This document shows positions 1 through 64,000 of a DNA stretch of 64,000 bases, piece after piece. The DNA comes from a virus. Its lineage: Duplodnaviria > Caudoviricetes. The notes below the pieces were generated by a model, which did no database searches, was not told the DNA's origin, and saw only the letters and a program-made list of their open reading frames with translations. Every line of letters starts with the position of its first letter. Within the stretch, counting starts at the first letter, position 1. The position numbers and the translations under genes are program-made. The stretch spans positions 1-64,000 of IMG/VR virus record IMGVR_UViG_3300037067_013225; one strand, given 5' to 3'.

Positions 1-15
1 ATACGGAGAAATTAA

Positions 16-342
16 ATGATCTACTTACATTATGTGGGGAAATTGGAAAATGATATTTTTGTAGAGCCGCCGGTTCTGGTAAGTGCGGAGACGATTTTCC
101 CAGACGGTAGGGTATTAGATCCGAATGATCGATATACATATTCAGATTTGTGTAGAGAGTTAGAATTAGAAGTTAGTTGCCTAAGTTATCGTTTTATCAA
201 GATATGTAAAAATTGTATTATCCCAGAATATAAAAAACCCAGCTATCCTCTAGCTACCTATCTGGAGGATGAAGATCTATTTATCCTGATAGGTCATAAA
301 AACGAACAGCCAATAATGTTCTTTTCGATAAGCGAGGAATAA
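16..342 (+). CDS. hypothetical protein
   Basis: 108-aa ORF with GGAG SD; first of a tightly packed operon. Confidence 0.7.
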   Translation: MIYLHYVGKLENDIFVEPPVLVSAETIFPDGRVLDPNDRYTYSDLCRELELEVSCLSYRFIKICKNCIIPEYKKPSYPLATYLEDEDLFILIGHKNEQPIMFFSISEE

Positions 343-762
343 ATGCTTACAGATATTGAATTTCATGTCATGAATGAACGTGGGCAGAACACAGAGCATA
401 AGGATTTTCGCAAATCGCCCTCAGATACATGTCAATTAGATTTCGGACTTTCCTATGCCCGTAAATCAATTCCGATGATTAATATTTATCTGCCACCAAC
501 TCTCGCTGGCGGGGAAATATTTTTAACGGAAGGGGACGCCATTGAAATGATGAAACAACTGGCATCGGTAATTGATGCCTGTAAAAATCAATATCCATCG
601 GGGCGTGATGCTGAATATATGATGCATGGTGAATGTCCGCCACCGAGAAAATCTCTAATTGATTGTTTTACGGCGATTGATAGTCTTGGGCAATGGGCCG
701 ACGGTGAAAATGCAGAGAAATATGTTGAATATGCTGAAAATCAAGACTCAAGAGGTTGTTAA
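343..762 (+). CDS. hypothetical protein
   Basis: GAGGA SD; abuts neighbours. Confidence 0.7.
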   Translation: MLTDIEFHVMNERGQNTEHKDFRKSPSDTCQLDFGLSYARKSIPMINIYLPPTLAGGEIFLTEGDAIEMMKQLASVIDACKNQYPSGRDAEYMMHGECPPPRKSLIDCFTAIDSLGQWADGENAEKYVEYAENQDSRGC

Positions 763-1119
763 ATGCAATACGCATATTATCTGCATGTAAATGGAGATCT
801 AATTTGCAAAAATGCGATATCTTATAATGATATCTGTGGCGATCTGGTACGTAAGAAATGGCTTCTCGATACCGATAAGCGTATAGATGCATGGCGGGTG
901 GTATTGGAAGCGCTTGGTTTGGGTTGCAATATAAATCGGGCAAAAGAATTAATCTCAAGATGGGAATTAACGAAAGAGGATTCCGGATATGCTATTGTTC
1001 ATCTATACGGAGAGCTTAATGAACCGTTGCGTGTTGGATTGCGCATATATATAGAGGGATGTCTGGGCGAAAATTATGATGAATTTTTCGATTGGTTGCA
1101 AGATAATCCTCTGCCATGA
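763..1119 (+). CDS. hypothetical phage protein
   Basis: GAGG SD; ATGA overlap with next gene. Confidence 0.7.
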   Translation: MQYAYYLHVNGDLICKNAISYNDICGDLVRKKWLLDTDKRIDAWRVVLEALGLGCNINRAKELISRWELTKEDSGYAIVHLYGELNEPLRVGLRIYIEGCLGENYDEFFDWLQDNPLP

Positions 1120-1409
1120 TAAATATCAGCTTTCAAGAGATACAAGATTTTGTTAATAGGTTGTGTTCCGTAACAACAACCGAAATAACCACATATACCT
1201 ATTCTCGATCAACACCTCCTGTATATTTTGTTATTCGTATTGATCAATTGACTTGGAGTGTCAAAATTAAACGAAATTATATATTTCCGACGGATGGAAA
1301 CGATTTATGTTGTCAGATATCTGAAGACAATGTGAGACGTTTTTGGAGCGATATATATGGGGCTATTGCGGAACTGATCAACATAGATTATGTGGAGATT
1401 GATTTTTGA
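1116..1409 (+). CDS. small protein with C-terminal EIDF tag
   Basis: ends DYVEIDF*; coupled to both neighbours. Confidence 0.8.
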   Translation: MINISFQEIQDFVNRLCSVTTTEITTYTYSRSTPPVYFVIRIDQLTWSVKIKRNYIFPTDGNDLCCQISEDNVRRFWSDIYGAIAELINIDYVEIDF

Positions 1410-1717
1410 TGAAGATAAACATACCTAATAATGCACGTATCGTTAATTTCAATATTGATCGCCAAGACGCATACCAAAGCGAATATGGTAGGGTAGTCTT
1501 TGAAGAGCTTGATCCGATACTAAGGGATTTCTGCGTATATATGAGTAACGATGAGAATGCATTGTTAGTTTTGTGTGTGAGAGATAAATCCGGTGTAATG
1601 TGGGAATGGGATACCAACCTACCGCCCGTTGCTAGAAGCACTAAAAAGAATATTGCCGAGGGAGTCAAATACATAAAGAGTATTTTTGAGGAAGAATTTG
1701 TAGAAATCGATTTCTAA
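1406..1717 (+). CDS. EIDF-tagged protein, paralog of 11082..11378
   Basis: ends EEEFVEIDF*; shares KINIPN, LDP.LR.FCV, EWDT, AEGVKYI with 11082..11378. Confidence 0.85.
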   Translation: MMKINIPNNARIVNFNIDRQDAYQSEYGRVVFEELDPILRDFCVYMSNDENALLVLCVRDKSGVMWEWDTNLPPVARSTKKNIAEGVKYIKSIFEEEFVEIDF

Positions 1718-1732
1718 AATTGGATTTATGAA

Positions 1733-2170
1733 ATGCCAAACCCTATAAAGAGAGTTTTTCATCACATTGTAAACTTATGGAACACACATCGTAGCAATTC
1801 AATGTGGCGACGTATAATGAGGGATCAATATGCCGTTAATACTTTCTTAATAATAGCGAATTCTAGATTGCTTGACGAAGCTCCCCTAAAACATGTGTGC
1901 TGTTATTTTGAAAATAAGAGATTGATGGTAACTGGGAATATTGCTATTGAGAATGTAGGTTATCTGGCGGGAACCCGTGACGTTCTCCTGCGTTATTTTG
2001 ATTTTTCTTATACAGATACCGTACAATTATATGACGCATTAATACGTAGACCTTCCGTAAAGATGAAGCATGCCATAATGGATAATTTTGTCTTGAAAGT
2101 GAATTGTGTAATTATGGATGCATGGACACTGCCTGTACCAGATATAAATCTGACAATGATTGATTTTTAA
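1733..2170 (+). CDS. IDF-tagged hypothetical protein
   Basis: ends NLTMIDF*. Confidence 0.75.
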   Translation: MPNPIKRVFHHIVNLWNTHRSNSMWRRIMRDQYAVNTFLIIANSRLLDEAPLKHVCCYFENKRLMVTGNIAIENVGYLAGTRDVLLRYFDFSYTDTVQLYDALIRRPSVKMKHAIMDNFVLKVNCVIMDAWTLPVPDINLTMIDF

Positions 2171-2361
2171 GACTCCAATAGAGGAGATATTCTAACAATA
2201 TATGGTAGTTTTATTTTAATGTCTAAAAATGACATAATAGAGCCTTGCGGTGGCTAAAAAAGGGCCATCCACAGTATAACACAAAACCGCGCCACATGCA
2301 ACCAAATCCCGCTTTAATTTTCGTTATATTCCGCTCACAGGTGGGTTAAACGGATTTAACC

Positions 2362-2390
2362 TTGCAAATCGCGAGTATTCATGGTATACT
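2362..2390 (+). promoter_or_regulatory. sigma70-type promoter, leaderless argS mRNA
   Basis: TTGCAA-17-TATACT; in-frame ATG at 2396, 5 nt after the -10, no SD. Confidence 0.7.
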
Positions 2391-2395
2391 GGGCT

Positions 2396-3811
2396 ATGCT
2401 TAACTCATTTCGTGCTTGGCTGGCTGGCGAAGGTCTTTCGGGTATCGCACGTCCATATATGCTGAACGATAATAATATCGGTTATTGCGTTAATGCATAC
2501 GGAATAGATCATCCATCGGTTACGAATGGCTATATTAATTATTTCATAGAGCCAAAAGCAGTTATAGATCATTTATCCGATTTTACCTACACGAAGCACA
2601 AAACGCAATCAAATATCGCAATCGAATATGGGCAATTAAATACGCATAAAAATCCCCATCTGGGGCATTTGCGCAATATTTGTATCGGAAAAGCATTATC
2701 GGCTTTATCTAATGACGTTTGCACCAATGTTACATATCTGGGCGATCATGGAATGCATGTGGCTAAATGTATGGTTGGGCTGCGTGCCGGAATAAAGGAT
2801 ATTCAGGAAGCATACGAATATGGAAATAATCAGTCCGAAGATATCGTATGTGATGAAATGGCTCATTGGAATGCGGAAGATATATTATATAAGGATAGTA
2901 GAGCCGAAAGCATCTCTAACATTCGCCATTTATTCGATTATTTTGGCGTGAAATTTTCCGACTATGCATACGAGAGCGATTTTTTGCAAAAAGATATCTT
3001 GATTGAATTATTATCTGATATCGGATATTGGGGAAACGATAAATATAGTGACTGTTTTGTTGTGGATACTGATTGTGGAACAATTGTTTTAATCAAGGCA
3101 GATGGTACACTGCTTTATGCCGGGAAAGATATTTTGTTGGCGCAAAACTATTCCAAGCGATATGATGAAGTTCTGTATGTCGTGGGACAAGAGCAAATTC
3201 AATATTTCAAACAATTGTCATTCATACTTAATAAACTTTTCCCGCAAACGAAAATAAAGCATATAGATTATGGGTTGGTTACTACCCAAGGCTCTAAAAT
3301 ATCTTCTCGTGCCGGTGCATCATCCGCATGGGAATTAATTGATCATCTAGAAAGTATCATATCCAAAACATATCATTGCGATATCGAAACCACTCAGATC
3401 ATTGTATCAAATATCATATATTATGAGATGCTTAAATCGGATTATAAAGCACCTGTTAAATTCATAGACGATGATCAATATATCAAAAATCAAGGGATTT
3501 CTTACATTATGTATCAGTATTGTAGAGCGAAAACCATTACAATGACGGATACTGATTTCGATACATTTATACCGGATACATCGTCGATTAAATTGCTAAG
3601 ATCTCTCCTATATAGTACGGATAATTTAGATTGTACAAATCCGCAAAAGCTATTTTCTACTTGGAGCGATATTGCGGCATCTTTTTCAAACTTCTATACA
3701 AATAATAGAATAAATGGGAATCCACAAGCCCTGGCTCTAACAAAAATATTTATAAATGTTAACAATATCCTAGCATACCTTCTAGATATACGTTTACCAG
3801 AGCGTATGTAA
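2396..3811 (+). CDS. argS: arginyl-tRNA synthetase (compact)
   Basis: IEYGQLNTHKNPHLGHLRN (HIGH region), YLGDHG, LIKADGTLLYAGKD, YVVGQEQ, KISSRAG, YIMYQYCR, FSNFY; start moved from 2381, which overlaps the -10 box. Confidence 0.9.
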   Translation: MLNSFRAWLAGEGLSGIARPYMLNDNNIGYCVNAYGIDHPSVTNGYINYFIEPKAVIDHLSDFTYTKHKTQSNIAIEYGQLNTHKNPHLGHLRNICIGKALSALSNDVCTNVTYLGDHGMHVAKCMVGLRAGIKDIQEAYEYGNNQSEDIVCDEMAHWNAEDILYKDSRAESISNIRHLFDYFGVKFSDYAYESDFLQKDILIELLSDIGYWGNDKYSDCFVVDTDCGTIVLIKADGTLLYAGKDILLAQNYSKRYDEVLYVVGQEQIQYFKQLSFILNKLFPQTKIKHIDYGLVTTQGSKISSRAGASSAWELIDHLESIISKTYHCDIETTQIIVSNIIYYEMLKSDYKAPVKFIDDDQYIKNQGISYIMYQYCRAKTITMTDTDFDTFIPDTSSIKLLRSLLYSTDNLDCTNPQKLFSTWSDIAASFSNFYTNNRINGNPQALALTKIFINVNNILAYLLDIRLPERM

Positions 3812-3827
3812 AATCCAGGTTAAATGC

Positions 3828-3856
3828 TTGACTTGCGAGAGATTTGGTATTATACT
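3828..3856 (+). promoter_or_regulatory. sigma70-type early promoter
   Basis: TTGACT-17-TATACT, then GAGGAG SD. Confidence 0.8.
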
Positions 3857-3878
3857 AACGATAGTTTAATCGAGGAGA

Positions 3879-4115
3879 TTGATCATGATGACAAAAGCCT
3901 ACATTCAACAGGTAACACGATATATGAACGCTTTTCCGCATATTCAGATGGATGTAGAGTATTCGGATGAAGATAACTTGTGTCGCGCAGTGTTATTCAC
4001 ATATAATTCTTATTGTTATCGTTTTTGGTGCTCCGCAGATATCGATCATTTTTTATTCGGTTTGGCATGCGGTGCGCGAGTGCCGAAATTTAACCTAGAT
4101 TTAACGGACATTTAA
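3879..4115 (+). CDS. small early protein, paralog of 5497..5739
   Basis: both contain PHI, YNS, ID.FL and end VPKFN.DLT.I*. Confidence 0.75.
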   Translation: MIMMTKAYIQQVTRYMNAFPHIQMDVEYSDEDNLCRAVLFTYNSYCYRFWCSADIDHFLFGLACGARVPKFNLDLTDI

Positions 4116-4154
4116 CCGTTTATCATTGCAACATGCGGTAGATTGCGCTATAAT
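4089..4154 (+). promoter_or_regulatory. promoter with three 11-bp-phased TTTAAC boxes
   Basis: TTTAAC at 4089, 4100, 4111; TTGCAA(4126)-17-TATAAT(4149). Confidence 0.8.
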
Positions 4155-4178
4155 TAAGCTATTCTGAAAGGAGACGAT

Positions 4179-4400
4179 ATGTTAAACGAAAATCAAATCG
4201 TTACAATCACGCAATCCGATACGTTTCGGGATGCGCTGCGAAACAATTCGGACGTGGCTTATTGTTTGAATTGCGGGAAACAACACACACGCTCTATCAA
4301 TACCGTTTATGGGCATTGCGGCGCATGCAATCAGGATTATGTTTTCGGTATCGCGGAAATAGAGGCAATGTGCCAAGATACGCTTATTCTGGAGAAATAA
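4179..4400 (+). CDS. small zinc-ribbon protein
   Basis: CLNC...CGAC; AAGGAG SD. Confidence 0.75.
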   Translation: MLNENQIVTITQSDTFRDALRNNSDVAYCLNCGKQHTRSINTVYGHCGACNQDYVFGIAEIEAMCQDTLILEK

Positions 4401-4670
4401 ATTGGATACACAATTGTTTCGAGGATATGAAATACGGGCCAATCATCTTCCTTTAGCGTATGTGCATAACGTATCCGATATGGAAAGCGCACTTAGCCTT
4501 TGGGCGAAAGAAGCGTGTTATATTCTGGGAGATATACAATACGATAAAATAGGAGAATATGCGGTCGCGCCAGTATATGAATTAGATGGTGAACGTGCCG
4601 GAAATGTATCTGTAGCATCTATCGGGACGATTTGGCCCACGGATGCGCTTGTAATTGATGGGAGTGAGAA

Positions 4671-5204
4671 ATGTCTCAATGGACACATGTTGCGGGAATA
4701 ATTCGATTGGATCACTTAAATATTTATCCTAGTTATCCATATAAATTCGTCGATTCCGATCATACAATCAGTTTAAAATCGGTTAAAAAACAAATATTGT
4801 ATGATCAAAAAAAGGCTACGTGGGAAAGCCGTCATACGCCGGATTATTCTCACGAAATCTATGAGTGTTTCGGTACAACACTAACTTATGAAGATTTGGC
4901 ATGCATGGATATCGATGATGAGGCTAAAACCATCGTCCCCATGGGAACCGAAGGTAGTCTCCAATATGAAGTTTGCCATGATGGAAACTATAATGATTTG
5001 TATTGGGGACATATTTCTATTTATGGTGATTTACGAGAATATTGTGATTCTGACGCAATCAAGCTTTGGATTACAGAATCACTAAATCGCCTAATGTCTA
5101 TGAGCAGTTGGATGGTGCGTCAGGGTGTTATGATGATTCATGTAGAGGGATATGATGCGGAAATTTTTCAGATAGGAGATCGCAATGAAGATATGGCTGG
5201 ATGA
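4671..5204 (+). CDS. hypothetical phage protein
   Basis: 177 aa, GGGAG SD. Confidence 0.75.
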   Translation: MSQWTHVAGIIRLDHLNIYPSYPYKFVDSDHTISLKSVKKQILYDQKKATWESRHTPDYSHEIYECFGTTLTYEDLACMDIDDEAKTIVPMGTEGSLQYEVCHDGNYNDLYWGHISIYGDLREYCDSDAIKLWITESLNRLMSMSSWMVRQGVMMIHVEGYDAEIFQIGDRNEDMAG

Positions 5205-5493
5205 TTTAAGACCAGCACCGGATGGTTTTATCTGGATTAAAAGCTATGTTGAAGCAATGTTTTTTCTTTCCATCCGAATAACTCAACATTTTTTGCTTGG
5301 CGATCCGATAGATATTGATGAAATATCCCTGGATCATGATCTGGGTGGTGAACATGATGGTGCGGATGTTTTACAATACTTAATCGATAACGATTGCGTT
5401 CCTGAAATAACGGTATTTCATACACAAAATCCCGTAGGTAGAGCGGAAATGGAACGAATGTTGCAACGATATTATGAGAGAAAATCGGAGTAA
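5185..5493 (+). CDS. cyclic-phosphate-processing receiver-domain protein
   Basis: KIWLDDLR.P, ISLDHDLG, HTQNPVG signature motifs. Confidence 0.8.
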   Translation: MKIWLDDLRPAPDGFIWIKSYVEAMFFLSIRITQHFLLGDPIDIDEISLDHDLGGEHDGADVLQYLIDNDCVPEITVFHTQNPVGRAEMERMLQRYYERKSE

Positions 5494-5496
5494 ACA

Positions 5497-5739
5497 ATGA
5501 AAATCGAATATGTTAATCGCGTTAAAAGGTATGTGGAAGATTATATGCCGCATATCGATGTGCAGATTGTGCTGAATACACGCAATGGTATCGATTTCTA
5601 TGCGGAATATGTAGTTTTTGAGTGTTACAATTCTCGCCGGTCTTATGTAAGCAGAATTGGAATCGATAGATTTTTGGAGGAAATGTCGAAGGCACTTCCT
5701 GGTGTGCCGAAATTTAACCCGGATTTAACGTATATTTAA
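5497..5739 (+). CDS. small early protein, paralog of 3879..4115
   Basis: shared motifs; 3' end overlaps TTTAAC boxes. Confidence 0.75.
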   Translation: MKIEYVNRVKRYVEDYMPHIDVQIVLNTRNGIDFYAEYVVFECYNSRRSYVSRIGIDRFLEEMSKALPGVPKFNPDLTYI

Positions 5740-5778
5740 TCCGCCGCTCTATGAATCCGCCTCAAAAAGCGCTATAAT
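5713..5778 (+). promoter_or_regulatory. promoter with weak -35 and phased TTTAAY boxes
   Basis: TTTAAC 5713, 5724, TTTAAT 5735; TATGAA(5750)-17-TATAAT. Confidence 0.75.
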
Positions 5779-5801
5779 TAGACCATCTTAAGGAGCATTA
5801 A

Positions 5802-7919
5802 ATGTTGAAATACGAAAAAACGACCGCAAGGGTTATTGGTAAAATCAGGGATTTACATGGTGGCAAACCGATTGTTATCGATTCTATTGATGTTTATAAC
5901 ATTCGCACCCAATATGCGGACGCACCAGAAAAATTGGAGCAGGTAATCGAGAAGCTTCAATTAGCAATTTATATATTGTGCGGTGGCGGAATGCTGGCAT
6001 CATTCGCGCAATGCCAACCCGGACAGTTTTATATCGATGGGCGCGTAGGGAAGTTGCCCGGTACCCGTGCGCAGATATATAATGCGGTAGCTTTGCTGTG
6101 TTTGAACGCTACTGCGGCGGGATATGACATTAACGGATTTGATCATACCAAAAAATGCTTGCATGAGGTTTCATTACCTTATGCTGGTTGGATTTTGGAG
6201 GGATGATTTATGAAGGAATATCCGAATGTTCAAGCCGCCATTCCACTAGATGAGAATGGCGAAGTAGATTGGAGCAAATTCCCACCCATCTTGGGATATA
6301 CCTCATATTTATCATGCGGATTCCCGGTATTCACACATGATCATCCCTGTTATAGTACCGCATCGGAATATTTTGATGATTGGCCTTTGCAAGATTTGCG
6401 CGATGCTCTACAATTATTGCACGAAAGTGCCTTAAACTCGATAGAGATCGAACGCAAAAAGGCTGGCAAAACGTGGCACGGATATAAATATGTTGAATAT
6501 CCCGAACAAGATGCAATCGCGATGATACAGGATCTTATATTTCGGAATCGCAATCGCTTTAATAGGGAGACTAAGTGTGAGCAATAAATTGAGAGTTATT
6601 GTTTTAACAGAATATAATAGTCAAGAAGAAGGACAGGCTATTAAGAGGATTCTTCTGCATTCTCCAATGGCAGAGTCGGTTCTTAAATCTGCCGATGTTG
6701 CCTTTAAAATATATGAGGTAGAAATGCCAGGAACGGAGCCAATTGGGAGCTATGAGATAGAGCCAAGCCCAGGCTCTACTAAAATATAGGAGCGAATATG
6801 AGATATTATTATGCATTATTTAATCGATTTACAATCAGTATGCGCAAAGATGCTGTATTGGATTGTGCTCATCCTGGTGCTTGCGATAAAGGGGTGGCGT
6901 ATTGGGTAGGACGCATGAAACGCCAGTTATCCAAAATAGATCCGCAAGATATCGCAAAAGAATTAGCCGAATATGGGGCTTGGGATGAAAATGAATTACA
7001 AGATCATGATGCGAATTTGCAACGCATCGTATGGACAGCCGCAAACGATATCAGGGAGGATAAAAAGTGGTGATGAGAATAAAACGTGATTATTTTCAGT
7101 TGTTGGCGTCTTTACTCCTTTTGGTTGTCGTTATACTGACGTTTATGTTATTTTCGCCAATGCGGTTTGAAAATGCCACACAAGCGCATTTAGCGAGGGA
7201 TGCCGCTAGGCTAGCTTTATTGCATGAATTAGATAATAACGGTTGTATTAACGTTATCGAAAGGGACGAAATGTGGAATTTGGAACGCGAGATAATTATT
7301 CGTAAACATATGAATGAGGGAAAGTAAATGTTGGTACCGATTGTTGTCAGACATCATGTTATTTTGGATATTCCAGAGGCAGTTACCGAAGATCAGGCTC
7401 GGACTATTTTAAAAAATGCATCCGCAGAAAAGTTAATGCATAAGTATCCCGTGGTAAGAGAATATATGCTCCAATATGATTTTGAGATTGATGATCATGG
7501 CTTTGCGATTTATAATGATCCAGAATGGCAATATGATAATTTGTCTTCGGAGCATTGTAAGGAAATACGGGATGAGAAATTGTATTATACGGTAGAGGAA
7601 ATGCCCGCATTGGTCGAAGAAGCCATGCAGGAGTTTAGGGATACACTAATAAGTGTTTGCGGCGAAGTCTGGGCTGCTTCCCAGCTACACAAAAATGAGG
7701 AGAAATAAAATGGAATTGGTTACGCAAGGTTGCGAATTGGAATATGATGATTTGGGTTTGCGTGCGGTATGGCAATATCGGGATGCCAATGGGGAGATTG
7801 CAGCAGCCGCGATGGATGTATTGGGTTTGATTGATTATTTTACGCGGGTAGAATTGCTACATTTACATCCTTACGAGGATAAGTCGCTAAACATCCACGC
7901 AATCGAAAATTTAACGTAA
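5802..7919 (+). other. operon of small hypothetical early genes (5802..6206, 6210..6587, 6577..6789, 6798..7073, 7067..7327, 7328..7708, ~7709..7919)
   Basis: contiguous + strand ORFs with SD-like motifs; 7067..7327 has one hydrophobic helix; no recognised domains. Confidence 0.65.
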
Positions 7920-7965
7920 ATTTAACTGCAAGGCTCTATGAATCTGCCCTCAAACGTGCTATAAT
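7910..7965 (+). promoter_or_regulatory. promoter with weak -35 and phased TTTAAC boxes
   Basis: TTTAAC 7910, 7921; GGCTCTA overlapping TATGAA(7937)-17-TATAAT. Confidence 0.75.
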
Positions 7966-7990
7966 CATATTAGTTGTAAAGGAGAAGTCA

Positions 7991-8575
7991 ATGCCAATTT
8001 CAACACCTTGGGGACAGGCGGATTCAGTACACAATGTATGTCGCGGAGTAAGGCAGGTATCTACGCCGGGACATGGCGGATTTATGATCTCTAAGGGTTA
8101 TGCCGAAAAGCACATGCGTAGTGCTGCATTGGAATATGGTATTAAATATGGCGGATATTATTGTTATGAGGAAGATTGCGATTGGGCTGTGTGTGCGAAT
8201 GAATTGCCAGTATTGAGGCAATATTTTGCCGATCATGGCGAAGATATAAAAGATATAGATCGGATCATTTTAAAAACATTATCTGCATGGCGTGCCGATT
8301 ATCTTATCGCATGCGGTATAACTCCGTTACCGGAAGAATACGCGGGATATTTACGGGATAAGAAAGATGATGAAATGCGAATGGCAAAAGATCCGAATTT
8401 AATTATATCTGCGTTATCTACCAAAGACAAGCAGGTAGTGCGAGTATGGACGGCGGACGATAAAGTACACTATATCACGCATGCATCATATCAGAGACAT
8501 TATGAGCAAAAATCGCTAAATTTACTTTCATTGTGTGATATTGTAGAATATTTTGAAGGAGAAACCAATGGATGA
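7991..8575 (+). CDS. DUF7007-like protein
   Basis: TPWG, STPGHGG, YEEDCDW motifs; AAGGAG SD. Confidence 0.65.
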   Translation: MPISTPWGQADSVHNVCRGVRQVSTPGHGGFMISKGYAEKHMRSAALEYGIKYGGYYCYEEDCDWAVCANELPVLRQYFADHGEDIKDIDRIILKTLSAWRADYLIACGITPLPEEYAGYLRDKKDDEMRMAKDPNLIISALSTKDKQVVRVWTADDKVHYITHASYQRHYEQKSLNLLSLCDIVEYFEGETNG

Positions 8576-8814
8576 GAAGTTTGAATATGCGCGTGAGGCA
8601 TTTGAAAAGCTGAGCAAGATTTATCTTGATCCAAACATTACCATGATTGTGGAAAATTCCAATACTGGGGATGTTTACAATATCGATGATGTGGAATTCT
8701 TTCAACACAAAGAATGCGGGGGTGTTTTGAAAATCGTCATTTACGAACGTCTTGATGATGACGAAGAAGAAATGGATTTCTTATTCGGAGAATGTCGTAC
8801 CGAATAGCGAGAGC

Positions 8815-8843
8815 TTGACATTCGTACCGCCCTATGGTATACT
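8815..8843 (+). promoter_or_regulatory. sigma70-type promoter
   Basis: TTGACA-17-TATACT. Confidence 0.85.
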
Positions 8844-8877
8844 GGTATTATGCTGAAGGTTACACAAGGAGAGCAAA

Positions 8878-9228
8878 ATGGCCGAACATCCCTCGCCTTC
8901 CACAACGCCTAGGCCGAAACCAAAAAACAGTTGTACAACAGTCCTGCCCACGGCTAGTAGCGAAGTCGGAAAGTGGTTAGCGGAATTGCGGCAAACGCCG
9001 GAATATTCCGTCGAATACCTGGTGCTGGATTTTGTTAGCGTTTGTGAGGTGCGTCGCGCGGAGCTTGGGCTTAGTTATGGGGATTTGGCGCGGCGCATGG
9101 ATGTAAAACGGTCGCGTGTTATTAAGCTAATGCGGGGCGATCAAAAAAGCTCAATTGAATTGTTGGTGAAACTTGTTTTGGCGTTATGGAACGTAAGCGA
9201 TCAAAAAGTAAGTATTAGAAAAGGATAA
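8878..9228 (+). CDS. XRE-family HTH DNA-binding protein
   Basis: RRAELGLSYGDLARRMDVKRSRVIKLMRG...SIELLVKL. Confidence 0.8.
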   Translation: MAEHPSPSTTPRPKPKNSCTTVLPTASSEVGKWLAELRQTPEYSVEYLVLDFVSVCEVRRAELGLSYGDLARRMDVKRSRVIKLMRGDQKSSIELLVKLVLALWNVSDQKVSIRKG

Positions 9229-9232
9229 AAAC

Positions 9233-9646
9233 ATGAACGATTTGATGCAGACCGCATTTATGTACAAACCGGGATTTCTTCAGCCATTTATTCATTGGTT
9301 TAATCATTCGAGATTGCAAGGATTTATGAGCACTCTAAAATGTTCTCAGGGATCGGTACCATCGGAAGATTTTGACAGATTGTTTGACGATATGGACTAC
9401 AATCTAACGCCCATACAGCTTAAATCGGATGATTTGGATAATCTGGAGCAAGCTATTGAAAACTTTACCATGCCGATGACTTTAGATATGGATGGCACAA
9501 GTGATTATTTGCTGGATTCCTACAATGGCAATACCTGCCTATATTATCACCAAGATTTGATGTTCGTAGCGATGGCACGAGAAAAAATCGCCCAAGGCTA
9601 CGAAGTATGGTATTGTGCTAATTACATCTGGAATGAAAATTCTTAG
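9233..9646 (+). CDS. hypothetical acidic protein
   Basis: 137 aa, AAGGA SD. Confidence 0.65.
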   Translation: MNDLMQTAFMYKPGFLQPFIHWFNHSRLQGFMSTLKCSQGSVPSEDFDRLFDDMDYNLTPIQLKSDDLDNLEQAIENFTMPMTLDMDGTSDYLLDSYNGNTCLYYHQDLMFVAMAREKIAQGYEVWYCANYIWNENS

Positions 9647-10097
9647 AGCCTTAGTGTTGGATTGCGCTCATTGGTGTTCATATGAAGATATGTAAAGATT
9701 GCGCTACGAAAGAAGGAACGGAGTCGTGGTTTGAAACACACGATTCTTTTGACGCAGAATGTGAAAATTGCGGCAAATATCTCAAAGTATCCACGATACC
9801 ATTGTGGTTCTTTATTAAAATGAAAGATATTAAATCGGAGAATAAAAATGAGTCATAAATGGCTTAGTCCTTTCGATACATTGGGTACTATTCGTGAATA
9901 TCGTTCAGACAAGGCTGAATATTTGCACGATATCGAAACATACCACGCAGATAATCGAGAATATATTCTGGATTTGGATCGCAAGATTTTATATCATGGT
10001 ATGAATATGATTATAAATTCGGTATTACTTTGGGCATCCATTGTGTGGTGTGTATATTTTATCGTTAGGGCAATTGTGATATTTCACAAGTAGGTGA

Positions 10098-10685
10098 ATG
10101 ATGATTTACAAGCTTACAGATGAAAATAAGTGCGCTAGGGATGGTTATCACGCTTATGCTAGCCCGGAAATAGCAGTGTTGATGAATCCCGATCATGCTG
10201 ATTTTGATTCTTCTCGCTTGTTCGAAGCGGAAGGTTCTGGAGAATGCATGTCGGGGCCGTTAGAGCTAAGGTATCAAAACCTGACGTTACTTAAAGAGAT
10301 TCCGTTACCGGCATTCACTTTCAATCAGCGCATTTGGTTTGGCATTCAATGCGCGCTGAAAGTCTGTGACGATCCTGTGTTCATCTCGTGGGCTAAAAAC
10401 TGGATCAATGGAACGGATCGGAGCAAAGAGAGCGCCAAAGCTATTAGTGAGAAGTTTCTGTCTGCCGCTCGTGCCAATGCCGCCTATGTTAATAATGTTG
10501 CCTATAACGCTACTGCTGCTTGTGTTGCCGCTGCTTGTGCTATTAATACCGCCGCTTATTATGCTGCTTATGCTACTAATACCCACGCTTGTTATGCTGT
10601 TTGTGCCGTTCATTTTGCCGCGTGCGCTGATCCAAACATTGATTTTATAGATTTAGCCAAGCAAGCGTTAGCTTGGCAGGAATGA
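10098..10685 (+). CDS. Ala-rich paralog family member (untagged copy)
   Basis: YASPEIAVL, RLFEA, WFGIQCAL, WAKNWINGTDRS as in 22426, 26534, 28318; ends ALAWQE*. Confidence 0.85.
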   Translation: MMIYKLTDENKCARDGYHAYASPEIAVLMNPDHADFDSSRLFEAEGSGECMSGPLELRYQNLTLLKEIPLPAFTFNQRIWFGIQCALKVCDDPVFISWAKNWINGTDRSKESAKAISEKFLSAARANAAYVNNVAYNATAACVAAACAINTAAYYAAYATNTHACYAVCAVHFAACADPNIDFIDLAKQALAWQE

Positions 10686-10785
10686 GCGTATTCTAACAGC
10701 AAGGCTCTAAGAAATTCCATAATATCGGGTTGATGAATGATATCTAGACATATTTATTTCAACAGTAGAGTACATTTATAAAACG

Positions 10786-11085
10786 ATGTCAACATTAATA
10801 CCCCTTTCTAAACTAAGTGGTTTATTTTTAAAGGCATTTCACGAATCCGGTTTCGTGCGCGATTTGCCCACGCATTTTGATCTTTATCTATGTGTACATG
10901 ATCAGAAGATATTGGGGATGGTGGATCTTTTCTCCGATAAGTGTGGAATATTTTTCGGCGATAATTTTGACGATTTGTATAAAACTTCCGTAAGTGTTTG
11001 GGCTAAAGATTTAAGCGAAGCGAAAGATATTTTCGATAAACGATATTTGATAAGCGATTCCTTATTCCAGGAGATTGATTTTTGA
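10786..11085 (+). CDS. EIDF-tagged small protein
   Basis: ends SLFQEIDF*. Confidence 0.8.
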   Translation: MSTLIPLSKLSGLFLKAFHESGFVRDLPTHFDLYLCVHDQKILGMVDLFSDKCGIFFGDNFDDLYKTSVSVWAKDLSEAKDIFDKRYLISDSLFQEIDF

Positions 11086-11378
11086 TAAAAATAAACATAC
11101 CAAACTATGCACAGATTACCGATCAATGTATTCAAACTGACTACGGCTTTGACGTTGCCGAAGGGCTTGATCCGCGATTAAGGTATTTCTGCGTATCTAT
11201 ATATCGCCGTGGTACCCACCCATCTTTATTCTTGTGTATGAGGGATAAAGATGGTGTAAATCGGGAATGGGATACCGGAATAGTATTCAATCCTTACGAT
11301 TACGAATGGAGTGTCGCCGAGGGAGTCAAATACATAGAACATCTCCTTGAAGAAGAATTGGTAGAAATCGATTTCTAA
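11082..11378 (+). CDS. EIDF-tagged protein, paralog of 1406..1717
   Basis: ends EEELVEIDF*; 3' junction DNA identical to that of 1406..1717. Confidence 0.85.
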   Translation: MIKINIPNYAQITDQCIQTDYGFDVAEGLDPRLRYFCVSIYRRGTHPSLFLCMRDKDGVNREWDTGIVFNPYDYEWSVAEGVKYIEHLLEEELVEIDF

Positions 11379-12269
11379 AATTGGATTTACGAGGTATACT
11401 AAAATTATCGCCACAACCCCGTGGGTCTTTAATATTTCAGGCAATTCGTAACCGATGTAAGATATCGTCAAAATATTTTCAAATCGTCACGCATATAATA
11501 TCGGAGAAAATATTCATGCCCAATATGGATGATTGTGTTTGCGCTATGTGGTTTAAACGTCCCGGCACTCCACTGCTATATTATTATCAGTTGCACCGAT
11601 ATCTATACGGCACCGACTATGTGATGCGCAAATGGGCATTTGATTGCTCGTTAAACAAGCTTGCTCCGAATGGCAAGGAGATATCCGATGTAGAAGCGAT
11701 TAGAGATATATATATGCTGAACTCGATATGGAGTATATCGATAGTATTCTAGATATCAATTTTGTTCCCGAAGATTTTAGAGCCGAAGCGTTCGCTCTAC
11801 TGAATTAATCATACACGGATCATTTGCGAAAAAGACCGCAATAGAGGGAGTGTTTTGAGTATTTTTCTAAATATTTGGCTATTTTAATTTCGAGCCGATT
11901 TTGAATTGGTTTAATTAAACCATATTGAATTTTGCGCGCATTATTGGCATGCCGATATTGATACATTTTCACGATTAGATTGTATCGAATTAATGTTTAT
12001 GCATAATTACGATATTATCAAACATGATTGAAAACATCGCTATACCATAACGGATAACTATACCGTACCGTTTTAGGTTTATGGTACACTTATCGGGATT
12101 TAAACCGGATGTAAGGTATTTTTTACATGGCGTGGCGTTTATCAGAATCGCGCGCGCAAGTCAATAGGTACCGAAAATTTAATCGCAATTTAACCTTCGC
12201 TCTATAAAAACCATGCAATAAACTAAGGTATAGCTGAGAGATATAATTCTAGATATCTAAAAATAACGC

Positions 12270-12298
12270 TTGACATTCGCGCTAGATTTTGTTATACT
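12270..12298 (+). promoter_or_regulatory. strong early promoter (TTGACAttcgcgct family)
   Basis: TTGACA-17-TATACT; same spacer start at 12622, 13436, 15223, 17515. Confidence 0.85.
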
Positions 12299-12346
12299 TG
12301 GCTTACGCTGAAAAACTTACAGCGTAATTATTCAAGGAGTCTTGAT

Positions 12347-12568
12347 ATGAGTGATGCATCGAAGGAAACTGTTCCCGCCGCTAAGGCCGCTACTAAGGTT
12401 TCGCGCGTTTATACGCGGAAGCCGTTGCATGTGGTTTACCGCGCGAATGGGGAAGTCGTTACCGTTGGGAACGAATTGGATGCTTTGCGTGCCGTTGCTA
12501 GCGATAAGACGCTTTCCAGCTTCGCGCTGTCACCCGGTGCTACTCTTCCCGCTATCGGTAAGAAGTAA
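12347..12568 (+). CDS. small basic Ala-rich early protein, monocistronic
   Basis: own promoter, AAGGAG SD, own terminator. Confidence 0.8.
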   Translation: MSDASKETVPAAKAATKVSRVYTRKPLHVVYRANGEVVTVGNELDALRAVASDKTLSSFALSPGATLPAIGKK

Positions 12569-12591
12569 CAGGCGCTAAGCGCTTCCAATTG

Positions 12592-12616
12592 ATCCCGCTT
12601 CGGCGGGATTTTTTTT
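12592..12616 (+). terminator. intrinsic terminator
   Basis: ATCCCGC-TTCG-GCGGGAT plus T run. Confidence 0.9.
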
Positions 12617-12621
12617 ATTCC

Positions 12622-12650
12622 TTGACATTCGCGCTTGAATGTGATACAAT
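12622..12650 (+). promoter_or_regulatory. strong early promoter
   Basis: TTGACA-17-TACAAT with extended TG. Confidence 0.85.
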
Positions 12651-12674
12651 AGCATTATTCAAGGAGCGGTAAAA

Positions 12675-13439
12675 ATGAGCTTAACCAAAAGCGCCATGCT
12701 TGAGAATGCGCAAGCATCCGGCTATGATATCGTAAAATCCAAGGTCATGGATCACAATACACTAAGCTTCATTTCGTCCGATGGCGCAAGCCATGTACAA
12801 TTGCACAATACCGTTATTTTTTCGCGCTTACCGGATGATACCTTAGTATTGAATACCGGAAAATGGAAAACCGTAACCACGAAAGATAGACTAAACAAAT
12901 GTCTTAATCGGGTAACGCGTGAATTAGGTTATTCACATGTATCTATCGGATCAATCAATGGCATGTGGTATTTGTATGATGGGGATAACAAAATTCCATT
13001 TTATGATGGTATGCGTTTTCAATTGGGTAATTATTCCCACTTGGCAACCGAAAGTATAAGTAAATTAAATGAGGTAAAGGCTCTAAAAAAGAAACTGGAT
13101 GCCTATATCAAGGCATGTAAGGAATATCTAAACACTAATAAGGTATTTCCCATGCCGAATGGTGGGGATTGCTGGTATTGTAGTATGGTTACAACCGATG
13201 GCAAATCATTAGGGGAAGCTGTATCCGATACCAGTCATTTGGTAAATCATTTGGATGAATCGTACATATTTGGTTCATTGGTTTACAATGCGTTAAAGGA
13301 TTGTAACGCCGGTCAATACTGGTATTCTGTTGCTTTCGATATCAATCAAGCCAATTATTCCGGCATTGAATACCGCATAAATCAGATATTGTGCAGATTC
13401 ATTCGCAAATATCTTAAGAAGCGGCTAGGTTTAGCTTGA
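12675..13439 (+). CDS. early protein related to 16881..17222
   Basis: LNTGKWKTVTTKDRLN versus LDNGGYHTATTKARMN; C-terminal GGDCWYC. Confidence 0.8.
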   Translation: MSLTKSAMLENAQASGYDIVKSKVMDHNTLSFISSDGASHVQLHNTVIFSRLPDDTLVLNTGKWKTVTTKDRLNKCLNRVTRELGYSHVSIGSINGMWYLYDGDNKIPFYDGMRFQLGNYSHLATESISKLNEVKALKKKLDAYIKACKEYLNTNKVFPMPNGGDCWYCSMVTTDGKSLGEAVSDTSHLVNHLDESYIFGSLVYNALKDCNAGQYWYSVAFDINQANYSGIEYRINQILCRFIRKYLKKRLGLA

Positions 13440-13464
13440 CATTCGCGCTTAAATGCGCTATAAT
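13436..13464 (+). promoter_or_regulatory. strong early promoter, identical to 15223..15251
   Basis: TTGACAttcgcgcttaaatgcgcTATAAT at both sites. Confidence 0.9.
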
Positions 13465-14634
13465 GGATCATCATTAAAGGAACGGACATGTCATTAGAAC
13501 CGGATGAAGATTCCCTATGCAGTGAAGATCATATTCACTGGTATCAACACGGTAAGCTAGTTTTAACACTGGATGAAGATTTAACTAGCAAGGAACGCAA
13601 TCACGATTTGCTTAAATATATGCAAAGCGTTAATTTCTACGTTAATTGCTTTTGGATTAGCGATCATGGAAACGCACATCTTATTAATTTAGCACACTAG
13701 ATTAATTTGGAGGTTATTATGTGTAGATATTGTAACGAGAAAACAACCACGCTGGTAACGCTAGCGCAAGCGGATTATTTAGCGTGTGAGGATAAATATA
13801 CCGATATTCCGGTATGTGACCGGTGCGCGAATCAAATCACTAGTACATTCATCGCCACACGCGAAGATATCGAATGCAAGCTATAGCCGTGATCGTTTTA
13901 ATTGGCGCGGTTGTTATATTGATTGCGTTATTTATAACGCTAGTATTTATCGAAATGGGAAGGATATAATGCGCAAATCTTTAGAGCAAAGCTGTATTTA
14001 TTTCGTACATTATGGCTTACCGGGATGTTTGCCGAATTATTCCTATGCGTGCGGATCAATGGCGGAAGCGAATCGCTATATTGAAGAAATGCGCGCGGAA
14101 TATGACGATTCCGATACGGAAAACAATTATACTGATCCGTGCGATTTTGATATTGCGGAAAGTACAATATCGCAAGCGGTAAAGGATTGCGATATCGAAA
14201 CATCCAGCAAAACAACCAAAAGGGAAATTTTGCAAAAAATTAACGAGATGGTGTAATAATGATTGTTGGGTTTAAAATTGGCGCATGGCATTTTAATTTA
14301 ATTGATTATTACCGCGACAAATATACCATATCATTGGGTATCTTGAATATAATTAATTATAAGATACTTGACTTCGATTTATTTCATGTGCTTATAGGTG
14401 CATATGATGGCGTAAAATTGCGCCAAGATCATAAAATGAGTTTCAAGGGATTTAGTATATTGTCATTTCGCCATAACAAATATGATATAATGGCATTAAT
14501 TGCTATTTATCCCGGCTGGTATCGAAGTATGCACTATTATTTTAGCGCAAAATTGCGCAATTTAGTAAGCATATTTTTTATTCCGCTTGTATATATTTGG
14601 GATAGCTATTATTTTCTGCGCAAAGACTAAGGGA

Positions 14635-14689
14635 TTTAATCAGAATTTAACCCATATCTATTGCAATTCGCATGAATATTTGCTATAAT
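14635..14689 (+). promoter_or_regulatory. promoter with phased TTTAAY boxes
   Basis: TTTAAT 14635, TTTAAC 14646; TTGCAA(14661)-17-TATAAT. Confidence 0.75.
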
Positions 14690-15222
14690 AGGATAGTTAA
14701 GGAGCGGATATGCCTTACAAGCTTAACAAACGCGATTATTATTTCAAGCGATATAAGTGCGAATATGGGCATTCATTCGGTAGCGATGCCTTTAGGCGCG
14801 CTTGCTGGCGTACATATTTGGGATATTTGCGCGGTACCGATGATCCGCAAAGCGATAGCGATGTGTTGGGGTGGTTAGAAAACATCGCTAGTGAAAAAGT
14901 AAATAACCCTAAATCAAAATTCTACATATATGGCTAAGCCCAAGGCTCTAAAAATAACACATTATTGCGGATCAAGATTATTAAGGAGATATTATGAATG
15001 ATCTTGCCAAGCAAGCGATTAAAGTTTGCGAAAATCTTAACCATGTGATGATAAAATCGGACGGTTTATCTAATCATGGGCAATTTGAATACTTTACATG
15101 TAAGAAATGTAATGCTTTATGCATTGTAGATAATTCGCCTAATGCAGTAACGCCTTATGGCGGAATTGCATGTTTTCACGATTGCGATTTAGCAAGGGAA
15201 ATATTTAACGGTTCTAAATAGC

Positions 15223-15251
15223 TTGACATTCGCGCTTAAATGCGCTATAAT
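15223..15251 (+). promoter_or_regulatory. strong early promoter
   Basis: TTGACA-17-TATAAT. Confidence 0.9.
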
Positions 15252-16312
15252 GGGAATATCTTAAGGAATGGATATGGAATATCTTTATGGCGTGTTTGTT
15301 ATGAGGGAAGGCCGCGCATTATCCTATGAGACTATGCCAGCGGATATGCCTATAGGATATGGAACACTAGCGCAAGCGCGGAAGATTTGCGCATCGGCTG
15401 AGCGCGATTGTAAGCGCGACGCATTCATTATTAGGATTGATAGCGCGGCGGGTGACGTTCCTTCCGGTTGCGAAAAATTGCGGGAATTACTTAATTCCAT
15501 TCGCTTAAACGATATAAATACCGATGCGATATCTCTATGTTTGAAGGAATATCATCGCACTACCGGTAGATATGGCGAATTAATCCAGTAAGGTGGTATT
15601 ATGGCAAGGTATATTATTGACGTTTATTATAAGCAAAATCCGTATAAAGATGATTGCGTATTTTTAGCATCATTATTTGCGCATACCTTTTATGATGCCG
15701 CTGAAATGATTCGTAACAGATTATTTAGCGGGAGTGATCCATCATTGGGTAGCGGTTTAATCGGATTAAGCTGCGCTTTTGCTATTCGTCCCGCCACATA
15801 TAAGATGCGTTCGGGATGGTATTATATTGGCGGATGGGGAAGTAGTGCGCCAGAAATATGGATGAAGCGGCGGAAATACTAAATGAGTGTAATAGAGCGT
15901 ATTCATACTGCTTGGCTCTATGAAAATATCATATATAATATATATAAGACACATAGAGCATCTTTATTTGCGTTGCGTATATATTTGCGCTGATCCGTAT
16001 TTATTGACGTATCCGTATTCATCTACGCTTGACTGGATATATTGCGTTACGTATACATTTACGGCGATTTTATGAACGATTTGTGTTGACACGATATCGG
16101 GGGGATATTGGGACACTTTTACGATTCCATATCCGCAAATGATTTCCCACATATTCCGCAATCTAATACGTTCCCGCAATCGATATCTTTCCGCAAACGA
16201 ATATGGTTAACGCTTACGATATCTGTGCATGATATCGATATGATACCGAATGCGTTTAAGTCAAAGCTCGCCTTTGGCTTCACTTATCAGAATCGCACGC
16301 GAATGTCAAGCG

Positions 16313-16392
16313 TTTAACCGGAATTTAATACGGCAGTTTAACGTCAATTTAACTTAGACGCTCTATGAAAACGCATCGGAAAGTGCTATAAT
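16313..16392 (+). promoter_or_regulatory. promoter with four TTTAAY boxes
   Basis: boxes 16313, 16324, 16337, 16348; TATGAA(16364)-17-TATAAT. Confidence 0.75.
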
Positions 16393-16434
16393 ATAAATCA
16401 TTAGAGCCTTGGGCTTAGCAATAAGGAGAAATGT

Positions 16435-16695
16435 ATGCATCACGCAAAAGAAATTGCCGCAATCGCAAATCGTTTTCAAGCGGATTACAATCTGTTTTGC
16501 GAAATTGAATATCGTTTCAATGAGGTTAACGGATTAGATAGCAAATATCTTTTAACAATCCGAAGCGATGATTCAACGTTTATCGAAAAATTAGGCTTTG
16601 CCGGTTCTAAACACAATTTTAAGCTTTTAAGGTTTTATTTGGAAGCTTGGGAAGCTGGTTATAAGGCCGCGAAAGATACATTTACGGATATCTAA
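16435..16695 (+). CDS. hypothetical early protein
   Basis: TAAGGAG SD. Confidence 0.7.
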   Translation: MHHAKEIAAIANRFQADYNLFCEIEYRFNEVNGLDSKYLLTIRSDDSTFIEKLGFAGSKHNFKLLRFYLEAWEAGYKAAKDTFTDI

Positions 16696-16880
16696 TAAAT
16701 AGGGTGAATTATGATAACTCAAGAGATAAATAGCCACCCTAATACAATAGGATGGGAACCTAACGGAAGAAGGGTTTATCGCTTAGTTAGTATTTATGAT
16801 TCTAATAACTTGATCCGGGCATTTATGCGCGTAGATGAATTAACGGGTGAAATATTGTTTATGCAGTCGGGGAGTAAATC

Positions 16881-17222
16881 ATGCGAACAAATCGCTTAGG
16901 TACGCATGCAACCGCCATACATCCGATACCTAACGGATTCGCAATCGCTTACCACGCTACCGATATCGTGAGCGTGCAAGATATCGTAAATGCGCAAGGC
17001 ATCGCTAGCGGTAAAGTGATCCGGCTTGATAATGGCGGATATCATACCGCCACGACTAAAGCGCGCATGAATCAGGCGGCAAGGCAGTTTGGTTTACCGT
17101 ATTCAGTATATCAAGAGCATTTCCAATGGTATATTGAATACAATAATAGAGCCTTTCCCTTTGATAAAACGGCAGAGATTCGCATCGAAAACGGAAAAGA
17201 TTCCATCATTTTAGATGCTTAG
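16881..17222 (+). CDS. early protein related to N-terminal half of 12675..13439
   Basis: YHATDIV...LDNGGYHTATTKARMN. Confidence 0.75.
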   Translation: MRTNRLGTHATAIHPIPNGFAIAYHATDIVSVQDIVNAQGIASGKVIRLDNGGYHTATTKARMNQAARQFGLPYSVYQEHFQWYIEYNNRAFPFDKTAEIRIENGKDSIILDA

Positions 17223-17386
17223 CAAATATCAGCGCAAAAGATTACAGCAATTAGAAGCGCAATCCGCCGCAAAAGATATAGTACGGTTGCGCCCAATATT
17301 GGCGCAAATCAAATCTTTTAAAGCGGATTATAAACTGGTGAGCGCGATAATTAAACGGATTCTAGATAAGCTATATTTTAGCGAAA

Positions 17387-17431
17387 TTTAACCGTTTAGC
17401 TATTGCAATGCGCGAATATTTGCGCTATAAT
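17387..17431 (+). promoter_or_regulatory. promoter with TTTAAC box, driving a very short non-coding transcript
   Basis: TTTAAC 17387; TTGCAA(17403)-17-TATAAT; terminator about 50 nt downstream. Confidence 0.65.
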
Positions 17432-17479
17432 TGGATCATTCAGGTATAGTATATTAGGTTCATTTAGATATGGCCTAAG

Positions 17480-17501
17480 ATGGCGCGAAAGCGCCATTTT
17501 T
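17480..17501 (+). terminator. intrinsic terminator
   Basis: ATGGCGC-GAAA-GCGCCAT plus T run. Confidence 0.8.
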
Positions 17502-17514
17502 ATTATCTAAACGC

Positions 17515-17543
17515 TTGACATTCGCGCTTGAATGTGATATAAT
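17515..17543 (+). promoter_or_regulatory. strong early promoter
   Basis: TTGACA-17-TATAAT. Confidence 0.9.
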
Positions 17544-17567
17544 AGAATTATCATAAAGGAGACGGCA

Positions 17568-17801
17568 ATGGAAAAGGCACAATTCAGCATTTCGCCCAGT
17601 AAAACAACTATAAAATACCTTGATACTTTGGTTGAAATATTTATTCGATACAACGGATATGGTTTAGACCAATATCGTTCCTTTATGCAATCTATAATGC
17701 TTAACGATAATTTTCAATACATATATTTTATGGATGCATGGTATATTTTAATAACCATGGAATTAATCGAGCAACGCGGAGGTCTTTGGTTTTACAAGTA
17801 A
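17568..17801 (+). CDS. hypothetical early protein
   Basis: AAGGAG SD; followed by GCGGCG/CGCCGC hairpin plus T run at 17809-17830. Confidence 0.7.
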   Translation: MEKAQFSISPSKTTIKYLDTLVEIFIRYNGYGLDQYRSFMQSIMLNDNFQYIYFMDAWYILITMELIEQRGGLWFYK

Positions 17802-17967
17802 TTATTGTGCGGCGGTTTATCGCCGCTTTTGTCTAGCACGTTAAAACGCTTAAGTTAAAGCTCTTATGCACTTATCATATCTGAGTGTGAATGTCAAGCT
17901 TATTTATGGCCGCTAGCGCTCTAAAAAAATCCCATGTATAATTACCCTCAGATATCCCTTTATCCTT

Positions 17968-17992
17968 ACCACGGGCATTTATGAGCGTCTCA
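17968..17992. repeat. 25-bp exact repeat, second copy 28158..28182
   Basis: ACCACGGGCATTTATGAGCGTCTCA in two non-coding regions. Confidence 0.9.
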
Positions 17993-18037
17993 CGATATCG
18001 TGAGCGGTAGATATCTGGACGAAATATCTTAGACCGC

Positions 18038-18175
18038 TTGACTTATGCGGGAAATCGTGCTATACTTATCTTAAGTCGAAGTAAAGGCTTCGATAAGGGA
18101 AAAGGAAAGCTGCATTAGCAATGTAGAGCTAGCGGGTAAGCCTGCTAAGGGATACCTTAACAGCACGCGGCTAGC
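18038..18175 (+). ncRNA. promoter plus putative structured RNA, copy 1
   Basis: TTGACT-17-TATACT; 5' hairpin; core GCTAGC-GGGTAAGCC...AGCACGCG-GCTAGC at 18128-18175. Confidence 0.55.
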
Positions 18176-18317
18176 ATTAATTTTCTTAGAGGCAAAGGAG
18201 CATATATGAGTGATCCACCGGGTATCTAGGGCTTGGCTCTAAAAAAATACCTAGGAAATCGTTAAAGGAGTATATATGCGTTAAATAGCTATTCAATTTG
18301 GTATTCATGTTTATCAT

Positions 18318-18343
18318 GCTGGGCGAAAGCCCAGCTTTTTTTT
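18318..18343 (+). terminator. intrinsic terminator
   Basis: GCTGGGC-GAAA-GCCCAGC plus T8. Confidence 0.9.
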
Positions 18344-18368
18344 GCGATATCGCTTTTTTTCTAAACGC

Positions 18369-18521
18369 TTGACTTACGCGGGGAATCGTGTTATACTTAT
18401 CTTAAGTCAAAACGACATAGCCGTTTTGAATATCGCTGTATTGATAACTACACAAGCGGTAGATTAGATGTATAGAGCTAGCGGATAAGTCTTCGCCATA
18501 ATGACGTAGCACGCGGCTAGC
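18369..18521 (+). ncRNA. promoter plus putative structured RNA, copy 2
   Basis: near-identical promoter; 5' hairpin; core GCTAGC-GGATAAGTC...AGCACGCG-GCTAGC at 18477-18521. Confidence 0.55.
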
Positions 18522-18713
18522 AATCTATTTTCGGAGTATATCATGCTGTGCGAAATGTGTAACGCAAACGAATCGCATCACTATATTACCGAAATGAACA
18601 TTTGCGATATCTGTGCGGAATGTGCGATATCAGCATCATTAGATACGTATGCTTTAGAAGTGGAAAGGATTCTAAATCAAATGATTTTAGAGGAGCCGCT
18701 ATGTTATGCTTAG

Positions 18714-18953
18714 ATGAAATGCTCATTATGGCGGTTTTTGTTTGCATCGCAATTGTTTTCAGCTTTATATTTAGGAGATGAAATGCATTTTGTTTATTTC
18801 TTCGCGTTTATGATATATGGCGCAATATTTCTTTTGCGTTATTCTATGTCGCCCGAAACGGGATTTATAGGCGGTTTAATCGCCTTAAGTTTCATAATTC
18901 TTTATGGATATCTAGATGAGATTCTAAAGGAATTGCGGGAACCACCTAAATAG
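18714..18953 (+). CDS. small membrane protein
   Basis: 79 aa with about three hydrophobic segments; hairpin AGCCGGAC-GAAA-GTCCGGCT follows. Confidence 0.6.
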   Translation: MKCSLWRFLFASQLFSALYLGDEMHFVYFFAFMIYGAIFLLRYSMSPETGFIGGLIALSFIILYGYLDEILKELREPPK

Positions 18954-19045
18954 CTATATCTTATAATCTCCTGGACAGCCGGACGAAAGTCCGGCTTTAT
19001 ATAGCGATATCATTGCTTATCATATCGAAGCGCGAATGTAAACGA

Positions 19046-19137
19046 TTTAATGAATATTTAACCGTAATTTAATACGGAAGATTTAAGCGAAATTTAACCT
19101 AAAGGCTCTATGAATTCGTACAAAACCGTGCTATAAT
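19046..19137 (+). promoter_or_regulatory. promoter with five TTTAAN boxes
   Basis: boxes 19046, 19057, 19068, 19082, 19093; GGCTCTA overlapping TATGAA(19109)-17-TATAAT. Confidence 0.75.
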
Positions 19138-19161
19138 AGAACCATATCAAAAGGAGCTAAG

Positions 19162-19476
19162 ATGTTTGAGCCATTAGACATAACCGAAGTTACCACATTG
19201 GTTAGCGCTTGCGAAGGTATCCAAGTGAATAAGGATAATAAGCTGTATGGCATAAAGGCTATTCGGAACGCTGGGTACGATTTTAAACCTTCCGGCATTA
19301 GCATTCGGTTAGCAGCTACTTTTATACGCTGGATATTCGAAACGTATCTCGGTAGTGTGGGGCTGATCGATGTTTCCGAATATATCATCACGCAAGATTG
19401 CCTTAAGGCTTTTAACGATTCGTGCGGATATCGTTACGGATTGACTACGGGCGATGGAAACAGATTTAAGCGGTAA
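19162..19476 (+). CDS. hypothetical early protein
   Basis: AAGGAG SD; terminator AGGGCC-GAAT-GGCCCT plus T run at about 19506-19527. Confidence 0.7.
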   Translation: MFEPLDITEVTTLVSACEGIQVNKDNKLYGIKAIRNAGYDFKPSGISIRLAATFIRWIFETYLGSVGLIDVSEYIITQDCLKAFNDSCGYRYGLTTGDGNRFKR

Positions 19477-19810
19477 AGCAAATAATATAAAGCTTCCTGA
19501 TATCTAGGGCCGAATGGCCCTTTTTTTATGCGCAAAAATAATGATTAAATTCCGGTTAAAGGTATATCATTGCGCATGCGAATATGATAAGCGCGAATTG
19601 GGCGAAAAGTTTAGATGGGGGAGGGGTGTTTGAAAAGAAGTTCTAGTCCCTATCCAAATTTTTTTCCATATCCCTTTTCCAAATCCCTCATATCTCCATA
19701 TCCCTTCCCCCGTATGAAATCCCTCAATCCCTCAGATTTTTTTTTCTTCATGCGTTTTCTTTGTCAACGATATCTACCAAATTTCATAGAGCCTGGCTTG
19801 TAGAAAATCC

Positions 19811-20065
19811 TCAACTTCCCTTAGAAATATCTTTTGCGTCAATAATAACCCTCTCATATCCGTCATAATAACTTATCTCGTATGTATGATGCAAAATTAA
19901 TCGCCCAAATAAAAGTCTATCACACTTGAATGTTCCTAAATCTGTCTCTATGGTGGTTCCCGCGAAATGAATATCCTTCTCCAATACAACTATATGCGTT
20001 TGATTCGTTTCAGGATTTATGCAGGATGTTAAAATCAGTGTAATCAGTATAATGAAATACCTCAT
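19811..20065 (-). CDS. small lipoprotein
   Basis: restart at 20065 (GGAGG SD): MRYFIILITLILTSC lipobox. Confidence 0.7.
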   Translation of the reverse strand: MRYFIILITLILTSCINPETNQTHIVVLEKDIHFAGTTIETDLGTFKCDRLLFGRLILHHTYEISYYDGYERVIIDAKDISKGS

Positions 20066-22404
20066 TGTGCCTCCTTGGATGTTTTCATAGAGCCGGGAGA
20101 TTTGATTCCTTTGAACGGGAACTTCGCCCACAATGTCTCTCGGACTGTCTCTATGTCCGGATTCGGTATGAATTGAGTAGTCGCTCCGACAAGCGAATAC
20201 GCTAGTCGATTATTAGCATCTTTATCCGAAACAAAAAGCCTAACTTCCACATCCATATAGTACCAAAATAAAACGATATCACCGATCCCTTTGGGAAAAT
20301 AGACGGTCATTTCCGGCCAAGAGTTGGGTTTGTCGTACAAACGGTCTATCCAGAGCGCGGCTCTAAAAAGAATCTTTTTACTTGCACTTTCTCCTTTTCC
20401 GCCCCTAAATCGTCTCTTGTACAATTTCATGAGGCTCTCACGCAAGCGAGAATAATTTTCACATTTCGCTAGAAATTTTTTCTTCATATCTCTCCTTATA
20501 AATATCCACACCATGAAATAACGCTATCTGCATCGCTTCGAAAATGATATCGTAAGCCGGATCTAGAATCGTCCTCGTAAAAACAGATATAGTCTCCCAC
20601 AGGGCCGAGAAAGCTATATACGCGATCTTCCCACAGCCCAGGTTTCTTTACTGGAATCTCTTCTTTCTTACCAAAGAGCCTCATCAAAAACCTCCCGCCC
20701 CTTAAGGACACCCCTCACAGGCGCAATACAATCGGGGAAAAATGGGAAAAACACCGCATCTAATACCTCGCGCACCAGTGTTACACTGGGGTCTCCTAAA
20801 AGTTTTTCGTGTTTTCCATTGCAGAATTCCAATTGCGGTTCTTCGTGCGAATTGAACGGGAAAAACAAATCCACCTTCGCTGTGTCATCTTCCCATCGCA
20901 AACTATATCCGAACTTATGCAGATCAAAAATCGGTTCCGGCCAACTACCATATGCAACATCTCTGTATAGAGAATCCACGAACCCTACCTTTGTCTGCAC
21001 AAACTCCTCAATGCCGCTTTCAACGCTCCACTTATATAATCGCGACAAGATATTGTTCAGGCGAATATAATTATCGCATTCTGAGAGAAAAAAATTTTTT
21101 CTTCATACGTTTGTCCTTGTCAACAGATTTTCTTCTCGATTAAAAATATCCACCCACATATCTAATTGCATCAAATCGTATGCGTATTCGGTATAAATAT
21201 TGTCCTCGTCTATATAATATAGCTTGGCTCGTCCTGACGCAGATATCCTTAATCCGAATTCGGTACCAATCCCTTCCCAGATTAGAGCCAAATCAGATCC
21301 GCGTTCGCTACCCACGATATATGAGGGATTATATCTCATCAATATCCTCCAAACGGTCTATCATAATCTCTATCTCTGGCACATTCTTGTTCCTCATCAA
21401 TCCCGGCCTCGTGGCACAGATATCCATATGCCTCAATCAAACCCTTTATCGCCCGCGCAACACATTCCGCTTTGATATCGGGATAATGTGTGTTGGAAAT
21501 ATCGCAACTTCTATTATCCTCCACAGATATCGTGAGCTTTTCTTTCCCCTCTTGAATGATTATCTTCATATCGCCACCTTATGCATTAACATTATAAAAC
21601 ATAGAATCAACACCCCGATTATGGAGCATGCCAAAATATCCGCCGCCCATATCATGATCCGAGCAAATACCTCATAAGTTATAAATCCCTCGAATTCTAA
21701 TAAAAATAGAATCACCATAACTAGGCCAGATATCATTCCTATCGCGAGCATAATTATAAGTGTATAAATCATACATTTTCCACAATATCTACTGGTTCTT
21801 TGAAACATCTAAAAGGGAACATCACTTTGGTAAAAAGTATCTCTAGCCAATTTAACGGAAAACCCCCCGCTAGTCTTACACGATCAATCAGAAAATAATA
21901 TGGTTTGTTTTTGACGCAAACAAAATAAAACACCGTGCCTTCTTTCGTAGAAGCATAATATCTGCGCTCTCCATTTTTATAAGTATACATATATGTGGCA
22001 CATTTTTTAACTTCGTCCAGGCTGGCATTTAGTAGAGCCTTGATGCCGATTTGATGGGCATTCAGGTGATCTACGACCGATTTAGATATCGCGAATGTTT
22101 TCTTTTCAGACATATCTCATATCACCTTAATAAAATGACTTAAATATATCGCAATATGCATAACTGTCAGCACTATAAAAACCACACCGGTCATTACAGC
22201 AACCGTCTTACAACCCTCACACCAACTAACCGTTCCTCGAAATTCTGGGAAAACTATCCAATACATGCCATGCATTATGATGAAAAGAACTATCGTGCCA
22301 ACCGCACCTAAAATATATGTGAACAATACGAACGGTACTTCCATATCAGTTCCTTTTGTAGAGCCTGGGCTGGATTGTGAACCAGGCTCATCTAATACTA
22401 CCAC
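20062..22404 (-). other. - strand operon of small hypothetical and membrane proteins
   Basis: overlapping ORFs 20062..20514, 20496..20711, 20668..21048, 21103..21342, 21339..21569, 21566..21808 (2 TM), 21769..22113, 22117..22404 (2 TM). Confidence 0.6.
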
Positions 22405-22425
22405 AGTTTGCGTCGTTTGTCAAGC

Positions 22426-22962
22426 TCAGAAATCAATTTCTTGGAATTCTCTCTCAAACCACAACGCTTGCAACGCAATATCAACGAAGTTGATTCCAGG
22501 ATAGATCCTTCCCGCCGCGTACATGGCAGCAGTAGCGGCCCACGAAACCTCACCGCAACTAACCGCATTGGTAATCCAATAGGCGGCATTGACATCAATA
22601 TGGCGAAGATTCTGATAAACGGCATCGGCGGTTTCTTTGCTTCGATCAGCCCCATTGATCCAGTTTTCCGCCCACGACACAAACACAGGTTTGTTGTACA
22701 CGGCTAGCGCGCATTGAATGCCGAACCAAATGCGCTGATTTGATGTGTAATACGGCAGATGAATCTCTCTGTGCAGTTTATAATCACTTATCGTAGAGCA
22801 TAAAACCACAGAAGGCGTGTCACAGGATGCCTCAAAAAGCCTCAGCCCCAACGTTGTACCCCAACGCAGAGGCCGAAAAAGTGCCGCTATTTCCGGACTG
22901 GCGTACACGTAACTTTGACGATTAGACATATGTTCGTCTGTAAGTACGTACACGCACATCAA
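22426..22962 (-). CDS. Ala-rich paralog family member, EIDF-tagged
   Basis: YASPEIA, WFGIQCAL, WAENWINGADRS; ends EREFQEIDF*. Confidence 0.85.
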   Translation of the reverse strand: MMCVYVLTDEHMSNRQSYVYASPEIAALFRPLRWGTTLGLRLFEASCDTPSVVLCSTISDYKLHREIHLPYYTSNQRIWFGIQCALAVYNKPVFVSWAENWINGADRSKETADAVYQNLRHIDVNAAYWITNAVSCGEVSWAATAAMYAAGRIYPGINFVDIALQALWFEREFQEIDF

Positions 22963-23294
22963 AAGTCAATTTCCATTAATTCGGCTTCTTCCCGCGCCCG
23001 CTCTATAATAGTTTTAATTAATGCGGAACATTGCCTACATTGTAGTGGATTCCCATAAAGATAGTCGTCTACCTTAATTCGCGTATTAAATGCGATAATT
23101 TGATCGTTATCTCTAAAATATATCCCTACAAAAGTAGGGGCGTCAAATTGCCGATCTAATCTGATATCGTTTCCGAAAATATTTCCAACTTGGTCCCTCA
23201 CCATATTCATCACCTCCCAACATGGTCCTTCGAAGAGGTGATGGGAAAAGATGCCGGGTTCGAGCATGGTTCCAGATATATTCCATTTTCCCAT
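22959..23294 (-). CDS. EIDF-tagged protein (G-D/N-DIR family)
   Basis: restart at ATG 23294 overlapping the upstream TGA; IFGNDIRL; ends ELMEIDF*. Confidence 0.8.
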   Translation of the reverse strand: MGKWNISGTMLEPGIFSHHLFEGPCWEVMNMVRDQVGNIFGNDIRLDRQFDAPTFVGIYFRDNDQIIAFNTRIKVDDYLYGNPLQCRQCSALIKTIIERAREEAELMEIDF

Positions 23295-23578
23295 CAAAAA
23301 TCGATCTCCGTCCAACGAATGCCGCGAAAGAATGATTCCGCTTCTTCCCGCGACTTGGCGACAAAATTTGCTGCGTCGAAAGCGCCACTTGTTTGAAACC
23401 ATTCCAAAGGTCCGCAAAAACAATAATAATCCGCGATTATACTAGGATCGAAAAAATCGGTACGGACATAGTAAGCCCCACAAATTTTATCTTCTTCCAC
23501 GCAATACAACCACCAATCATTGACCCCCGATGTTCCGGCCTTCATTTCATCCGATAATTGATCGTATCTTAATAACAT
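23294..23578 (-). CDS. EIDF-tagged protein, paralog of 27476..27793
   Basis: MLLRYDQLSDEMK start; ends IRWTEIDF*. Confidence 0.8.
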   Translation of the reverse strand: MLLRYDQLSDEMKAGTSGVNDWWLYCVEEDKICGAYYVRTDFFDPSIIADYYCFCGPLEWFQTSGAFDAANFVAKSREEAESFFRGIRWTEIDF

Positions 23579-23588
23579 TTCATATCCA

Positions 23589-23930
23589 TTAGAAATCGAT
23601 TTCCTGCAATTCTCTGTATGTTTGCTCTAGATATGCCTTGGCCTCATCCACGGAAGAAAAATATCTAATTGTTCGAAAACTACTCATCTCTCTCAAATCC
23701 CTTCCTTCGTAAACTGCAATACGGTGAGAAATCGTTCTTTTGCAATCCGGTGCAATAATATATGCTACGACACCATTTGCATAGAAGAAAAATGATCTTT
23801 CGTTTGGCTGTACTACATTCTCCCAATATTTCAGATACGTGGAACCAGCAACACCCGCTCCGATATCCCAATGTATCGGATCTGTATCGAGAATATTCTG
23901 TGGTAATTCCTCATAAGTACAATATGTCAA
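23589..23930 (-). CDS. EIDF-tagged protein
   Basis: ends RELQEIDF*; N-terminus CTY.E resembles 26235..26537. Confidence 0.8.
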   Translation of the reverse strand: MTYCTYEELPQNILDTDPIHWDIGAGVAGSTYLKYWENVVQPNERSFFFYANGVVAYIIAPDCKRTISHRIAVYEGRDLREMSSFRTIRYFSSVDEAKAYLEQTYRELQEIDF

Positions 23931-24241
23931 AAATCCACCTCCATTAATGATTTATTTCTAGCCCGGAAGATGATCTCGTATATTTCATTCATAGCATCGA
24001 TATCTTCAGCAATATTCTCATGATATGCTATAGCAGTATCATGTATAATTGCCGTATCTCTATCCATACGGAAATGCAACCTTATCGTCCCAGATAATAC
24101 ATAGTGATATATCCTAATATCGTCGCCAAAAATATCCCCATAACGCGACACCATGACACGCGACAAAGATCCGGGTGGTAGCAAAGTCCTAAGCTCCCAC
24201 GTTGTAACTCGTTCAATTTCTCCGGAAATGTTCCAATCCAT
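23927..24241 (-). CDS. EVDF-tagged protein (G-D/N-DIR family), leaderless
   Basis: WNISG, IFGDDIRI; ends SLMEVDF*. Confidence 0.8.
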   Translation of the reverse strand: MDWNISGEIERVTTWELRTLLPPGSLSRVMVSRYGDIFGDDIRIYHYVLSGTIRLHFRMDRDTAIIHDTAIAYHENIAEDIDAMNEIYEIIFRARNKSLMEVDF

Positions 24242-24246
24242 AAGCC

Positions 24247-24305
24247 ATTATAACACGCCCGTTTACCAATGTCAAGTTGCACGGGCGTTCTTTTTCTGGT
24301 ATAAT
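24247..24305. promoter_or_regulatory. back-to-back divergent sigma70 promoters, both leaderless
   Basis: minus TTGACA-17-TATAAT-5nt-ATG(24241); plus TTGCAC-17-TATAAT-5nt-ATG(24311). Confidence 0.85.
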
Positions 24306-24310
24306 GATCC

Positions 24311-25597
24311 ATGCTCAGACCATACCAAAAAGAGGCGGTATCAGCCGCCATGTCTCGAAACGGCATCATCGTCATGCCAACCGGATCGGGCAAAAGTCAT
24401 GTGATTGCGGGGCTTGTAGAAAATTTTCATAGAGCCTTGGTGTTGCAGCCTAGCCGGGAAATTCTCGAATCCAATTACGATAAAATTAAAGATATCCGAT
24501 CAGATATCGCAATATTTTCCGCATCGCTAAAACAAAAACAGATATCATCCATAACATACGCGACTATCGGGAGCATTATCAAAAAGCTAGATTTGTTTGA
24601 TATCGATGCGCTCATTATAGATGAATGCCATCTGGTAAATGCCGCAGGCGGACAGTACGAAAAGCTCATCTCGGCTCTATCTCCGAAAAAATTAATCGGT
24701 CTAACCGCCACGCCATATCGGTTACATTCAACATCCGGATTAAGTAGTATTCGCTTATTAAATCGTACACGACCAAAAATCTTCAAAGATGTCATTCACG
24801 TAACGCAATGTTCCGATTTAATTAATCAGGGATTTCTTTTAGAGCCAAAGTTCATTGTTTCGGATTCGTCGCGAGAAAACTTACTTCAGATTAATTCAAC
24901 TGGCGCAGAATATACGGATGATTCCATATCATTTTATCTAAGCCAAATCGATATCAAACAACGCATCATGGATGCGGTGGCCTCTACAGATGCGCAACAC
25001 ATTTTGATATTTCTTCCTACAATCAAAGAATGCAATGATATCGCTAGAGTATTGCCGAATGCGGCATCTGTTTCAAGTTTATCTTCATCAAAAGAGCGAT
25101 CTGAAATATTGAGGGATTTCAAATCGGGCGCGATTCGAATCGTCTTAAATGTGGGAGTGCTCACGACGGGATTCGATTTCCCCGCATTGGATTGCGTTAT
25201 TTTGGCGCGGCCAACGATGTCGTGCGGATTATATTCGCAAATGGTAGGGCGGTGTGTGCGCCCCTGCTCTAATAAAAATACACCTCGCGTTTACGATCTG
25301 GTTAATAATTATGCTCGTTTTGGAAATCCTCTGCGGAATCAAATCGTTCCCGGAAGCACCGGATTATATAATATTATTTCCGAATTCGGACGCATTAATG
25401 GAGATGTCTCGGATATCCCGGAAAAAGATACCGTGATGGATTTCGGAAAATATTCCGGATTTAGATTGTGTGAATTACCCAACAGTTATCTTGAGTGGTT
25501 TGTTACGAATAATAAAAAATCATCTACCTGGCATATGTTTGATGCAGAATTATCTCGGCGCAAATTTTTTCCTGCACAAAACGTTTTTTCTGGGTAA
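24311..25597 (+). CDS. SF2 DExH helicase (RadD/YejH/UvsW-like)
   Basis: LRPYQ, PTGSGKS, DECH, GLTATP, LTTGFDFP, QMVGR; C-terminal MDFGKY...ELP..YLEW module. Confidence 0.92.
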   Translation: MLRPYQKEAVSAAMSRNGIIVMPTGSGKSHVIAGLVENFHRALVLQPSREILESNYDKIKDIRSDIAIFSASLKQKQISSITYATIGSIIKKLDLFDIDALIIDECHLVNAAGGQYEKLISALSPKKLIGLTATPYRLHSTSGLSSIRLLNRTRPKIFKDVIHVTQCSDLINQGFLLEPKFIVSDSSRENLLQINSTGAEYTDDSISFYLSQIDIKQRIMDAVASTDAQHILIFLPTIKECNDIARVLPNAASVSSLSSSKERSEILRDFKSGAIRIVLNVGVLTTGFDFPALDCVILARPTMSCGLYSQMVGRCVRPCSNKNTPRVYDLVNNYARFGNPLRNQIVPGSTGLYNIISEFGRINGDVSDIPEKDTVMDFGKYSGFRLCELPNSYLEWFVTNNKKSSTWHMFDAELSRRKFFPAQNVFSG

Positions 25598-25627
25598 GAC
25601 GCTATATCTTGCTCATAGGAGAAGCAA

Positions 25628-26182
25628 ATGGAAAAAAACTGCATATATGCTGTTTTCGATAATAACGCATTAGTTTTGGCGCGTTCAACAATCATATCTT
25701 TTGTGGGATATGATGACGGTGGTAAATTTTATCTGCCGTTACACAATATTGAGAAAATTATTTCTCCAGTAGGAGAGGTAACACCCCTTAAACCCCTCGT
25801 ATTACCTCACAATTATAGATTCAAAATCATTAGAAGGGAAACTAGGACTGCGAATGTCAATGATGTTAATTTTAAACCGCTAGCTATTGAGGATCGCAAT
25901 CCAGATGCAGCCATAAGATTAAACTTCGGATTTTTCCGTTGGTTTATGGTAACGCCATATGATTATGGCAATGATCAATTAGCGATTTCTGAGCGTAGGC
26001 GAGTGGGATTTGATGACGTCCAGGGAGAAATTCCCCCAAAAGATTATAACGTGCGAACATGGGATATCGAATATATTTTTAACAAGCGCATTTATGTGAA
26101 CAAAAAAGATAAATGGGCAATCGGGAATAACGAATATTCTCTCACAGTTAATAATGCCAGTGTATCAATAGAATCAGATTAA
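25628..26182 (+). CDS. hypothetical protein
   Basis: AGGAG SD, 184 aa. Confidence 0.7.
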   Translation: MEKNCIYAVFDNNALVLARSTIISFVGYDDGGKFYLPLHNIEKIISPVGEVTPLKPLVLPHNYRFKIIRRETRTANVNDVNFKPLAIEDRNPDAAIRLNFGFFRWFMVTPYDYGNDQLAISERRRVGFDDVQGEIPPKDYNVRTWDIEYIFNKRIYVNKKDKWAIGNNEYSLTVNNASVSIESD

Positions 26183-26234
26183 CATAATCGAAGCAAATGT
26201 AGAGCTGAGTTGCACTGCTTGGCTCTACTAATTT

Positions 26235-26537
26235 TTAAAAATCTATCATAACATACTCTTTATCAGTAATAGCAGCAAAGTATGTTTTGGCCTGTTCGTA
26301 TGTTACTGTGTCGTCATCACCAAACATCACACAATCTGCACATTCGATTTCCTCGATAGTATGGCCCAAATATATGCGTCCACTCTGTCCCGCCCAATTC
26401 CAAACATGAAACATGCCATACAAAATACCACACTCAATCCAAAAATGATAATGATCCATATCGACAATAACCCAAGCCTTACTTGTTATATTTTCTGGCA
26501 GTTTTTCTTGCATCTCTGAATATGTACAAAACATCAA
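26235..26537 (-). CDS. IDF-tagged protein
   Basis: ends KEYVMIDF*. Confidence 0.8.
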   Translation of the reverse strand: MMFCTYSEMQEKLPENITSKAWVIVDMDHYHFWIECGILYGMFHVWNWAGQSGRIYLGHTIEEIECADCVMFGDDDTVTYEQAKTYFAAITDKEYVMIDF

Positions 26538-27076
26538 AAATCGATCTCCACGAATTCTTTTAAGTCAAAGCTTAGAGCAGCAATGGCGATATCGGTGAAG
26601 TTTATGCTCGGAGTGGCGTGCGCAGCCCAAACAGCAGCATAAGCAACATGAGCGACATCAGCAGCATGAGCAGCGGCAGTATAGGAAGCAGACGCAGCAG
26701 AATCAGTCCAAAGCTTCTCTGAAACAGCTTGAGCAGTTTTAAAGCTTCGATCAGTCCCATCAATCCAGTTTTCCGCCCACGACACAAACATAGGATTGTC
26801 ACACACGGCTAGCGCGCATTGAATCGCAAACCACTGACACTGATTCGGCGTATAGTACGGCACATAGGTCTCTCGCAAAAGTGTGAACTCACCGCTAGAA
26901 CGTATAGGATGGTTCATCTCTCCCAATGCTTCGAAAATCCTGAAATGTTCGAATTCCTCGTATATAGGGGTCGAAAGTACGGCCAATTCCGGGCTGGCGT
27001 AAGCAAAACCGGAACGTTTTATGCCGATTTCCCACAAACCATCATTGTTCATGTTTTCGTCTGTAATTACATACAT
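26534..27076 (-). CDS. Ala-rich paralog family member, EIDF-tagged
   Basis: YASPELAVL, WFAIQCAL; ends FDLKEFVEIDF*. Confidence 0.85.
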   Translation of the reverse strand: MYVITDENMNNDGLWEIGIKRSGFAYASPELAVLSTPIYEEFEHFRIFEALGEMNHPIRSSGEFTLLRETYVPYYTPNQCQWFAIQCALAVCDNPMFVSWAENWIDGTDRSFKTAQAVSEKLWTDSAASASYTAAAHAADVAHVAYAAVWAAHATPSINFTDIAIAALSFDLKEFVEIDF

Positions 27077-27122
27077 ATTTTGCTCTTCAAGTGATTTGCA
27101 CTCTTAATCACATATATGTTCA

Positions 27123-27479
27123 TTAAAAATCAATCTCCACTAACTGAATATCGTATAATTTCATAATCAAATCGTAAAGTCTGGTTGCATGTTTTTTCTG
27201 CTCGGACGATTCAAATACATCTTTTTCGAATAGCTCGTTATCTTTAACAGATGTAACATATTCCAGATATCTATCTCCATCTTTAACGAATATTGCAACA
27301 TAATTCGCCTCACCAAAACCATACGACGAGGGACTATATATTCTAATATCGTCGCCTAAAATATCTCCAAAATATTTTTTCATCATCCATGAATACGTAT
27401 TATGGTGCCAATTCAGTGAATGATGAACTATCGGCTCTATTAATTTATTTAATTCATTGATATTTAATTTGCTCATCAA
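27123..27479 (-). CDS. EIDF-tagged protein (G-D/N-DIR family)
   Basis: FGDILGDDIRIY; ends IQLVEIDF*. Confidence 0.8.
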   Translation of the reverse strand: MMSKLNINELNKLIEPIVHHSLNWHHNTYSWMMKKYFGDILGDDIRIYSPSSYGFGEANYVAIFVKDGDRYLEYVTSVKDNELFEKDVFESSEQKKHATRLYDLIMKLYDIQLVEIDF

Positions 27480-27793
27480 AAATCCACCATAATGAGTTCT
27501 CTATCCATCCAGTTAATATCGCGAAAAAATAGCTTTGCATCATCTAATGACTCGGCAATGAAATCGGCGGTATCGAAAAAAATTCTCCGCGATTTCATAA
27601 GATTAACAAATCTTTCGCTAGATCCCATGAAACAATTAAATCGTGTCGTAAAACGATCCATATTGTATAATCCGGCTGAAGGATAACAAAACCCATAAAT
27701 CTCCTCTTTTACGGCAAACAACAGCCCTCCTGTATTGCACCCTTCCACCATGCATTTCATTTCATCCGATAATTGATCGTATCTTAGTAACAT
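27476..27793 (-). CDS. VDF-tagged protein, paralog of 23294..23578
   Basis: MLLRYDQLSDEMK; ends RELIMVDF*. Confidence 0.8.
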   Translation of the reverse strand: MLLRYDQLSDEMKCMVEGCNTGGLLFAVKEEIYGFCYPSAGLYNMDRFTTRFNCFMGSSERFVNLMKSRRIFFDTADFIAESLDDAKLFFRDINWMDRELIMVDF

Positions 27794-27803
27794 TTTATAT
27801 CCA

Positions 27804-28091
27804 TTAGAAATCGATTTCCGTTAATTGATCATATAAATGTTGATCATATGTATATGCATGATATAATTCATATATTCTATATTGCGCATCTTCTAAAGTT
27901 TTGTGCTTCCCACCATATGGCTCTAAAGCTCCCGCCATTCGAACCTCATATTTACCATCCACGTGCAGTTCTTTTATAATCCAACCTACCATTTTTCCCT
28001 TGCATCTACATGCACTGACCAACCACCTTCGTGGTATCGCACTCGGTCCGTCGAGTTCTTCAAATTTGATATCTCCAAGTTGCTTTAGCAT
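27804..28091 (-). CDS. EIDF-tagged protein, leaderless
   Basis: restart at 28091 behind TTGACT-17-TATAAT-6nt-ATG; ends DQLTEIDF*. Confidence 0.8.
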   Translation of the reverse strand: MLKQLGDIKFEELDGPSAIPRRWLVSACRCKGKMVGWIIKELHVDGKYEVRMAGALEPYGGKHKTLEDAQYRIYELYHAYTYDQHLYDQLTEIDF

Positions 28092-28317
28092 AGCGTCATT
28101 ATAGCAGATTTTAATACCGAAGTCAAGGGTTTTATACTCAGCCGCTCTAAAACCCTCACCACGGGCATTTATGAGCGTCTCAGGGGCTACTGAGAGACCC
28201 ACCACAACCGAATAATAAAGCCCACCACGAATGCTGCAAAAATCGCCAACCCCAAATAATCAATATTATAATTATATAGTTCTGAATTTTCTCGAATCAT
28301 TTTTCTCTCTATCTTGT

Positions 28318-28893
28318 TCAAAAGTCAATCTCCACGAATTCTTTTAAATCAAAGCATAGAGCCTTGAGGGCGATATCAGTGAAATTTATGCTTGGATTAA
28401 CTTGTGCAGCAGACATTGCCGCATAAGACGCAGCATCGGTAAGACTATCCAAAGCATGGCCTGGATCTAGGAAATCAGAAGCGGAATTAACAGCATGCAT
28501 GGCACTTCCCACACCGGATGTGGATATGATACCAAAAAGCTTCATGAAAATAATTAGGGCGGTTTCTTTGCTTCGATCCGTTCCATTGATCCAGTTTTCC
28601 GCCCACGACACGAACACAGGATCATCACACACGGCTAGCGCGCATTGAATCGCAAACCAAATGCGCTGAACAAGAGTGAATTCCGGCACATAAGTTTCTC
28701 TCACAAAAGCGAACCTGCCCAACAAACGTATAGGACCACTCATTTCGCCCGATACTTCAAAAATCCTAGGGTGATCGAATGTCTCGTATGTGGGTTGTAT
28801 GAGTACGGCCAATTCCGGACTAACATAGGCATAACGATTACTGTGCGTATTCAAAACGCCATTGCAATTCACCATCACATACATACTCATCAA
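28318..28893 (-). CDS. Ala-rich paralog family member, EIDF-tagged
   Basis: YVSPELAVL, WFAIQCAL; ends FDLKEFVEIDF*. Confidence 0.85.
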   Translation of the reverse strand: MMSMYVMVNCNGVLNTHSNRYAYVSPELAVLIQPTYETFDHPRIFEVSGEMSGPIRLLGRFAFVRETYVPEFTLVQRIWFAIQCALAVCDDPVFVSWAENWINGTDRSKETALIIFMKLFGIISTSGVGSAMHAVNSASDFLDPGHALDSLTDAASYAAMSAAQVNPSINFTDIALKALCFDLKEFVEIDF

Positions 28894-29402
28894 AAATCAA
28901 TCTCCGTTAATGCTACATCTAATTTCTCAATTATAATTGAAAGAACTTTATTTTTTATCTCAGATATCTCATTTTCCATAATTCTACGATATTTCGGCAG
29001 AAATCTAAATCCCGCTTTCGGATACATAATCCAAAATCCTTTAGGCATGATATCGCGACCATCGCAAAGATAAAGCTTCGGATCTTTCGGAACTTGCGCA
29101 TAAGTTCGAGTTGATGCATTTACCGATGTCCATACATATGGAAGAAATATTTTTATATCATCGAAACATTTTCCGATTAAATTCACATCAGCTAAATTAG
29201 TCGCGATATGTTTTGTGCCAAGATCTTTTGTATCGATAGATATTATTTGTTTTTCTTTAGACGTTTTAGTGAAAAAGAAATCCAGCCAAACGATTTCATT
29301 GCGTATAGTTTCTCTGAACTCGCAACCGATGTCAAACCAACCCACTACGCCTTCACGGACAAAGTGGGCGAAACTCGTGTACTTCGGATTCAGTTTTGCC
29401 AT
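28890..29402 (-). CDS. EIDF-tagged protein, leaderless
   Basis: restart at 29402 behind TTGACA-17-TAAAAT-5nt-ATG; ends VALTEIDF*. Confidence 0.8.
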   Translation of the reverse strand: MAKLNPKYTSFAHFVREGVVGWFDIGCEFRETIRNEIVWLDFFFTKTSKEKQIISIDTKDLGTKHIATNLADVNLIGKCFDDIKIFLPYVWTSVNASTRTYAQVPKDPKLYLCDGRDIMPKGFWIMYPKAGFRFLPKYRRIMENEISEIKNKVLSIIIEKLDVALTEIDF

Positions 29403-29601
29403 GCTGCATTTTACCAGCAAAATCCCGATTTGTCAAGCCCTTCTCAAAATTGCATAAATAAGGTAATGTTTATTACGTTACTAGCGCTAATATACCGGTA
29501 GATTTAGTCTGTTATTACCGTATTAGATTGCTTTATTTACCGTGTATATAATGGTTAATAATATAGAGCCTTGCTTATATTTACGTTATCATACGGTTAA
29601 A

Positions 29602-29650
29602 TAAGCTCTAAATATAAGCTTATTATTCTAAGCTTATTAATATAAGCTTA
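29602..29650. repeat. phased TAAGCTTA palindromes in an AT-rich divergent intergenic region
   Basis: TAAGCTTA at 29615, 29629, 29643 (14-bp period); TAAGCTCT at 29602. Confidence 0.75.
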
Positions 29651-29688
29651 TTTAAGACAAATCCCTGGAAACGTGGTATAATGCTTGC

Positions 29689-29925
29689 GTGTCCGGAGAC
29701 GTTTACGTGATCTTGCCCCAGACCACCAGTTTGGTATTACATGATGCTGGCGAAAAATATTTGGAAATTTCCTCCGCAAGTGGTGCTTTTTTTAAAGTTA
29801 ATTTACTGGATGAGAAATTGCGATATATTTCCGAACAATATATAATCAAATCGGTTATGGACAAAGATATCCATGATAATAAATTAATAAAAATCAATAA
29901 CGATTTGTTTACTGTCGATTTCTGA
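29689..29925 (+). CDS. VDF-tagged small protein, leaderless GTG
   Basis: TGG-TATAAT-6nt-GTG; ends DLFTVDF*. Confidence 0.7.
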   Translation: MSGDVYVILPQTTSLVLHDAGEKYLEISSASGAFFKVNLLDEKLRYISEQYIIKSVMDKDIHDNKLIKINNDLFTVDF

Positions 29926-29983
29926 AGGTTGCGATTTTTTATCGGCGCTTGACATTTGCGTCGGATTGCGGTATAATCCCAGC

Positions 29984-30253
29984 ATGTCCGTAAAAATCGA
30001 GCGTTTGCTGGAGAAATTGGCCGAACATATTTTGTTCTTGACGAATGTCCGTTCCGAGGCATATAACGACAGGCACGGATATCCTCTGTCGGATGCGGAA
30101 AAGAATATTCGCGAACCCTGTGATGAAGATAATGATTGGCTGTTATCTTATACCACAGCAAAAGGCACGTGTGTTGCATATATTTATGCTTCATCGGCGC
30201 TAGAGGCTCTACAAAAATTAGACGAAGTTATCAAAAAATGCGATTCTGGGTAG
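29984..30253 (+). CDS. hypothetical protein, leaderless
   Basis: TTGACA(29949)-17-TATAAT-6nt-ATG. Confidence 0.7.
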   Translation: MSVKIERLLEKLAEHILFLTNVRSEAYNDRHGYPLSDAEKNIREPCDEDNDWLLSYTTAKGTCVAYIYASSALEALQKLDEVIKKCDSG

Positions 30254-30261
30254 AATCATAT

Positions 30262-30546
30262 ATGCGGTGGATTTGCATCATCCTGTTATGTGTGGGATGT
30301 TGCGCACCGATTCCCAAAGTGCATGTAATTGATCGCGTTGGGGATATTACGATTTATGTTCAAGATAAGTGGATCGAATTGGAGAAAGATTATCTTGAAA
30401 AGGGTGATAAAGTTAAAATTGGCCCAGATTCAAAATTAAAAATTAATCTGGGAAATGGTAATATTATTATATTGCGCCAAAATACTATTTTATACATTGG
30501 CGACAATGAAATCGAAATTGATGCATTAGCTGTTTGCAGAGGATGA
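30262..30546 (+). CDS. lipoprotein with FecR-like domain
   Basis: restart MRWICIILLCVGC; LEKGDKVKIGPDSKLKINLGNGNIIILRQNT. Confidence 0.6.
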   Translation: MRWICIILLCVGCCAPIPKVHVIDRVGDITIYVQDKWIELEKDYLEKGDKVKIGPDSKLKINLGNGNIIILRQNTILYIGDNEIEIDALAVCRG

Positions 30547-30768
30547 TATGAAAAAAATTGATGTGGAATTTCTAATCACAGATTGGCAACGTGGATTGGA
30601 ATCAATCTATAATACGGAAGAATGTCAAAATTATACCGATGGCGATTTACATCGCGGTATGATATTGCATGGATCTGTTGAATTATCCGAAGAAGATGCG
30701 GATCGCCTAAAGATTGCATTGTCTAGGCGTGCATCTCCATCATTGGTAATAAAAATTTAGGAGAGCGT

Positions 30769-31392
30769 ATGCGAATTGTCGTGATTGTTTTATCATTGCT
30801 ACTTTTTTGTAGCACTGCGTGGGCTTTAGATCCGGGATTCAAGGATTCCCTGGTTAATCGTAATGCATGGGTCACTACAAGCGAAACATGTTTTTGCGAG
30901 GGATCTTATTACGGAAAGTTAGGTCAAGCAACGTATTTGTTTGAACGCGACGGTTATGGATATTGGCTAACCACATACAATACCGTTTCCGATTGGAATG
31001 ATCTGTATGTGGGTAATCTACCAGCAGAGATTATATCTCATGGACGTTCTGTATGCGAACCGTATGATGCAAACGATTGGGCAGTTTTGAGAACAGCCCA
31101 GCCTCTATTCATTTTACCGATTATGTTGGATTATAATGTTCAAATTAACGAGAATCTATATTATGTTAACGCGAACGGATATAGATCCATCACAAAATGT
31201 TCCGTGCGAGAAACAGGATATCAGATCGTTTTAACAATGACTACACCGCAAGTATTGAATACCGGTGCGGGCGTTTTTAACGCTGAGGGATATCTGGTGG
31301 GGATCGTCTTGGGTAAGGTGCCGGGATATCGTAAGACCGCAGTATTATTGATTCGGCCAGAGATTTTTGAGGATTTTCCCGAAATTCCTTGA
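30769..31392 (+). CDS. secreted trypsin-like protein, probably inactive
   Basis: signal peptide; WLTTYNTV, DWAVLR, LNTGAGVFNAEGYLVGI. Confidence 0.65.
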   Translation: MRIVVIVLSLLLFCSTAWALDPGFKDSLVNRNAWVTTSETCFCEGSYYGKLGQATYLFERDGYGYWLTTYNTVSDWNDLYVGNLPAEIISHGRSVCEPYDANDWAVLRTAQPLFILPIMLDYNVQINENLYYVNANGYRSITKCSVRETGYQIVLTMTTPQVLNTGAGVFNAEGYLVGIVLGKVPGYRKTAVLLIRPEIFEDFPEIP

Positions 31393-31417
31393 CAAACGCG
31401 TTAGGTTGTGTTATACT
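31389..31417 (+). promoter_or_regulatory. sigma70 promoter for the Y RNA/Ro60 locus
   Basis: TTGACA-17-TATACT followed by about 270 nt of non-coding structured sequence. Confidence 0.85.
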
Positions 31418-31489
31418 TATGCCGTAGTGGAAGTTGAGTTGGACGAGGGCTTGTCCTGGTAGACGAAATGATTCACTACTTGAAAGTTT

Positions 31490-31561
31490 AGCGTGATGGT
31501 TTGAGTGTTACTTCACAATTTCAAGCATTGTACCAAAACGACACTCAGAGAGAAATCCGCT
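31490..31561 (+). ncRNA. short Y RNA-like RNA (Y1)
   Basis: pairings AGCG/CGCT, GAT/ATC, TGAGTGT/ACACTCA; internal T-arm-like ACAAT-TTCAAGC-ATTGT; 5' strand shared with Y2 and Y3. Confidence 0.7.
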
Positions 31562-31578
31562 TTTTGAAAATTGAAAAT

Positions 31579-31677
31579 AGGGATGATGGATAGAGGGTTC
31601 CTTCACTTTTAATGACGAGGTCGTTGATTCGAATTCAACCTCACGATTGCAAGATTTTGGGTAGCTCAGTGGCTAGA
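31579..31677 (+). ncRNA. YrlA-like Y RNA (Y2), cut in the D arm by an HNH gene
   Basis: 5' TGATGG...GAGGGTTCCTTCA; CTTTTAA loop, AGGTC, T arm GTTGA-TTCGAAT-TCAAC, then TAGCTCAGTGGCTAGA. Confidence 0.7.
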
Positions 31678-31693
31678 TTGGGTAAAATTATGT

Positions 31694-32200
31694 ATGAGCG
31701 AAAATGAATTGCAACGATACATAAACGACAACCTCTCTATTCGTCAAATGTGTGAAATAACAGGAAAGGGATATTCAACAATCAGATATTGGTTGTCTGT
31801 TTTTAATTTGAAAACTAATCATAAGAGTTTTGGACAAGCAAAACTGATACAATTTCGGTGTTGGATATGTGGTGATACTAATCCTGACCATTTTTATGGT
31901 CATAAGAAAAGTCTTTGTAAGAGTTGCTATAATGCTAAAGTTATTACTCAGCAGGATCAAAATAAACGAGACATAGTTAAGTATTTGGGTGGTAAATGTG
32001 TGAAGTGTGGTTATGATAAAGCTTGTTGTTCATTAGAGGTTCACCATTTAGATCCAACAAAAAAAAAGATTAGAGGCTCTTCCTTAAAAAATTATAAAAT
32101 AGCCAGTCTTATTGAAGAATTGGATGGTTGTATTTTGCTTTGTTCTAACTGTCATAAAGAGGAACATCACGGAATTCTCCCTCCAATCGGCAATGAATAG
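31694..32200 (+). CDS. HNH endonuclease, homing-type
   Basis: N-terminal HTH-like segment; CWIC/CKSC; GGKCVKCGY...LEVHHLDP...LLCSNCHKEEH. Confidence 0.9.
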   Translation: MSENELQRYINDNLSIRQMCEITGKGYSTIRYWLSVFNLKTNHKSFGQAKLIQFRCWICGDTNPDHFYGHKKSLCKSCYNAKVITQQDQNKRDIVKYLGGKCVKCGYDKACCSLEVHHLDPTKKKIRGSSLKNYKIASLIEELDGCILLCSNCHKEEHHGILPPIGNE

Positions 32201-32325
32201 AGTGATGGCCGAAGGGATACTTCATTGGGAACTTTGGATGTAGGTTCGATTCCTACCCTCCCGATACCGGGAGGTAGCTTAGCGGCAGAGCAAAAGTAGT
32301 AAGACACCCTTCAAATAAATCCTCT
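32199..32325 (+). ncRNA. complete YrlA-type Y RNA (Y3), circularly permuted tRNA mimic
   Basis: closing stem AGAG/CTCT, GAT/ATC, GAAGGG/CCCTTC with GCCGAAG motif; ACTTT/AAAGT stem; T arm GTAGG-TTCGATT-CCTAC; closed acceptor CCTCCCG-ATAC-CGGGAGG; D arm TAGCTTAGCGGCAGAGC; next to Ro60. Confidence 0.85.
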
Positions 32326-32351
32326 TTAATTTCAATATTGTGAGATGAGCA

Positions 32352-32546
32352 ATGAATATCGAATTTTTCCAGAGATTAATGGTAACGGTACTTTTTATAC
32401 TTTCCATAATTTATAACATATGGGCAATGGGAGATCATTCATTATCTGATACTCAAAAGATAATACTATTGGGTATTTCTGCCATTTATCTTATCGGTGG
32501 CGCTATTATTTCCGCATTGGCGACTATTATTGGCAAGATGAAGTAA
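32352..32546 (+). CDS. small two-TM membrane protein
   Basis: two hydrophobic helices in 64 aa. Confidence 0.65.
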   Translation: MNIEFFQRLMVTVLFILSIIYNIWAMGDHSLSDTQKIILLGISAIYLIGGAIISALATIIGKMK

Positions 32547-32576
32547 TTTTATTCTAATATATCTTTCTGGAGAGAA

Positions 32577-34109
32577 ATGATGGCAAAATTCAACAAAACG
32601 TCTACGATTCCGGTAGCTCAGAATAAAGCTGGCGGCAAAGCATACAATTTGGATTACAAATCAGAAATCGCAACGATTTTATTATCGTCTTTTCTGAATA
32701 ATCAATATTATGCAGCCGGTTCGGAAGTAATTAATAGAATTAAAGAAATCGCACACGATCCTAAAACGGATAAAATGTTCTTGGCAAAAACTGCAATTTA
32801 TGCTCGAAATGAATTCGGTATGCGATCTGCAAGTCATGTTTTAATGGCGGAACTTGCATCGGAAATGACGATGAATCCGCTTTACAAATATGCCGTCAAG
32901 GCAGTATGTCATCGTCCGGATGATATGACGGAAATTCTCTCGTATTATTGGGCGAATGGTGGCTTAAAGAAACCGCACCACGCTCTACTAAAAGGTCTAG
33001 CATTATCTGTGCATAATTTTAACAGATATCAGCTAGCCAAATACAAGGCTGCATCAAAGGATGTTTCATTGATCGATCTAATTCGCATCACACATCCCTT
33101 GTCCAAGAATATTCTAAAGCTATTACCACCGAATGATCTCGTATTGTTGGATGAGCGGCGCAATGCAATTACGGATTTGATTTATGATCATCTGAAGGAT
33201 GAAACATACCAGACAAAGAAAACCGTTATTGGTCAAAGTGATTCTTCCGACGAAGAAAAGAAATCCATGACGGCAGAAATGTGGTCCGATTTTGTTAACA
33301 ATCCGAAGGTAGAATATTTTGCGTTATTGCGCAATCTAAATAATATCGCAGAGCAGAGCGATTCTTCAACGTTAACAAAGGCACTGGAAGTTCTAACGAA
33401 CGAACAACGCATCAAGCGCAGCATGGTTTTGCCGTTTAGATTTGCGGTAGCGCGCAAGCTATTTATGGGCGATATTATGGGACGCGGAAAGAAGGCCAAT
33501 TTTTCTGCGCAGATTATTTCCGCGCTAGATAAAGCGATGGACATTTCATTGAGCAATGTTCCGGAGTTTGCAGGAAAAACATTGGTTGCGGTCGATGTAT
33601 CGGGAAGTATGTCTGCGGATGCAACGAATGCACACATGTCATGTAGCGAGATTGCTGGATTATTTGCGGCTGCTCTATTCAAAAAGAATGCCGATCTCAT
33701 GTCTTTTGATACGCATGGTCGCTATGTTAGGGTCTCTCCAAATGACAGTATTTCTACCATTGCGGAGAAGATTTATAAATCCGGTTCCGGTGGCACATCA
33801 TTTGCGGCGATTTTTGAAACCGCATCTAAGGTATATGATAGGGTGATTATTCTCTCTGATATGCAGTCATGGAAAGACGATACTCAGTACGGATTGAAAG
33901 AATATCGTGAGAGATTTAGTGCCGATCCGTATATGTATTGCGTGGATTTGGCCGGACACGGTACGACACAATTTAAGAACAAGTTGATTACTTTATCTGG
34001 TTGGAGCGAGAAGCTTTTTGATTTGATTAAGCAGGCCGAACAAGATCCGCAAGTAATGATTCATGCGATTGAATCTGTGAGTTTTGGTAGAGCCAGCACC
34101 GCAAAATAG
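32577..34109 (+). CDS. Ro60/Rsr TROVE-domain RNA-binding protein
   Basis: NKAGGKAY, YARNEFGMRS, RPDDMTE, YQLAKY, YFALLRNL, VLPFRF; vWA VAVDVSGSM, GGT, IILSDMQ. Confidence 0.93.
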   Translation: MMAKFNKTSTIPVAQNKAGGKAYNLDYKSEIATILLSSFLNNQYYAAGSEVINRIKEIAHDPKTDKMFLAKTAIYARNEFGMRSASHVLMAELASEMTMNPLYKYAVKAVCHRPDDMTEILSYYWANGGLKKPHHALLKGLALSVHNFNRYQLAKYKAASKDVSLIDLIRITHPLSKNILKLLPPNDLVLLDERRNAITDLIYDHLKDETYQTKKTVIGQSDSSDEEKKSMTAEMWSDFVNNPKVEYFALLRNLNNIAEQSDSSTLTKALEVLTNEQRIKRSMVLPFRFAVARKLFMGDIMGRGKKANFSAQIISALDKAMDISLSNVPEFAGKTLVAVDVSGSMSADATNAHMSCSEIAGLFAAALFKKNADLMSFDTHGRYVRVSPNDSISTIAEKIYKSGSGGTSFAAIFETASKVYDRVIILSDMQSWKDDTQYGLKEYRERFSADPYMYCVDLAGHGTTQFKNKLITLSGWSEKLFDLIKQAEQDPQVMIHAIESVSFGRASTAK

Positions 34110-34134
34110 CTATTCCGTCACCTCCTATAGTCCT

Positions 34135-34156
34135 AGGCGGCGCAAGCCGCCTTTTT
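34135..34156 (+). terminator. intrinsic terminator
   Basis: AGGCGGC-GCAA-GCCGCCT plus T run. Confidence 0.9.
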
Positions 34157-34159
34157 GTT

Positions 34160-34168
34160 GGGTAAATT
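34160..34168 (+). promoter_or_regulatory. putative late promoter GGG-TAAATT, leaderless
   Basis: same geometry at 30248, 31680, 40958, 45381, 52192(-), 52883, 59925. Confidence 0.65.
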
Positions 34169-34174
34169 AGCCGT

Positions 34175-35521
34175 GTGGCATCCTTTATATATACAACGGG
34201 CAGAATCGGATTAGCGGATGGAACTGAACAATGGGCGAATGCTGCATACGATTACAAAGTTATGCTCGTTTATTCTTCTTACGTCCCAGACATATCAGAT
34301 ACAGTATCCGATATCAGCGCATATGAAGTTACGGGAACCGGGTATGTTCCAGGTTATGCGCAGACTGGACGAAAGGCTCTATCAAATCGATCAATAACGC
34401 ACAACAATAACATAACCAAGTATCTGGCTGGAAGTATTCTATGGGATACTTTAAATGTTGGAACTATTCATGCAATAGTTATTATTAGAGAAACTGGTGG
34501 TTCAGACGCAAGTTCTATTCCTATAGCGTATATTGATTCTGATTTAATGCCGTTATTTCCTATAATTACAGATGGCGGATATGTTGGATTTGATTTTAGC
34601 GTTTCTGGCATTATACAATATCAAGAGGCTACGGCTTACTCTGGGATATCTGGTTACTCCGGGATCAGTGGGTATTCAGGAATGTCCGGTTTGCCAGGAT
34701 TAGGTATCTCAGGCTATTCGGGATCAGGGATATCTGGATATTCGGGAGCGTCCGGATATAGCGGCGCTTCCGGGGCTGGTTATAGCGGTGAGAGCGGTTA
34801 TTCCGGTATTTCAGGGTATTCGGGCATAAGCGGATATTCTGGCGTTTCCGGTTTTTCAGGCTCAGGGATATCGGGATATTCAGGATCGGGCATTTCAGGT
34901 TATTCAGGTGCAGGCGCATCTGGTACTTCCGGTTATTCTGGTTTATCCGGATATAGTGGAAGAAGTGGATATTCGGGAATTTCCGGCTACTCTGGTTCTG
35001 GTATCTCCGGTTATAGTGGGTCAGGTGTTTCAGGATACTCTGGTTCCGGGATATCCGGTTATTCTGGCATAAGTGGTTATTCGGGTAAATCTGGATATTC
35101 TGGCGTTTCTGGTTATAGTGGTATTTCGGGTTACTCTGGGACAAGCGGTTATTCCGGTATTTCGGGTTACTCTGGGACAATCACTGGAACATTCACACAG
35201 GGAATGACTATGTGTAATTCTACTGGGATTGCCAATTCGGCTTTAAATATCATTGCGTGGAGAGCACCATTTTCATGTACCGTGACCAACGTTCGAGGTT
35301 ATAGGGTTGGCGGTACTGGTGCCACTATAAATGCCAGAAAGAATGGAACCGATAATCATTTAGCGTCTGCTTTATCCATATCTGGCACAGATACATGGAT
35401 AGATGGTGGTGCGGTGCAAAATACCTCATATTCTGCGGGTGATAAACTGGAATTGATGTTGGTTTCTACAGCCGGAACCGTAACACAATTGGGATTTTTG
35501 GTGGAGTTTTCAAGATCATGA
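34175..35521 (+). CDS. virion fibre-like protein with (SGY/SGI) triplet repeat
   Basis: about 180 aa of Ser-Gly-X repeat between two globular domains. Confidence 0.75.
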   Translation: MASFIYTTGRIGLADGTEQWANAAYDYKVMLVYSSYVPDISDTVSDISAYEVTGTGYVPGYAQTGRKALSNRSITHNNNITKYLAGSILWDTLNVGTIHAIVIIRETGGSDASSIPIAYIDSDLMPLFPIITDGGYVGFDFSVSGIIQYQEATAYSGISGYSGISGYSGMSGLPGLGISGYSGSGISGYSGASGYSGASGAGYSGESGYSGISGYSGISGYSGVSGFSGSGISGYSGSGISGYSGAGASGTSGYSGLSGYSGRSGYSGISGYSGSGISGYSGSGVSGYSGSGISGYSGISGYSGKSGYSGVSGYSGISGYSGTSGYSGISGYSGTITGTFTQGMTMCNSTGIANSALNIIAWRAPFSCTVTNVRGYRVGGTGATINARKNGTDNHLASALSISGTDTWIDGGAVQNTSYSAGDKLELMLVSTAGTVTQLGFLVEFSRS

Positions 35522-37467
35522 CCAGATTAAAGACAGTCGAATTTCATATCCCAACACTAGCTGCATTGCCAGACAACACTCTAACAGCCATGCAGCAAAT
35601 AACACTATATGTGCCGGAAGTTGATAACGTTGTAACATGGAAATCATGCGTTATTAACGTCTCATTCAAACAACTATCTGGACACGTTTTGGGAAATATT
35701 AATAGCCGTCAAATTGATGTTAGCGTTAATGGCGCTGCCGCAACGAGCTATATCAATGCGAATCTTTATACTGCTTCTGGAGAGAATATTTGTCTATTTC
35801 ACGGTGCGAATTGCACCGATCATTTTACGTCTAATTGGACGGAAAATCCCACAGCTACATTGGATATCTCTGTCCTGATTGACGATGCATCTGCTACTCC
35901 CGTATGGGGTGGCGTGGATGCCACGATATATTTAACTTACGAATATGACGATACATCAACCACTCAGATTAAGACCGTTTATATTCCGTTAGATGCTCCG
36001 GTAGGAGCCTTTGGGACATCCAAACCCGGCACACCCACTGCAACAATTGCGGCCCTAGATACTGATTTACCAGAATATAGTAAGGTTATCCGGAGTATGT
36101 ATATCGTGTGTCAGGGTAACACGGGGATAACGGCAACGACGGATTATATTGTGAATATGCAAATAGATACATATACTGCGTTTGCATCGCCCACATTAGA
36201 GGGGGGATTGGCATCAGCAAAATGGGAGCGGAATATAGCATCACTGTTATATTATGATGGTACTCCATCGGTACAGGGAATCGGGATGGATACTTCCGCA
36301 TCTCATGGATTCTATCTTTGGGCCAATATAGCCAAACTTAATCATCAGCAAGTATATATGGTAGTCACTTATGAATTCGATGCTTATGATACAAATGATG
36401 TTTTTGTTTCTGTGATGTTGCCAATGAAAATTGATGCACAAATGGGAATGGCTGCTTCTGATTTCCAACGTGGGTTGTCGGAATTGTGGATTGAAGAGGA
36501 AAATATCTCCGTAAAACAAATTGCCTGTTATGCTTTTTGGGATCAGAGTAATGTACTTAGTTCTCTAAATATGCGTATTGGAACGGGGGATTTTGTAACT
36601 TATACCGATTCGGCAGCTACCGTTTGTGGTTCGGTTGGTTGTATGGTGCGAAATGATAATGCTACAATATTGGCAAGGGGGAAAAATCTATTCAATTACG
36701 ATGTGTATCTCACACCTACAAATGCGATATGGGGTTGGGCTGTCAATGGTTTCTGGATCATTAACTATATCGGAAACAAACCTGTGGCTGGTTATGGAGC
36801 AGCCAATCATACCGTTAGATGGAATTTTATCGCACCCTATAGTGGTACTTCGATTGCCACACAAACAAAAACCACCACATCTGCGATTGCCCCAGAAATA
36901 CCCGAAACCGAATATTGGCTAAGCAACGCAGGCACATCCTATACCTATTATACGGACGCTGCCGGTTCCGTAACATATTTGCAGGTATCAATAGAAAATA
37001 CTGCTGATGAGAGCGGGGTGCAGTGGATTCCTGTATTTTTAAATGCAAGTGTTCCAGATTCGGAAACTGGACTACATTCTGTTTTTGCAGACTGTAGTTT
37101 GTATCTCAAACGAGAGCCAAACGATCCGACAAACTGCGATATTATTAAAGCGGCGTGTTTAGATATAGAGACTCCTCGTAGATGGGATGTATTGCATCTT
37201 GGTGGTAGCATATGGGAGTCTCTGGATATGTGGTTTACATATCACACCAACATGTATGAGGTGGCTGGAAATATAACGCAGAGTGCGGGTGGTACTATAA
37301 ATATTCAGGTATGGGATAATGTGACTAAGGAATTAAGGGCAACAACAACGATTGTGGGTGACGGAGCGTATTCCGTTTTAATATACGATAGTGCTCATGA
37401 TATATTTGTGGAGGCTCTGGAAGATTCAACGCATATCGGTCGTTCAAATACAGGGGAAGCAGAATAA
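35518..37467 (+). CDS. probable virion structural protein
   Basis: 649 aa, Thr/aromatic-rich, coupled to the fibre gene. Confidence 0.6.
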   Translation: MTRLKTVEFHIPTLAALPDNTLTAMQQITLYVPEVDNVVTWKSCVINVSFKQLSGHVLGNINSRQIDVSVNGAAATSYINANLYTASGENICLFHGANCTDHFTSNWTENPTATLDISVLIDDASATPVWGGVDATIYLTYEYDDTSTTQIKTVYIPLDAPVGAFGTSKPGTPTATIAALDTDLPEYSKVIRSMYIVCQGNTGITATTDYIVNMQIDTYTAFASPTLEGGLASAKWERNIASLLYYDGTPSVQGIGMDTSASHGFYLWANIAKLNHQQVYMVVTYEFDAYDTNDVFVSVMLPMKIDAQMGMAASDFQRGLSELWIEEENISVKQIACYAFWDQSNVLSSLNMRIGTGDFVTYTDSAATVCGSVGCMVRNDNATILARGKNLFNYDVYLTPTNAIWGWAVNGFWIINYIGNKPVAGYGAANHTVRWNFIAPYSGTSIATQTKTTTSAIAPEIPETEYWLSNAGTSYTYYTDAAGSVTYLQVSIENTADESGVQWIPVFLNASVPDSETGLHSVFADCSLYLKREPNDPTNCDIIKAACLDIETPRRWDVLHLGGSIWESLDMWFTYHTNMYEVAGNITQSAGGTINIQVWDNVTKELRATTTIVGDGAYSVLIYDSAHDIFVEALEDSTHIGRSNTGEAE

Positions 37468-37586
37468 TGGCATTTGATATCGTATTAAGAGATAACGGAT
37501 CAAATTCTTTTGATATCTCTTTATCTGATGCGCCAACCGCCGAAGAGACATTAATTTTATTGTGGAATAATGAGGGATTGATTTGA
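37467..37586 (+). CDS. 39-aa ORF not in the ORF track
   Basis: TAATG coupling; MAFDIVLRDNGSNSFDISLSDAPT...; overlaps next gene. Confidence 0.5.
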   Translation: MAFDIVLRDNGSNSFDISLSDAPTAEETLILLWNNEGLI

Positions 37587-37966
37587 ATTACGATATTTTT
37601 GTAGAGCCGCTGGTTGATTATCAGATAATTCCGGCACCTATTGCGCTTTATTCAGATTTATGTTTTCAAAAACGGCCATTTGGACGTTTCTCGTACAATA
37701 AAATAATTCCTCAATATACCGGAATTAAACTAATTCGCAGCCTAGATGATCAATATATGTGGGTTGGCACAGCCGGATTGTGGTCCGCTAAAGTCTGGAA
37801 GAACCAACCATACACAAGTGGCGATGCCGGTTTCGGCTACGAAATTCTAAAACGAGCATCCGTGGTGCTCAAGGGGCATCAAACCTACGGTGTCATGTCT
37901 GATATTCCGGCGTTGGAGCAATTTATTAATAAATCGATATATGAGATGCGCAACCAATATCGGTAA
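37583..37966 (+). CDS. hypothetical protein
   Basis: 127 aa, coupled to upstream ORF. Confidence 0.55.
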   Translation: MNYDIFVEPLVDYQIIPAPIALYSDLCFQKRPFGRFSYNKIIPQYTGIKLIRSLDDQYMWVGTAGLWSAKVWKNQPYTSGDAGFGYEILKRASVVLKGHQTYGVMSDIPALEQFINKSIYEMRNQYR

Positions 37967-38015
37967 TTTTCCGTAACCGCTTGACATCGGCACGATGTTG
38001 TGGTATTATTAGACC

Positions 38016-38432
38016 ATGCAGCGATTGCGGTATGACGGTTTCGAGGTTGAGTTCGTTTATGATGGCGATCAAAATCTCTTGATCGAATTTGTCGAAATGG
38101 GAGATCGAAGAGATCTCATTGTCGCTCTACGTTATTGGGGAGGCATCCCTCGTTGGACTGGTAAAGTCGGGCAAGTAGCCATACAGGGGAATCAGGCATT
38201 CGTTAAGTGTGATTTCGCACTTGCGCGGAGTTCCGATCCTCTAGGTCAAAGTAAGAACAAAGACAATCATGCATTGCATGAGTTGATTAGATTTGTTCAC
38301 GATGGAGTTTATACAAAGAAGTCTGGTACCATTGCCAAACCATCAGGCTCTATTCCATTTCGTATTACTTCTGGATATGATTTGGAAAAGAGTGGATTTA
38401 GGAATGAAGAATTACAATGGGTAGATTTTTAA
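38016..38432 (+). CDS. VDF-tagged protein, leaderless
   Basis: TTGACA(37981)-17-TATTAT-6nt-ATG; ends EELQWVDF*. Confidence 0.8.
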   Translation: MQRLRYDGFEVEFVYDGDQNLLIEFVEMGDRRDLIVALRYWGGIPRWTGKVGQVAIQGNQAFVKCDFALARSSDPLGQSKNKDNHALHELIRFVHDGVYTKKSGTIAKPSGSIPFRITSGYDLEKSGFRNEELQWVDF

Positions 38433-38448
38433 ATTAAAGGAGTATTGC

Positions 38449-38931
38449 ATGTGTACAGATCCGTATGATTCGACAGATAAGTTGTTCAAACAACTTGTAA
38501 GAGAAAAACGTTGTACTGTGGGATTTTTTGAGCGGGAATATACCGTTGCAGTTGATCCGACACCTCTGCTTTCCCGTCAGGGCGTTTTTGCACGAAACAA
38601 TGATATTGCATTGGCACAAGTATATACGCTTGATACCGTGTGTGTGTTGCGTGTGCCTGGTGGATATATCGTTGGAACTACCGCCCAATCGCCAGAAGAT
38701 ACCGAAGATAGAGAGCTTGCCAAATTCAAGGCATTTCGTCGCGCTCTAGAGAATGCGGTTAAGTCCAAACCGATCCAGTATCAACAGATCGCCAAAACGA
38801 TCAAGGAATCCCTTGCCGAAAAAATCGGCCAAAAATATGGTACATCGTTCAAACATATCGGATTGAAAAACGAAACGTTTGATATCGATGTTGATGAATT
38901 CGTTAAAACGTGTAAAAATCTTGTAGTTTAA
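38449..38931 (+). CDS. hypothetical phage protein
   Basis: AAGGAG SD, 160 aa. Confidence 0.7.
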   Translation: MCTDPYDSTDKLFKQLVREKRCTVGFFEREYTVAVDPTPLLSRQGVFARNNDIALAQVYTLDTVCVLRVPGGYIVGTTAQSPEDTEDRELAKFKAFRRALENAVKSKPIQYQQIAKTIKESLAEKIGQKYGTSFKHIGLKNETFDIDVDEFVKTCKNLVV

Positions 38932-39239
38932 ACGAGAGTGAAAAGTATGCCAACCAAATTTGAGACTGAACCAATATGCGCTTTCAGTTTTGCAGTCCCT
39001 CGCAACTGGCGTTACGATGTGAAGAAGGAATTTCATCAGTCTCTTGGTGATGCGTGTCCTCCAGGATTAATCCTGGAGGACACTGATGTTCCTGTAGGGA
39101 ATGCTTTTATCGTCATTACGTTAAAACGATTTCGCGAGAAAGCTGAAAAAGTTATTGCCAAACATATTGATGCATACAATCAGGTCAACACGGCGCGCAA
39201 AGCACAAGATGCTCGTGGGAGCGAAGGGCCACGAATTCT

Positions 39240-39875
39240 ATGATTGAACAAATCATCGGTGTTGGTGGTTCTGCGGGTGCTGGCAAAAGCACCCTATGTA
39301 AGGTTGCAAGCAATTTCTTCGGGTTTCAACATCTTGAAATGGCCGATCCTTTACGCAAAATAGCCGCAGTGTTTCAGGCTGATGGGTACGGTTACGAACC
39401 GGCCATAGATTATGCCGATCTGCATCTGGCCTTGGTTAATGCCGGATATATTTTGGATGCGCACGAAACCACTATCGGGTTGAATAAAATTTTAGCGATG
39501 TTTGATATGGTTAACGAATATCGCGAAACAAAATCGGTTCATGATAGAGCCTTTGTGCAGTTTTTAGGTACGGAAGTCATGCGGCATTTGTTTGGTGAAA
39601 ACGTTCATTGTAATGCAGTATGGTCTAATTTACAGCCCTTGGCTCTACCAAAAAAACTTATTATTGGTAGTATACGGTTTCAGAACGAATATGATTTTTG
39701 GAAATCTAAAGCGATTAAATATAGCCAGATTATTATAGATCGTAAAACACCGCAATTAAATCATATTAGTGAGGTATGGTATAGGAGTTTTTCTGGCGAG
39801 AAAACAATCATTAAAAATGACGGATCGATGGCCGATTTCGTTAAAGATTGTGCATACACTATACAAAATATCTAG
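39240..39875 (+). CDS. deoxynucleoside monophosphate kinase
   Basis: GGSAGAGKST P-loop, MADPLR, QFLGTE, IRFQNE, HISE. Confidence 0.85.
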   Translation: MIEQIIGVGGSAGAGKSTLCKVASNFFGFQHLEMADPLRKIAAVFQADGYGYEPAIDYADLHLALVNAGYILDAHETTIGLNKILAMFDMVNEYRETKSVHDRAFVQFLGTEVMRHLFGENVHCNAVWSNLQPLALPKKLIIGSIRFQNEYDFWKSKAIKYSQIIIDRKTPQLNHISEVWYRSFSGEKTIIKNDGSMADFVKDCAYTIQNI

Positions 39876-39884
39876 GAGTAATAA

Positions 39885-40709
39885 ATGGACGACGAAATCT
39901 ATGTCAAGCCTCAAACCGTAATGAGGATTATCGGAGTGGTTATTCTTTGCGTAGTGCTGTTTTGGGCAGGTTGTTCAGCATTGCGATTTGTTAAACCGGG
40001 AACTGAAGGTGTTCCGATTGTGTTGGGTGCGGTACAAGCCCACACACTTACACCAGGACCGCACATTGTGGCACCATTTATCACGAGTGTTGCTGTTTTG
40101 GAAACGCGAGAGCAAAAGGAGCAAGTCGAAGTAACGGCTGCATCGAAGGATTTGCAGGATGTTAAGAGCATCATCGCTTTGAACTTTCACATTAATCCCG
40201 GAGAGGCTGGCAGGTTGTATCAGGAAATCGGGTTATCTTATAAGGAACGTGTCATTGATCCTGCTCTACAAGAAGCATTCAAATCAGCTACGTCCAAATA
40301 CACGGCAGAGCAATTGATTACTCGGCGAGACGAAGTAAAGACCGTTGCAACAGATTTGCTGAAGACTAGGTTGCAAGATCGATTTATTAGCGTTAATGCG
40401 TTATCTATTGTTAATTTTGAATTCAGCGAGGGATTTACTAAGGCTATTGAGCAAAAGCAGATTGCTGAACAAAACGCATTAAAGGCGAGTCGCGATTTAG
40501 ATCGGATTAAGATCGAAGCCGAACAACGAATCGTTCAGGCGCAGGCCGAAGCGGAATCTCTAAGATTGCAGAAGGATAATCTTTCCGTAGATCTGATTTC
40601 ATTGCGTCAAATCGAATTAATGAAGACTTGGATTGCGAAATGGGATGGCAAAATGCCCATGTATATGAATGGTGGCGATAACGCGATGTTTATGATGCCG
40701 CTAAAATAA
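39885..40709 (+). CDS. SPFH/prohibitin (band 7) membrane protein
   Basis: N-terminal TM, PG.H...PF, SKDLQ, AIEQKQIAEQ, KWDGKMP. Confidence 0.92.
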   Translation: MDDEIYVKPQTVMRIIGVVILCVVLFWAGCSALRFVKPGTEGVPIVLGAVQAHTLTPGPHIVAPFITSVAVLETREQKEQVEVTAASKDLQDVKSIIALNFHINPGEAGRLYQEIGLSYKERVIDPALQEAFKSATSKYTAEQLITRRDEVKTVATDLLKTRLQDRFISVNALSIVNFEFSEGFTKAIEQKQIAEQNALKASRDLDRIKIEAEQRIVQAQAEAESLRLQKDNLSVDLISLRQIELMKTWIAKWDGKMPMYMNGGDNAMFMMPLK

Positions 40710-40931
40710 GGAGATATCCATGAGAGAATATCTAGTATACGAAATCGACTATCCCGAAACAGGTACCATCGTCGAAGCTGACAACGAAGATGAAGCGAAG
40801 AAAATATACAACGAGATGACGGGAAGCCCATTACCATATGACAGTCTAGATGTGTATTTTTGGATGGAATAGTAAGATGATGTCTGCGAAAATTAAACCG
40901 CCAGAATAATTAATTTGTTTCTTTCTGATTT

Positions 40932-40957
40932 TGGAGGCGAAAGCCTCCATTTTTTTT
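40932..40957 (+). terminator. intrinsic terminator
   Basis: TGGAGGC-GAAA-GCCTCCA plus T8. Confidence 0.9.
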
Positions 40958-40972
40958 GGGTACAATTGAGAC

Positions 40973-41914
40973 ATGCGGAAGAAATGTATTCTTGTGGGAA
41001 GCGTTGGTTCAGCTAGGGCGATGTGTTCGACTATCGGATTATTCTATGCTCTCAAATATTATGATTTCGATATCATCGGTATGACGGGTGTTTCTGGTGG
41101 ATCTATCGCGTTACCTTTATTGGCTCAAGATATTTCTATTAATGAATTGGTCCAGACCATTTCAACCGTAGATGGTTCTAAGATACAGGATCAAGATATC
41201 ACCCAGCAGGCAATAGATTGGGTCAGAAATAAATTGGGGATGAAGCGCAAGGGCGATGTTCCATTTACTGGCGTGTTTCGCGGTAATGGGCTGAAGGGAG
41301 AGCTAAAAAAGGTATACGCAAAATATAATGCTTTAACATTTGAAAATGCTAAAATACCATTTAGTGTTATAGCTACCAAGATCGCCATTCCGGAACAATA
41401 CGTTGCTATTACAGAACAAAATCCACATATTACTTTTTTAAATGCGATAACTCGCAATTTTAAAGAAGTATTCAAACATGGTGATGTGCTATGTCCTGTT
41501 AGAGCCTCCACTGCCATTCCTCTAATTTTCCGTCCTGAGAAGATCAACCGGTGTTTGTACGTTGATGGTGGTGCGGTAGAGAGTATCCCGGTGTGGTCTG
41601 CGATACAAGAATATGGTAAATATGATGTATTCGTGGCGGATGCGACTGGAGATATTCTAACGGAGCCAATGTTTGCAGATGATGTTGATTCCCTGATTGA
41701 GATTGGTGTTGCCACCATACACAGCATTATCCGAGAATCCTCATTGCAGAAGTTAAATCAATCCATGACTCTATTAAATTCCATTTCAAAACAAATCGTT
41801 TTAGTTAAACCTAAAATTAAAGTTGGTATGACCGAAGTAAAACAATATGAGCCTGCGATTATGCAAGCTTATGATTATGCCCTGAAATATATTCCGGAGG
41901 TATATAGTGTCTGA
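40973..41914 (+). CDS. patatin-like phospholipase
   Basis: GVSGG nucleophile elbow, ASTAIPLIF.P, YVDGG. Confidence 0.88.
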   Translation: MRKKCILVGSVGSARAMCSTIGLFYALKYYDFDIIGMTGVSGGSIALPLLAQDISINELVQTISTVDGSKIQDQDITQQAIDWVRNKLGMKRKGDVPFTGVFRGNGLKGELKKVYAKYNALTFENAKIPFSVIATKIAIPEQYVAITEQNPHITFLNAITRNFKEVFKHGDVLCPVRASTAIPLIFRPEKINRCLYVDGGAVESIPVWSAIQEYGKYDVFVADATGDILTEPMFADDVDSLIEIGVATIHSIIRESSLQKLNQSMTLLNSISKQIVLVKPKIKVGMTEVKQYEPAIMQAYDYALKYIPEVYSV

Positions 41915-42449
41915 AATAGCAGATATCCTAAATGCAATAAGTGCATTTATAACTACTCACGGTATGGGATTGACATTTACGATTATTTGGTTTCTTCTAG
42001 TTATTGGACTGATAGTTGTTATTGTGAGATATTTATTCGCGCAAGTAAATAATACCGATAAAGAACATAAAAAAATACAATCCAATATCGAAGATGTAAA
42101 AGATTTTATTGCGAAACAATCCAATATCAAGACGATTGAGAATAGCGTTATTGCTGCTATAACATACAATGCGGATAAAATTGTTGCGCATATAGATAGT
42201 GTTTATACGGATCAGTTAGAATCCTCATATCATACCATTATGGAGCACATTGATAGATTGGATACGGAATTAACTAATGTTGCAGAGAGATTACGAACAT
42301 TACTAGATCAGGCGCAATTTGGTAGAGCCGAAGACACCAAACAACTTTCTTCTACGCTGGAAGCCATACGTAGAGATTTGACATCGTTGGCGGCGAGTAT
42401 CAGGACCACTATAAATATTTTGATTGATAAGAAGGTTGGAGATGAATAA
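41907..42449 (+). CDS. single-TM coiled-coil protein (holin-like candidate)
   Basis: hydrophobic helix at aa ~20-44, then helical tail. Confidence 0.5.
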   Translation: MSEIADILNAISAFITTHGMGLTFTIIWFLLVIGLIVVIVRYLFAQVNNTDKEHKKIQSNIEDVKDFIAKQSNIKTIENSVIAAITYNADKIVAHIDSVYTDQLESSYHTIMEHIDRLDTELTNVAERLRTLLDQAQFGRAEDTKQLSSTLEAIRRDLTSLAASIRTTINILIDKKVGDE

Positions 42450-42577
42450 GGTCGATCATCGCCAGTCAAATGAAGACGTTGATGAGTTTGAGGAATTGGC
42501 TCGTGCAGTCAAAAGATTAGTCATGGTGATAGCGGAAGAACGCAAAAAGAAACGTATTCGCGGTAAGTTAATTATTA

Positions 42578-43138
42578 ATGAGTTTAAGAATTCGAAATGA
42601 TGTTCTAGCCATTGATCCCAGCTTAAAGGCTACAGGATACTGTCACTCGTTGTCGGATTATGGTACGCTGAAGTTCTCCCGCACCACCGATAATTGCAAG
42701 GATATCGGCACGATATATCACAGTTTAAGCACCCTCATAACGACCCTCGGCTCTATTAAATATATCTGTAAGGAAAATTACGCTCTAGGATATCATAATG
42801 CAGGTATGACGAGAATTATGGAAGTTGGCGGTGTTATTCAGTTGTTATGTTTTGAACACGATATCAAGCTAATAACTATTGCACCAACCAGCATCAAGAA
42901 AATCATAACTGGTTGTGGTAGCGGAAAGAAAGACGGAGTGATGCGAGAAATAAACACGATATTAAATACACAAATTACCGACGACAATATTACTGACGCA
43001 GTCGCGATTTATTTAGCCGGATGTGGATATTTACAAATTGTAGAAGACAGACAATTATCGACAAGTATTAAAGTTGCTGATTTATCTAGTGATATTGAAC
43101 AGTCAATTCGAGAGTTTAAACATGGCATGCTGCGGTAA
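42578..43138 (+). CDS. RuvC-like Holliday junction resolvase
   Basis: VLAIDPSLKATG, KE, PTSIKKIITG.GSGKKD, DNITDA. Confidence 0.88.
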   Translation: MSLRIRNDVLAIDPSLKATGYCHSLSDYGTLKFSRTTDNCKDIGTIYHSLSTLITTLGSIKYICKENYALGYHNAGMTRIMEVGGVIQLLCFEHDIKLITIAPTSIKKIITGCGSGKKDGVMREINTILNTQITDDNITDAVAIYLAGCGYLQIVEDRQLSTSIKVADLSSDIEQSIREFKHGMLR

Positions 43139-43354
43139 AGGCTCTAATGTTCCAGATATTTATCTCTATATAGATGATAAGGAATATCATTTGGGTCATG
43201 GCGTTTTATCACTATATCTGAGGGGCTTGAGGCAATTCTATGAAGTCGGTTCTCATACGCTTATAATCGAAAACAAAAAAACACAAAGTCGTCAGCAAGG
43301 TATATTAACTTATAAGAGCGGATTTCCATATCTAAATGGAAGAAGGTTGTTCTA

Positions 43355-43900
43355 ATGCGTGATCCTGCCGATTATAATAAACCAAGTTCTTTTTTGAAAC
43401 TGGCATACAAACAATACAAATATACTTTGCGTCCGGATGTCGCAAGAGACATGAGATTTCGTGTATTGCCGACTTTTATATCTATCAAAGTCAATACCAA
43501 TTCACTGAACGCATTATATTATCCGGGAACAATTACATCTTATTTTTTGAACAAGATGTATGCTCAGAAGGGTTTTGATTTCAAGATCACTTCAAATAAT
43601 GGACAATGTATCTTATATAAAAGAGGATTAACTCGTCATACATCATTTGAATATCAAGTTAGAAATAAACCATATATCTTTTTGGAAGAAATTAATGGTA
43701 ACGGAGAGATATATTTAACATTTGATTATGCTACAATCGGATTGGTTGCCGGACATGTTGATAATTATCAGGTAACATTTAAGACACCGAAAGAGTCTGT
43801 TAGGGCCGATTTAGATTCGGTTACTACATATTACAAATTATACAACTATATTGCCGATTTGTCATTTTATTTGCCGGATATGGGAAACTATATTCAATGA
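43355..43900 (+). CDS. hypothetical protein
   Basis: 181 aa, coupled on both sides. Confidence 0.65.
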   Translation: MRDPADYNKPSSFLKLAYKQYKYTLRPDVARDMRFRVLPTFISIKVNTNSLNALYYPGTITSYFLNKMYAQKGFDFKITSNNGQCILYKRGLTRHTSFEYQVRNKPYIFLEEINGNGEIYLTFDYATIGLVAGHVDNYQVTFKTPKESVRADLDSVTTYYKLYNYIADLSFYLPDMGNYIQ

Positions 43901-45381
43901 CGATATGCGTTAAACCATTTCGCGGCAATACTGGTATCGGAACCACCAAGACATCATATTCGACTTCGCGTACATCAGCGCCAATAACAAATCCCGCTAT
44001 AAAATCTCCCGATTGGCGTCCAGTTAATCCCATCAAATGGGATTTCCCCACTGTGATTAAAAATCCCAATATCATTGCGCATACTATTAACTTCGAAGAT
44101 CGGCGTATTACATGGACTATTCAATATGATGCTACACCAGATACGCAGACTGGAGATAAATGTCCTGAGAATATTAAGAATAAGTTTGGGTTACTCGGTA
44201 GCGAATATCCATTCAATAAACAGACGAAGAAGACAAAAGTATTGTCTGTCGATTGTGAAACATCTCCAGATGTATTTGCGGCATTTACACATCATGGCGA
44301 AAGCGGGATTAATTTACTAACTGTGCCAAAATCTTATACGGGGAAATATGCCGAGACCTTTTTTATAGACTATTTCATTAACGACATCACTCCGAATGTT
44401 ACATTGCCGGATGCGTATCAGTGTTTGACGGAAGTTCCGCTTTGTATTGAGCCGGATAGTATGTTGCGTAACGTTCCCATATCGGGGCTTGATGTCGCGC
44501 TTCGTTCAATTATAGTCGATGAGGATAGATTACAATATAACCTGCTTATCAATGGTGCTCCAGCGTCCATGCAGGGGACACGTTATGATGATAATATTCC
44601 AATAGGTGCGGATGCGCCAATTCTAAACATCCCGTCATTGGGACTACATCCCTTATTGCAAGAGAGCCTTTCTAATCTGGAAGATGCGGTTGCTGCTGCA
44701 TCTAGTAAGAGTCCTTTTGGTAAGGGCGATGGTGATGCCGCAGATCAAACGCCGCCGTCTGGTTCTGCTGAAGATAAGGCAGATTCTCCCGTTTGTGGCG
44801 GAACTAATTCCGTTACATTTAGCGATATTTTGCCGTTACTGACATTTAACTATTCGTTTTTCCCTGAGCGCATTTTAGATCTGTTTCTCAATATTATATG
44901 GCGCATATTCGAGTTTTTACTGTGGATATTCTTCAATATTCTCCCAGTATGCGAAGTTGAATGGCAAATAGCAGCGGATAAACTTAAAGCGATATTCACA
45001 TTCAACGGACAAGATTGCACACCACCATTTATTAATAAACTCTCAGATCAGATGGTTAAATTCTTTGGTAAAGCAACCTGCTGCAATGTAAAAGAATTAC
45101 TTAAGTATATTTTGCTGGGTCAGTGGCAGAAAGCCCTGCCTCTATTTATCAGATGCGTTGTTTATTGGATAATTTGTTTTTATAGACGCGTATTGCACTA
45201 CTTCTTATTATTATTGATGTCGGTATCTCGATATATCATCAATATTATTTTGTACGGTAGTGATTGCGCTTGTGCCTTTGTTAAAACCGGATCTTTAACA
45301 GATTGCGTACCGCAAGTAGATCTGGATATATCTCGCATGAATGAAAGCACATCTGGTTCTGATAATCAGGTGGGTTTATAG
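43897..45381 (+). CDS. hypothetical protein with Cys-rich hydrophobic C-terminal third
   Basis: 494 aa; acidic linker then hydrophobic helices with many Cys. Confidence 0.7.
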   Translation: MTICVKPFRGNTGIGTTKTSYSTSRTSAPITNPAIKSPDWRPVNPIKWDFPTVIKNPNIIAHTINFEDRRITWTIQYDATPDTQTGDKCPENIKNKFGLLGSEYPFNKQTKKTKVLSVDCETSPDVFAAFTHHGESGINLLTVPKSYTGKYAETFFIDYFINDITPNVTLPDAYQCLTEVPLCIEPDSMLRNVPISGLDVALRSIIVDEDRLQYNLLINGAPASMQGTRYDDNIPIGADAPILNIPSLGLHPLLQESLSNLEDAVAAASSKSPFGKGDGDAADQTPPSGSAEDKADSPVCGGTNSVTFSDILPLLTFNYSFFPERILDLFLNIIWRIFEFLLWIFFNILPVCEVEWQIAADKLKAIFTFNGQDCTPPFINKLSDQMVKFFGKATCCNVKELLKYILLGQWQKALPLFIRCVVYWIICFYRRVLHYFLLLLMSVSRYIINIILYGSDCACAFVKTGSLTDCVPQVDLDISRMNESTSGSDNQVGL

Positions 45382-45395
45382 GGTAAATTGCGTCT

Positions 45396-46454
45396 GTGAC
45401 AGAACTAGATCCAAATATCTTGCACGAGTTTAAGGCATCACCGTTAGGGTTTGATGATTTTGATCGTCATATGCAATATGCGGCTGGTTTACACGATTAT
45501 TTATCCGATAATGGAGCTATTAGTGCCGATGGTACTCTAGATATCGGGAAGACTCAGGAATCTTTGCAGGATTTAGATCAGAAAGATTTTGCCAAATGGA
45601 AGAATAGAATGGAATCCGGTTATCTTCCAGTCATGGCGCATATTCAACAATTTGTTGGGAAACCTGCAATAGAGACTAATCCTGGATATTTGTCCAATTT
45701 GGGTTCTTTGATATCATCTGGTCGGGGAGATTTATCTCACGATTTCGCATACGAATTTTCCCCACAAGGTGATCTTAGATATCGAAGCCCCAAGCAAACG
45801 CTTCAAGCTATTACATCCGGCAATACCACATATTTATTGCCGGAAAATATCAACCTAGCAAAAAGAGCGCTTAAATATGCGCGTGATGGACGTAAATTAT
45901 TGCAACTTGCGGATAAGGTTGTCAAAATATCCAATATGAGACCAGGACGGGCGAGTACGCCTGTTGGAGTAATGATGGGCCAAAACGCAGCCGGAATGGC
46001 AGCACTAACGCATGCGCCGGGACAGATTAAATCCAGCATGGCGAAATCTGATGTCAAGACAAACCTATATCTGCTGAACGATCTTCTAAATATAGATAGG
46101 AATAGAGCGGTGGCGCTTGCCAAAAACATTTCGGGTTCCGTTCGCGATGTGACAGCTTTCACGGCACAAGACACCAAGGCTCTAAAAAAAGCTATTATTT
46201 TCACTTGGCATATTAAGAAGGGAACAGACTTTAATAAAGCATACATAGATATAAACAACATTCCAATAGATTACGATTTGTTTGAGAAGAAGCGTGGTCA
46301 GTATTCTCGATATAACGTTGAGCCGTCCATGACATCCATTGTGGAGGAGATTGTAAATCAACCGGCAGATTCAGAGTTTATTGACGTTCTGTTACTACGG
46401 CTAGCACTGGACAATTACGTTGAGGACAAACATGCATATCGTCATCCTGCGTAA
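45396..46454 (+). CDS. hypothetical late protein, leaderless GTG
   Basis: GGG-TAAATT-6nt-GTG; 352 aa. Confidence 0.7.
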   Translation: MTELDPNILHEFKASPLGFDDFDRHMQYAAGLHDYLSDNGAISADGTLDIGKTQESLQDLDQKDFAKWKNRMESGYLPVMAHIQQFVGKPAIETNPGYLSNLGSLISSGRGDLSHDFAYEFSPQGDLRYRSPKQTLQAITSGNTTYLLPENINLAKRALKYARDGRKLLQLADKVVKISNMRPGRASTPVGVMMGQNAAGMAALTHAPGQIKSSMAKSDVKTNLYLLNDLLNIDRNRAVALAKNISGSVRDVTAFTAQDTKALKKAIIFTWHIKKGTDFNKAYIDINNIPIDYDLFEKKRGQYSRYNVEPSMTSIVEEIVNQPADSEFIDVLLLRLALDNYVEDKHAYRHPA

Positions 46455-46786
46455 AGAACTATACTCGGATAATTATCAGTCTGTGGATGGTATATTTGAA
46501 GGCGCATTCACGATATATAAGCTGATGAGTATGTTTCCGAACGCATATTTTTTGATTATAAATGACGATATGGAATTTCACGATAGTCGGATTATTAATC
46601 GCAAGCGAATGAAAGAACTATTTAATATCGATGAACGCAATCAAATACGTTGCGAAAATTGTCACACAAAAAACGTTATATCTCGCAAACTATGTCGCCA
46701 GTGCGGATATGAAAATAAATATTGGGAGATATTGCAATATTATTCGGATGATTTCGTAAAAGCGGCTGAATTACGAGGACTAATCG

Positions 46787-49700
46787 ATGAAATATGGTAA
46801 CGCGATAATTGCGAGAAGATTATTGTGTAAGGCGATAAAATATCCATATAGCGAAAAAGATGCCGAAAAAATCGGCAAAAAGATTGGAGCATCTGAGGAA
46901 GAAATAGCTCGTTTACGTCAAGGTATGAACGTAGAGCATGAACACGACCAAGATTCTGAAACTAATGTTGCTCATGGACGGCATAAGATTGTAGCTAAAA
47001 TTGCATTAGCTCATTTGCGCGAAATGCTGGATTATTATGATAAATTAAAAACTATTGAGAAGGGCAATTCGCAATTTCAAGCTTATGCATCAGCTTATAG
47101 TGATTTTAGCAATCTTGCAAACAATGACACGCTACGTAATCTAGATACTTTACAAGATCAATATCTTGAGGCAACAGGTATCGATCATAATTATGCGAAT
47201 CAAGTTTTAGATCAGATAAAAAAAACCGTAGTGCCATTAGCTAAACAATACAACCAAACATGGGATAAATATTCTCAGATTATTGCGGCACCACGTTTAA
47301 TGCAGTTCGGTCTAAATAGATTGGACGAGAATGATTTTGACAATCCCATGTTATTAGCACGGGGACATTTTAGAAATTACGGTAAAGCTTTGAACAATTT
47401 TAAGAATTTTCTCTCGGGTCAATTGACTCAACCACGAGATAATTTTGCCAAAGCCGACAGATATGAAACTCAGCCTGGAAAATCTCTCCTTGATGTGATG
47501 CATCGTGTACTCAAATTCAATTCAGAACATCCGCCCACACCACAGCCAATAGTCACACCCGAAGATAAAAATCGCCACGAACAAATCACTCATATTCACT
47601 CACTACGCGAAACACCCGAAACCGAATCGCCATTTATTGGTGGGGATACCTTTGATAAGGCTTTATCACCGCAACATCATCAGTCCATTCTATCTCAATT
47701 AGAGGGTAAAAATGAGGATGAATTACGAGCGGGTGGTATTTTGGGTGACAGGTTGGGAGAGGGGCTATATAGGCGTGTTTATTCATTAAAACAATATCCG
47801 GGTCTCGTTGTCAAAATACCGTTATCTGATAGGTCCATAGAAAACAATAAAACAGAATATCAGCATTATCAAAAATTTAGAGATTCGGGAGCCAAGAAAT
47901 ATGTAGCTCCCATATACGGCATCACATCTAATGGCATCTCTTTGGCTAAGCGGGTAGACCCACTACCAAAGGATGTAGCAAATCAGCTTGATCGTCTAGA
48001 TATTCTATCCAATCCCATGCATGAGGCTAGGCTGAAAAAGATCGTGGGTCTTGGTGTTGATGATGTGCATTCTGGTAATTTTGGAATAGATCGTGGAAAG
48101 CTAGTATCGTTGGATTATAACAAGGCTATTCCAGATCCTCTAGATACGAGCAAAGATGTGGAACTCGTCGATCAAAGTTTAGAACATTTAGATCCGGATT
48201 TTTCCGAGATGATATTGTCTTTGATTGATAGAGCGAGGGATTTTGGGTTAGAGCTTTATATTAGGGAGGGGTTTCGCACTCGTGCTCGTCAACAATATCT
48301 GAGTGATGTGGTTAATGCGCAGGGTGCTGGTGTCGCACCACCGATATATACACAAGAGGGAATGATTGATTTTGATGAACGCACTTTCCCTCATGGTGCG
48401 GGGTTTGCTGTAGATATTGGGATTAAGGGATTGGAGCAGCAGGAAGATGCGTATCATGCATTTTTGCATAAGTTGTGGGCCGCGATGTATCCCGGAAAGG
48501 TTAATCCAGATCCAATACCGGACGATTTCAACCATTACGAAGCATCTAAAGAATTTATCGATAAAAATTCGCGCGATCTAACAGAGTCCGATCATTATGG
48601 AGAATTTATGGATATCTTTTCCAAGGCACGTCGTGCCATTGCTGGCAAAAGTCGTGCTTGGGGGGATATTTTACATCATTATATTCGCGATATACATACG
48701 CCCGGATTAGATAACAGATCCGTTATTCCGGTTGATAAATATAAGTCTATTTTAGCGAATGCGATATCATATCATATTCGAAATCATCGCCCCGGCGCTC
48801 ACGAATATGAACAGCGCACGCCCGAAGAAACGAAAATTCGCACATCGCTATTTCATAATCTTATGGAAGGTAAGGGACTTGATGACAGATATTTATCCGA
48901 TTTAGATCCGGCGCATGATTCAAAGATACGCGCATTGCAGGGATTGGTTAACGAGACTAATTGGTCATCTAGAGATGATCTAGAAAAGCTAGAACGTAAC
49001 GTCACGCGACTCAATAACGTGCCGTCAGCGCCCGCTACAGCGTCGTCACCACCACCAGGCGCACTTCCTATAAGCGAATTCCTTAATAGAAACAAACCCG
49101 CACCCCAATGGACGCCCCAGGCTCTAAAACCACGTCCAGTAGTCGATCAAGCGTTACTAGATAGATTAACATCCAATACGCCGGGACAAGATTTTATAGA
49201 CGCAAACAAGCAAGCATGGAAGCAGAGTTTCGCCAAACCCGTTCAAGCTATGGCTCAGGGAGTTGAGGGATTGGGGCGAAAGATGGGAGTCATTAAAGCC
49301 ACATATGTGGATCAGATTAAAGAACGCACCGCACAAGATCCATACGAATCAGCCGGATTGAATCAGGGGCAAATAAGTGATTTGGTTCGCAGATTGTCCA
49401 ATGTATCGAATCCCGTACCGCGTAATATGCAACCACTTTTAGTACCTCAGTCTACGCCTGAACCGTCTCAAGATCCATATGAAGCTGCTGGATTAGAGAA
49501 GAAAAAGATATCGGATTTGGTACAGAGATTGTTGAATATTCGATACAAAGAGCCGGAAAATATTCTTCAGCCAGAAACGCAAGAACCCACATCAAGTAGC
49601 GATATTGTTTCGACATCCACAGATACAAACGATTTAATTTCGCAAGCCGAATCGGATTTTGCACCAAAGCCTCGCTTCATGTCCGAACGAAGTTACAATC

Positions 49701-50113
49701 AGTTATCTAATCGCAAAAATGTCCGCCCTCAGTTTGCCGAAGCTCTAGCACCGCAACGTCAGTCACGTATCATGGAGGGGATTAATGCCGCCAACACACA
49801 GCGTCGCCAACAGGAGCGATTTAACGACGTATTGAATCGCGATATAAAAAACACCCTACAGGGTGATACGGATTATATGCCTGGGCCAGAATTTCGTGGG
49901 AAGGTTGGATATTTAAGCCGCATGATGGACAAAAAGATGAAACCGGTTGAAGGTAAGATTGTTGGTGCGCCGGAAACTTTGGGCGGGAATCCTCAGAAAT
50001 TCGACATATATAGCACTCGCGGTATTCATCGTATGGGAACGCCAGAGATTGAAAAAATATATCAGGGCGTTAATGATTTGGCTTCTAAGAGCGAAATCGC
50101 TTTTGATCAATAA
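46787..50113 (+). CDS. multidomain probable virion protein: DUF5661-like, kinase-like and M15-type peptidase
   Basis: GMNVEHEH...KIALAHLRE..DYYDKL; LGEGLYRRVY...VVKIP...DVHSGNFG...SLDY; EGFRT..RQ..L...HGAGFAVDI...DFNHYE. Confidence 0.75.
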   Translation: MKYGNAIIARRLLCKAIKYPYSEKDAEKIGKKIGASEEEIARLRQGMNVEHEHDQDSETNVAHGRHKIVAKIALAHLREMLDYYDKLKTIEKGNSQFQAYASAYSDFSNLANNDTLRNLDTLQDQYLEATGIDHNYANQVLDQIKKTVVPLAKQYNQTWDKYSQIIAAPRLMQFGLNRLDENDFDNPMLLARGHFRNYGKALNNFKNFLSGQLTQPRDNFAKADRYETQPGKSLLDVMHRVLKFNSEHPPTPQPIVTPEDKNRHEQITHIHSLRETPETESPFIGGDTFDKALSPQHHQSILSQLEGKNEDELRAGGILGDRLGEGLYRRVYSLKQYPGLVVKIPLSDRSIENNKTEYQHYQKFRDSGAKKYVAPIYGITSNGISLAKRVDPLPKDVANQLDRLDILSNPMHEARLKKIVGLGVDDVHSGNFGIDRGKLVSLDYNKAIPDPLDTSKDVELVDQSLEHLDPDFSEMILSLIDRARDFGLELYIREGFRTRARQQYLSDVVNAQGAGVAPPIYTQEGMIDFDERTFPHGAGFAVDIGIKGLEQQEDAYHAFLHKLWAAMYPGKVNPDPIPDDFNHYEASKEFIDKNSRDLTESDHYGEFMDIFSKARRAIAGKSRAWGDILHHYIRDIHTPGLDNRSVIPVDKYKSILANAISYHIRNHRPGAHEYEQRTPEETKIRTSLFHNLMEGKGLDDRYLSDLDPAHDSKIRALQGLVNETNWSSRDDLEKLERNVTRLNNVPSAPATASSPPPGALPISEFLNRNKPAPQWTPQALKPRPVVDQALLDRLTSNTPGQDFIDANKQAWKQSFAKPVQAMAQGVEGLGRKMGVIKATYVDQIKERTAQDPYESAGLNQGQISDLVRRLSNVSNPVPRNMQPLLVPQSTPEPSQDPYEAAGLEKKKISDLVQRLLNIRYKEPENILQPETQEPTSSSDIVSTSTDTNDLISQAESDFAPKPRFMSERSYNQLSNRKNVRPQFAEALAPQRQSRIMEGINAANTQRRQQERFNDVLNRDIKNTLQGDTDYMPGPEFRGKVGYLSRMMDKKMKPVEGKIVGAPETLGGNPQKFDIYSTRGIHRMGTPEIEKIYQGVNDLASKSEIAFDQ

Positions 50114-51495
50114 ACCGCAAAACGATTATCCCTAACATGCCCGATAGATAACATCAGAGAGCATACAATATCATCATGTATGCCTTCAAACGTAATATGA
50201 CCTTTCGATGTTTCTTCGGCACGATATCCTAGCAGTTCGTCCTTAATTTCCGGTTCATCCCACATGGCAATATCTTCGCTAGCGAGTTTAACACATAGCC
50301 GTTCTACTAATTGATTTTTCTTGTCGTTGGTAAATTTAAATCCAAGTATTCTGACGCCATAAATACCATACTTATCTTTAAGGCGTCGCTCTACTTCTCT
50401 TGGTATGGACGATCCTTCTCCAGTTGCATCTATAATTACATCTAGCACTCTTCCGCGCGTATACAGACTCGCAATAAACTGACATATACGGTCGATATTC
50501 TGATCATCGCCTAGCTGATTCCATTTGTCATAACCGACCATTTTGTATTCGTCTGTAAATGCCGTACATACGGTACAGTCGTATAAGCGTGCATAATCAA
50601 TCCCGATAGTGATGTGTTCGTTCGGATATGGTGTATAAAATCCGCGTGGAAACCAGATATCTTCAGTAAAGGCGAATACTTCGCCGGTCATTGAATCGAA
50701 ATCGCCATCCCATTCTTTTTTAAATTGGCCGATTTTATATGCGGTTCCGATAGCATATGCTTCTTCTTTGGCGGCATAATAGTCTGTGGATGATGAAAAT
50801 GGGTTATCTAGGATGTGCAATTTAAATGCGCGTAATCTAGCTTTATCTATGTTCGACATTTTTCGTTGTTGGCGATCTGCCAACTTCCACATTTCTTTAA
50901 ACCAGTTATCACCACGCGGACTAGAGATTGCTAGAAATTTGCCCATTCGTGCCGCACGGTTTAATGTTGGTTTCACTAATTCGTATGCTTCATTCTCGAT
51001 AATACCAGCTTCGTCCGCAACTAATAAATCGGTTTCAAAACCAATCACCGCATCTGGATCTTTCGTTGAGAGAACCTTAAGTGTAGAGCCTTGGGTGCCG
51101 ACTTTAAGCGTGATGCTTTGTTCCTGGTTATTTTTTACCATTCTGCCGACTTTGGATTGTAATAATGGGCTGGACATACATGCATTGAAAACTTTATCAA
51201 ACACATAACTACAGTGGTTGTAAGTTGGGCCGATTAAATGTACTTTTCGATTAGGCATTAATAATTCTTCCATCACACGTACTGCGCCGATATGGGATTT
51301 TCCAGTACCACGAGAAGATACCACGTATGTTTCTTTTGCGGGTGTCATTAATATTGGGACTTGTTTGTCATATGGTACTAAGTGTTCTCCGAATTGTTCC
51401 CACAGTGCAATACGCTTATATCCCAGACCAAGCGCGGCATCGCGATCTGTAAGAATTTCCTGATTCATGAACGGCAGCAAGCCATCTCTATTCAT
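50107..51495 (-). CDS. terL: terminase large subunit
   Basis: SSRGTGKS (Walker A), LLVADEAG (Walker B), ISSPRG, GIDYAR, IDATGEG, HDDIVCSL. Confidence 0.92.
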   Translation of the reverse strand: MNRDGLLPFMNQEILTDRDAALGLGYKRIALWEQFGEHLVPYDKQVPILMTPAKETYVVSSRGTGKSHIGAVRVMEELLMPNRKVHLIGPTYNHCSYVFDKVFNACMSSPLLQSKVGRMVKNNQEQSITLKVGTQGSTLKVLSTKDPDAVIGFETDLLVADEAGIIENEAYELVKPTLNRAARMGKFLAISSPRGDNWFKEMWKLADRQQRKMSNIDKARLRAFKLHILDNPFSSSTDYYAAKEEAYAIGTAYKIGQFKKEWDGDFDSMTGEVFAFTEDIWFPRGFYTPYPNEHITIGIDYARLYDCTVCTAFTDEYKMVGYDKWNQLGDDQNIDRICQFIASLYTRGRVLDVIIDATGEGSSIPREVERRLKDKYGIYGVRILGFKFTNDKKNQLVERLCVKLASEDIAMWDEPEIKDELLGYRAEETSKGHITFEGIHDDIVCSLMLSIGHVRDNRFAVY

Positions 51496-52177
51496 TTGGC
51501 TCTACCAATGCATCTGCAAAATCATTCGTAACGTCAGTTTCATCCGATTCTGCGCCATCAATTATATCATTATCTATAACTTCTTCATAATCGACATTGC
51601 GGAATTTCTTAAGATATTCTTCGTTCATTTCGTCTTCATATTTAAGTTTTACACCACGGTCATGCTGAATCAAGATAGTTCTATCTGAGCGATATCCGTA
51701 GAGTTCTGATTCACGTTCTTGTGCTTTCAAAATAACCGCACTCATTTTGGTTAAAGTGTCGAGAAACTTCTGTGGCTCTACTGCTGCCCATTGTTGTTCT
51801 TCTTGAGATAACTGCTCTATAGCAACGCCATTATTTAATTTCGCCATGGCCTGTGCTCTAATGGCGATAGCTTTTGTTTGTTCTGTGTTGAGTGTTTGTT
51901 GTTGGCGTTCCGCTTGCCTAACTAAAACATGTCGTTGGTCTACGGCCTTCTTTGTCTCATTCGACATCTTATCAAGCCATTGACTAGCAACCATAACATA
52001 TTTATAGACTTTATTTCGTCCCCAAGTATATCCATCGGCGCGAAGTTTCTTGTAAACATCGATTGGATCGGTATATCCTTGAGACATTAGCTCCATAACG
52101 ATATATACATCCTCCATTACTTTTTCAAGTGCAGGATTCTTACTTATTTGCGACGGTGTATGTACAATATCCGACAT
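51488..52177 (-). CDS. probable terminase small subunit
   Basis: directly upstream of and overlapping terL; helical with acidic tail; positional inference. Confidence 0.55.
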   Translation of the reverse strand: MSDIVHTPSQISKNPALEKVMEDVYIVMELMSQGYTDPIDVYKKLRADGYTWGRNKVYKYVMVASQWLDKMSNETKKAVDQRHVLVRQAERQQQTLNTEQTKAIAIRAQAMAKLNNGVAIEQLSQEEQQWAAVEPQKFLDTLTKMSAVILKAQERESELYGYRSDRTILIQHDRGVKLKYEDEMNEEYLKKFRNVDYEEVIDNDIIDGAESDETDVTNDFADALVEPNE

Positions 52178-52243
52178 GCTTGTTATTTACCCAAAAAAAT
52201 CCCCCCATTGCTGGGGGGAGAGCTTATAGTGTTAATTATAATA

Positions 52244-52810
52244 TTAAAGATCTTTCCAATTGACAGATAATTGTATTAATTCATTGGCACATATTTGTTT
52301 TGTAATAATATCAAATGTTTTCTCACAGAAAATACCATTCATTAATTCGTGTCCAGACTTGCAACTTTCTCCAGGGTTTGATTTGCGACTAGAAACTGCA
52401 CAACGGAGAGATGAACTTAGCCATTCTGATGGATCTGTTTCGTCATCACCATCTTGATCCGGATATATAGTTTTTGTCATCTGAATTGAATACTGATTAT
52501 TTTCAGTGAAGAACAGTAAACTGCATTTTAATTCATGGTACGTCCATTTCCCCAATGTATCCCTGTATAGCGGATTTTCGCCATTCAAATATGCACGAGT
52601 ATCATTGGTCGTACTAATGGAATAACTGTTGCCAAAGAAAAAATCTCCGATATCGTATTTTTGCGTTACGATATGTGATAGCAGATGCTCCGCCCATTTT
52701 ATAAATTGGGGGAACTCTTTTCGGACGAAATGTAGTATTTCGTTATGCGTGACGTGATTTGGACCGTCTACGTAGTTGTTCATTGTTTTTCCTTTGTCCT
52801 TTTGGGACAC
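52244..52810 (-). CDS. hypothetical protein
   Basis: 188 aa; followed on - strand by a hairpin plus T run at about 52193-52217. Confidence 0.65.
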   Translation of the reverse strand: MSQKDKGKTMNNYVDGPNHVTHNEILHFVRKEFPQFIKWAEHLLSHIVTQKYDIGDFFFGNSYSISTTNDTRAYLNGENPLYRDTLGKWTYHELKCSLLFFTENNQYSIQMTKTIYPDQDGDDETDPSEWLSSSLRCAVSSRKSNPGESCKSGHELMNGIFCEKTFDIITKQICANELIQLSVNWKDL

Positions 52811-52898
52811 TTTGCGCGATGACTATACAACGTTTCACTCACAAGCGTTATACCCACTTTTATCTATAATTATCGGAATAAGGGGTATATTACTAACG

Positions 52899-55043
52899 AT
52901 GGCTTTTAATATCCTGGATATTTTTCGCACAGATTTTTGGGACTTCCGCAAAGAACGCAAAGCACGCGGTATGGTACGTCCGCCCGCGCGAATTGTATCT
53001 ATCGATCCGGAATATCGTCCGTATGATCGCGGGCGCGGTCAGGATATCAGATCGGAAACCCACTGGCAAATACCTTTTGTTCAACAGAAGGCTCTATATC
53101 AGAGGAATGCTTGGGTTAAAAAATGTATAGATCATATCGCATCTAATGCGGCTGGATTAGAATGGCAAATAACCGTAGAGGATGAGTATCTTTCAGAATT
53201 AGAATCCGATCCTCGTCTCAAACTGGCAAAAGAATTAGTTACACGATTATTTTTACGGCCCAATACATTGGGTATTTCATTCCAAGATATGATTAAGATG
53301 ATCGTTCGAGATCTGAAAATTATGGATGCTGCCGTTATTGAAAAGGTACGAGATCCGAAAGGACGTTTAGTTCAGCTAAAACCATTTGGTGCCGAAACTA
53401 TCCGTATAGATGTTGATGAGCATGGAAAGATTCACCAATATATTCAGCAGTTGCGTGGTACGAATTTGTTTGGTATGTATGCCAATTCATATAAGGCATT
53501 TCCTCGGCTAGATGATCGTAGAGATGATGGTTATATTACTTTCGAACCAGACAACGTTATTTATATGCGCTTGAACCCGCGTTCAGAAAGCCCCTATGGC
53601 TCTAGTCCTATATCTAGTTTAGTAGAGGCATTGTATGCGGATATTTCCACAGATATTAGTTTATATAACTATTTATTTACCGGTGGCGTTAATGTTGGAT
53701 TTCTTTCCATTGGACAGGAATTAGATAACGATAAAGTTGAATATATCAGATATAAATTCCATCAATCATCCTCTCCCGGCAATCATTTTGAATTTCCCAT
53801 TTTAGCATCATCGGAAAATGTCGAATGGCACCCCATGCAGGTACCGAATCAGCAGATGCAGATTGCGGAATTACAGATGGAATTGCGCAATAAAATTCTA
53901 GCGGTTCTGTCCGTTCCTCCAAACGAATTAGGTTTAACTGGTAATACGCGCGGACAGGTTTATTCTCAGCAGGACGTTTTCTGGGGCAATGCTGTTATTC
54001 CTATGATGCGAACGATTGCGGATCGTTTCACGAGAGAAATTTTGTGGGAATTTGATGAGCGTCTAAAGTTTGAGTTTTTACCGCCAAAAGAATATCAATA
54101 CGAATCGGTTATATCGCGTATCGTGGCGTTGGAAAAAGAAGGGCTGATATCGGACAAGACTAAAATGGCTTGGCTCAAGTTGCCGCCATTGGAAGAACCG
54201 CATTACGTACAGAAGAAAAAGCAACTCGAATTGCAGCAAATGGAACTATCAGTTAAGGCACAAGCAATAGAGCTAGCGGTACAGGAAAATAACTGGGACG
54301 TTTTGTTGAAGCAGCCGCAACTACAGTACGAAACACAGATGTTGGAAGCGGAAGGACTGAAACAACAGCTTTCCGGCTCTAACCAAAACGATGATCTAGC
54401 GTTAAAGCAACTAGAGCTACAGAAGCAACAGATATCATTGCAAGATCGTCAGATGAAAAATGAGTTGGTATTAACGGATAAGGAATTTGAATTAAAGAAA
54501 CTAGAAATAGACGGCGCACTAAAACAGTTGCAAAAAGAATATAACATTGCTGTAGTCGGTGGACAACAGCAACCGGAAACTCCGACCAGCCAAATGAGCA
54601 ATGAACAAATTGTTCAAGGTCTTGTCACCGGGCAACTAAACACTTCGGCTCTATCTCAGATGATGCAAAATGGACAAATTAATCCCGAACAATTAAAAGA
54701 TATTCGTTCCGCATCTCAGCTATCTAAGACGTTATCTATGGCAAAATCCATTCATGCTATTACGGGATTGCATAACAATATTGATGAGATTAAACCGATT
54801 AAGCCAAATAATCCTGGATTGCGCATTAAAGAAAATGAGGCTGAACTGAGCGGTCCACGATTCGATTTCGCCCAGATATCCAAGGTATTTAATTCCAGTT
54901 TATTGCAGCAAATTAAACCGGGCGAAGGTTATGTTAAGAAAGATACGCCCGGACGTTTGAACGAATTGGTACAGCCCGATATAGATCAGGTAGAATATGA
55001 GGCACGCGAAAATGTCGAGAATCCCCGACCCGAAAGAATCTGA
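52899..55043 (+). CDS. portal protein with long Gln/Leu coiled-coil extension
   Basis: WVKKCIDHIA, RPN, YGSSPI, VPPNELG, VIPMM; restart at MAFNILD behind GGG-TATATT. Confidence 0.88.
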   Translation: MAFNILDIFRTDFWDFRKERKARGMVRPPARIVSIDPEYRPYDRGRGQDIRSETHWQIPFVQQKALYQRNAWVKKCIDHIASNAAGLEWQITVEDEYLSELESDPRLKLAKELVTRLFLRPNTLGISFQDMIKMIVRDLKIMDAAVIEKVRDPKGRLVQLKPFGAETIRIDVDEHGKIHQYIQQLRGTNLFGMYANSYKAFPRLDDRRDDGYITFEPDNVIYMRLNPRSESPYGSSPISSLVEALYADISTDISLYNYLFTGGVNVGFLSIGQELDNDKVEYIRYKFHQSSSPGNHFEFPILASSENVEWHPMQVPNQQMQIAELQMELRNKILAVLSVPPNELGLTGNTRGQVYSQQDVFWGNAVIPMMRTIADRFTREILWEFDERLKFEFLPPKEYQYESVISRIVALEKEGLISDKTKMAWLKLPPLEEPHYVQKKKQLELQQMELSVKAQAIELAVQENNWDVLLKQPQLQYETQMLEAEGLKQQLSGSNQNDDLALKQLELQKQQISLQDRQMKNELVLTDKEFELKKLEIDGALKQLQKEYNIAVVGGQQQPETPTSQMSNEQIVQGLVTGQLNTSALSQMMQNGQINPEQLKDIRSASQLSKTLSMAKSIHAITGLHNNIDEIKPIKPNNPGLRIKENEAELSGPRFDFAQISKVFNSSLLQQIKPGEGYVKKDTPGRLNELVQPDIDQVEYEARENVENPRPERI

Positions 55044-55195
55044 ACCAAAGACAGTTTATAATCCGAGTTTTGTAGAGGCTGGAGATGTTCCAGTAATGTT
55101 TTTAATGTCTTTAACTCGCGGTACAGAAGATGGCCCATTTCTGGGAATCCCGGAAAATGCAAAAGAATTAGGTTAAAATTGGTTAAAATAAGGTT

Positions 55196-55813
55196 ATGGC
55201 AAAGTCTGAAATTGAACGCCTAGATCATGGCTTTAAGTTTAAGCATCATCGTTTGCACAAATTGCTTCATTTTATTATGGATTTGCGCAAAGATAAGGGT
55301 GCAAAATCCTACGATTACGAGCAGCAGATTTTACAATTGGCTAGGATTTTAGTACAGCATCAAGATTTTGCCGATATTTCTAGATGGTCTCCCGAAGAAC
55401 TCTGGCATTACCAAGAGGGGCATCATGATGCCGATTGGAAACGTGCCGTTCGATACATGAATGATTATTTGTGTCCGCCCGAAGGCGATCAAGAACGGAA
55501 AGAATATAACTATCAGATGTATGTACGTAACGTGGAAGATTACGCTTCTACAGTGAACAAGCCACAGATGTCTAGAGGTTTCGCACGCAATACGGAATGG
55601 GAAAATTCTGAAGTGGCTGCGATGAATCCTCCATCATATCCCAAGAGCGATTCAGATCCATCCAATTACGGATTTTATCAAACGCCATTTAAACGTCCCG
55701 ATGCGAATATCTATTTGGAAAATGATCAATTTAATCAAAAACTTATGGAGAAGCTTGCGAATAGCGAATATTTTGCGATGATTTTGCGCAAGAAAGGCCG
55801 GGATAAAAAGTAA
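55196..55813 (+). CDS. head-region hypothetical protein
   Basis: TAAAAT-6nt-ATG; between portal and protease. Confidence 0.7.
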   Translation: MAKSEIERLDHGFKFKHHRLHKLLHFIMDLRKDKGAKSYDYEQQILQLARILVQHQDFADISRWSPEELWHYQEGHHDADWKRAVRYMNDYLCPPEGDQERKEYNYQMYVRNVEDYASTVNKPQMSRGFARNTEWENSEVAAMNPPSYPKSDSDPSNYGFYQTPFKRPDANIYLENDQFNQKLMEKLANSEYFAMILRKKGRDKK

Positions 55814-57810
55814 TGAGTCCGTATCGTAGTGATCAACAGCGGAAATGGGCGCACACTAAATCTGGGGTAGAGGCATTGGGCAAAGCTGGCGTTAAAGAAT
55901 GGGATAAAAAGTCCAAAGGTAAAAAACTTCCCAAACGAGTCAAGAAGAAGAAAATGAAGAAAGCGATAGCGCCAGATCAGGTAGAGGGGACTTATCATCC
56001 GGATGTCCGTGCTCAGATTCGTAAATATCTTGCACAGCCAAATAGTAATTTTTCAAGGCAAATGAACGCGCAAGCCGAGAGAAATCAGATGATCAATCCT
56101 GCATTCGGGCAATCGCCAACTGGTAGGAATTTAGAGAAATTAGAGTCGAAACAAAACGAGCATGCCTTTCATGATGAAATGGGTATGGATGAACGACTAC
56201 TTAAAGATCAAAATCGTGAAGCAAAATTTCCCATGCGCCCCCCAACATATGGTGATGGTGCTGCATTCGTAAAACCACCTGAATTTAAGGAAAAAGAAAT
56301 GGTTGATGATCGTCGTAACGCAATAGTTAAGGCTCTTGTATTTGAGTTTATCGAAGATGCTCGTGCCAATGGTTATGAGTTGGAGCCTGAAGACACTGCG
56401 CCACTGGCATCATTCGTAATTGATACCCTAGATACTGTACGAAAAGCAGCCAATGTGCCTGATAATCAGTTGACGGATTTCATTGAGCGATTTGACAAAG
56501 ATATTCGCGCCAATGCTCTCAACAAACTTGATTCATGGTATGAAGACCAGATGCTACAAAAATCTGTCAATGAACTAACATACCACCCAGAGCATACTCG
56601 CGCCCATGAAACCGAGGACGAGAATGGTCAGATGTGGCATGAGGGCATGATCAAGAAGGGTCGTATTTACGATTTGCCGGTTGAGTTACGAGAACACCTA
56701 GATAAGTATCATGGTTTCAATAAGGTGTTTCACTGCCATGTTGAAGGTACCGATCCACTAATCTTTGGTAAAAGCGCGACATATCATCGCAACAATGGTG
56801 GCGTTTTAGAGCGTGGATATTTGCACGAAGTTATTCATCGTCTAGATGAGAAAGCTTATCGTGAGCAGATGACCGGACAATACGAGGAAGCAACAGACGA
56901 GCAGATTGCTACCTATGATGACTTTAATAAAGGTACAATATATGCCGGAATGGTTTGGGCTGACGGAGTAATAACTACACCGGAACTAGCAGAACATCTA
57001 AATCTTTTCCATGGTATGGGACACCAAGGCAAGCTAAAGTATCAGCCGCACCCAGTGGAAATTCCCATGATTGGTCCATCTGGTGTACATGTTCAGATGC
57101 AGGCTCTAAAAAAGGCCGCGCCAGTGGTAGAAAATCCAGTTCATGAGAGTAATGCGGTGGATGAACTGAAGGCTCTTTTTGAACAAGGTAAAAAAAAAAG
57201 ATTAATTAAGGCACCGCTAGGCGCTGCTAGTGAAGATGAGGAATCTGCCCGACAGGGTTATCAGTACGAGGAACCCCAAATACCGCAAGCAGAACCAGAT
57301 ACAATGTTAGCTCCGCAACGTGTCTCAGAGTCACCACTAGAACCGGATATTGAGCCTGACGACTATGATTATAGTCAGGAAGATATTGGTCCATCTGACT
57401 ACAATCCCGAAGATGAAAGCCAGTATAATGATGTTATTGGCAAATTATCACCCGTTATGGGCGATTGGCTTAGTTCCAAGATGTCCAAATTGGGTGTTAA
57501 TAGATTAATGCAGCTAAGTGGGAAGGGGATCAAAGATCTCACCTCCAATTTCGTTCACGATGTACAAAATGCCACACACATTTCATCCGCTAATGCGGCC
57601 AAACTAACGAGTGCTTTTAGAGACAGTATGCATCACGGAAGGTTGCGCGAATTTGCATCACTTAGTGGGAATCCAGCGCTAGAACAAATGTACGAAAATG
57701 AAGATCCTCAACTAATCCTGCTTCATAATATGGCTTTCCCCGAAACAACCATCCGGCCCAATCTATTTAATGCGCAAGGGGAGAGCAAGCAGAGTGAGCC
57801 GATTCAGTGA
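55813..57810 (+). CDS. head-region protein with many K-A/S/G motifs
   Basis: basic N-terminus MSPYRSDQQRKWAH; acidic low-complexity segments. Confidence 0.7.
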   Translation: MSPYRSDQQRKWAHTKSGVEALGKAGVKEWDKKSKGKKLPKRVKKKKMKKAIAPDQVEGTYHPDVRAQIRKYLAQPNSNFSRQMNAQAERNQMINPAFGQSPTGRNLEKLESKQNEHAFHDEMGMDERLLKDQNREAKFPMRPPTYGDGAAFVKPPEFKEKEMVDDRRNAIVKALVFEFIEDARANGYELEPEDTAPLASFVIDTLDTVRKAANVPDNQLTDFIERFDKDIRANALNKLDSWYEDQMLQKSVNELTYHPEHTRAHETEDENGQMWHEGMIKKGRIYDLPVELREHLDKYHGFNKVFHCHVEGTDPLIFGKSATYHRNNGGVLERGYLHEVIHRLDEKAYREQMTGQYEEATDEQIATYDDFNKGTIYAGMVWADGVITTPELAEHLNLFHGMGHQGKLKYQPHPVEIPMIGPSGVHVQMQALKKAAPVVENPVHESNAVDELKALFEQGKKKRLIKAPLGAASEDEESARQGYQYEEPQIPQAEPDTMLAPQRVSESPLEPDIEPDDYDYSQEDIGPSDYNPEDESQYNDVIGKLSPVMGDWLSSKMSKLGVNRLMQLSGKGIKDLTSNFVHDVQNATHISSANAAKLTSAFRDSMHHGRLREFASLSGNPALEQMYENEDPQLILLHNMAFPETTIRPNLFNAQGESKQSEPIQ

Positions 57811-59180
57811 TTAGGGACATTGTTTGCGACTTATTAAAGGGGCATCCATATTTCGGGAATGTGGGAGAGTTTGCACAACGTCAGATAATCCGTGCATATA
57901 TTTTGGATGCTCACGAATATGTTTTCAATGATGATAAAGAAACGTATAAGCTTTTGGAGGCTTTGCAAAATTTTGCACCTGATATTCTTAGTAGAGCCTT
58001 GGGGATTGATGAGGCCGCTAAAACGTCTTGCTTTATGTTTGACGAATTAGAGAAAAAAACTATATTTAAGGGTATGTTTGACAAACAAATACCCAACGAG
58101 GATGAATTCTTTTTTGTCATAGAGACAGCTTTGGCGGAACATCCGTTTATAAGATTTTCGCAAGATAAAATGCACTTAAAGTGTGAAACTGGCGCACCGG
58201 TGATAAATTTGGATTTGGTTGATATCGATAAAGTTGTCAAACATCTGCTAAATCCTAATGTAGAAGTGCCGGAAATTCCCGCAAGCCATCTTCTCCCACT
58301 GAAGCACTTACCATTTAAGGATGATATAATTGCCTATCAATATCCATATTTTATAATCGCACTAATACTTAGAGATCTAGGACCGACTATAAGCAAGGCG
58401 ATTGTAAATCAGATAGATCAAACACAATTAGTTAAGGTTATCAATAACTTGACGAATTATCTAACACCAATATTAAGTGGTGATGAAGTCATATATCAGG
58501 GTTCGGACAATCAATTTAATTTACGATCCATGATATATAATCTAGAGATGGAAAGTTATGGTGTTTCTTCTTCAATGATTAATGATGCAAAGCAAACATA
58601 CATCAGAGACATGGCTCTACTAAAACAGCACATGATATCCAAAAATCAAGATGAAGGATATTGGCATGTAATTAATTATCAGATAGAGAAAATACCCTTT
58701 GTTAGAAGTATGGGGGATTTCGCCGGTCCGCAATTATTAAACGCCTGTTATGAGTTCGTTTCCAACAATATGCATGATGAGGGATTTGCGTCGCAGATAC
58801 CGGATTTATTTGAGACGATTCGTTGCAATGTCGAATCAATCATGGAGCAATTCATGGATGAAGCGGTGATGCCGAAAGTGGTGGAGGATTATAAGGATAA
58901 ATTCATGCAATTCAAGCGGATGGTTCCGCAGTCGGTTTTAAATAGCGCTAACGCGCAACAACTAGCAATAGAACTACTCAAACAAGCGCAATTAGTATAT
59001 TTGAAGAAAATAGGCACATTTATTGCTATGGCTGCACAACATTTTAATTTGCCCATGCCCTATATTCGTGTCGGTTGTGCTGGGGATATGACGGAGCAAT
59101 ACGGATTGGAATTAGCTAAATCTGGTGTTCATGTTTCCAATATTGTGCATAAATTTATTCCGGTGAGTTGGGATGATTGA
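57807..59180 (+). CDS. head-region hypothetical protein
   Basis: 457 aa, coupled. Confidence 0.7.
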   Translation: MIRDIVCDLLKGHPYFGNVGEFAQRQIIRAYILDAHEYVFNDDKETYKLLEALQNFAPDILSRALGIDEAAKTSCFMFDELEKKTIFKGMFDKQIPNEDEFFFVIETALAEHPFIRFSQDKMHLKCETGAPVINLDLVDIDKVVKHLLNPNVEVPEIPASHLLPLKHLPFKDDIIAYQYPYFIIALILRDLGPTISKAIVNQIDQTQLVKVINNLTNYLTPILSGDEVIYQGSDNQFNLRSMIYNLEMESYGVSSSMINDAKQTYIRDMALLKQHMISKNQDEGYWHVINYQIEKIPFVRSMGDFAGPQLLNACYEFVSNNMHDEGFASQIPDLFETIRCNVESIMEQFMDEAVMPKVVEDYKDKFMQFKRMVPQSVLNSANAQQLAIELLKQAQLVYLKKIGTFIAMAAQHFNLPMPYIRVGCAGDMTEQYGLELAKSGVHVSNIVHKFIPVSWDD

Positions 59181-59937
59181 TTTATCCAGATCAATGGATG
59201 TACCACTTCAGGATAATGCTCTCGGAACATATAACGAAGCGCGCATGGTATTTGTTAGCGATATTATAAATACTTTGCCAGATAAAGAAAGAATCATAAA
59301 GCTATATGGTAGCATTCCGAATCTGGTGCGAGAATATATCAAACAGTTACGCGATATTATTCGCGATAATACGACTATAAATATCATCATAGATACGGAT
59401 ATATTTGGGTGTGGTTGCGCGGGATATTCTAATCTGCAAATATTGCAAACTCTACAGGGAATATATGAGTCAGACACCGCCAAGGCTCTAGATGATAGAA
59501 GGATATTCGACTGGATTAAACAAAATCGTACCAGTGTACAAGATCTAGTATCGTTAGTACAGTTAGATGAAATAGATATGGTTCACGTATCTGATACGGA
59601 TGGGGAATATATCCTATATCAGGGCAGAAAAATTCCCAGCAATTTTTCCAGCAAGCTATCAAAGTCCGCAGTGCAGGAATTGGCCGCAGACAGTAGAGCG
59701 ATGGATCAGGTTATGAGACCGAATCCATCTAGCGGAAGATTGCGCAAACAAACGGATATTCCCAGAGAAACTATGGCGATTCTATTTAGAACATTGTTCG
59801 CTTTACCGGATGCTGCTGATGAACGTGGCGAATTAGCCACAGATGTACATAGAGAAATCGATACAAAGAATACACCAGCCGATCCCAAAACATTCCAAAC
59901 TATTTTCAGAAAGTTTTCTAAAACGGGTAAACTTTAG
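59173..59937 (+). CDS. head-region hypothetical protein
   Basis: 254 aa, coupled. Confidence 0.7.
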   Translation: MIDLSRSMDVPLQDNALGTYNEARMVFVSDIINTLPDKERIIKLYGSIPNLVREYIKQLRDIIRDNTTINIIIDTDIFGCGCAGYSNLQILQTLQGIYESDTAKALDDRRIFDWIKQNRTSVQDLVSLVQLDEIDMVHVSDTDGEYILYQGRKIPSNFSSKLSKSAVQELAADSRAMDQVMRPNPSSGRLRKQTDIPRETMAILFRTLFALPDAADERGELATDVHREIDTKNTPADPKTFQTIFRKFSKTGKL

Positions 59938-59939
59938 TT

Positions 59940-61898
59940 ATGCGCAACGCATTTGTAACTGGTTATCCAGTATCAAAATTGGCAAAATTGGAAGATGGCG
60001 ATGTAATTATTGAGGGCAAAGCCGCAACAAATCATCGTGATGTTCAAGGCGATATGATTAGTAAGGGAATGTTGCGTAAAATTGCAGATTCTCTAAATAG
60101 TGGACGACCGTTATATTTGAATCATTATTATCATACGCCGCCCATTGGGCAAGTTCTAAAAGCCCGGTATATGGAAGATGAAGATGAAGCTTATGTGTGG
60201 GTTCGGGCAGTTATAGATACGAACGATTCTGAGATTAAACGTAATGCTGCTGCTGGCAGAATGCCATATTTCTCTATCGGGGGACATTTACTAGATTATA
60301 AGATGAATAAAGCGGGCGGAAAAGAAACTCGCGAATGCTTAGACGGAAATATTTTAGAGCTATCCATAACACCAGCACCGATTAATATTATGGCTGGCTA
60401 TACTATTGCGAAGGGATCTATTATCGATTTACAGCATAATTTAGCGATGTTCAAATCGATTATTGAAAATTACGATTCGGAAAATTATAATAAAATTAAT
60501 ATAGATAGTATTGAGTTTAAAGATGTAGAGTTCGTTAAAAGCGAGGAATCTAACATGGAAGGTAAATCTGGTAAGGCCACCGGTTTTACAGACGTTAAGG
60601 AAAAGACACATCGTGACACTCCTGTTTTCGGCGAAAACGGCGGTACACCGGGTGTTACGGGCGAATTACCATCATTGGGTAACGGATTCAATGGGCAGAC
60701 CAAGTTTGCTGAGGAAAATACAGATAAGTTTGTAAAACCTAGCACTCGTGGTGATTCTCGTGTTGTAGATCCTCTCAATTATACAGCTAATAAGGAAGTA
60801 TTTGAGGGTCACGATTCTAAAGCTATTCCTACCGGTGAAGATTATAACGATTTCGGCGGGAACAGTGAGGGTAACGGATTAGATCCGCATTCTAATTCAT
60901 GGATCGGCTCTCAGAACAGTGCCACGTCTAGCGTGACAAATCCGAGTTCCGGCGCATCTCCGGAACCAGGCAATGCTACGGATAAAACCGGCAGCACTTG
61001 GCTTGAAAAGCATCATTCCGATTATGAGGGAATGAAAAAGTCCATTATGACTTGGGATAAAGCACATAAGGCTGCGTTGGTAGACGCTCTATTACATGAC
61101 TTTGGCTCTACTAATATTTATCAAGAAGATTACGAATCCGATATCGAAGCAATGCACAGATTAATTGAATTGGGTCAAAGCCCGAAGCGATTCCGCAAGG
61201 GCGGTCGGCAACGTGAGATGCTTGAATCTGAGATTATTCAGATTGCGAAAGCAACAGATTTCACACAGGTGGAACGCTCGTTATATGATCGGATGTTTAT
61301 CGGCCATCTAATGGGTATGCATTTGGGTGATTTTGAGAAATATTTAAAAGCGGCTGGTTATGAAGACGAGGAAAGCGATCCTATGGCGGAAAGCGCTGAG
61401 TCTGCTCCTCCGTCTCCGCAGGTAGAATCCGGTGCTCCACCGGCTCAAGAGATGCCACCCGAAGCTTCCGCTGGCGGTGGACAAGCTGATGAATTTCAAC
61501 AGTTAGTGGAGAGTGATCCAGAGTTCCAGCAGGCCGTGATTGCCATTCTACAGAAATATGGCCTGGTTGATGAGTCAGGGCAACCAATCCAAGGCTCTAA
61601 CCCCGATGCAGAGGAGCAAGCCACAGAAGAAATCAAACAATTGTTTGAGCAATACAATGGGCAGGATGAACAGCCCGCGCCTTCTGGTCCGGTACCTTCG
61701 ATGGCTAAATCTATGACAGATATGGACATTCGCAAGGCTGCACGTGATGCATTTGATGAGGCGCAAGCACAGGGGATTCTACGTTCACGGACAATTCCTG
61801 AAGAGCAACAGTATCCCACTGTCAAGGGTGAACCAATCAGCCCATCTCAGATGGCGTTAGCGCAATTTATTAAGCATAACGCTTATGGTAATAGGTAA
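59940..61898 (+). CDS. HK97-type prohead protease fused to scaffold-like region
   Basis: IEGKAAT..RDVQGD, LNH...PIG, FSIGG, ELSITPAPIN; long acidic C-terminus. Confidence 0.88.
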   Translation: MRNAFVTGYPVSKLAKLEDGDVIIEGKAATNHRDVQGDMISKGMLRKIADSLNSGRPLYLNHYYHTPPIGQVLKARYMEDEDEAYVWVRAVIDTNDSEIKRNAAAGRMPYFSIGGHLLDYKMNKAGGKETRECLDGNILELSITPAPINIMAGYTIAKGSIIDLQHNLAMFKSIIENYDSENYNKINIDSIEFKDVEFVKSEESNMEGKSGKATGFTDVKEKTHRDTPVFGENGGTPGVTGELPSLGNGFNGQTKFAEENTDKFVKPSTRGDSRVVDPLNYTANKEVFEGHDSKAIPTGEDYNDFGGNSEGNGLDPHSNSWIGSQNSATSSVTNPSSGASPEPGNATDKTGSTWLEKHHSDYEGMKKSIMTWDKAHKAALVDALLHDFGSTNIYQEDYESDIEAMHRLIELGQSPKRFRKGGRQREMLESEIIQIAKATDFTQVERSLYDRMFIGHLMGMHLGDFEKYLKAAGYEDEESDPMAESAESAPPSPQVESGAPPAQEMPPEASAGGGQADEFQQLVESDPEFQQAVIAILQKYGLVDESGQPIQGSNPDAEEQATEEIKQLFEQYNGQDEQPAPSGPVPSMAKSMTDMDIRKAARDAFDEAQAQGILRSRTIPEEQQYPTVKGEPISPSQMALAQFIKHNAYGNR

Positions 61899-61908
61899 GG
61901 ATTTCGCA

Positions 61909-63162
61909 ATGAAAAAGAAGCAAAGCTTCCTTAAGGGTTCCAACCCAGAGGCTCTACAAAAAGCAACTACAGTATACAGCCCTTCCGCTGTAACATCTGG
62001 TACATCTGCTGTTGGGTTTAATATTTCTCAACAGGTTGGCGATTTGTCCAGTTTCCCCATCATGGGTACTCCGGGCGTCTCTAACAGTATCGGTGGTCGA
62101 GATTTTCTCTCTGTAGACGTAACTACGGATTTTATTCCGTATATCAACCAGGCGTCCTATATGCGGAGCCATTTCGAAGTATATCCTATGGACGGTCCTT
62201 CCGTATATAAGCCGAAGTTCGCTGGCGCGGCTAACGCTTATGCTACTGGTGAAGGCCAAGTCATGGCACATACTCAGTTCCCAACCACTACGGTGGCGTT
62301 GGTGGCAAAGGCCATGGCCGTATCGTTTAGCGTTCCGCGAGAAATTGCTGACGATGCGATCATTAACCTGATGCCAGCTATTCGTGACCACCTTGTGGAC
62401 CGATTTGTTCTAGCAGAGGAAGAGGCATTCCTTTTGGGCGATCCTACATTTTTCGCTGGAACCGGATCTGTTAGGTCAATGTTCAGTGGTATTTCTAAGC
62501 TAGCCGAATATGATTCCGCTGGCGGCGACGATATCATGGCGAATAACGCCGCTCCGCTTGTCAATGCGGAAGGCAACCCGCTATCCATTGAGCACGTCAA
62601 CGAGGCTATTGAGAATCTCGATCTCATGGCGCAGAATCCTGACGATTTGCTCGGTATCATGAACCGACATCATGCCCGCACATTGCGCGGCGATGGCGTT
62701 GTGTTGAAAGTGCTAACCAATTTCGGACCGTCACCCGTATTTAGAACCGGTCGTATTGGTGAGGTATTTGGTATTAAGTTCGTACAGACAAGTTTGCTTA
62801 ATCCCAAGTATCCTATTGCGTCTAACGACGGCAAGTATTGGTCTTGGGTCGGATTTGGTGGCGAGACTCCGGCTGAGATTACGTCTCCCGGTAGCGATTC
62901 GTTATCCGATTTCGGCACCGGGAACCGTATTTATGCACAGTATAATACCGCAGCCGCCGCTGCGGCTGCTCAAACGACATATAGCGAAATTCTTATTGCG
63001 CATAAGGATTCGTGTGTCATAGGCGACAGGCAAAGTATTGAGCTTGAAAGTAGCGCACATACTATGTTGCCAGCTAGGGCTTTGTTACTCGTAAGCCACC
63101 AAAGAGTGGCCTTCACCGGCCAAATAAGAAAGGGGCTAACAAAAATCGTGCAGCTCTCCTGA
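61909..63162 (+). CDS. major capsid protein (HK97 fold)
   Basis: follows the protease; AAGGA SD before 61909; EEEAFLLGD, GEVFGIKFV; strong terminator after. Confidence 0.85.
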   Translation: MKKKQSFLKGSNPEALQKATTVYSPSAVTSGTSAVGFNISQQVGDLSSFPIMGTPGVSNSIGGRDFLSVDVTTDFIPYINQASYMRSHFEVYPMDGPSVYKPKFAGAANAYATGEGQVMAHTQFPTTTVALVAKAMAVSFSVPREIADDAIINLMPAIRDHLVDRFVLAEEEAFLLGDPTFFAGTGSVRSMFSGISKLAEYDSAGGDDIMANNAAPLVNAEGNPLSIEHVNEAIENLDLMAQNPDDLLGIMNRHHARTLRGDGVVLKVLTNFGPSPVFRTGRIGEVFGIKFVQTSLLNPKYPIASNDGKYWSWVGFGGETPAEITSPGSDSLSDFGTGNRIYAQYNTAAAAAAAQTTYSEILIAHKDSCVIGDRQSIELESSAHTMLPARALLLVSHQRVAFTGQIRKGLTKIVQLS

Positions 63163-63191
63163 TGTCATAGCATATACCATATCGTATACTG

Positions 63192-63216
63192 AGGCTCGAA
63201 AGAGCCTCTTTTTTTG
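63192..63216 (+). terminator. intrinsic terminator
   Basis: GAGGCTC-GAAA-GAGCCTC plus T run. Confidence 0.92.
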
Positions 63217-63242
63217 CAATAAATATCCAATAGAGCCGGTGC

Positions 63243-63271
63243 TTGACAAATCTGATTGCTTGTGGTATAAT
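63243..63271 (+). promoter_or_regulatory. sigma70-type promoter
   Basis: TTGACA-17-TATAAT. Confidence 0.85.
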
Positions 63272-63303
63272 GCGTGTGGGTCAAATCGTGTTATGAGGGA
63301 ATA

Positions 63304-64000
63304 ATGGCGTATAAAAAATGGACACCCGAAGATATCGATCTTCTAAAAGAAAAATATGCACAAAGTAGCAAAGAACAATTGCTGGAATTATTTCCCGACG
63401 TTAATTATAGACGCATTATAGATAAGGCTAGCGAATTGCATCTGTTGAAATCCCCCACAGTGGTGAGGAATACAAATATCATTAAATCTGAACAAAGATG
63501 TTCTGATGATATGTATAATTATTTGACGGAAACTGAATTGGCTTATATCGCGGGTATGGTCGATAGTGATGGATATATCTCGATAAAGGGCAATCCTCCC
63601 GCACCGGGATTGTCAATAACTAACATTCATCGTGGTGTTATAGAATGGCTGTGTGATAAGATTGTTGGTTCATCATTCTTTATCAAACCAAGGTACAAGA
63701 ATGATGGGTCAGGTTGGTGTACGAAATTTAGATGCGCTGTTATTCAAAACAAAGCGGTATATTTGTTGGTTTCCAAATTGAAACCATATTTGGTGCAAAA
63801 GAAATATGAGGCGGAATTAGTACAGGAATATTGGGATAATTTGTACGATATGGACGCTAGACATCGGCTAGCGGAGAAAATATCGTCGTTCAAAAAAATA
63901 TTTCCGTCTAAAACTGATGTCAATTTGAAAGGCCAAACCGTAATGAAATTATCAGATACAGAAAGCGCATATTTGGCGGGATTGATCGACGGAGACGGTT
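63304..64000 (+). CDS. LAGLIDADG homing endonuclease (runs off the window)
   Basis: MAYKKWTPED...; ELAYIAGMVDSDGYISI and ESAYLAGLIDGDG; no stop before 64000. Confidence 0.88.
   Translation, partial: MAYKKWTPEDIDLLKEKYAQSSKEQLLELFPDVNYRRIIDKASELHLLKSPTVVRNTNIIKSEQRCSDDMYNYLTETELAYIAGMVDSDGYISIKGNPPAPGLSITNIHRGVIEWLCDKIVGSSFFIKPRYKNDGSGWCTKFRCAVIQNKAVYLLVSKLKPYLVQKKYEAELVQEYWDNLYDMDARHRLAEKISSFKKIFPSKTDVNLKGQTVMKLSDTESAYLAGLIDGDG

Follow-up and report, generated by a model that had tools for sequence, protein, structure and literature searches.

RSF1010 RepB′, ColE2 Rep, NrS-1 PrimPol (TTTGGTTA; GTG) and pRN1 ORF904 are sequence-specific AEP primases. CAPPs that have been characterised have short, loose priming sites, and bacterial Okazaki fragments are 1–2 kb long. 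Primase sites are bound by helical bundles, and the NrS-1 enzyme reads an 8-mer (PMC8718748), while RepB′ reads ssiA/ssiB (PMC4538821). ColE2 Rep makes the primer ppApGpA, which is the complement of TCT (PMC9743546), and in CAPP primers the first nucleotide is GTP or ATP, placed opposite a pyrimidine (PMC8211822). In phage T7, the priming site of gp4 is 5′-(G/T)2GTC-3′ with a 3′ flank, and priming sites are shaped by such flanks (PMC12839067).

The heptamer GGCTCTA recurs throughout the 202,677-bp genome of an uncultivated phage (G000), of which bases 1–64,000 constitute the window analysed here (Table 1). Like the sites of the AEP primases above, GGCTCTA is a short asymmetric word that appears to be read on one strand; its TCT core complements the ColE2 primer, and its candidate reader combines an AEP catalytic domain with what may be a comparable C-terminal helical bundle. 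Unlike those long sites, which mark one or two origins, it is present in 186 copies spaced per strand, and no hairpin was found around it. Its copies also resemble T7 gp4 sites in being dispersed single-strand sites with flank preferences, which in T7 are lagging-strand starts. The T7 enzyme, however, is of the DnaG type and carries a zinc-binding domain; no such domain was found here, and GGCTCTA is longer and about 14-fold enriched.

Table 1. Features of the window and of the wider phage genome that bear on GGCTCTA
Feature	Position	Strand	Remarks
GGCTCTA set, 61 copies	62..63237	both (35 +, 26 −)	exact-match count
Closest opposite-strand pair, TAGAGCC-N7-GGCTCTA	6758..6778	both	not typical of the set
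GGCTCTA over −35 region of extended −10 promoter	7932..7938	+	TATAAT at 7960
CGCTCTA variant in related promoter	16359..16365	+	28-nt offset; TATAAT at 16387
GGCTCTA over −35 region of related promoter	19104..19110	+	TATAAT at 19132
Terminase large subunit	50107..51495	−	used for phage identification and relative search
Major capsid protein	61885..63162	+	62% identical in relative G001
GGCTCTA 12 bp upstream of TTGACA −35 box	63231..63237	−	behind major capsid gene
Candidate reader, 305-aa CAPP-like AEP primase with C-terminal helical bundle	genome 163420–164337	+	outside the window; PF22548

A preliminary description of the window had counted about 60 copies of the word on both strands and in several reading frames, and this holds. 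The exact copies number 61, including one at every coordinate it listed, compared with 3.69 ± 2.04 (maximum 10) in 100 dinucleotide shuffles, and GGCTCTA is the top 7-mer of the window under Markov orders 0–3. The whole genome carries 186 copies (109 +, 77 −) where an order-2 Markov model expects 13.3, and every 10-kb bin holds the word. Predicted genes contain 163 of them, an eightfold excess over the 19.5 ± 4.8 (maximum 31) of codon-preserving shuffles, so that the enrichment persists under the check that the description had suggested. The in-gene copies use four of the six frames (35, 55, 33 and 40 copies); of the two remaining frames, one yields a stop and the other is filled at 0 of 38 possible places. 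Genome-wide, 90 in-gene copies are sense and 73 antisense, and the grid of copies has no tie to transcription. Density is 1.39/kb in intergenic regions vs 0.8–0.9/kb in genes, and no clear bias in location inside genes was found. The 109:77 strand excess is explained by a difference in coding opportunity, the realised shares being 0.235 vs 0.289 (P = 0.16). In the papers searched, GGCTCTA in either orientation was not found together with phage, and wider searches gave nothing direct.

The spacing of the word depends on strand. Of the places where synonymous codons would allow the word, the filled share rises twelvefold with distance from the nearest same-strand copy, from 0.04 (<200 bp) to 0.49 (>1.5 kb), and opposite-strand distance has no effect. 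When sites were redrawn among the synonymously possible places, 24.0 ± 4.7 same-strand pairs within 300 bp were expected; five are present, a value as low as which was reached in 0 of 2000 draws, and opposite-strand pairs number 24 vs 17.5 expected. Among 986 comparable words, none has a lower same-strand ratio (0.20) or a lower CV than GGCTCTA, whose cross-strand ratio is 1.00; in control words, the distance-dependent gain is absent. Its one-letter variants have 18 same-strand neighbours (33.9 expected) and 45 opposite-strand neighbours (35.8 expected). Same-strand gaps in the genome average 1.9 and 2.6 kb (CV 0.65 and 0.73), independently on each strand, and their medians are 1.2 and 1.6 kb once the C variant is counted. 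The corresponding window means are 1.7 kb (+) and 2.5 kb (−), with shortest gaps of 272 and 301 bp.

Each strand is under its own selection for GGCTCTA at intervals of about 2 kb, acting through synonymous codon choice: a second same-strand copy within about 200 bp is not favoured, and a copy in a gap longer than 1.5 kb is strongly favoured. This strand-specific spacing is new relative to the earlier observation, and the selection signal is unusually clean. Because a plain double-strand site would space its copies regardless of orientation, same-strand-only spacing points to a strand-specific or directional reader. We infer a reader that belongs to this phage lineage, recognises a single strand or direction and works at the 1–2 kb scale. 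The preliminary description had proposed a genome-wide signal for protein binding, modification or programmed nicking; selection for such a signal is supported, but plain double-strand binding does not suit it, and modification by the genome's own methylases is unlikely and nicking possible.

Related phages show the same behaviour with different words. A complete relative (G001) has the sister word (g)CTCTTYA; with GCTCTT the realised share rises from 0.10 to 0.27 with same-strand distance and is flat with opposite-strand distance (P ≤ 0.001). Two fragments carry GGTCTAA and GCTCTAA. The sister words maintained in relatives are built around a TCT core. In G000, two further enriched words have no such distance-dependent spacing. 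All three syntenic family members with the primase (G000, G001 and L026) have an enriched word, with spacing established in G000 and G001, and in the 14-kb sequence L102 a spaced word was not found. Close relatives in the protein collection have protein identities of 96%, 68% and 54%; no cultured relative was found by megablast or by tblastn with the capsid or primase, and the terminase matches listed reach at most 29%.

That DNA modification enzymes encoded by this genome target GGCTCTA, or that the word is a neutral by-product of codon use, peptide content or restriction avoidance, is very improbable. The genome does encode a D12 methylase, a Mom-like protein and a sugar-nucleotide gene cluster. 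However, its own methylases are unlikely readers, since G001 keeps the sister word with no PF02086 match that would indicate a D12 methylase and no match to the Mom-like protein. The by-product explanation is largely refuted by the eightfold excess over codon-preserving shuffles, the use of four frames and the control words that gain nothing with distance.

Our preferred reading, to which we give a probability of roughly one in three, is that GGCTCTA is a lagging-strand start site of the phage AEP primase, the candidate reader. This enzyme is the only primase detectable in G000, and neither G000 nor the complete G001 yielded a DnaG Toprim or zinc-ribbon domain. Its catalytic motifs, DxD and sG.kGxH, are intact, D75/D77 and H114 are invariant in 10 homologues, and its predicted fold matches CAPP (7P9J/7NQD, E 2e-14). 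The sites on each strand, whose gaps average 1.9 and 2.6 kb, lie at Okazaki-scale spacing. The C-terminal domain of the enzyme comprises three helices, and in a comparison with 48,161 chains the top 15 include RepB′ (Z 6.3, rmsd 3.3, 77 aligned), ColE2 Rep (Z 6.2, rmsd 3.2, 69) and PriX (Z 5.9, rmsd 4.4, 72), with middling Z scores that unrelated helical proteins equal. A LAGLIDADG gene after the capsid gene was rejected as a reader; it keeps its catalytic aspartates and is a typical homing nuclease rather than the reader of 186 sites.

If GGCTCTA is a primase start site, the phage replisome (DnaB-type helicase, DnaE polymerase) would expose single strands, an AEP primase with a RepB′/ColE2-type bundle would start primers at the word, and the grid would fix the start points of Okazaki fragments on whichever strand is lagging. 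Sites would be needed on both strands because forks run both ways, as is expected from the phage's own RecA, SbcCD-like, RuvB and RuvC genes. The template may be GGCTCTA, with a purine-started primer opposite its TCT core or the 5′ CC, or it may be TAGAGCC, with a primer opposite the T tract. More tentatively, a family of large DnaE-encoding phages may have taken on a sequence-specific AEP primase in place of DnaG, with start points on both strands in a grid of about 2 kb and a word that drifts with the enzyme (GGCTCTA, CTCTTYA, GGTCTAA); the genome itself would therefore set Okazaki length, and the primase would act only on self DNA. A primase that reads GGCTCTA would mean that the genome encodes a map of where Okazaki fragments start, together with an enzyme–word pair that is swappable between relatives, and the small candidate proteins of this phage family differ in their predicted words.

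Against the primase reading stand the loose sites of characterised CAPPs and the lack of a spaced word in more distant phages with similar primases. The nine distant metagenomic phages compared have AEP-TOTE primases; no such word was seen in four of them, and the other five have an enriched CGGTCC or CGGCA in which same-strand spacing was not seen (formal test on three). Four cultured phages with related primases likewise have no spaced word. The primases of these 13 phages are at most about 37% identical. The proven 8-mer of NrS-1 occurs once in the NrS-1 genome, and as a positive control it failed.

Opposite-strand pairs within 1 kb are divergent in 53 cases vs convergent in 31 (P about 0.001), an excess that the primase reading leaves unexplained. 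No convergent pair is closer than 114 bp, and within 100 bp there are 0 vs 4.2 expected (P = 0.015). Such a gap would follow if cuts lying 3′ of the word had to be kept from facing each other, as might be the case with programmed nicks on both strands, made at or beside GGCTCTA by a phage nickase for packaging, ejection or recombination-dependent replication. We regard these nicks as unlikely. The nick sites of T5, phiKMV-like phages and tf are also lineage-specific asymmetric words that lie in genes, one per few kb, and the density of GGCTCTA is like that in tf (14 nicks in 46 kb; PMC3517423); HNH genes are present in G000 as well. Yet all described nick sites are on one strand (PMC3517423), whereas GGCTCTA forms evenly spaced sets on both (109 +, 77 −), and divergent pairs only 14 and 31 bp apart exist. 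Nor was a nickase conserved over its full length between G000 and G001 found: the HNH gene at 89090–89752 has only a weak N-terminal match in G001, and the gene at 31694–32200 a 97-aa non-syntenic match. Primase start sites and a Chi-like signal, neither of them among the proposals of the preliminary description, fit the spacing at least as well.

A Chi-like signal, at which a processive helicase-nuclease would stop after a double-strand break and hand over to RecA, predicts same-strand-only spacing because it is directional, and needs both orientations at regular intervals because the stop works only at a correctly oriented copy. We consider it doubtful that GGCTCTA is such a signal. Chi (RecBCD/AddAB; PMC3784561) is similarly an asymmetric, orientation-dependent 7–8-mer, and phages may carry it in excess. 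Among the proteins encoded by G000 are RecA, SbcCD-like, RuvB, RuvC and PD-(D/E)XK proteins, and breaks are likely, since the genome avoids many restriction palindromes. The enzyme would be a host AddAB/RecBCD, or a phage SbcCD-like or PD-(D/E)XK nuclease with an SF2 helicase. The unrelated temperate phage NrS-1 has 12 + and 2 − copies of GGCTCTA in 37 kb (2.8 expected, 7-mer rank 4). That excess may be chance, and a convincing protein shared between NrS-1 and G000 was not found. Unlike Chi, which is host-defined and polarised, GGCTCTA varies between family members, has no strand bias after correction for coding opportunity and belongs to a phage that encodes a recombinase of its own; among lambdoids, it is such phages that counterselect host Chi (PMC3784561). 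Moreover, the 10-kb host flank of NrS-1 holds one copy and NrS-2 four, aligned sites are kept at the chance level (3 of 8), and 31 diverse bacterial genomes, which need not include the phage host, show no excess of the 10-mer CAAGGCTCTA. If the word instead marks a grid of nicks on both strands, or a Chi private to this phage, that too is something the literature found does not describe.

At 7932 and 19104 the word does overlap the −35 region of promoters, as the preliminary description had claimed. These two sites and the CGCTCTA at 16359 all begin 28 nt before TATAAT, however, and the three promoters are related copies; the minus-strand GGCTCTA at 16402 comes after the promoter with the variant. 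Only 7 of 27 predicted promoters in G000 have a nearby site (3.3 expected). GGCTCTA as the −35 element of a phage sigma factor was rejected for most copies, which show no downstream −10 peak. In G001, 13 early promoters have the word between −35 and −10, a placement that priming does not predict, and a copy follows the primase-operon promoter in both genomes. The stoperators of mycobacteriophage L5 are many asymmetric sites, some of them over promoters, and are mostly intergenic and co-oriented with transcription. GGCTCTA shares their number, their asymmetry and the occasional promoter overlap; unlike them, it lies in genes in 163 of 186 copies (90 sense, 73 antisense). It is quite improbable that the copies are operator- or stoperator-like sites through which a double-strand DNA-binding phage regulator would shut early promoters and coat the genome. 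The three −35 overlaps in G000, the 13 promoter spacers of G001, the copy shared at the primase operon and the higher intergenic density all favour such sites, but the many in-gene copies in both orientations do not, and double-strand binding leaves unexplained a spacing that is blind to the opposite strand. In addition, the promoters are duplicated modules, the excess in G000 is small, and a shared regulator was not found.

The extended consensus of the sites is about cc(a/t)(a/t)-GGCTCTA-h-w-A-A-A-w, in which the strongest flank is the A three bases past the word (74%). The CAA and CTT that the preliminary description placed before the word are less common than it implied (CAA at 15 of 61 window and 47 of 186 genome sites; CTT at 5 of 61 and 19 of 186). 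A G never directly precedes the word because GGGCTC is avoided genome-wide (0 copies). The inverted pair that the same description had pointed out (Table 1) is real but unrepresentative, opposite-strand pairs being at chance overall, and AGCC/GGCT stems and folding energy around GGCTCTA show no excess of the kind a hairpin model would require. In the relatives, GGGTC is in excess and its next base is almost always A or T, so this excess is probably a side effect of GGWCC avoidance.

The heptamer GGCTCTA (TAGAGCC on the minus strand) occurs 61 times in the window, 35 times on the plus and 26 times on the minus strand, where shuffles give 3.69 ± 2.04; the preliminary description had put this at about 60 copies, with about 5 expected. 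The source genome (G000), a virus record of 202,677 bp that is approximately 91% complete and begins with these 64 kb, holds 186 copies, and no 10-kb bin is without one. It belongs to a tailed phage for which no cultured relative was found; the genes for terminase, portal and capsid lie in the window. Within its genes, 163 copies are observed against 19.5 ± 4.8 under synonymous shuffling, and four of the six frames are used, so the excess is not explained by codons or peptides. The enrichment thus survives the codon-preserving shuffle suggested earlier, and the occupied frames bear out the view that no peptide motif is involved. Of the one-letter variants, CGCTCTA (51 against 16.7) and GCCTCTA (31 against 10.6) exceed expectation, and the others lie close to it. 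C is preferred 3 and 4 bases 5′ of the word (53 and 44%), and A at the third, fourth and fifth bases 3′ of it (74, 58 and 52%); G is missing immediately 5′ because GGGCTC is avoided in this genome.

Across G000, the word is more evenly placed than random when both strands are pooled (CV 0.80 against 0.99, P = 0.001), and still more so per strand (CV 0.65 and 0.73). Same-strand pairs within 300 bp stand at 0.20 of expectation, the lowest value among 986 comparable words, and opposite-strand pairs at 1.00. With sites redrawn among synonymously possible places, 24.0 ± 4.7 close same-strand pairs were expected and 5 observed. The used fraction of these places rises with distance from the nearest same-strand copy, from 0.04 (<200 bp) through 0.19 (200–400 bp), 0.23 (400–800 bp) and 0.25 (800–1500 bp) to 0.49 (>1500 bp), and is flat with opposite-strand distance (0.29 to 0.21). 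Since the neutral level is approximately 0.03, a near second copy on the same strand is simply not favoured, and it is the long gaps that become filled. No trend with same-strand distance was seen for two further enriched words of the genome. Orientation is unrelated to the direction of transcription, and the strand excess of 109:77 disappears once coding opportunity is corrected for. As a residual, divergent opposite-strand pairs exceed convergent ones (53 against 31 within 1 kb, P ~0.001).

G001, a syntenic relative whose genome is complete at 220,861 bp, has a terminase 49% and a primase 43–44% identical; it lacks GGCTCTA among its enriched 7-mers and in 21 kb around its terminase. Its own words are CTCTTTA (184 against 52 expected) and CTCTTCA (129 against 41), with the extended form (g)gCTCTTYATc, and they fill same-strand gaps as GGCTCTA does in G000. 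GGTCTAA occurs seven times on each strand of a 9-kb fragment whose primase is 43% identical (genic, 11 against 1.9), and a 21-kb terminase fragment holds 22 GCTCTA against 8.8. TCT is common to all four words; the signal is thus a trait of the family with a drifting spelling, which suggests that its reader is encoded by the phage and co-evolves with the word. The set is real, under selection, strand-specific and common to relatives in altered form. Of the protein-binding, modification or nick site proposed earlier, the genome-wide selected signal stands, and in the tests made GGCTCTA departs from nick sites, stoperators and methylase targets, each time in a trait that defines the class. The D12 methylase was removed as a candidate reader, G001 keeping a sister word without it. 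GATATC, which may be the target of this methylase, occurs 319 times in G000, approximately twice the codon-shuffle expectation, in clusters rather than spaced, and is depleted in G001.

Three kinds of reader might need a site every 1–2 kb on each strand separately: a primase or loader working on the lagging strand, a nickase specific for one strand, or a directional nuclease for which the word is a Chi-type stop. Nicking would agree with the density and with the absence of close convergent pairs, but described nick sites are one-stranded (PMC3517423) and GGCTCTA lies on both strands, making this unlikely. A Chi-like signal, for which the geometry is suitable, is likewise improbable: the word differs between relatives, an objection lifted if the nuclease is the phage's own, and lambdoids bearing recombinases avoid host Chi (PMC3784561). 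That the word serves as an operator is very doubtful; copies sit in early promoters (3 in G000, 13 in G001), but these are duplicated modules that may simply offer free room for a site. Some reader outside those named is only slightly less doubtful.

The scale of 1–2 kb is that of Okazaki fragments. Because of this match, because the archaeo-eukaryotic-type primase (AEP) appears to be the family's only primase, and because site-specific primases are among the structures nearest its C-terminal bundle, we rank the primase first as reader, with a probability of about one in three. Its fold is CAPP-like, and the site-specific primases near the bundle are RepB′ and ColE2 Rep, though with middling Z. 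AEPs described in the literature recognise sites by way of such bundles (PMC8718748, PMC4538821), and their primers begin with purines (PMC8211822); the ColE2 product, ppApGpA (PMC9743546), complements TCT, the core of the family words. Searches of G000 and G001 for a Toprim or zinc-ribbon domain of DnaG type found none. Outside the window, G000 encodes DnaE, a DnaB-type helicase, a DnaC-like loader, ligase, RuvB, a sigma-70-like factor, SbcCD-like and PD-(D/E)XK nucleases, the D12 methylase, a Mom-like protein and the AEP-TOTE primase; RecA and RuvC were named through annotated orthologues in relatives. Attempts to extend the primase reading beyond the family failed: no spaced word was found in 13 more distant phages with related primases, and the proven 8-mer of phage NrS-1 is present once in its genome.

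Coordinates of features in G000
Feature	Window or genome position	Sub-stretch position
Duplicated early promoter modules	window 12622, 13436, 15223, 17515
Further duplicated early promoter modules	window 7921, 16348, 17387, 19093
Predicted proteins ending (I/V)-D-F (47)	window 1116–38432 and remaining genome
LAGLIDADG endonuclease gene	genome 63274–64341	L001:274–1341
Sugar-nucleotide/glycosyltransferase-like cluster	genome 70972–82945	L001:7972–19945
D12 methylase gene	genome 151876–152613
Divergent promoter region	genome 163036–163420
Gene 3′ of primase	genome 164315–164977	L006:1315–1977
ClpP-like protease gene	genome 187811–188431

The fast-evolving gene 3′ of the primase has NurA-like nuclease clusters nearest in Atlas (score 0.90) and, as a lead only, could encode a primer-processing nuclease. 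In G000, G001 and the syntenic family member L026, the divergent promoter region ahead of the primase operon, a possible origin, contains the word proper to that genome; G001 adds short direct repeats. Several early promoter modules of G000 carry an upstream TTTAAC, also seen in the early promoters of G001, where TGTTT and GGGTATAAT boxes replace TTGACA.

NrS-1 (L144, AB746912) has 12 plus- and two minus-strand GGCTCTA in 37 kb, evenly spread irrespective of gene direction, and no convincing protein in common with G000 was found. NrS-2, without PrimPol in its annotation, has four, which would suit a primase link; the NrS-1 excess may be chance, as judged from differing flanks and approximately 15 genomes inspected.

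Many restriction palindromes occur at most once in G000. CGATCG, GAGCTC, GGGCCC, GGGCTC, CCCGGG, CTGCAG and AGGCCT are absent from both G000 and G001, and GGATCC and CAGCTG have 0–1 copies in each, pointing to hosts that are related and rich in restriction systems. The sugar-nucleotide cluster (approximately 11 genes, read from translations), in which one protein matches GDP-mannose 4,6-dehydratase, is mostly 46–71% identical in G001, conserved about as well as capsid, and possibly serves virion or DNA glycosylation. The two-motif LAGLIDADG endonuclease has intact catalytic aspartates, and its gene lies immediately 3′ of the major capsid gene in both phages. IGF and IGL are the ClpP-docking loops of ClpX and ClpA, which the IDF protein ends resemble, a lead only; in G001, five proteins end in LEI instead. 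In two approximately 60-kb phages (G015/L046 and G010/L039), CGGTCC is enriched 3- to 6.5-fold relative to codon shuffles; the copies occupy either strand and every one of the six frames, with no same-strand spacing. Phages R5C and Pan1 (L146, L148) carry the AT-rich palindrome GTTTAAAC 10–11 times per 50 kb of 62% GC DNA.

What the first reader, a model, noticed from the sequence alone, without database searches (positions are those of the whole stretch)
1116..38432. Nineteen small proteins from unrelated families share one C-terminal tag, EIDF-stop
Seen: ORFs at 1116, 1406, 1733, 10786, 11082, 22426, 22959, 23294, 23589, 23927, 26235, 26534, 27123, 27476, 27804, 28318, 28890, 29689 and 38016 all end in [LFYW]-x-[EMTW]-[IV]-D-F-stop, mostly EIDF. 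They fall into at least four paralog families plus singletons, on both strands, mostly in coupled arrays. Codons vary synonymously (GAA/GAG, ATT/ATC/ATA, GAT/GAC, TTT/TTC; TAA/TGA), which favours selection on the peptide. The tag is modular: three Ala-rich paralogs carry it, the fourth (10098) does not. No core enzyme or structural gene here has it. Five tagged units start at leaderless sigma70-type promoters (24241, 28091, 29402, 29689, 38016). Known analogues: acidic tails ending in Phe are docking peptides (SSB DDDIPF, T7 gp2.5). Inference: a common address label sending a diverse protein library to one receptor, such as capsid loading/ejection, a replisome or RNAP hub, or a protease. I know of no described phage system with this tag.
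Basis: partly seen in the sequence, partly recalled or inferred. Interest (0 to 1): 0.92.

Follow-up and report, generated by a model that had tools for sequence, protein, structure and literature searches.

The report
Shared C-terminal tag on phage proteins
One in six genes of this uncultured large phage encodes a small, otherwise unrelated protein ending in the same short peptide, and two related phages use their own version of that peptide. It looks like an undescribed address label, probably for delivering anti-defence and other accessory proteins, and what reads it is still unknown.

Summary
Confirmed, and larger than reported. All 19 ORFs end as stated. The 202.7-kb phage genome has 49 such genes of about 300 (0.1 expected), in about 37 families. 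The DNA spellings follow genome codon usage and 31 of 47 are not start/stop-coupled, so the peptide is what is selected. Two relatives carry cognate tags: D-L-E-[IV] (17 genes of a complete 221-kb genome) and D-I-[ED]-[IL] (17 of 58 genes of a third lineage). Homologous BRCT-type proteins switch tag with lineage. Outside DUF7666 homologues lack it. One tagged protein belongs to the anti-Thoeris Tad3 family. A MoxR AAA+/vWA-metallopeptidase pair and a ClpP-like protease occur in both complete genomes, but also in tag-free phages, so neither is diagnostic. Best reading: a lineage-specific address peptide read by one receptor (about 0.8), most likely for loading into the head, as T4's capsid-targeting sequence does (about 0.3). 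I found no paper describing it. This scan has noted similar shared C-terminal tags, with other sequences, in several unrelated phages.

The parts
1116..1409 (+). Tagged ORF, 97 aa, ends YVEIDF
1406..1717 (+). Tagged ORF, about 102 aa, ends FVEIDF; paralogue of 11082
1733..2170 (+). Tagged ORF, 145 aa, ends LTMIDF
10098..10685 (+). Untagged DUF7666 (PF24703-related) paralogue; stops at the family's natural end and marks where the 8-9-residue tag is appended in its paralogues
10786..11085 (+). Tagged ORF, 99 aa, ends FQEIDF
11082..11378 (+). Tagged ORF, 98 aa, ends LVEIDF
22426..22962 (-). Tagged DUF7666 paralogue, ends FQEIDF
22959..23294 (-). Tagged ORF, ends LMEIDF (likely start overlaps the upstream stop; longest frame reaches 23423); family with 23927 and 27123
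23294..23578 (-). Tagged ORF, 94 aa, ends WTEIDF; family with 27476
23589..23930 (-). Tagged ORF, 113 aa, ends LQEIDF
23927..24241 (-). Tagged ORF, 104 aa, ends LMEVDF; leaderless sigma70-type promoter with -35 at 24275
26235..26537 (-). Tagged ORF, 100 aa, ends YVMIDF
26534..27076 (-). Tagged DUF7666 paralogue, 180 aa, ends FVEIDF
27123..27479 (-). Tagged ORF, 118 aa, ends LVEIDF
27476..27793 (-). Tagged ORF, 105 aa, ends LIMVDF
27804..28091 (-). Tagged ORF, about 95 aa from the leaderless start, ends LTEIDF; promoter -35 at 28126
28318..28893 (-). Tagged DUF7666 paralogue, ends FVEIDF
28890..29402 (-). Tagged ORF, about 170 aa from the leaderless start, ends LTEIDF; promoter -35 at 29436
29689..29925 (+). 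Tagged ORF, 78 aa, ends FTVDF (variant); extended -10 box just upstream
38016..38432 (+). Tagged ORF, 138 aa, ends LQWVDF (variant); leaderless promoter with -35 at 37981
50107..51495 (-). Terminase large subunit (context only; used to find the relatives)
57807..63162 (+).

Best explanation
Step 1 (shown by sequence): about 49 small, soluble, mostly acidic accessory proteins carry an appended 7-9-residue C-terminal peptide, hydrophobic-x-acid-hydrophobic-acid-hydrophobic-COOH. The peptide is selected as protein, is uniform within a genome and has a lineage-specific tip (E-I-D-F here, D-L-E-I/V and D-I-E-I/L in relatives). Step 2 (inferred, about 0.8): a free C-terminal strand with this pattern is bound by one receptor, whose pocket changes with the lineage. 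Step 3 (inferred, about 0.3 overall): the receptor is phage-encoded and loads the tagged proteins into the assembling head, so that a varied kit of counter-defence and host-takeover proteins enters the next cell with the DNA. This is the logic of T4's internal proteins, with the signal at the other end. Adding the tail by recombination would give any newly acquired gene immediate delivery, which would explain strong selection on so many unrelated genes. The confidence given is for all three steps together.
For: 49 ends against 0.10 expected, in 37 families. Free synonymous variation. Nine of 11 DUF7666 paralogues are tagged and none of 109 outside homologues is. A blind scan returns the same acid-hydrophobic-acid-hydrophobic ending as the top pattern in this genome (25 families vs 0.52) and in G001 (15 vs 0.52). 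A third lineage has 17 of 58 genes tagged against 0.08 expected. Homologous proteins swap tag version: 158898 vs G001 131838, E about 1e-12; 164315 vs G001 29929, same position after primase, weak local match E 0.002. None of 48 tagged proteins has a transmembrane segment, against 23 of 164 untagged small ORFs. No structural gene is tagged. The cargo includes a Tad3-family protein (E 3e-28); Tad3 inhibits Thoeris ThsB (PMC13728456). T-even internal proteins are a diverse defence set sharing only a capsid-targeting sequence (PMC3012670; PMC12373910).
Against: No evidence of packaging was obtainable, and no head protein was shown to bind the tag. Tagged proteins are acidic (median pI 5.1 with the tag removed), whereas T4 internal proteins contact DNA through lysines. 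A 474-aa radical-SAM enzyme, BRCT-type proteins in all three lineages and a ligase near-match fit a cytoplasmic or replisome address as well. T4's signal is N-terminal. Only three lineages could be examined, one of them as a fragment. Four small genes beside the polymerase of a fourth lineage are untagged.
Confidence: 0.3

Rival explanations
1. The reader is the phage's MoxR AAA+ ATPase with its vWA-metallopeptidase partner (genome 161486-163036 and 159209-160858, with a 224-aa unknown gene between). The vWA MIDAS site grips the acidic tail, MoxR remodels the protein and the zincin domain may clip it. This could itself be the loading step, so it overlaps the best explanation.
For: The module is conserved in G000 and G001 and seen in two more lineage fragments. 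MIDAS and HEXXH are invariant and the vWA fold is supported by Foldseek. Tagged genes lie beside it. vWA peptide capture, and zincin plus small variable proteins with conserved C-terminal peptides, are proposed in PMC7159879. The pair is proposed to act in virion assembly in PMC7824862. Earlier scan notes on other tagged phages point the same way (leads only).
Against: The vWA-peptidase occurs without any detectable C-terminal tag in RaK2, Atu_ph07 and N4. A complete 333-kb phage with the same MoxR/vWA subfamily also has no tag. So 4 of 4 outside carriers are tag-free.
Confidence: 0.22
2. The tag is a degron or protease-docking tail. It sends early proteins to the phage's ClpP-like protease (genome 187811-188431) or to a host C-terminus-reading protease, clearing them later in infection.
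For: ClpP-like genes are present in both complete genomes (two in G001), with Ser and His motifs in the G000 copy and tagged genes beside them. Hydrophobic-x-hydrophobic-COOH is the class II PDZ ligand pattern and resembles the IGF loop that docks on ClpP (own knowledge). An HslV/proteasome-beta-like gene is coupled to tagged gene 69334.
Against: ClpP-like genes are also found in tag-free RaK2, Atu_ph07, XacN1 and G003. The HslV-like gene was not found in G001, and no PDZ_2 match was found in either genome. Timed removal seems a weak reason for a precise 7-residue motif on 37 families (inference).
Confidence: 0.18
3. The tag mimics an SSB tail or clamp-binding peptide and docks the proteins on a replication or repair hub of host or phage.
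For: E-I-D-F parallels the D-I-P-F end of E. coli SSB (own knowledge). BRCT-type proteins are tagged in all three lineages and the DNA ligase ends YEIDI. Several tagged genes lie among replication genes.
Against: The terminal Phe is replaced by I, V or L in relatives. The register does not fit QL[SD]LF. The polymerase, helicase, primase and RecA are untagged. No beta-clamp family was found in either genome. The host is unknown.
Confidence: 0.13
4. The ending is a DNA- or RNA-level feature (ribosome-binding site with overlapping start, or a recombination repeat) that only looks like a peptide.
For: GGAG in the Glu codon is commoner when the next gene is coupled (13 of 19 vs 6 of 17). In the third lineage many tags end in an ATGA overlap.
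Against: 31 of 47 tagged genes are not coupled, 55 coupled untagged genes show no motif, and there are 30 DNA spellings. Of 53 DNA matches to the motif in any frame, 49 are the ends of the tagged ORFs. The amino-acid pattern is kept across lineages whose DNA differs.
Confidence: 0.04

Closest known systems
T-even internal proteins (Ip1-3) and their capsid-targeting sequence (PMC3012670; PMC12373910)
   Same: Unrelated small accessory proteins share only a short terminal peptide; the set includes anti-defence proteins.
   Different: Here the tag is C-terminal, on about 49 genes spread over the genome rather than a few at two loci. The cargo is acidic and packaging is not shown. The phage has an HK97-type portal and capsid and a DnaE polymerase, so it is not T-even.
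MoxR AAA+ with metallopeptidase-vWA pair of group 2.2 jumbo phages (PMC7824862)
   Same: The same domain pair is encoded here and in the relatives.
   Different: No substrate tag is described for it, a third conserved gene lies between the two here, and four other phages with the vWA-peptidase have no detectable tag.
FxSxx-COOH-type peptide-processing modules of vWA-MoxR ternary systems (PMC7159879)
   Same: A zincin peptidase occurs with small, rapidly diverging proteins that have a more conserved C-terminal peptide, in a vWA-MoxR context.
   Different: Those are single precursor genes next to the peptidase in cellular loci. Here dozens of dispersed, apparently folded proteins carry the tail, and its motif is none of the four types described.
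Acidic C-terminal docking tails of SSB and T7 gp2.5; clamp-binding peptides (own knowledge)
   Same: A short acidic and hydrophobic peptide at a free C-terminus.
   Different: The tail sits on 37 accessory families rather than on a hub or on replication enzymes, and the last residue varies by lineage.

Membership tests
T-even internal proteins / capsid-targeting sequence | Unrelated small proteins share only one terminal peptide | tested here: met
   49 proteins in 37 families after removing the tag
T-even internal proteins / capsid-targeting sequence | The shared signal is N-terminal | tested here: not met
   N-termini differ; in the alignment of 74 tagged proteins only the first Met and an Asp of the tail are near-invariant
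T-even internal proteins / capsid-targeting sequence | Members include inhibitors of host defence | tested here: inconclusive
   One member matches Tad3 at E 3e-28; its activity is untested and most others match no family
T-even internal proteins / capsid-targeting sequence | Packaged in the head and ejected with the DNA | not testable with these tools
   Needs virion proteomics
Phage MoxR + metallopeptidase-vWA pair | MoxR-type AAA+ gene | tested here: met
   PF07726, PF07728 and PF20030 on genome 161486-163036
Phage MoxR + metallopeptidase-vWA pair | Neighbouring protein with N-terminal HEXXH zincin and C-terminal MIDAS vWA | tested here: met
   Motifs invariant in three lineages; DUF2201_N match E 2e-4, under the cut-off; vWA structures top the fold search
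Phage MoxR + metallopeptidase-vWA pair | As reader of the tag: the pair goes with C-terminal tags | tested here: not met
   No tag in RaK2, Atu_ph07, N4 or G003, which carry the vWA-peptidase
Phage MoxR + metallopeptidase-vWA pair | As reader of the tag: physical capture of the tail at MIDAS | not testable with these tools
   Needs a binding assay
FxSxx-COOH peptide-processing modules (Kaur 2020) | C-terminal peptide of FxSxx, RxD, poly-acidic (four or more contiguous acids) or FtsH-associated type | tested here: not met
   The tag alternates acid and hydrophobic residues; the FtsH-associated motif was not available to compare
FxSxx-COOH peptide-processing modules (Kaur 2020) | Radical-SAM/SPASM maturase and VMAP or FtsH ternary component | tested here: inconclusive
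   One radical-SAM gene, itself tagged, with no SPASM hit; ternary components were not searched for
SSB / gp2.5 acidic C-terminal tails | Invariant terminal Phe after an acidic run | tested here: not met
   Phe in all 49 here, but I, V or L in almost all tags of two relatives
Beta-clamp-binding motif | QL[SD]LF or QLxLxL register | tested here: not met
   Position profile is one residue out of register, and E is commoner than Q
Beta-clamp-binding motif | A cognate clamp | tested here: inconclusive
   PF02768 not found in G000 or G001; the model of the 224-aa gene is poor; host unknown
Protease degron (ClpP, HslV, PDZ proteases) | A cognate protease in every tagged genome | tested here: inconclusive
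   ClpP-like in both complete genomes but also in tag-free phages; HslV-like only in G000; no PDZ_2 match
Protease degron (ClpP, HslV, PDZ proteases) | The tag shortens the half-life of a reporter | not testable with these tools
   Needs a stability assay

The most novel reading that the evidence does not exclude
A clade of large myoviruses has a genome-wide C-terminal protein-addressing code. One phage-encoded reader, of a kind not yet described, recognises a lineage-specific acid/hydrophobic tail and collects dozens of unrelated counter-defence and takeover proteins for delivery, so that any new gene joins the kit by acquiring the tail. The tag would then also mark out which orphan genes are effectors.
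Probability: 0.3. Interest if true: 0.9.

Novelty: new variant of a known kind. Interest (0 to 1): 0.72.

Why it matters
Most genes of large phages are small orphans with no handle on their function. A tag on a sixth of the genes sorts them into one functional class by sequence alone, and one member already belongs to an anti-defence family. The class is therefore a ready list of candidate inhibitors of bacterial immunity. If the tag loads proteins into heads, it would be a C-terminal counterpart of T4's capsid-targeting sequence on a much larger scale. The three lineage versions give a built-in specificity test: each reader should prefer its own tail.

Tried and rejected
Complex prediction of the vWA-peptidase (with Mg and Zn) and the last 40 residues of a tagged DUF7666 protein returned no verdict (score 0.00); it is not used as evidence either way. 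Folding the 224-aa gene between MoxR and vWA to test a sliding-clamp idea gave a poor model (pLDDT 45) with no clear match (best Z 5.3); the Atlas gave no usable hit for it or for the 317-aa shared unknown. DNA-pattern scans for the tag gave nothing in IMG/VR or only chance matches, none at an ORF end. In metagenomes the only in-frame hit was a bacterial GDSL lipase that happens to end the same way. Terminase, capsid and MoxR scans found only one complete relative in IMG/VR and none in GTDB genomes. Three JGI relatives (terminases of 96% and 54%, MoxR of 65%) had no retrievable DNA. Pfam and PHROGs name almost none of the tagged proteins. The HslV-like gene was dropped as universal reader because it was not found in G001. 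Paper searches for the motif or a like system found nothing relevant; the library is open-access only. The tag detector looks only at the last 8 residues, so a weak, helical or N-terminal tag in the control phages could be missed.


Full report
1. Observation. All 19 ORFs are present and end as described. The window is the first 64 kb of a 202,677-bp phage contig (CheckV 91%). It has a terminase, HK97-type portal and capsid, DnaE, RecA and DnaB, and a sigma factor. Genome-wide, 49 of about 300 genes end in [IV]DF, while the next commonest terminal trimer occurs three times. The expectation from internal frequency is 0.10. The consensus is about [KR]-E-[LFYW]-x-[EM]-[IV]-D-F. With the tail removed the proteins form 37 families, and the 19 in the window form 13. 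They are small (median 113 aa), acidic (median pI 5.1) and lack membrane segments.

2. Peptide, not DNA. Codon choice in the tag broadly follows the genome. There are 30 spellings of the last five codons in 47 genes, 31 of the 47 are not coupled to a next gene, and 55 coupled untagged genes show no motif. Where a next gene is coupled, the Glu codon more often supplies GGAG, so the ribosome-binding site borrows the tag but does not explain it. The tag is an appended module. The Ala-rich family is DUF7666-related (PF24703 on its homologues); 9 of 11 paralogues here carry the tail after the family's natural end, and none of 109 outside homologues does.

3. Relatives carry their own version. The terminase led to a complete 220,861-bp relative, G001 (terminase 49%, capsid 62%). 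It lacks the IDF ending, but 17 genes end in [DE]-[LIV]-[DEN]-[IVFL], mostly D-L-E-I/V, against 0.44 expected. That pattern was chosen after looking. A blind scan with families collapsed nevertheless returns acid-hydrophobic-acid-hydrophobic as the top ending in both genomes (log10 p -32 and -17; internal control windows -4 to -6) and finds nothing comparable in five cultured phages. A third lineage (Logan SRR30862820, terminase 46%) has 17 of 58 examined genes ending mostly in hydrophobic-x-D-I-[ED]-[IL], against 0.08 expected. One homologous pair swaps tags clearly: G000 158898 ends FVEIDF and G001 131838 ends VDLEI (E about 1e-12). These two look BRCT-like by eye, and a Pfam BRCT protein of the third lineage ends LDIDL. 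A second pair shares position after the primase gene with a weak local match (E 0.002). A tail that is uniform within a genome, differs between genomes and changes on the same protein is what one lineage-specific reader would produce. That step is an inference.

4. Cargo. Few tagged proteins have names. Those that do are DUF7666, BRCT, one radical-SAM enzyme and a Tad3-family protein at genome 187115-187513 (E 3e-28). Tad3 inhibits the Thoeris sensor ThsB (PMC13728456). No structural gene and none of polymerase, helicase, primase or RecA is tagged; the ligase ends in a near-match. Many tagged genes lie behind host-type sigma70 promoters, some leaderless, but so do untagged genes.

5. Both complete genomes encode a MoxR AAA+ with a HEXXH/MIDAS vWA partner and ClpP-like proteases. 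The literature proposes peptide capture by such vWA domains and describes zincins with small proteins that have conserved C-termini (PMC7159879); it also proposes a role in virion assembly for the phage pair (PMC7824862). Earlier notes of this scan name the pair for other tagged phages. I tested the link. RaK2, Atu_ph07 and N4 have the vWA-peptidase and no tag. A complete 333-kb phage with the same MoxR/vWA subfamily and a ClpP-like gene has no tag either. The pair is therefore not diagnostic, although it could have gained this job in one clade. ClpP-like genes likewise occur without tags. An HslV-like gene is confined to G000. No PDZ_2 or beta-clamp family was found.

6. Most likely mechanism. 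I put about 0.8 on a peptide address read by one receptor. Among purposes I rank loading into the head first (0.3). It is the one known case of a diverse defence kit united only by a terminal peptide (PMC3012670; PMC12373910), and it gives each new gene an immediate gain from acquiring the tail. Capture by MoxR/vWA (0.22, overlapping with loading), a degron (0.18) and hub mimicry (0.13) follow; a DNA-level artefact is nearly excluded (0.04). Against loading: the cargo is acidic, it includes a 474-aa enzyme, and nothing here shows packaging.

7. Novelty. Terminal address peptides are a known kind, so I file this as a new variant. It is not a member of the T4 internal-protein family (the signal is at the other end) nor of the SSB-tail or clamp-motif classes (tip and register differ). 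I found no paper on this tag or on a genome-wide C-terminal tag in phages (open-access library only). This scan has recorded shared C-terminal tags of other sequence in several unrelated phages. Those are unchecked notes, not support. What this case adds is a very sharp motif, three lineage versions, a tag swap on homologous proteins, a tagged member of a known anti-defence family, and a negative test of the MoxR/vWA link.

Noticed in passing
whole genome G000 (window included): The heptamer GGCTCTA/TAGAGCC occurs 186 times against about 13 expected from trimer frequencies; G001 has no comparably enriched heptamer. Chi-like or protein-binding site; no link to the tag was tested.
   Followed up: partly
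window 2381-3811 (+): Phage-encoded arginyl-tRNA-synthetase-like protein (PF00750); no tRNA genes in the window.
   Followed up: no
window 32577-34109 (+): TROVE/Ro60 protein with a vWA domain, a second MIDAS-type domain in this genome; no blastp match in G001.
   Followed up: no
L001:6693-7220 (+) (genome 69693-70220): HslV/proteasome-beta-like protein with an N-terminal Thr, coupled to a tagged gene; weak PF00227 match; not found in G001.
   Followed up: partly
L001:7972-19945 (genome 70972-82945): Block of about 11 genes that look like sugar-nucleotide and glycosyltransferase genes, 46-70% identical for most between G000 and G001, more conserved than many core genes. A Mom-family protein lies at genome 64322-65173. 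Possible DNA or surface modification.
   Followed up: no
L005:17812-18486 (-) (genome 160812-161486): Conserved 224-aa gene between MoxR and the vWA-peptidase in all lineages of the clade seen; no family and no confident fold.
   Followed up: partly
window 12270-18400 (+) and genome-wide: About 35 near-consensus sigma70 promoters with an extended -10 box, several near-identical repeats in the early region and many leaderless.
   Followed up: partly
L007:10460-11884 (+) (genome 193460-194884): The tagged radical-SAM protein also begins with an R-x-G-F-x-T-N-S-S-S motif like the N-terminal tag that other notes of this scan link to radical-SAM enzymes.
   Followed up: no
L164:18723-19138 and L145:1168-3202: Several tagged proteins of the third lineage are related 60-90-aa proteins beginning M-K-x-G-D-x-V, suggesting small SH3/KOW-like barrels.
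   Followed up: no
L036-L039: A bacterial GDSL lipase ends in the exact G000 consensus and overlaps a kynureninase-like gene; treated as coincidence.
   Followed up: partly
L165:2491-4700: Two adjacent ORFs of a MoxR-bearing viral contig end in the same nine residues, probably paralogues.
   Followed up: no
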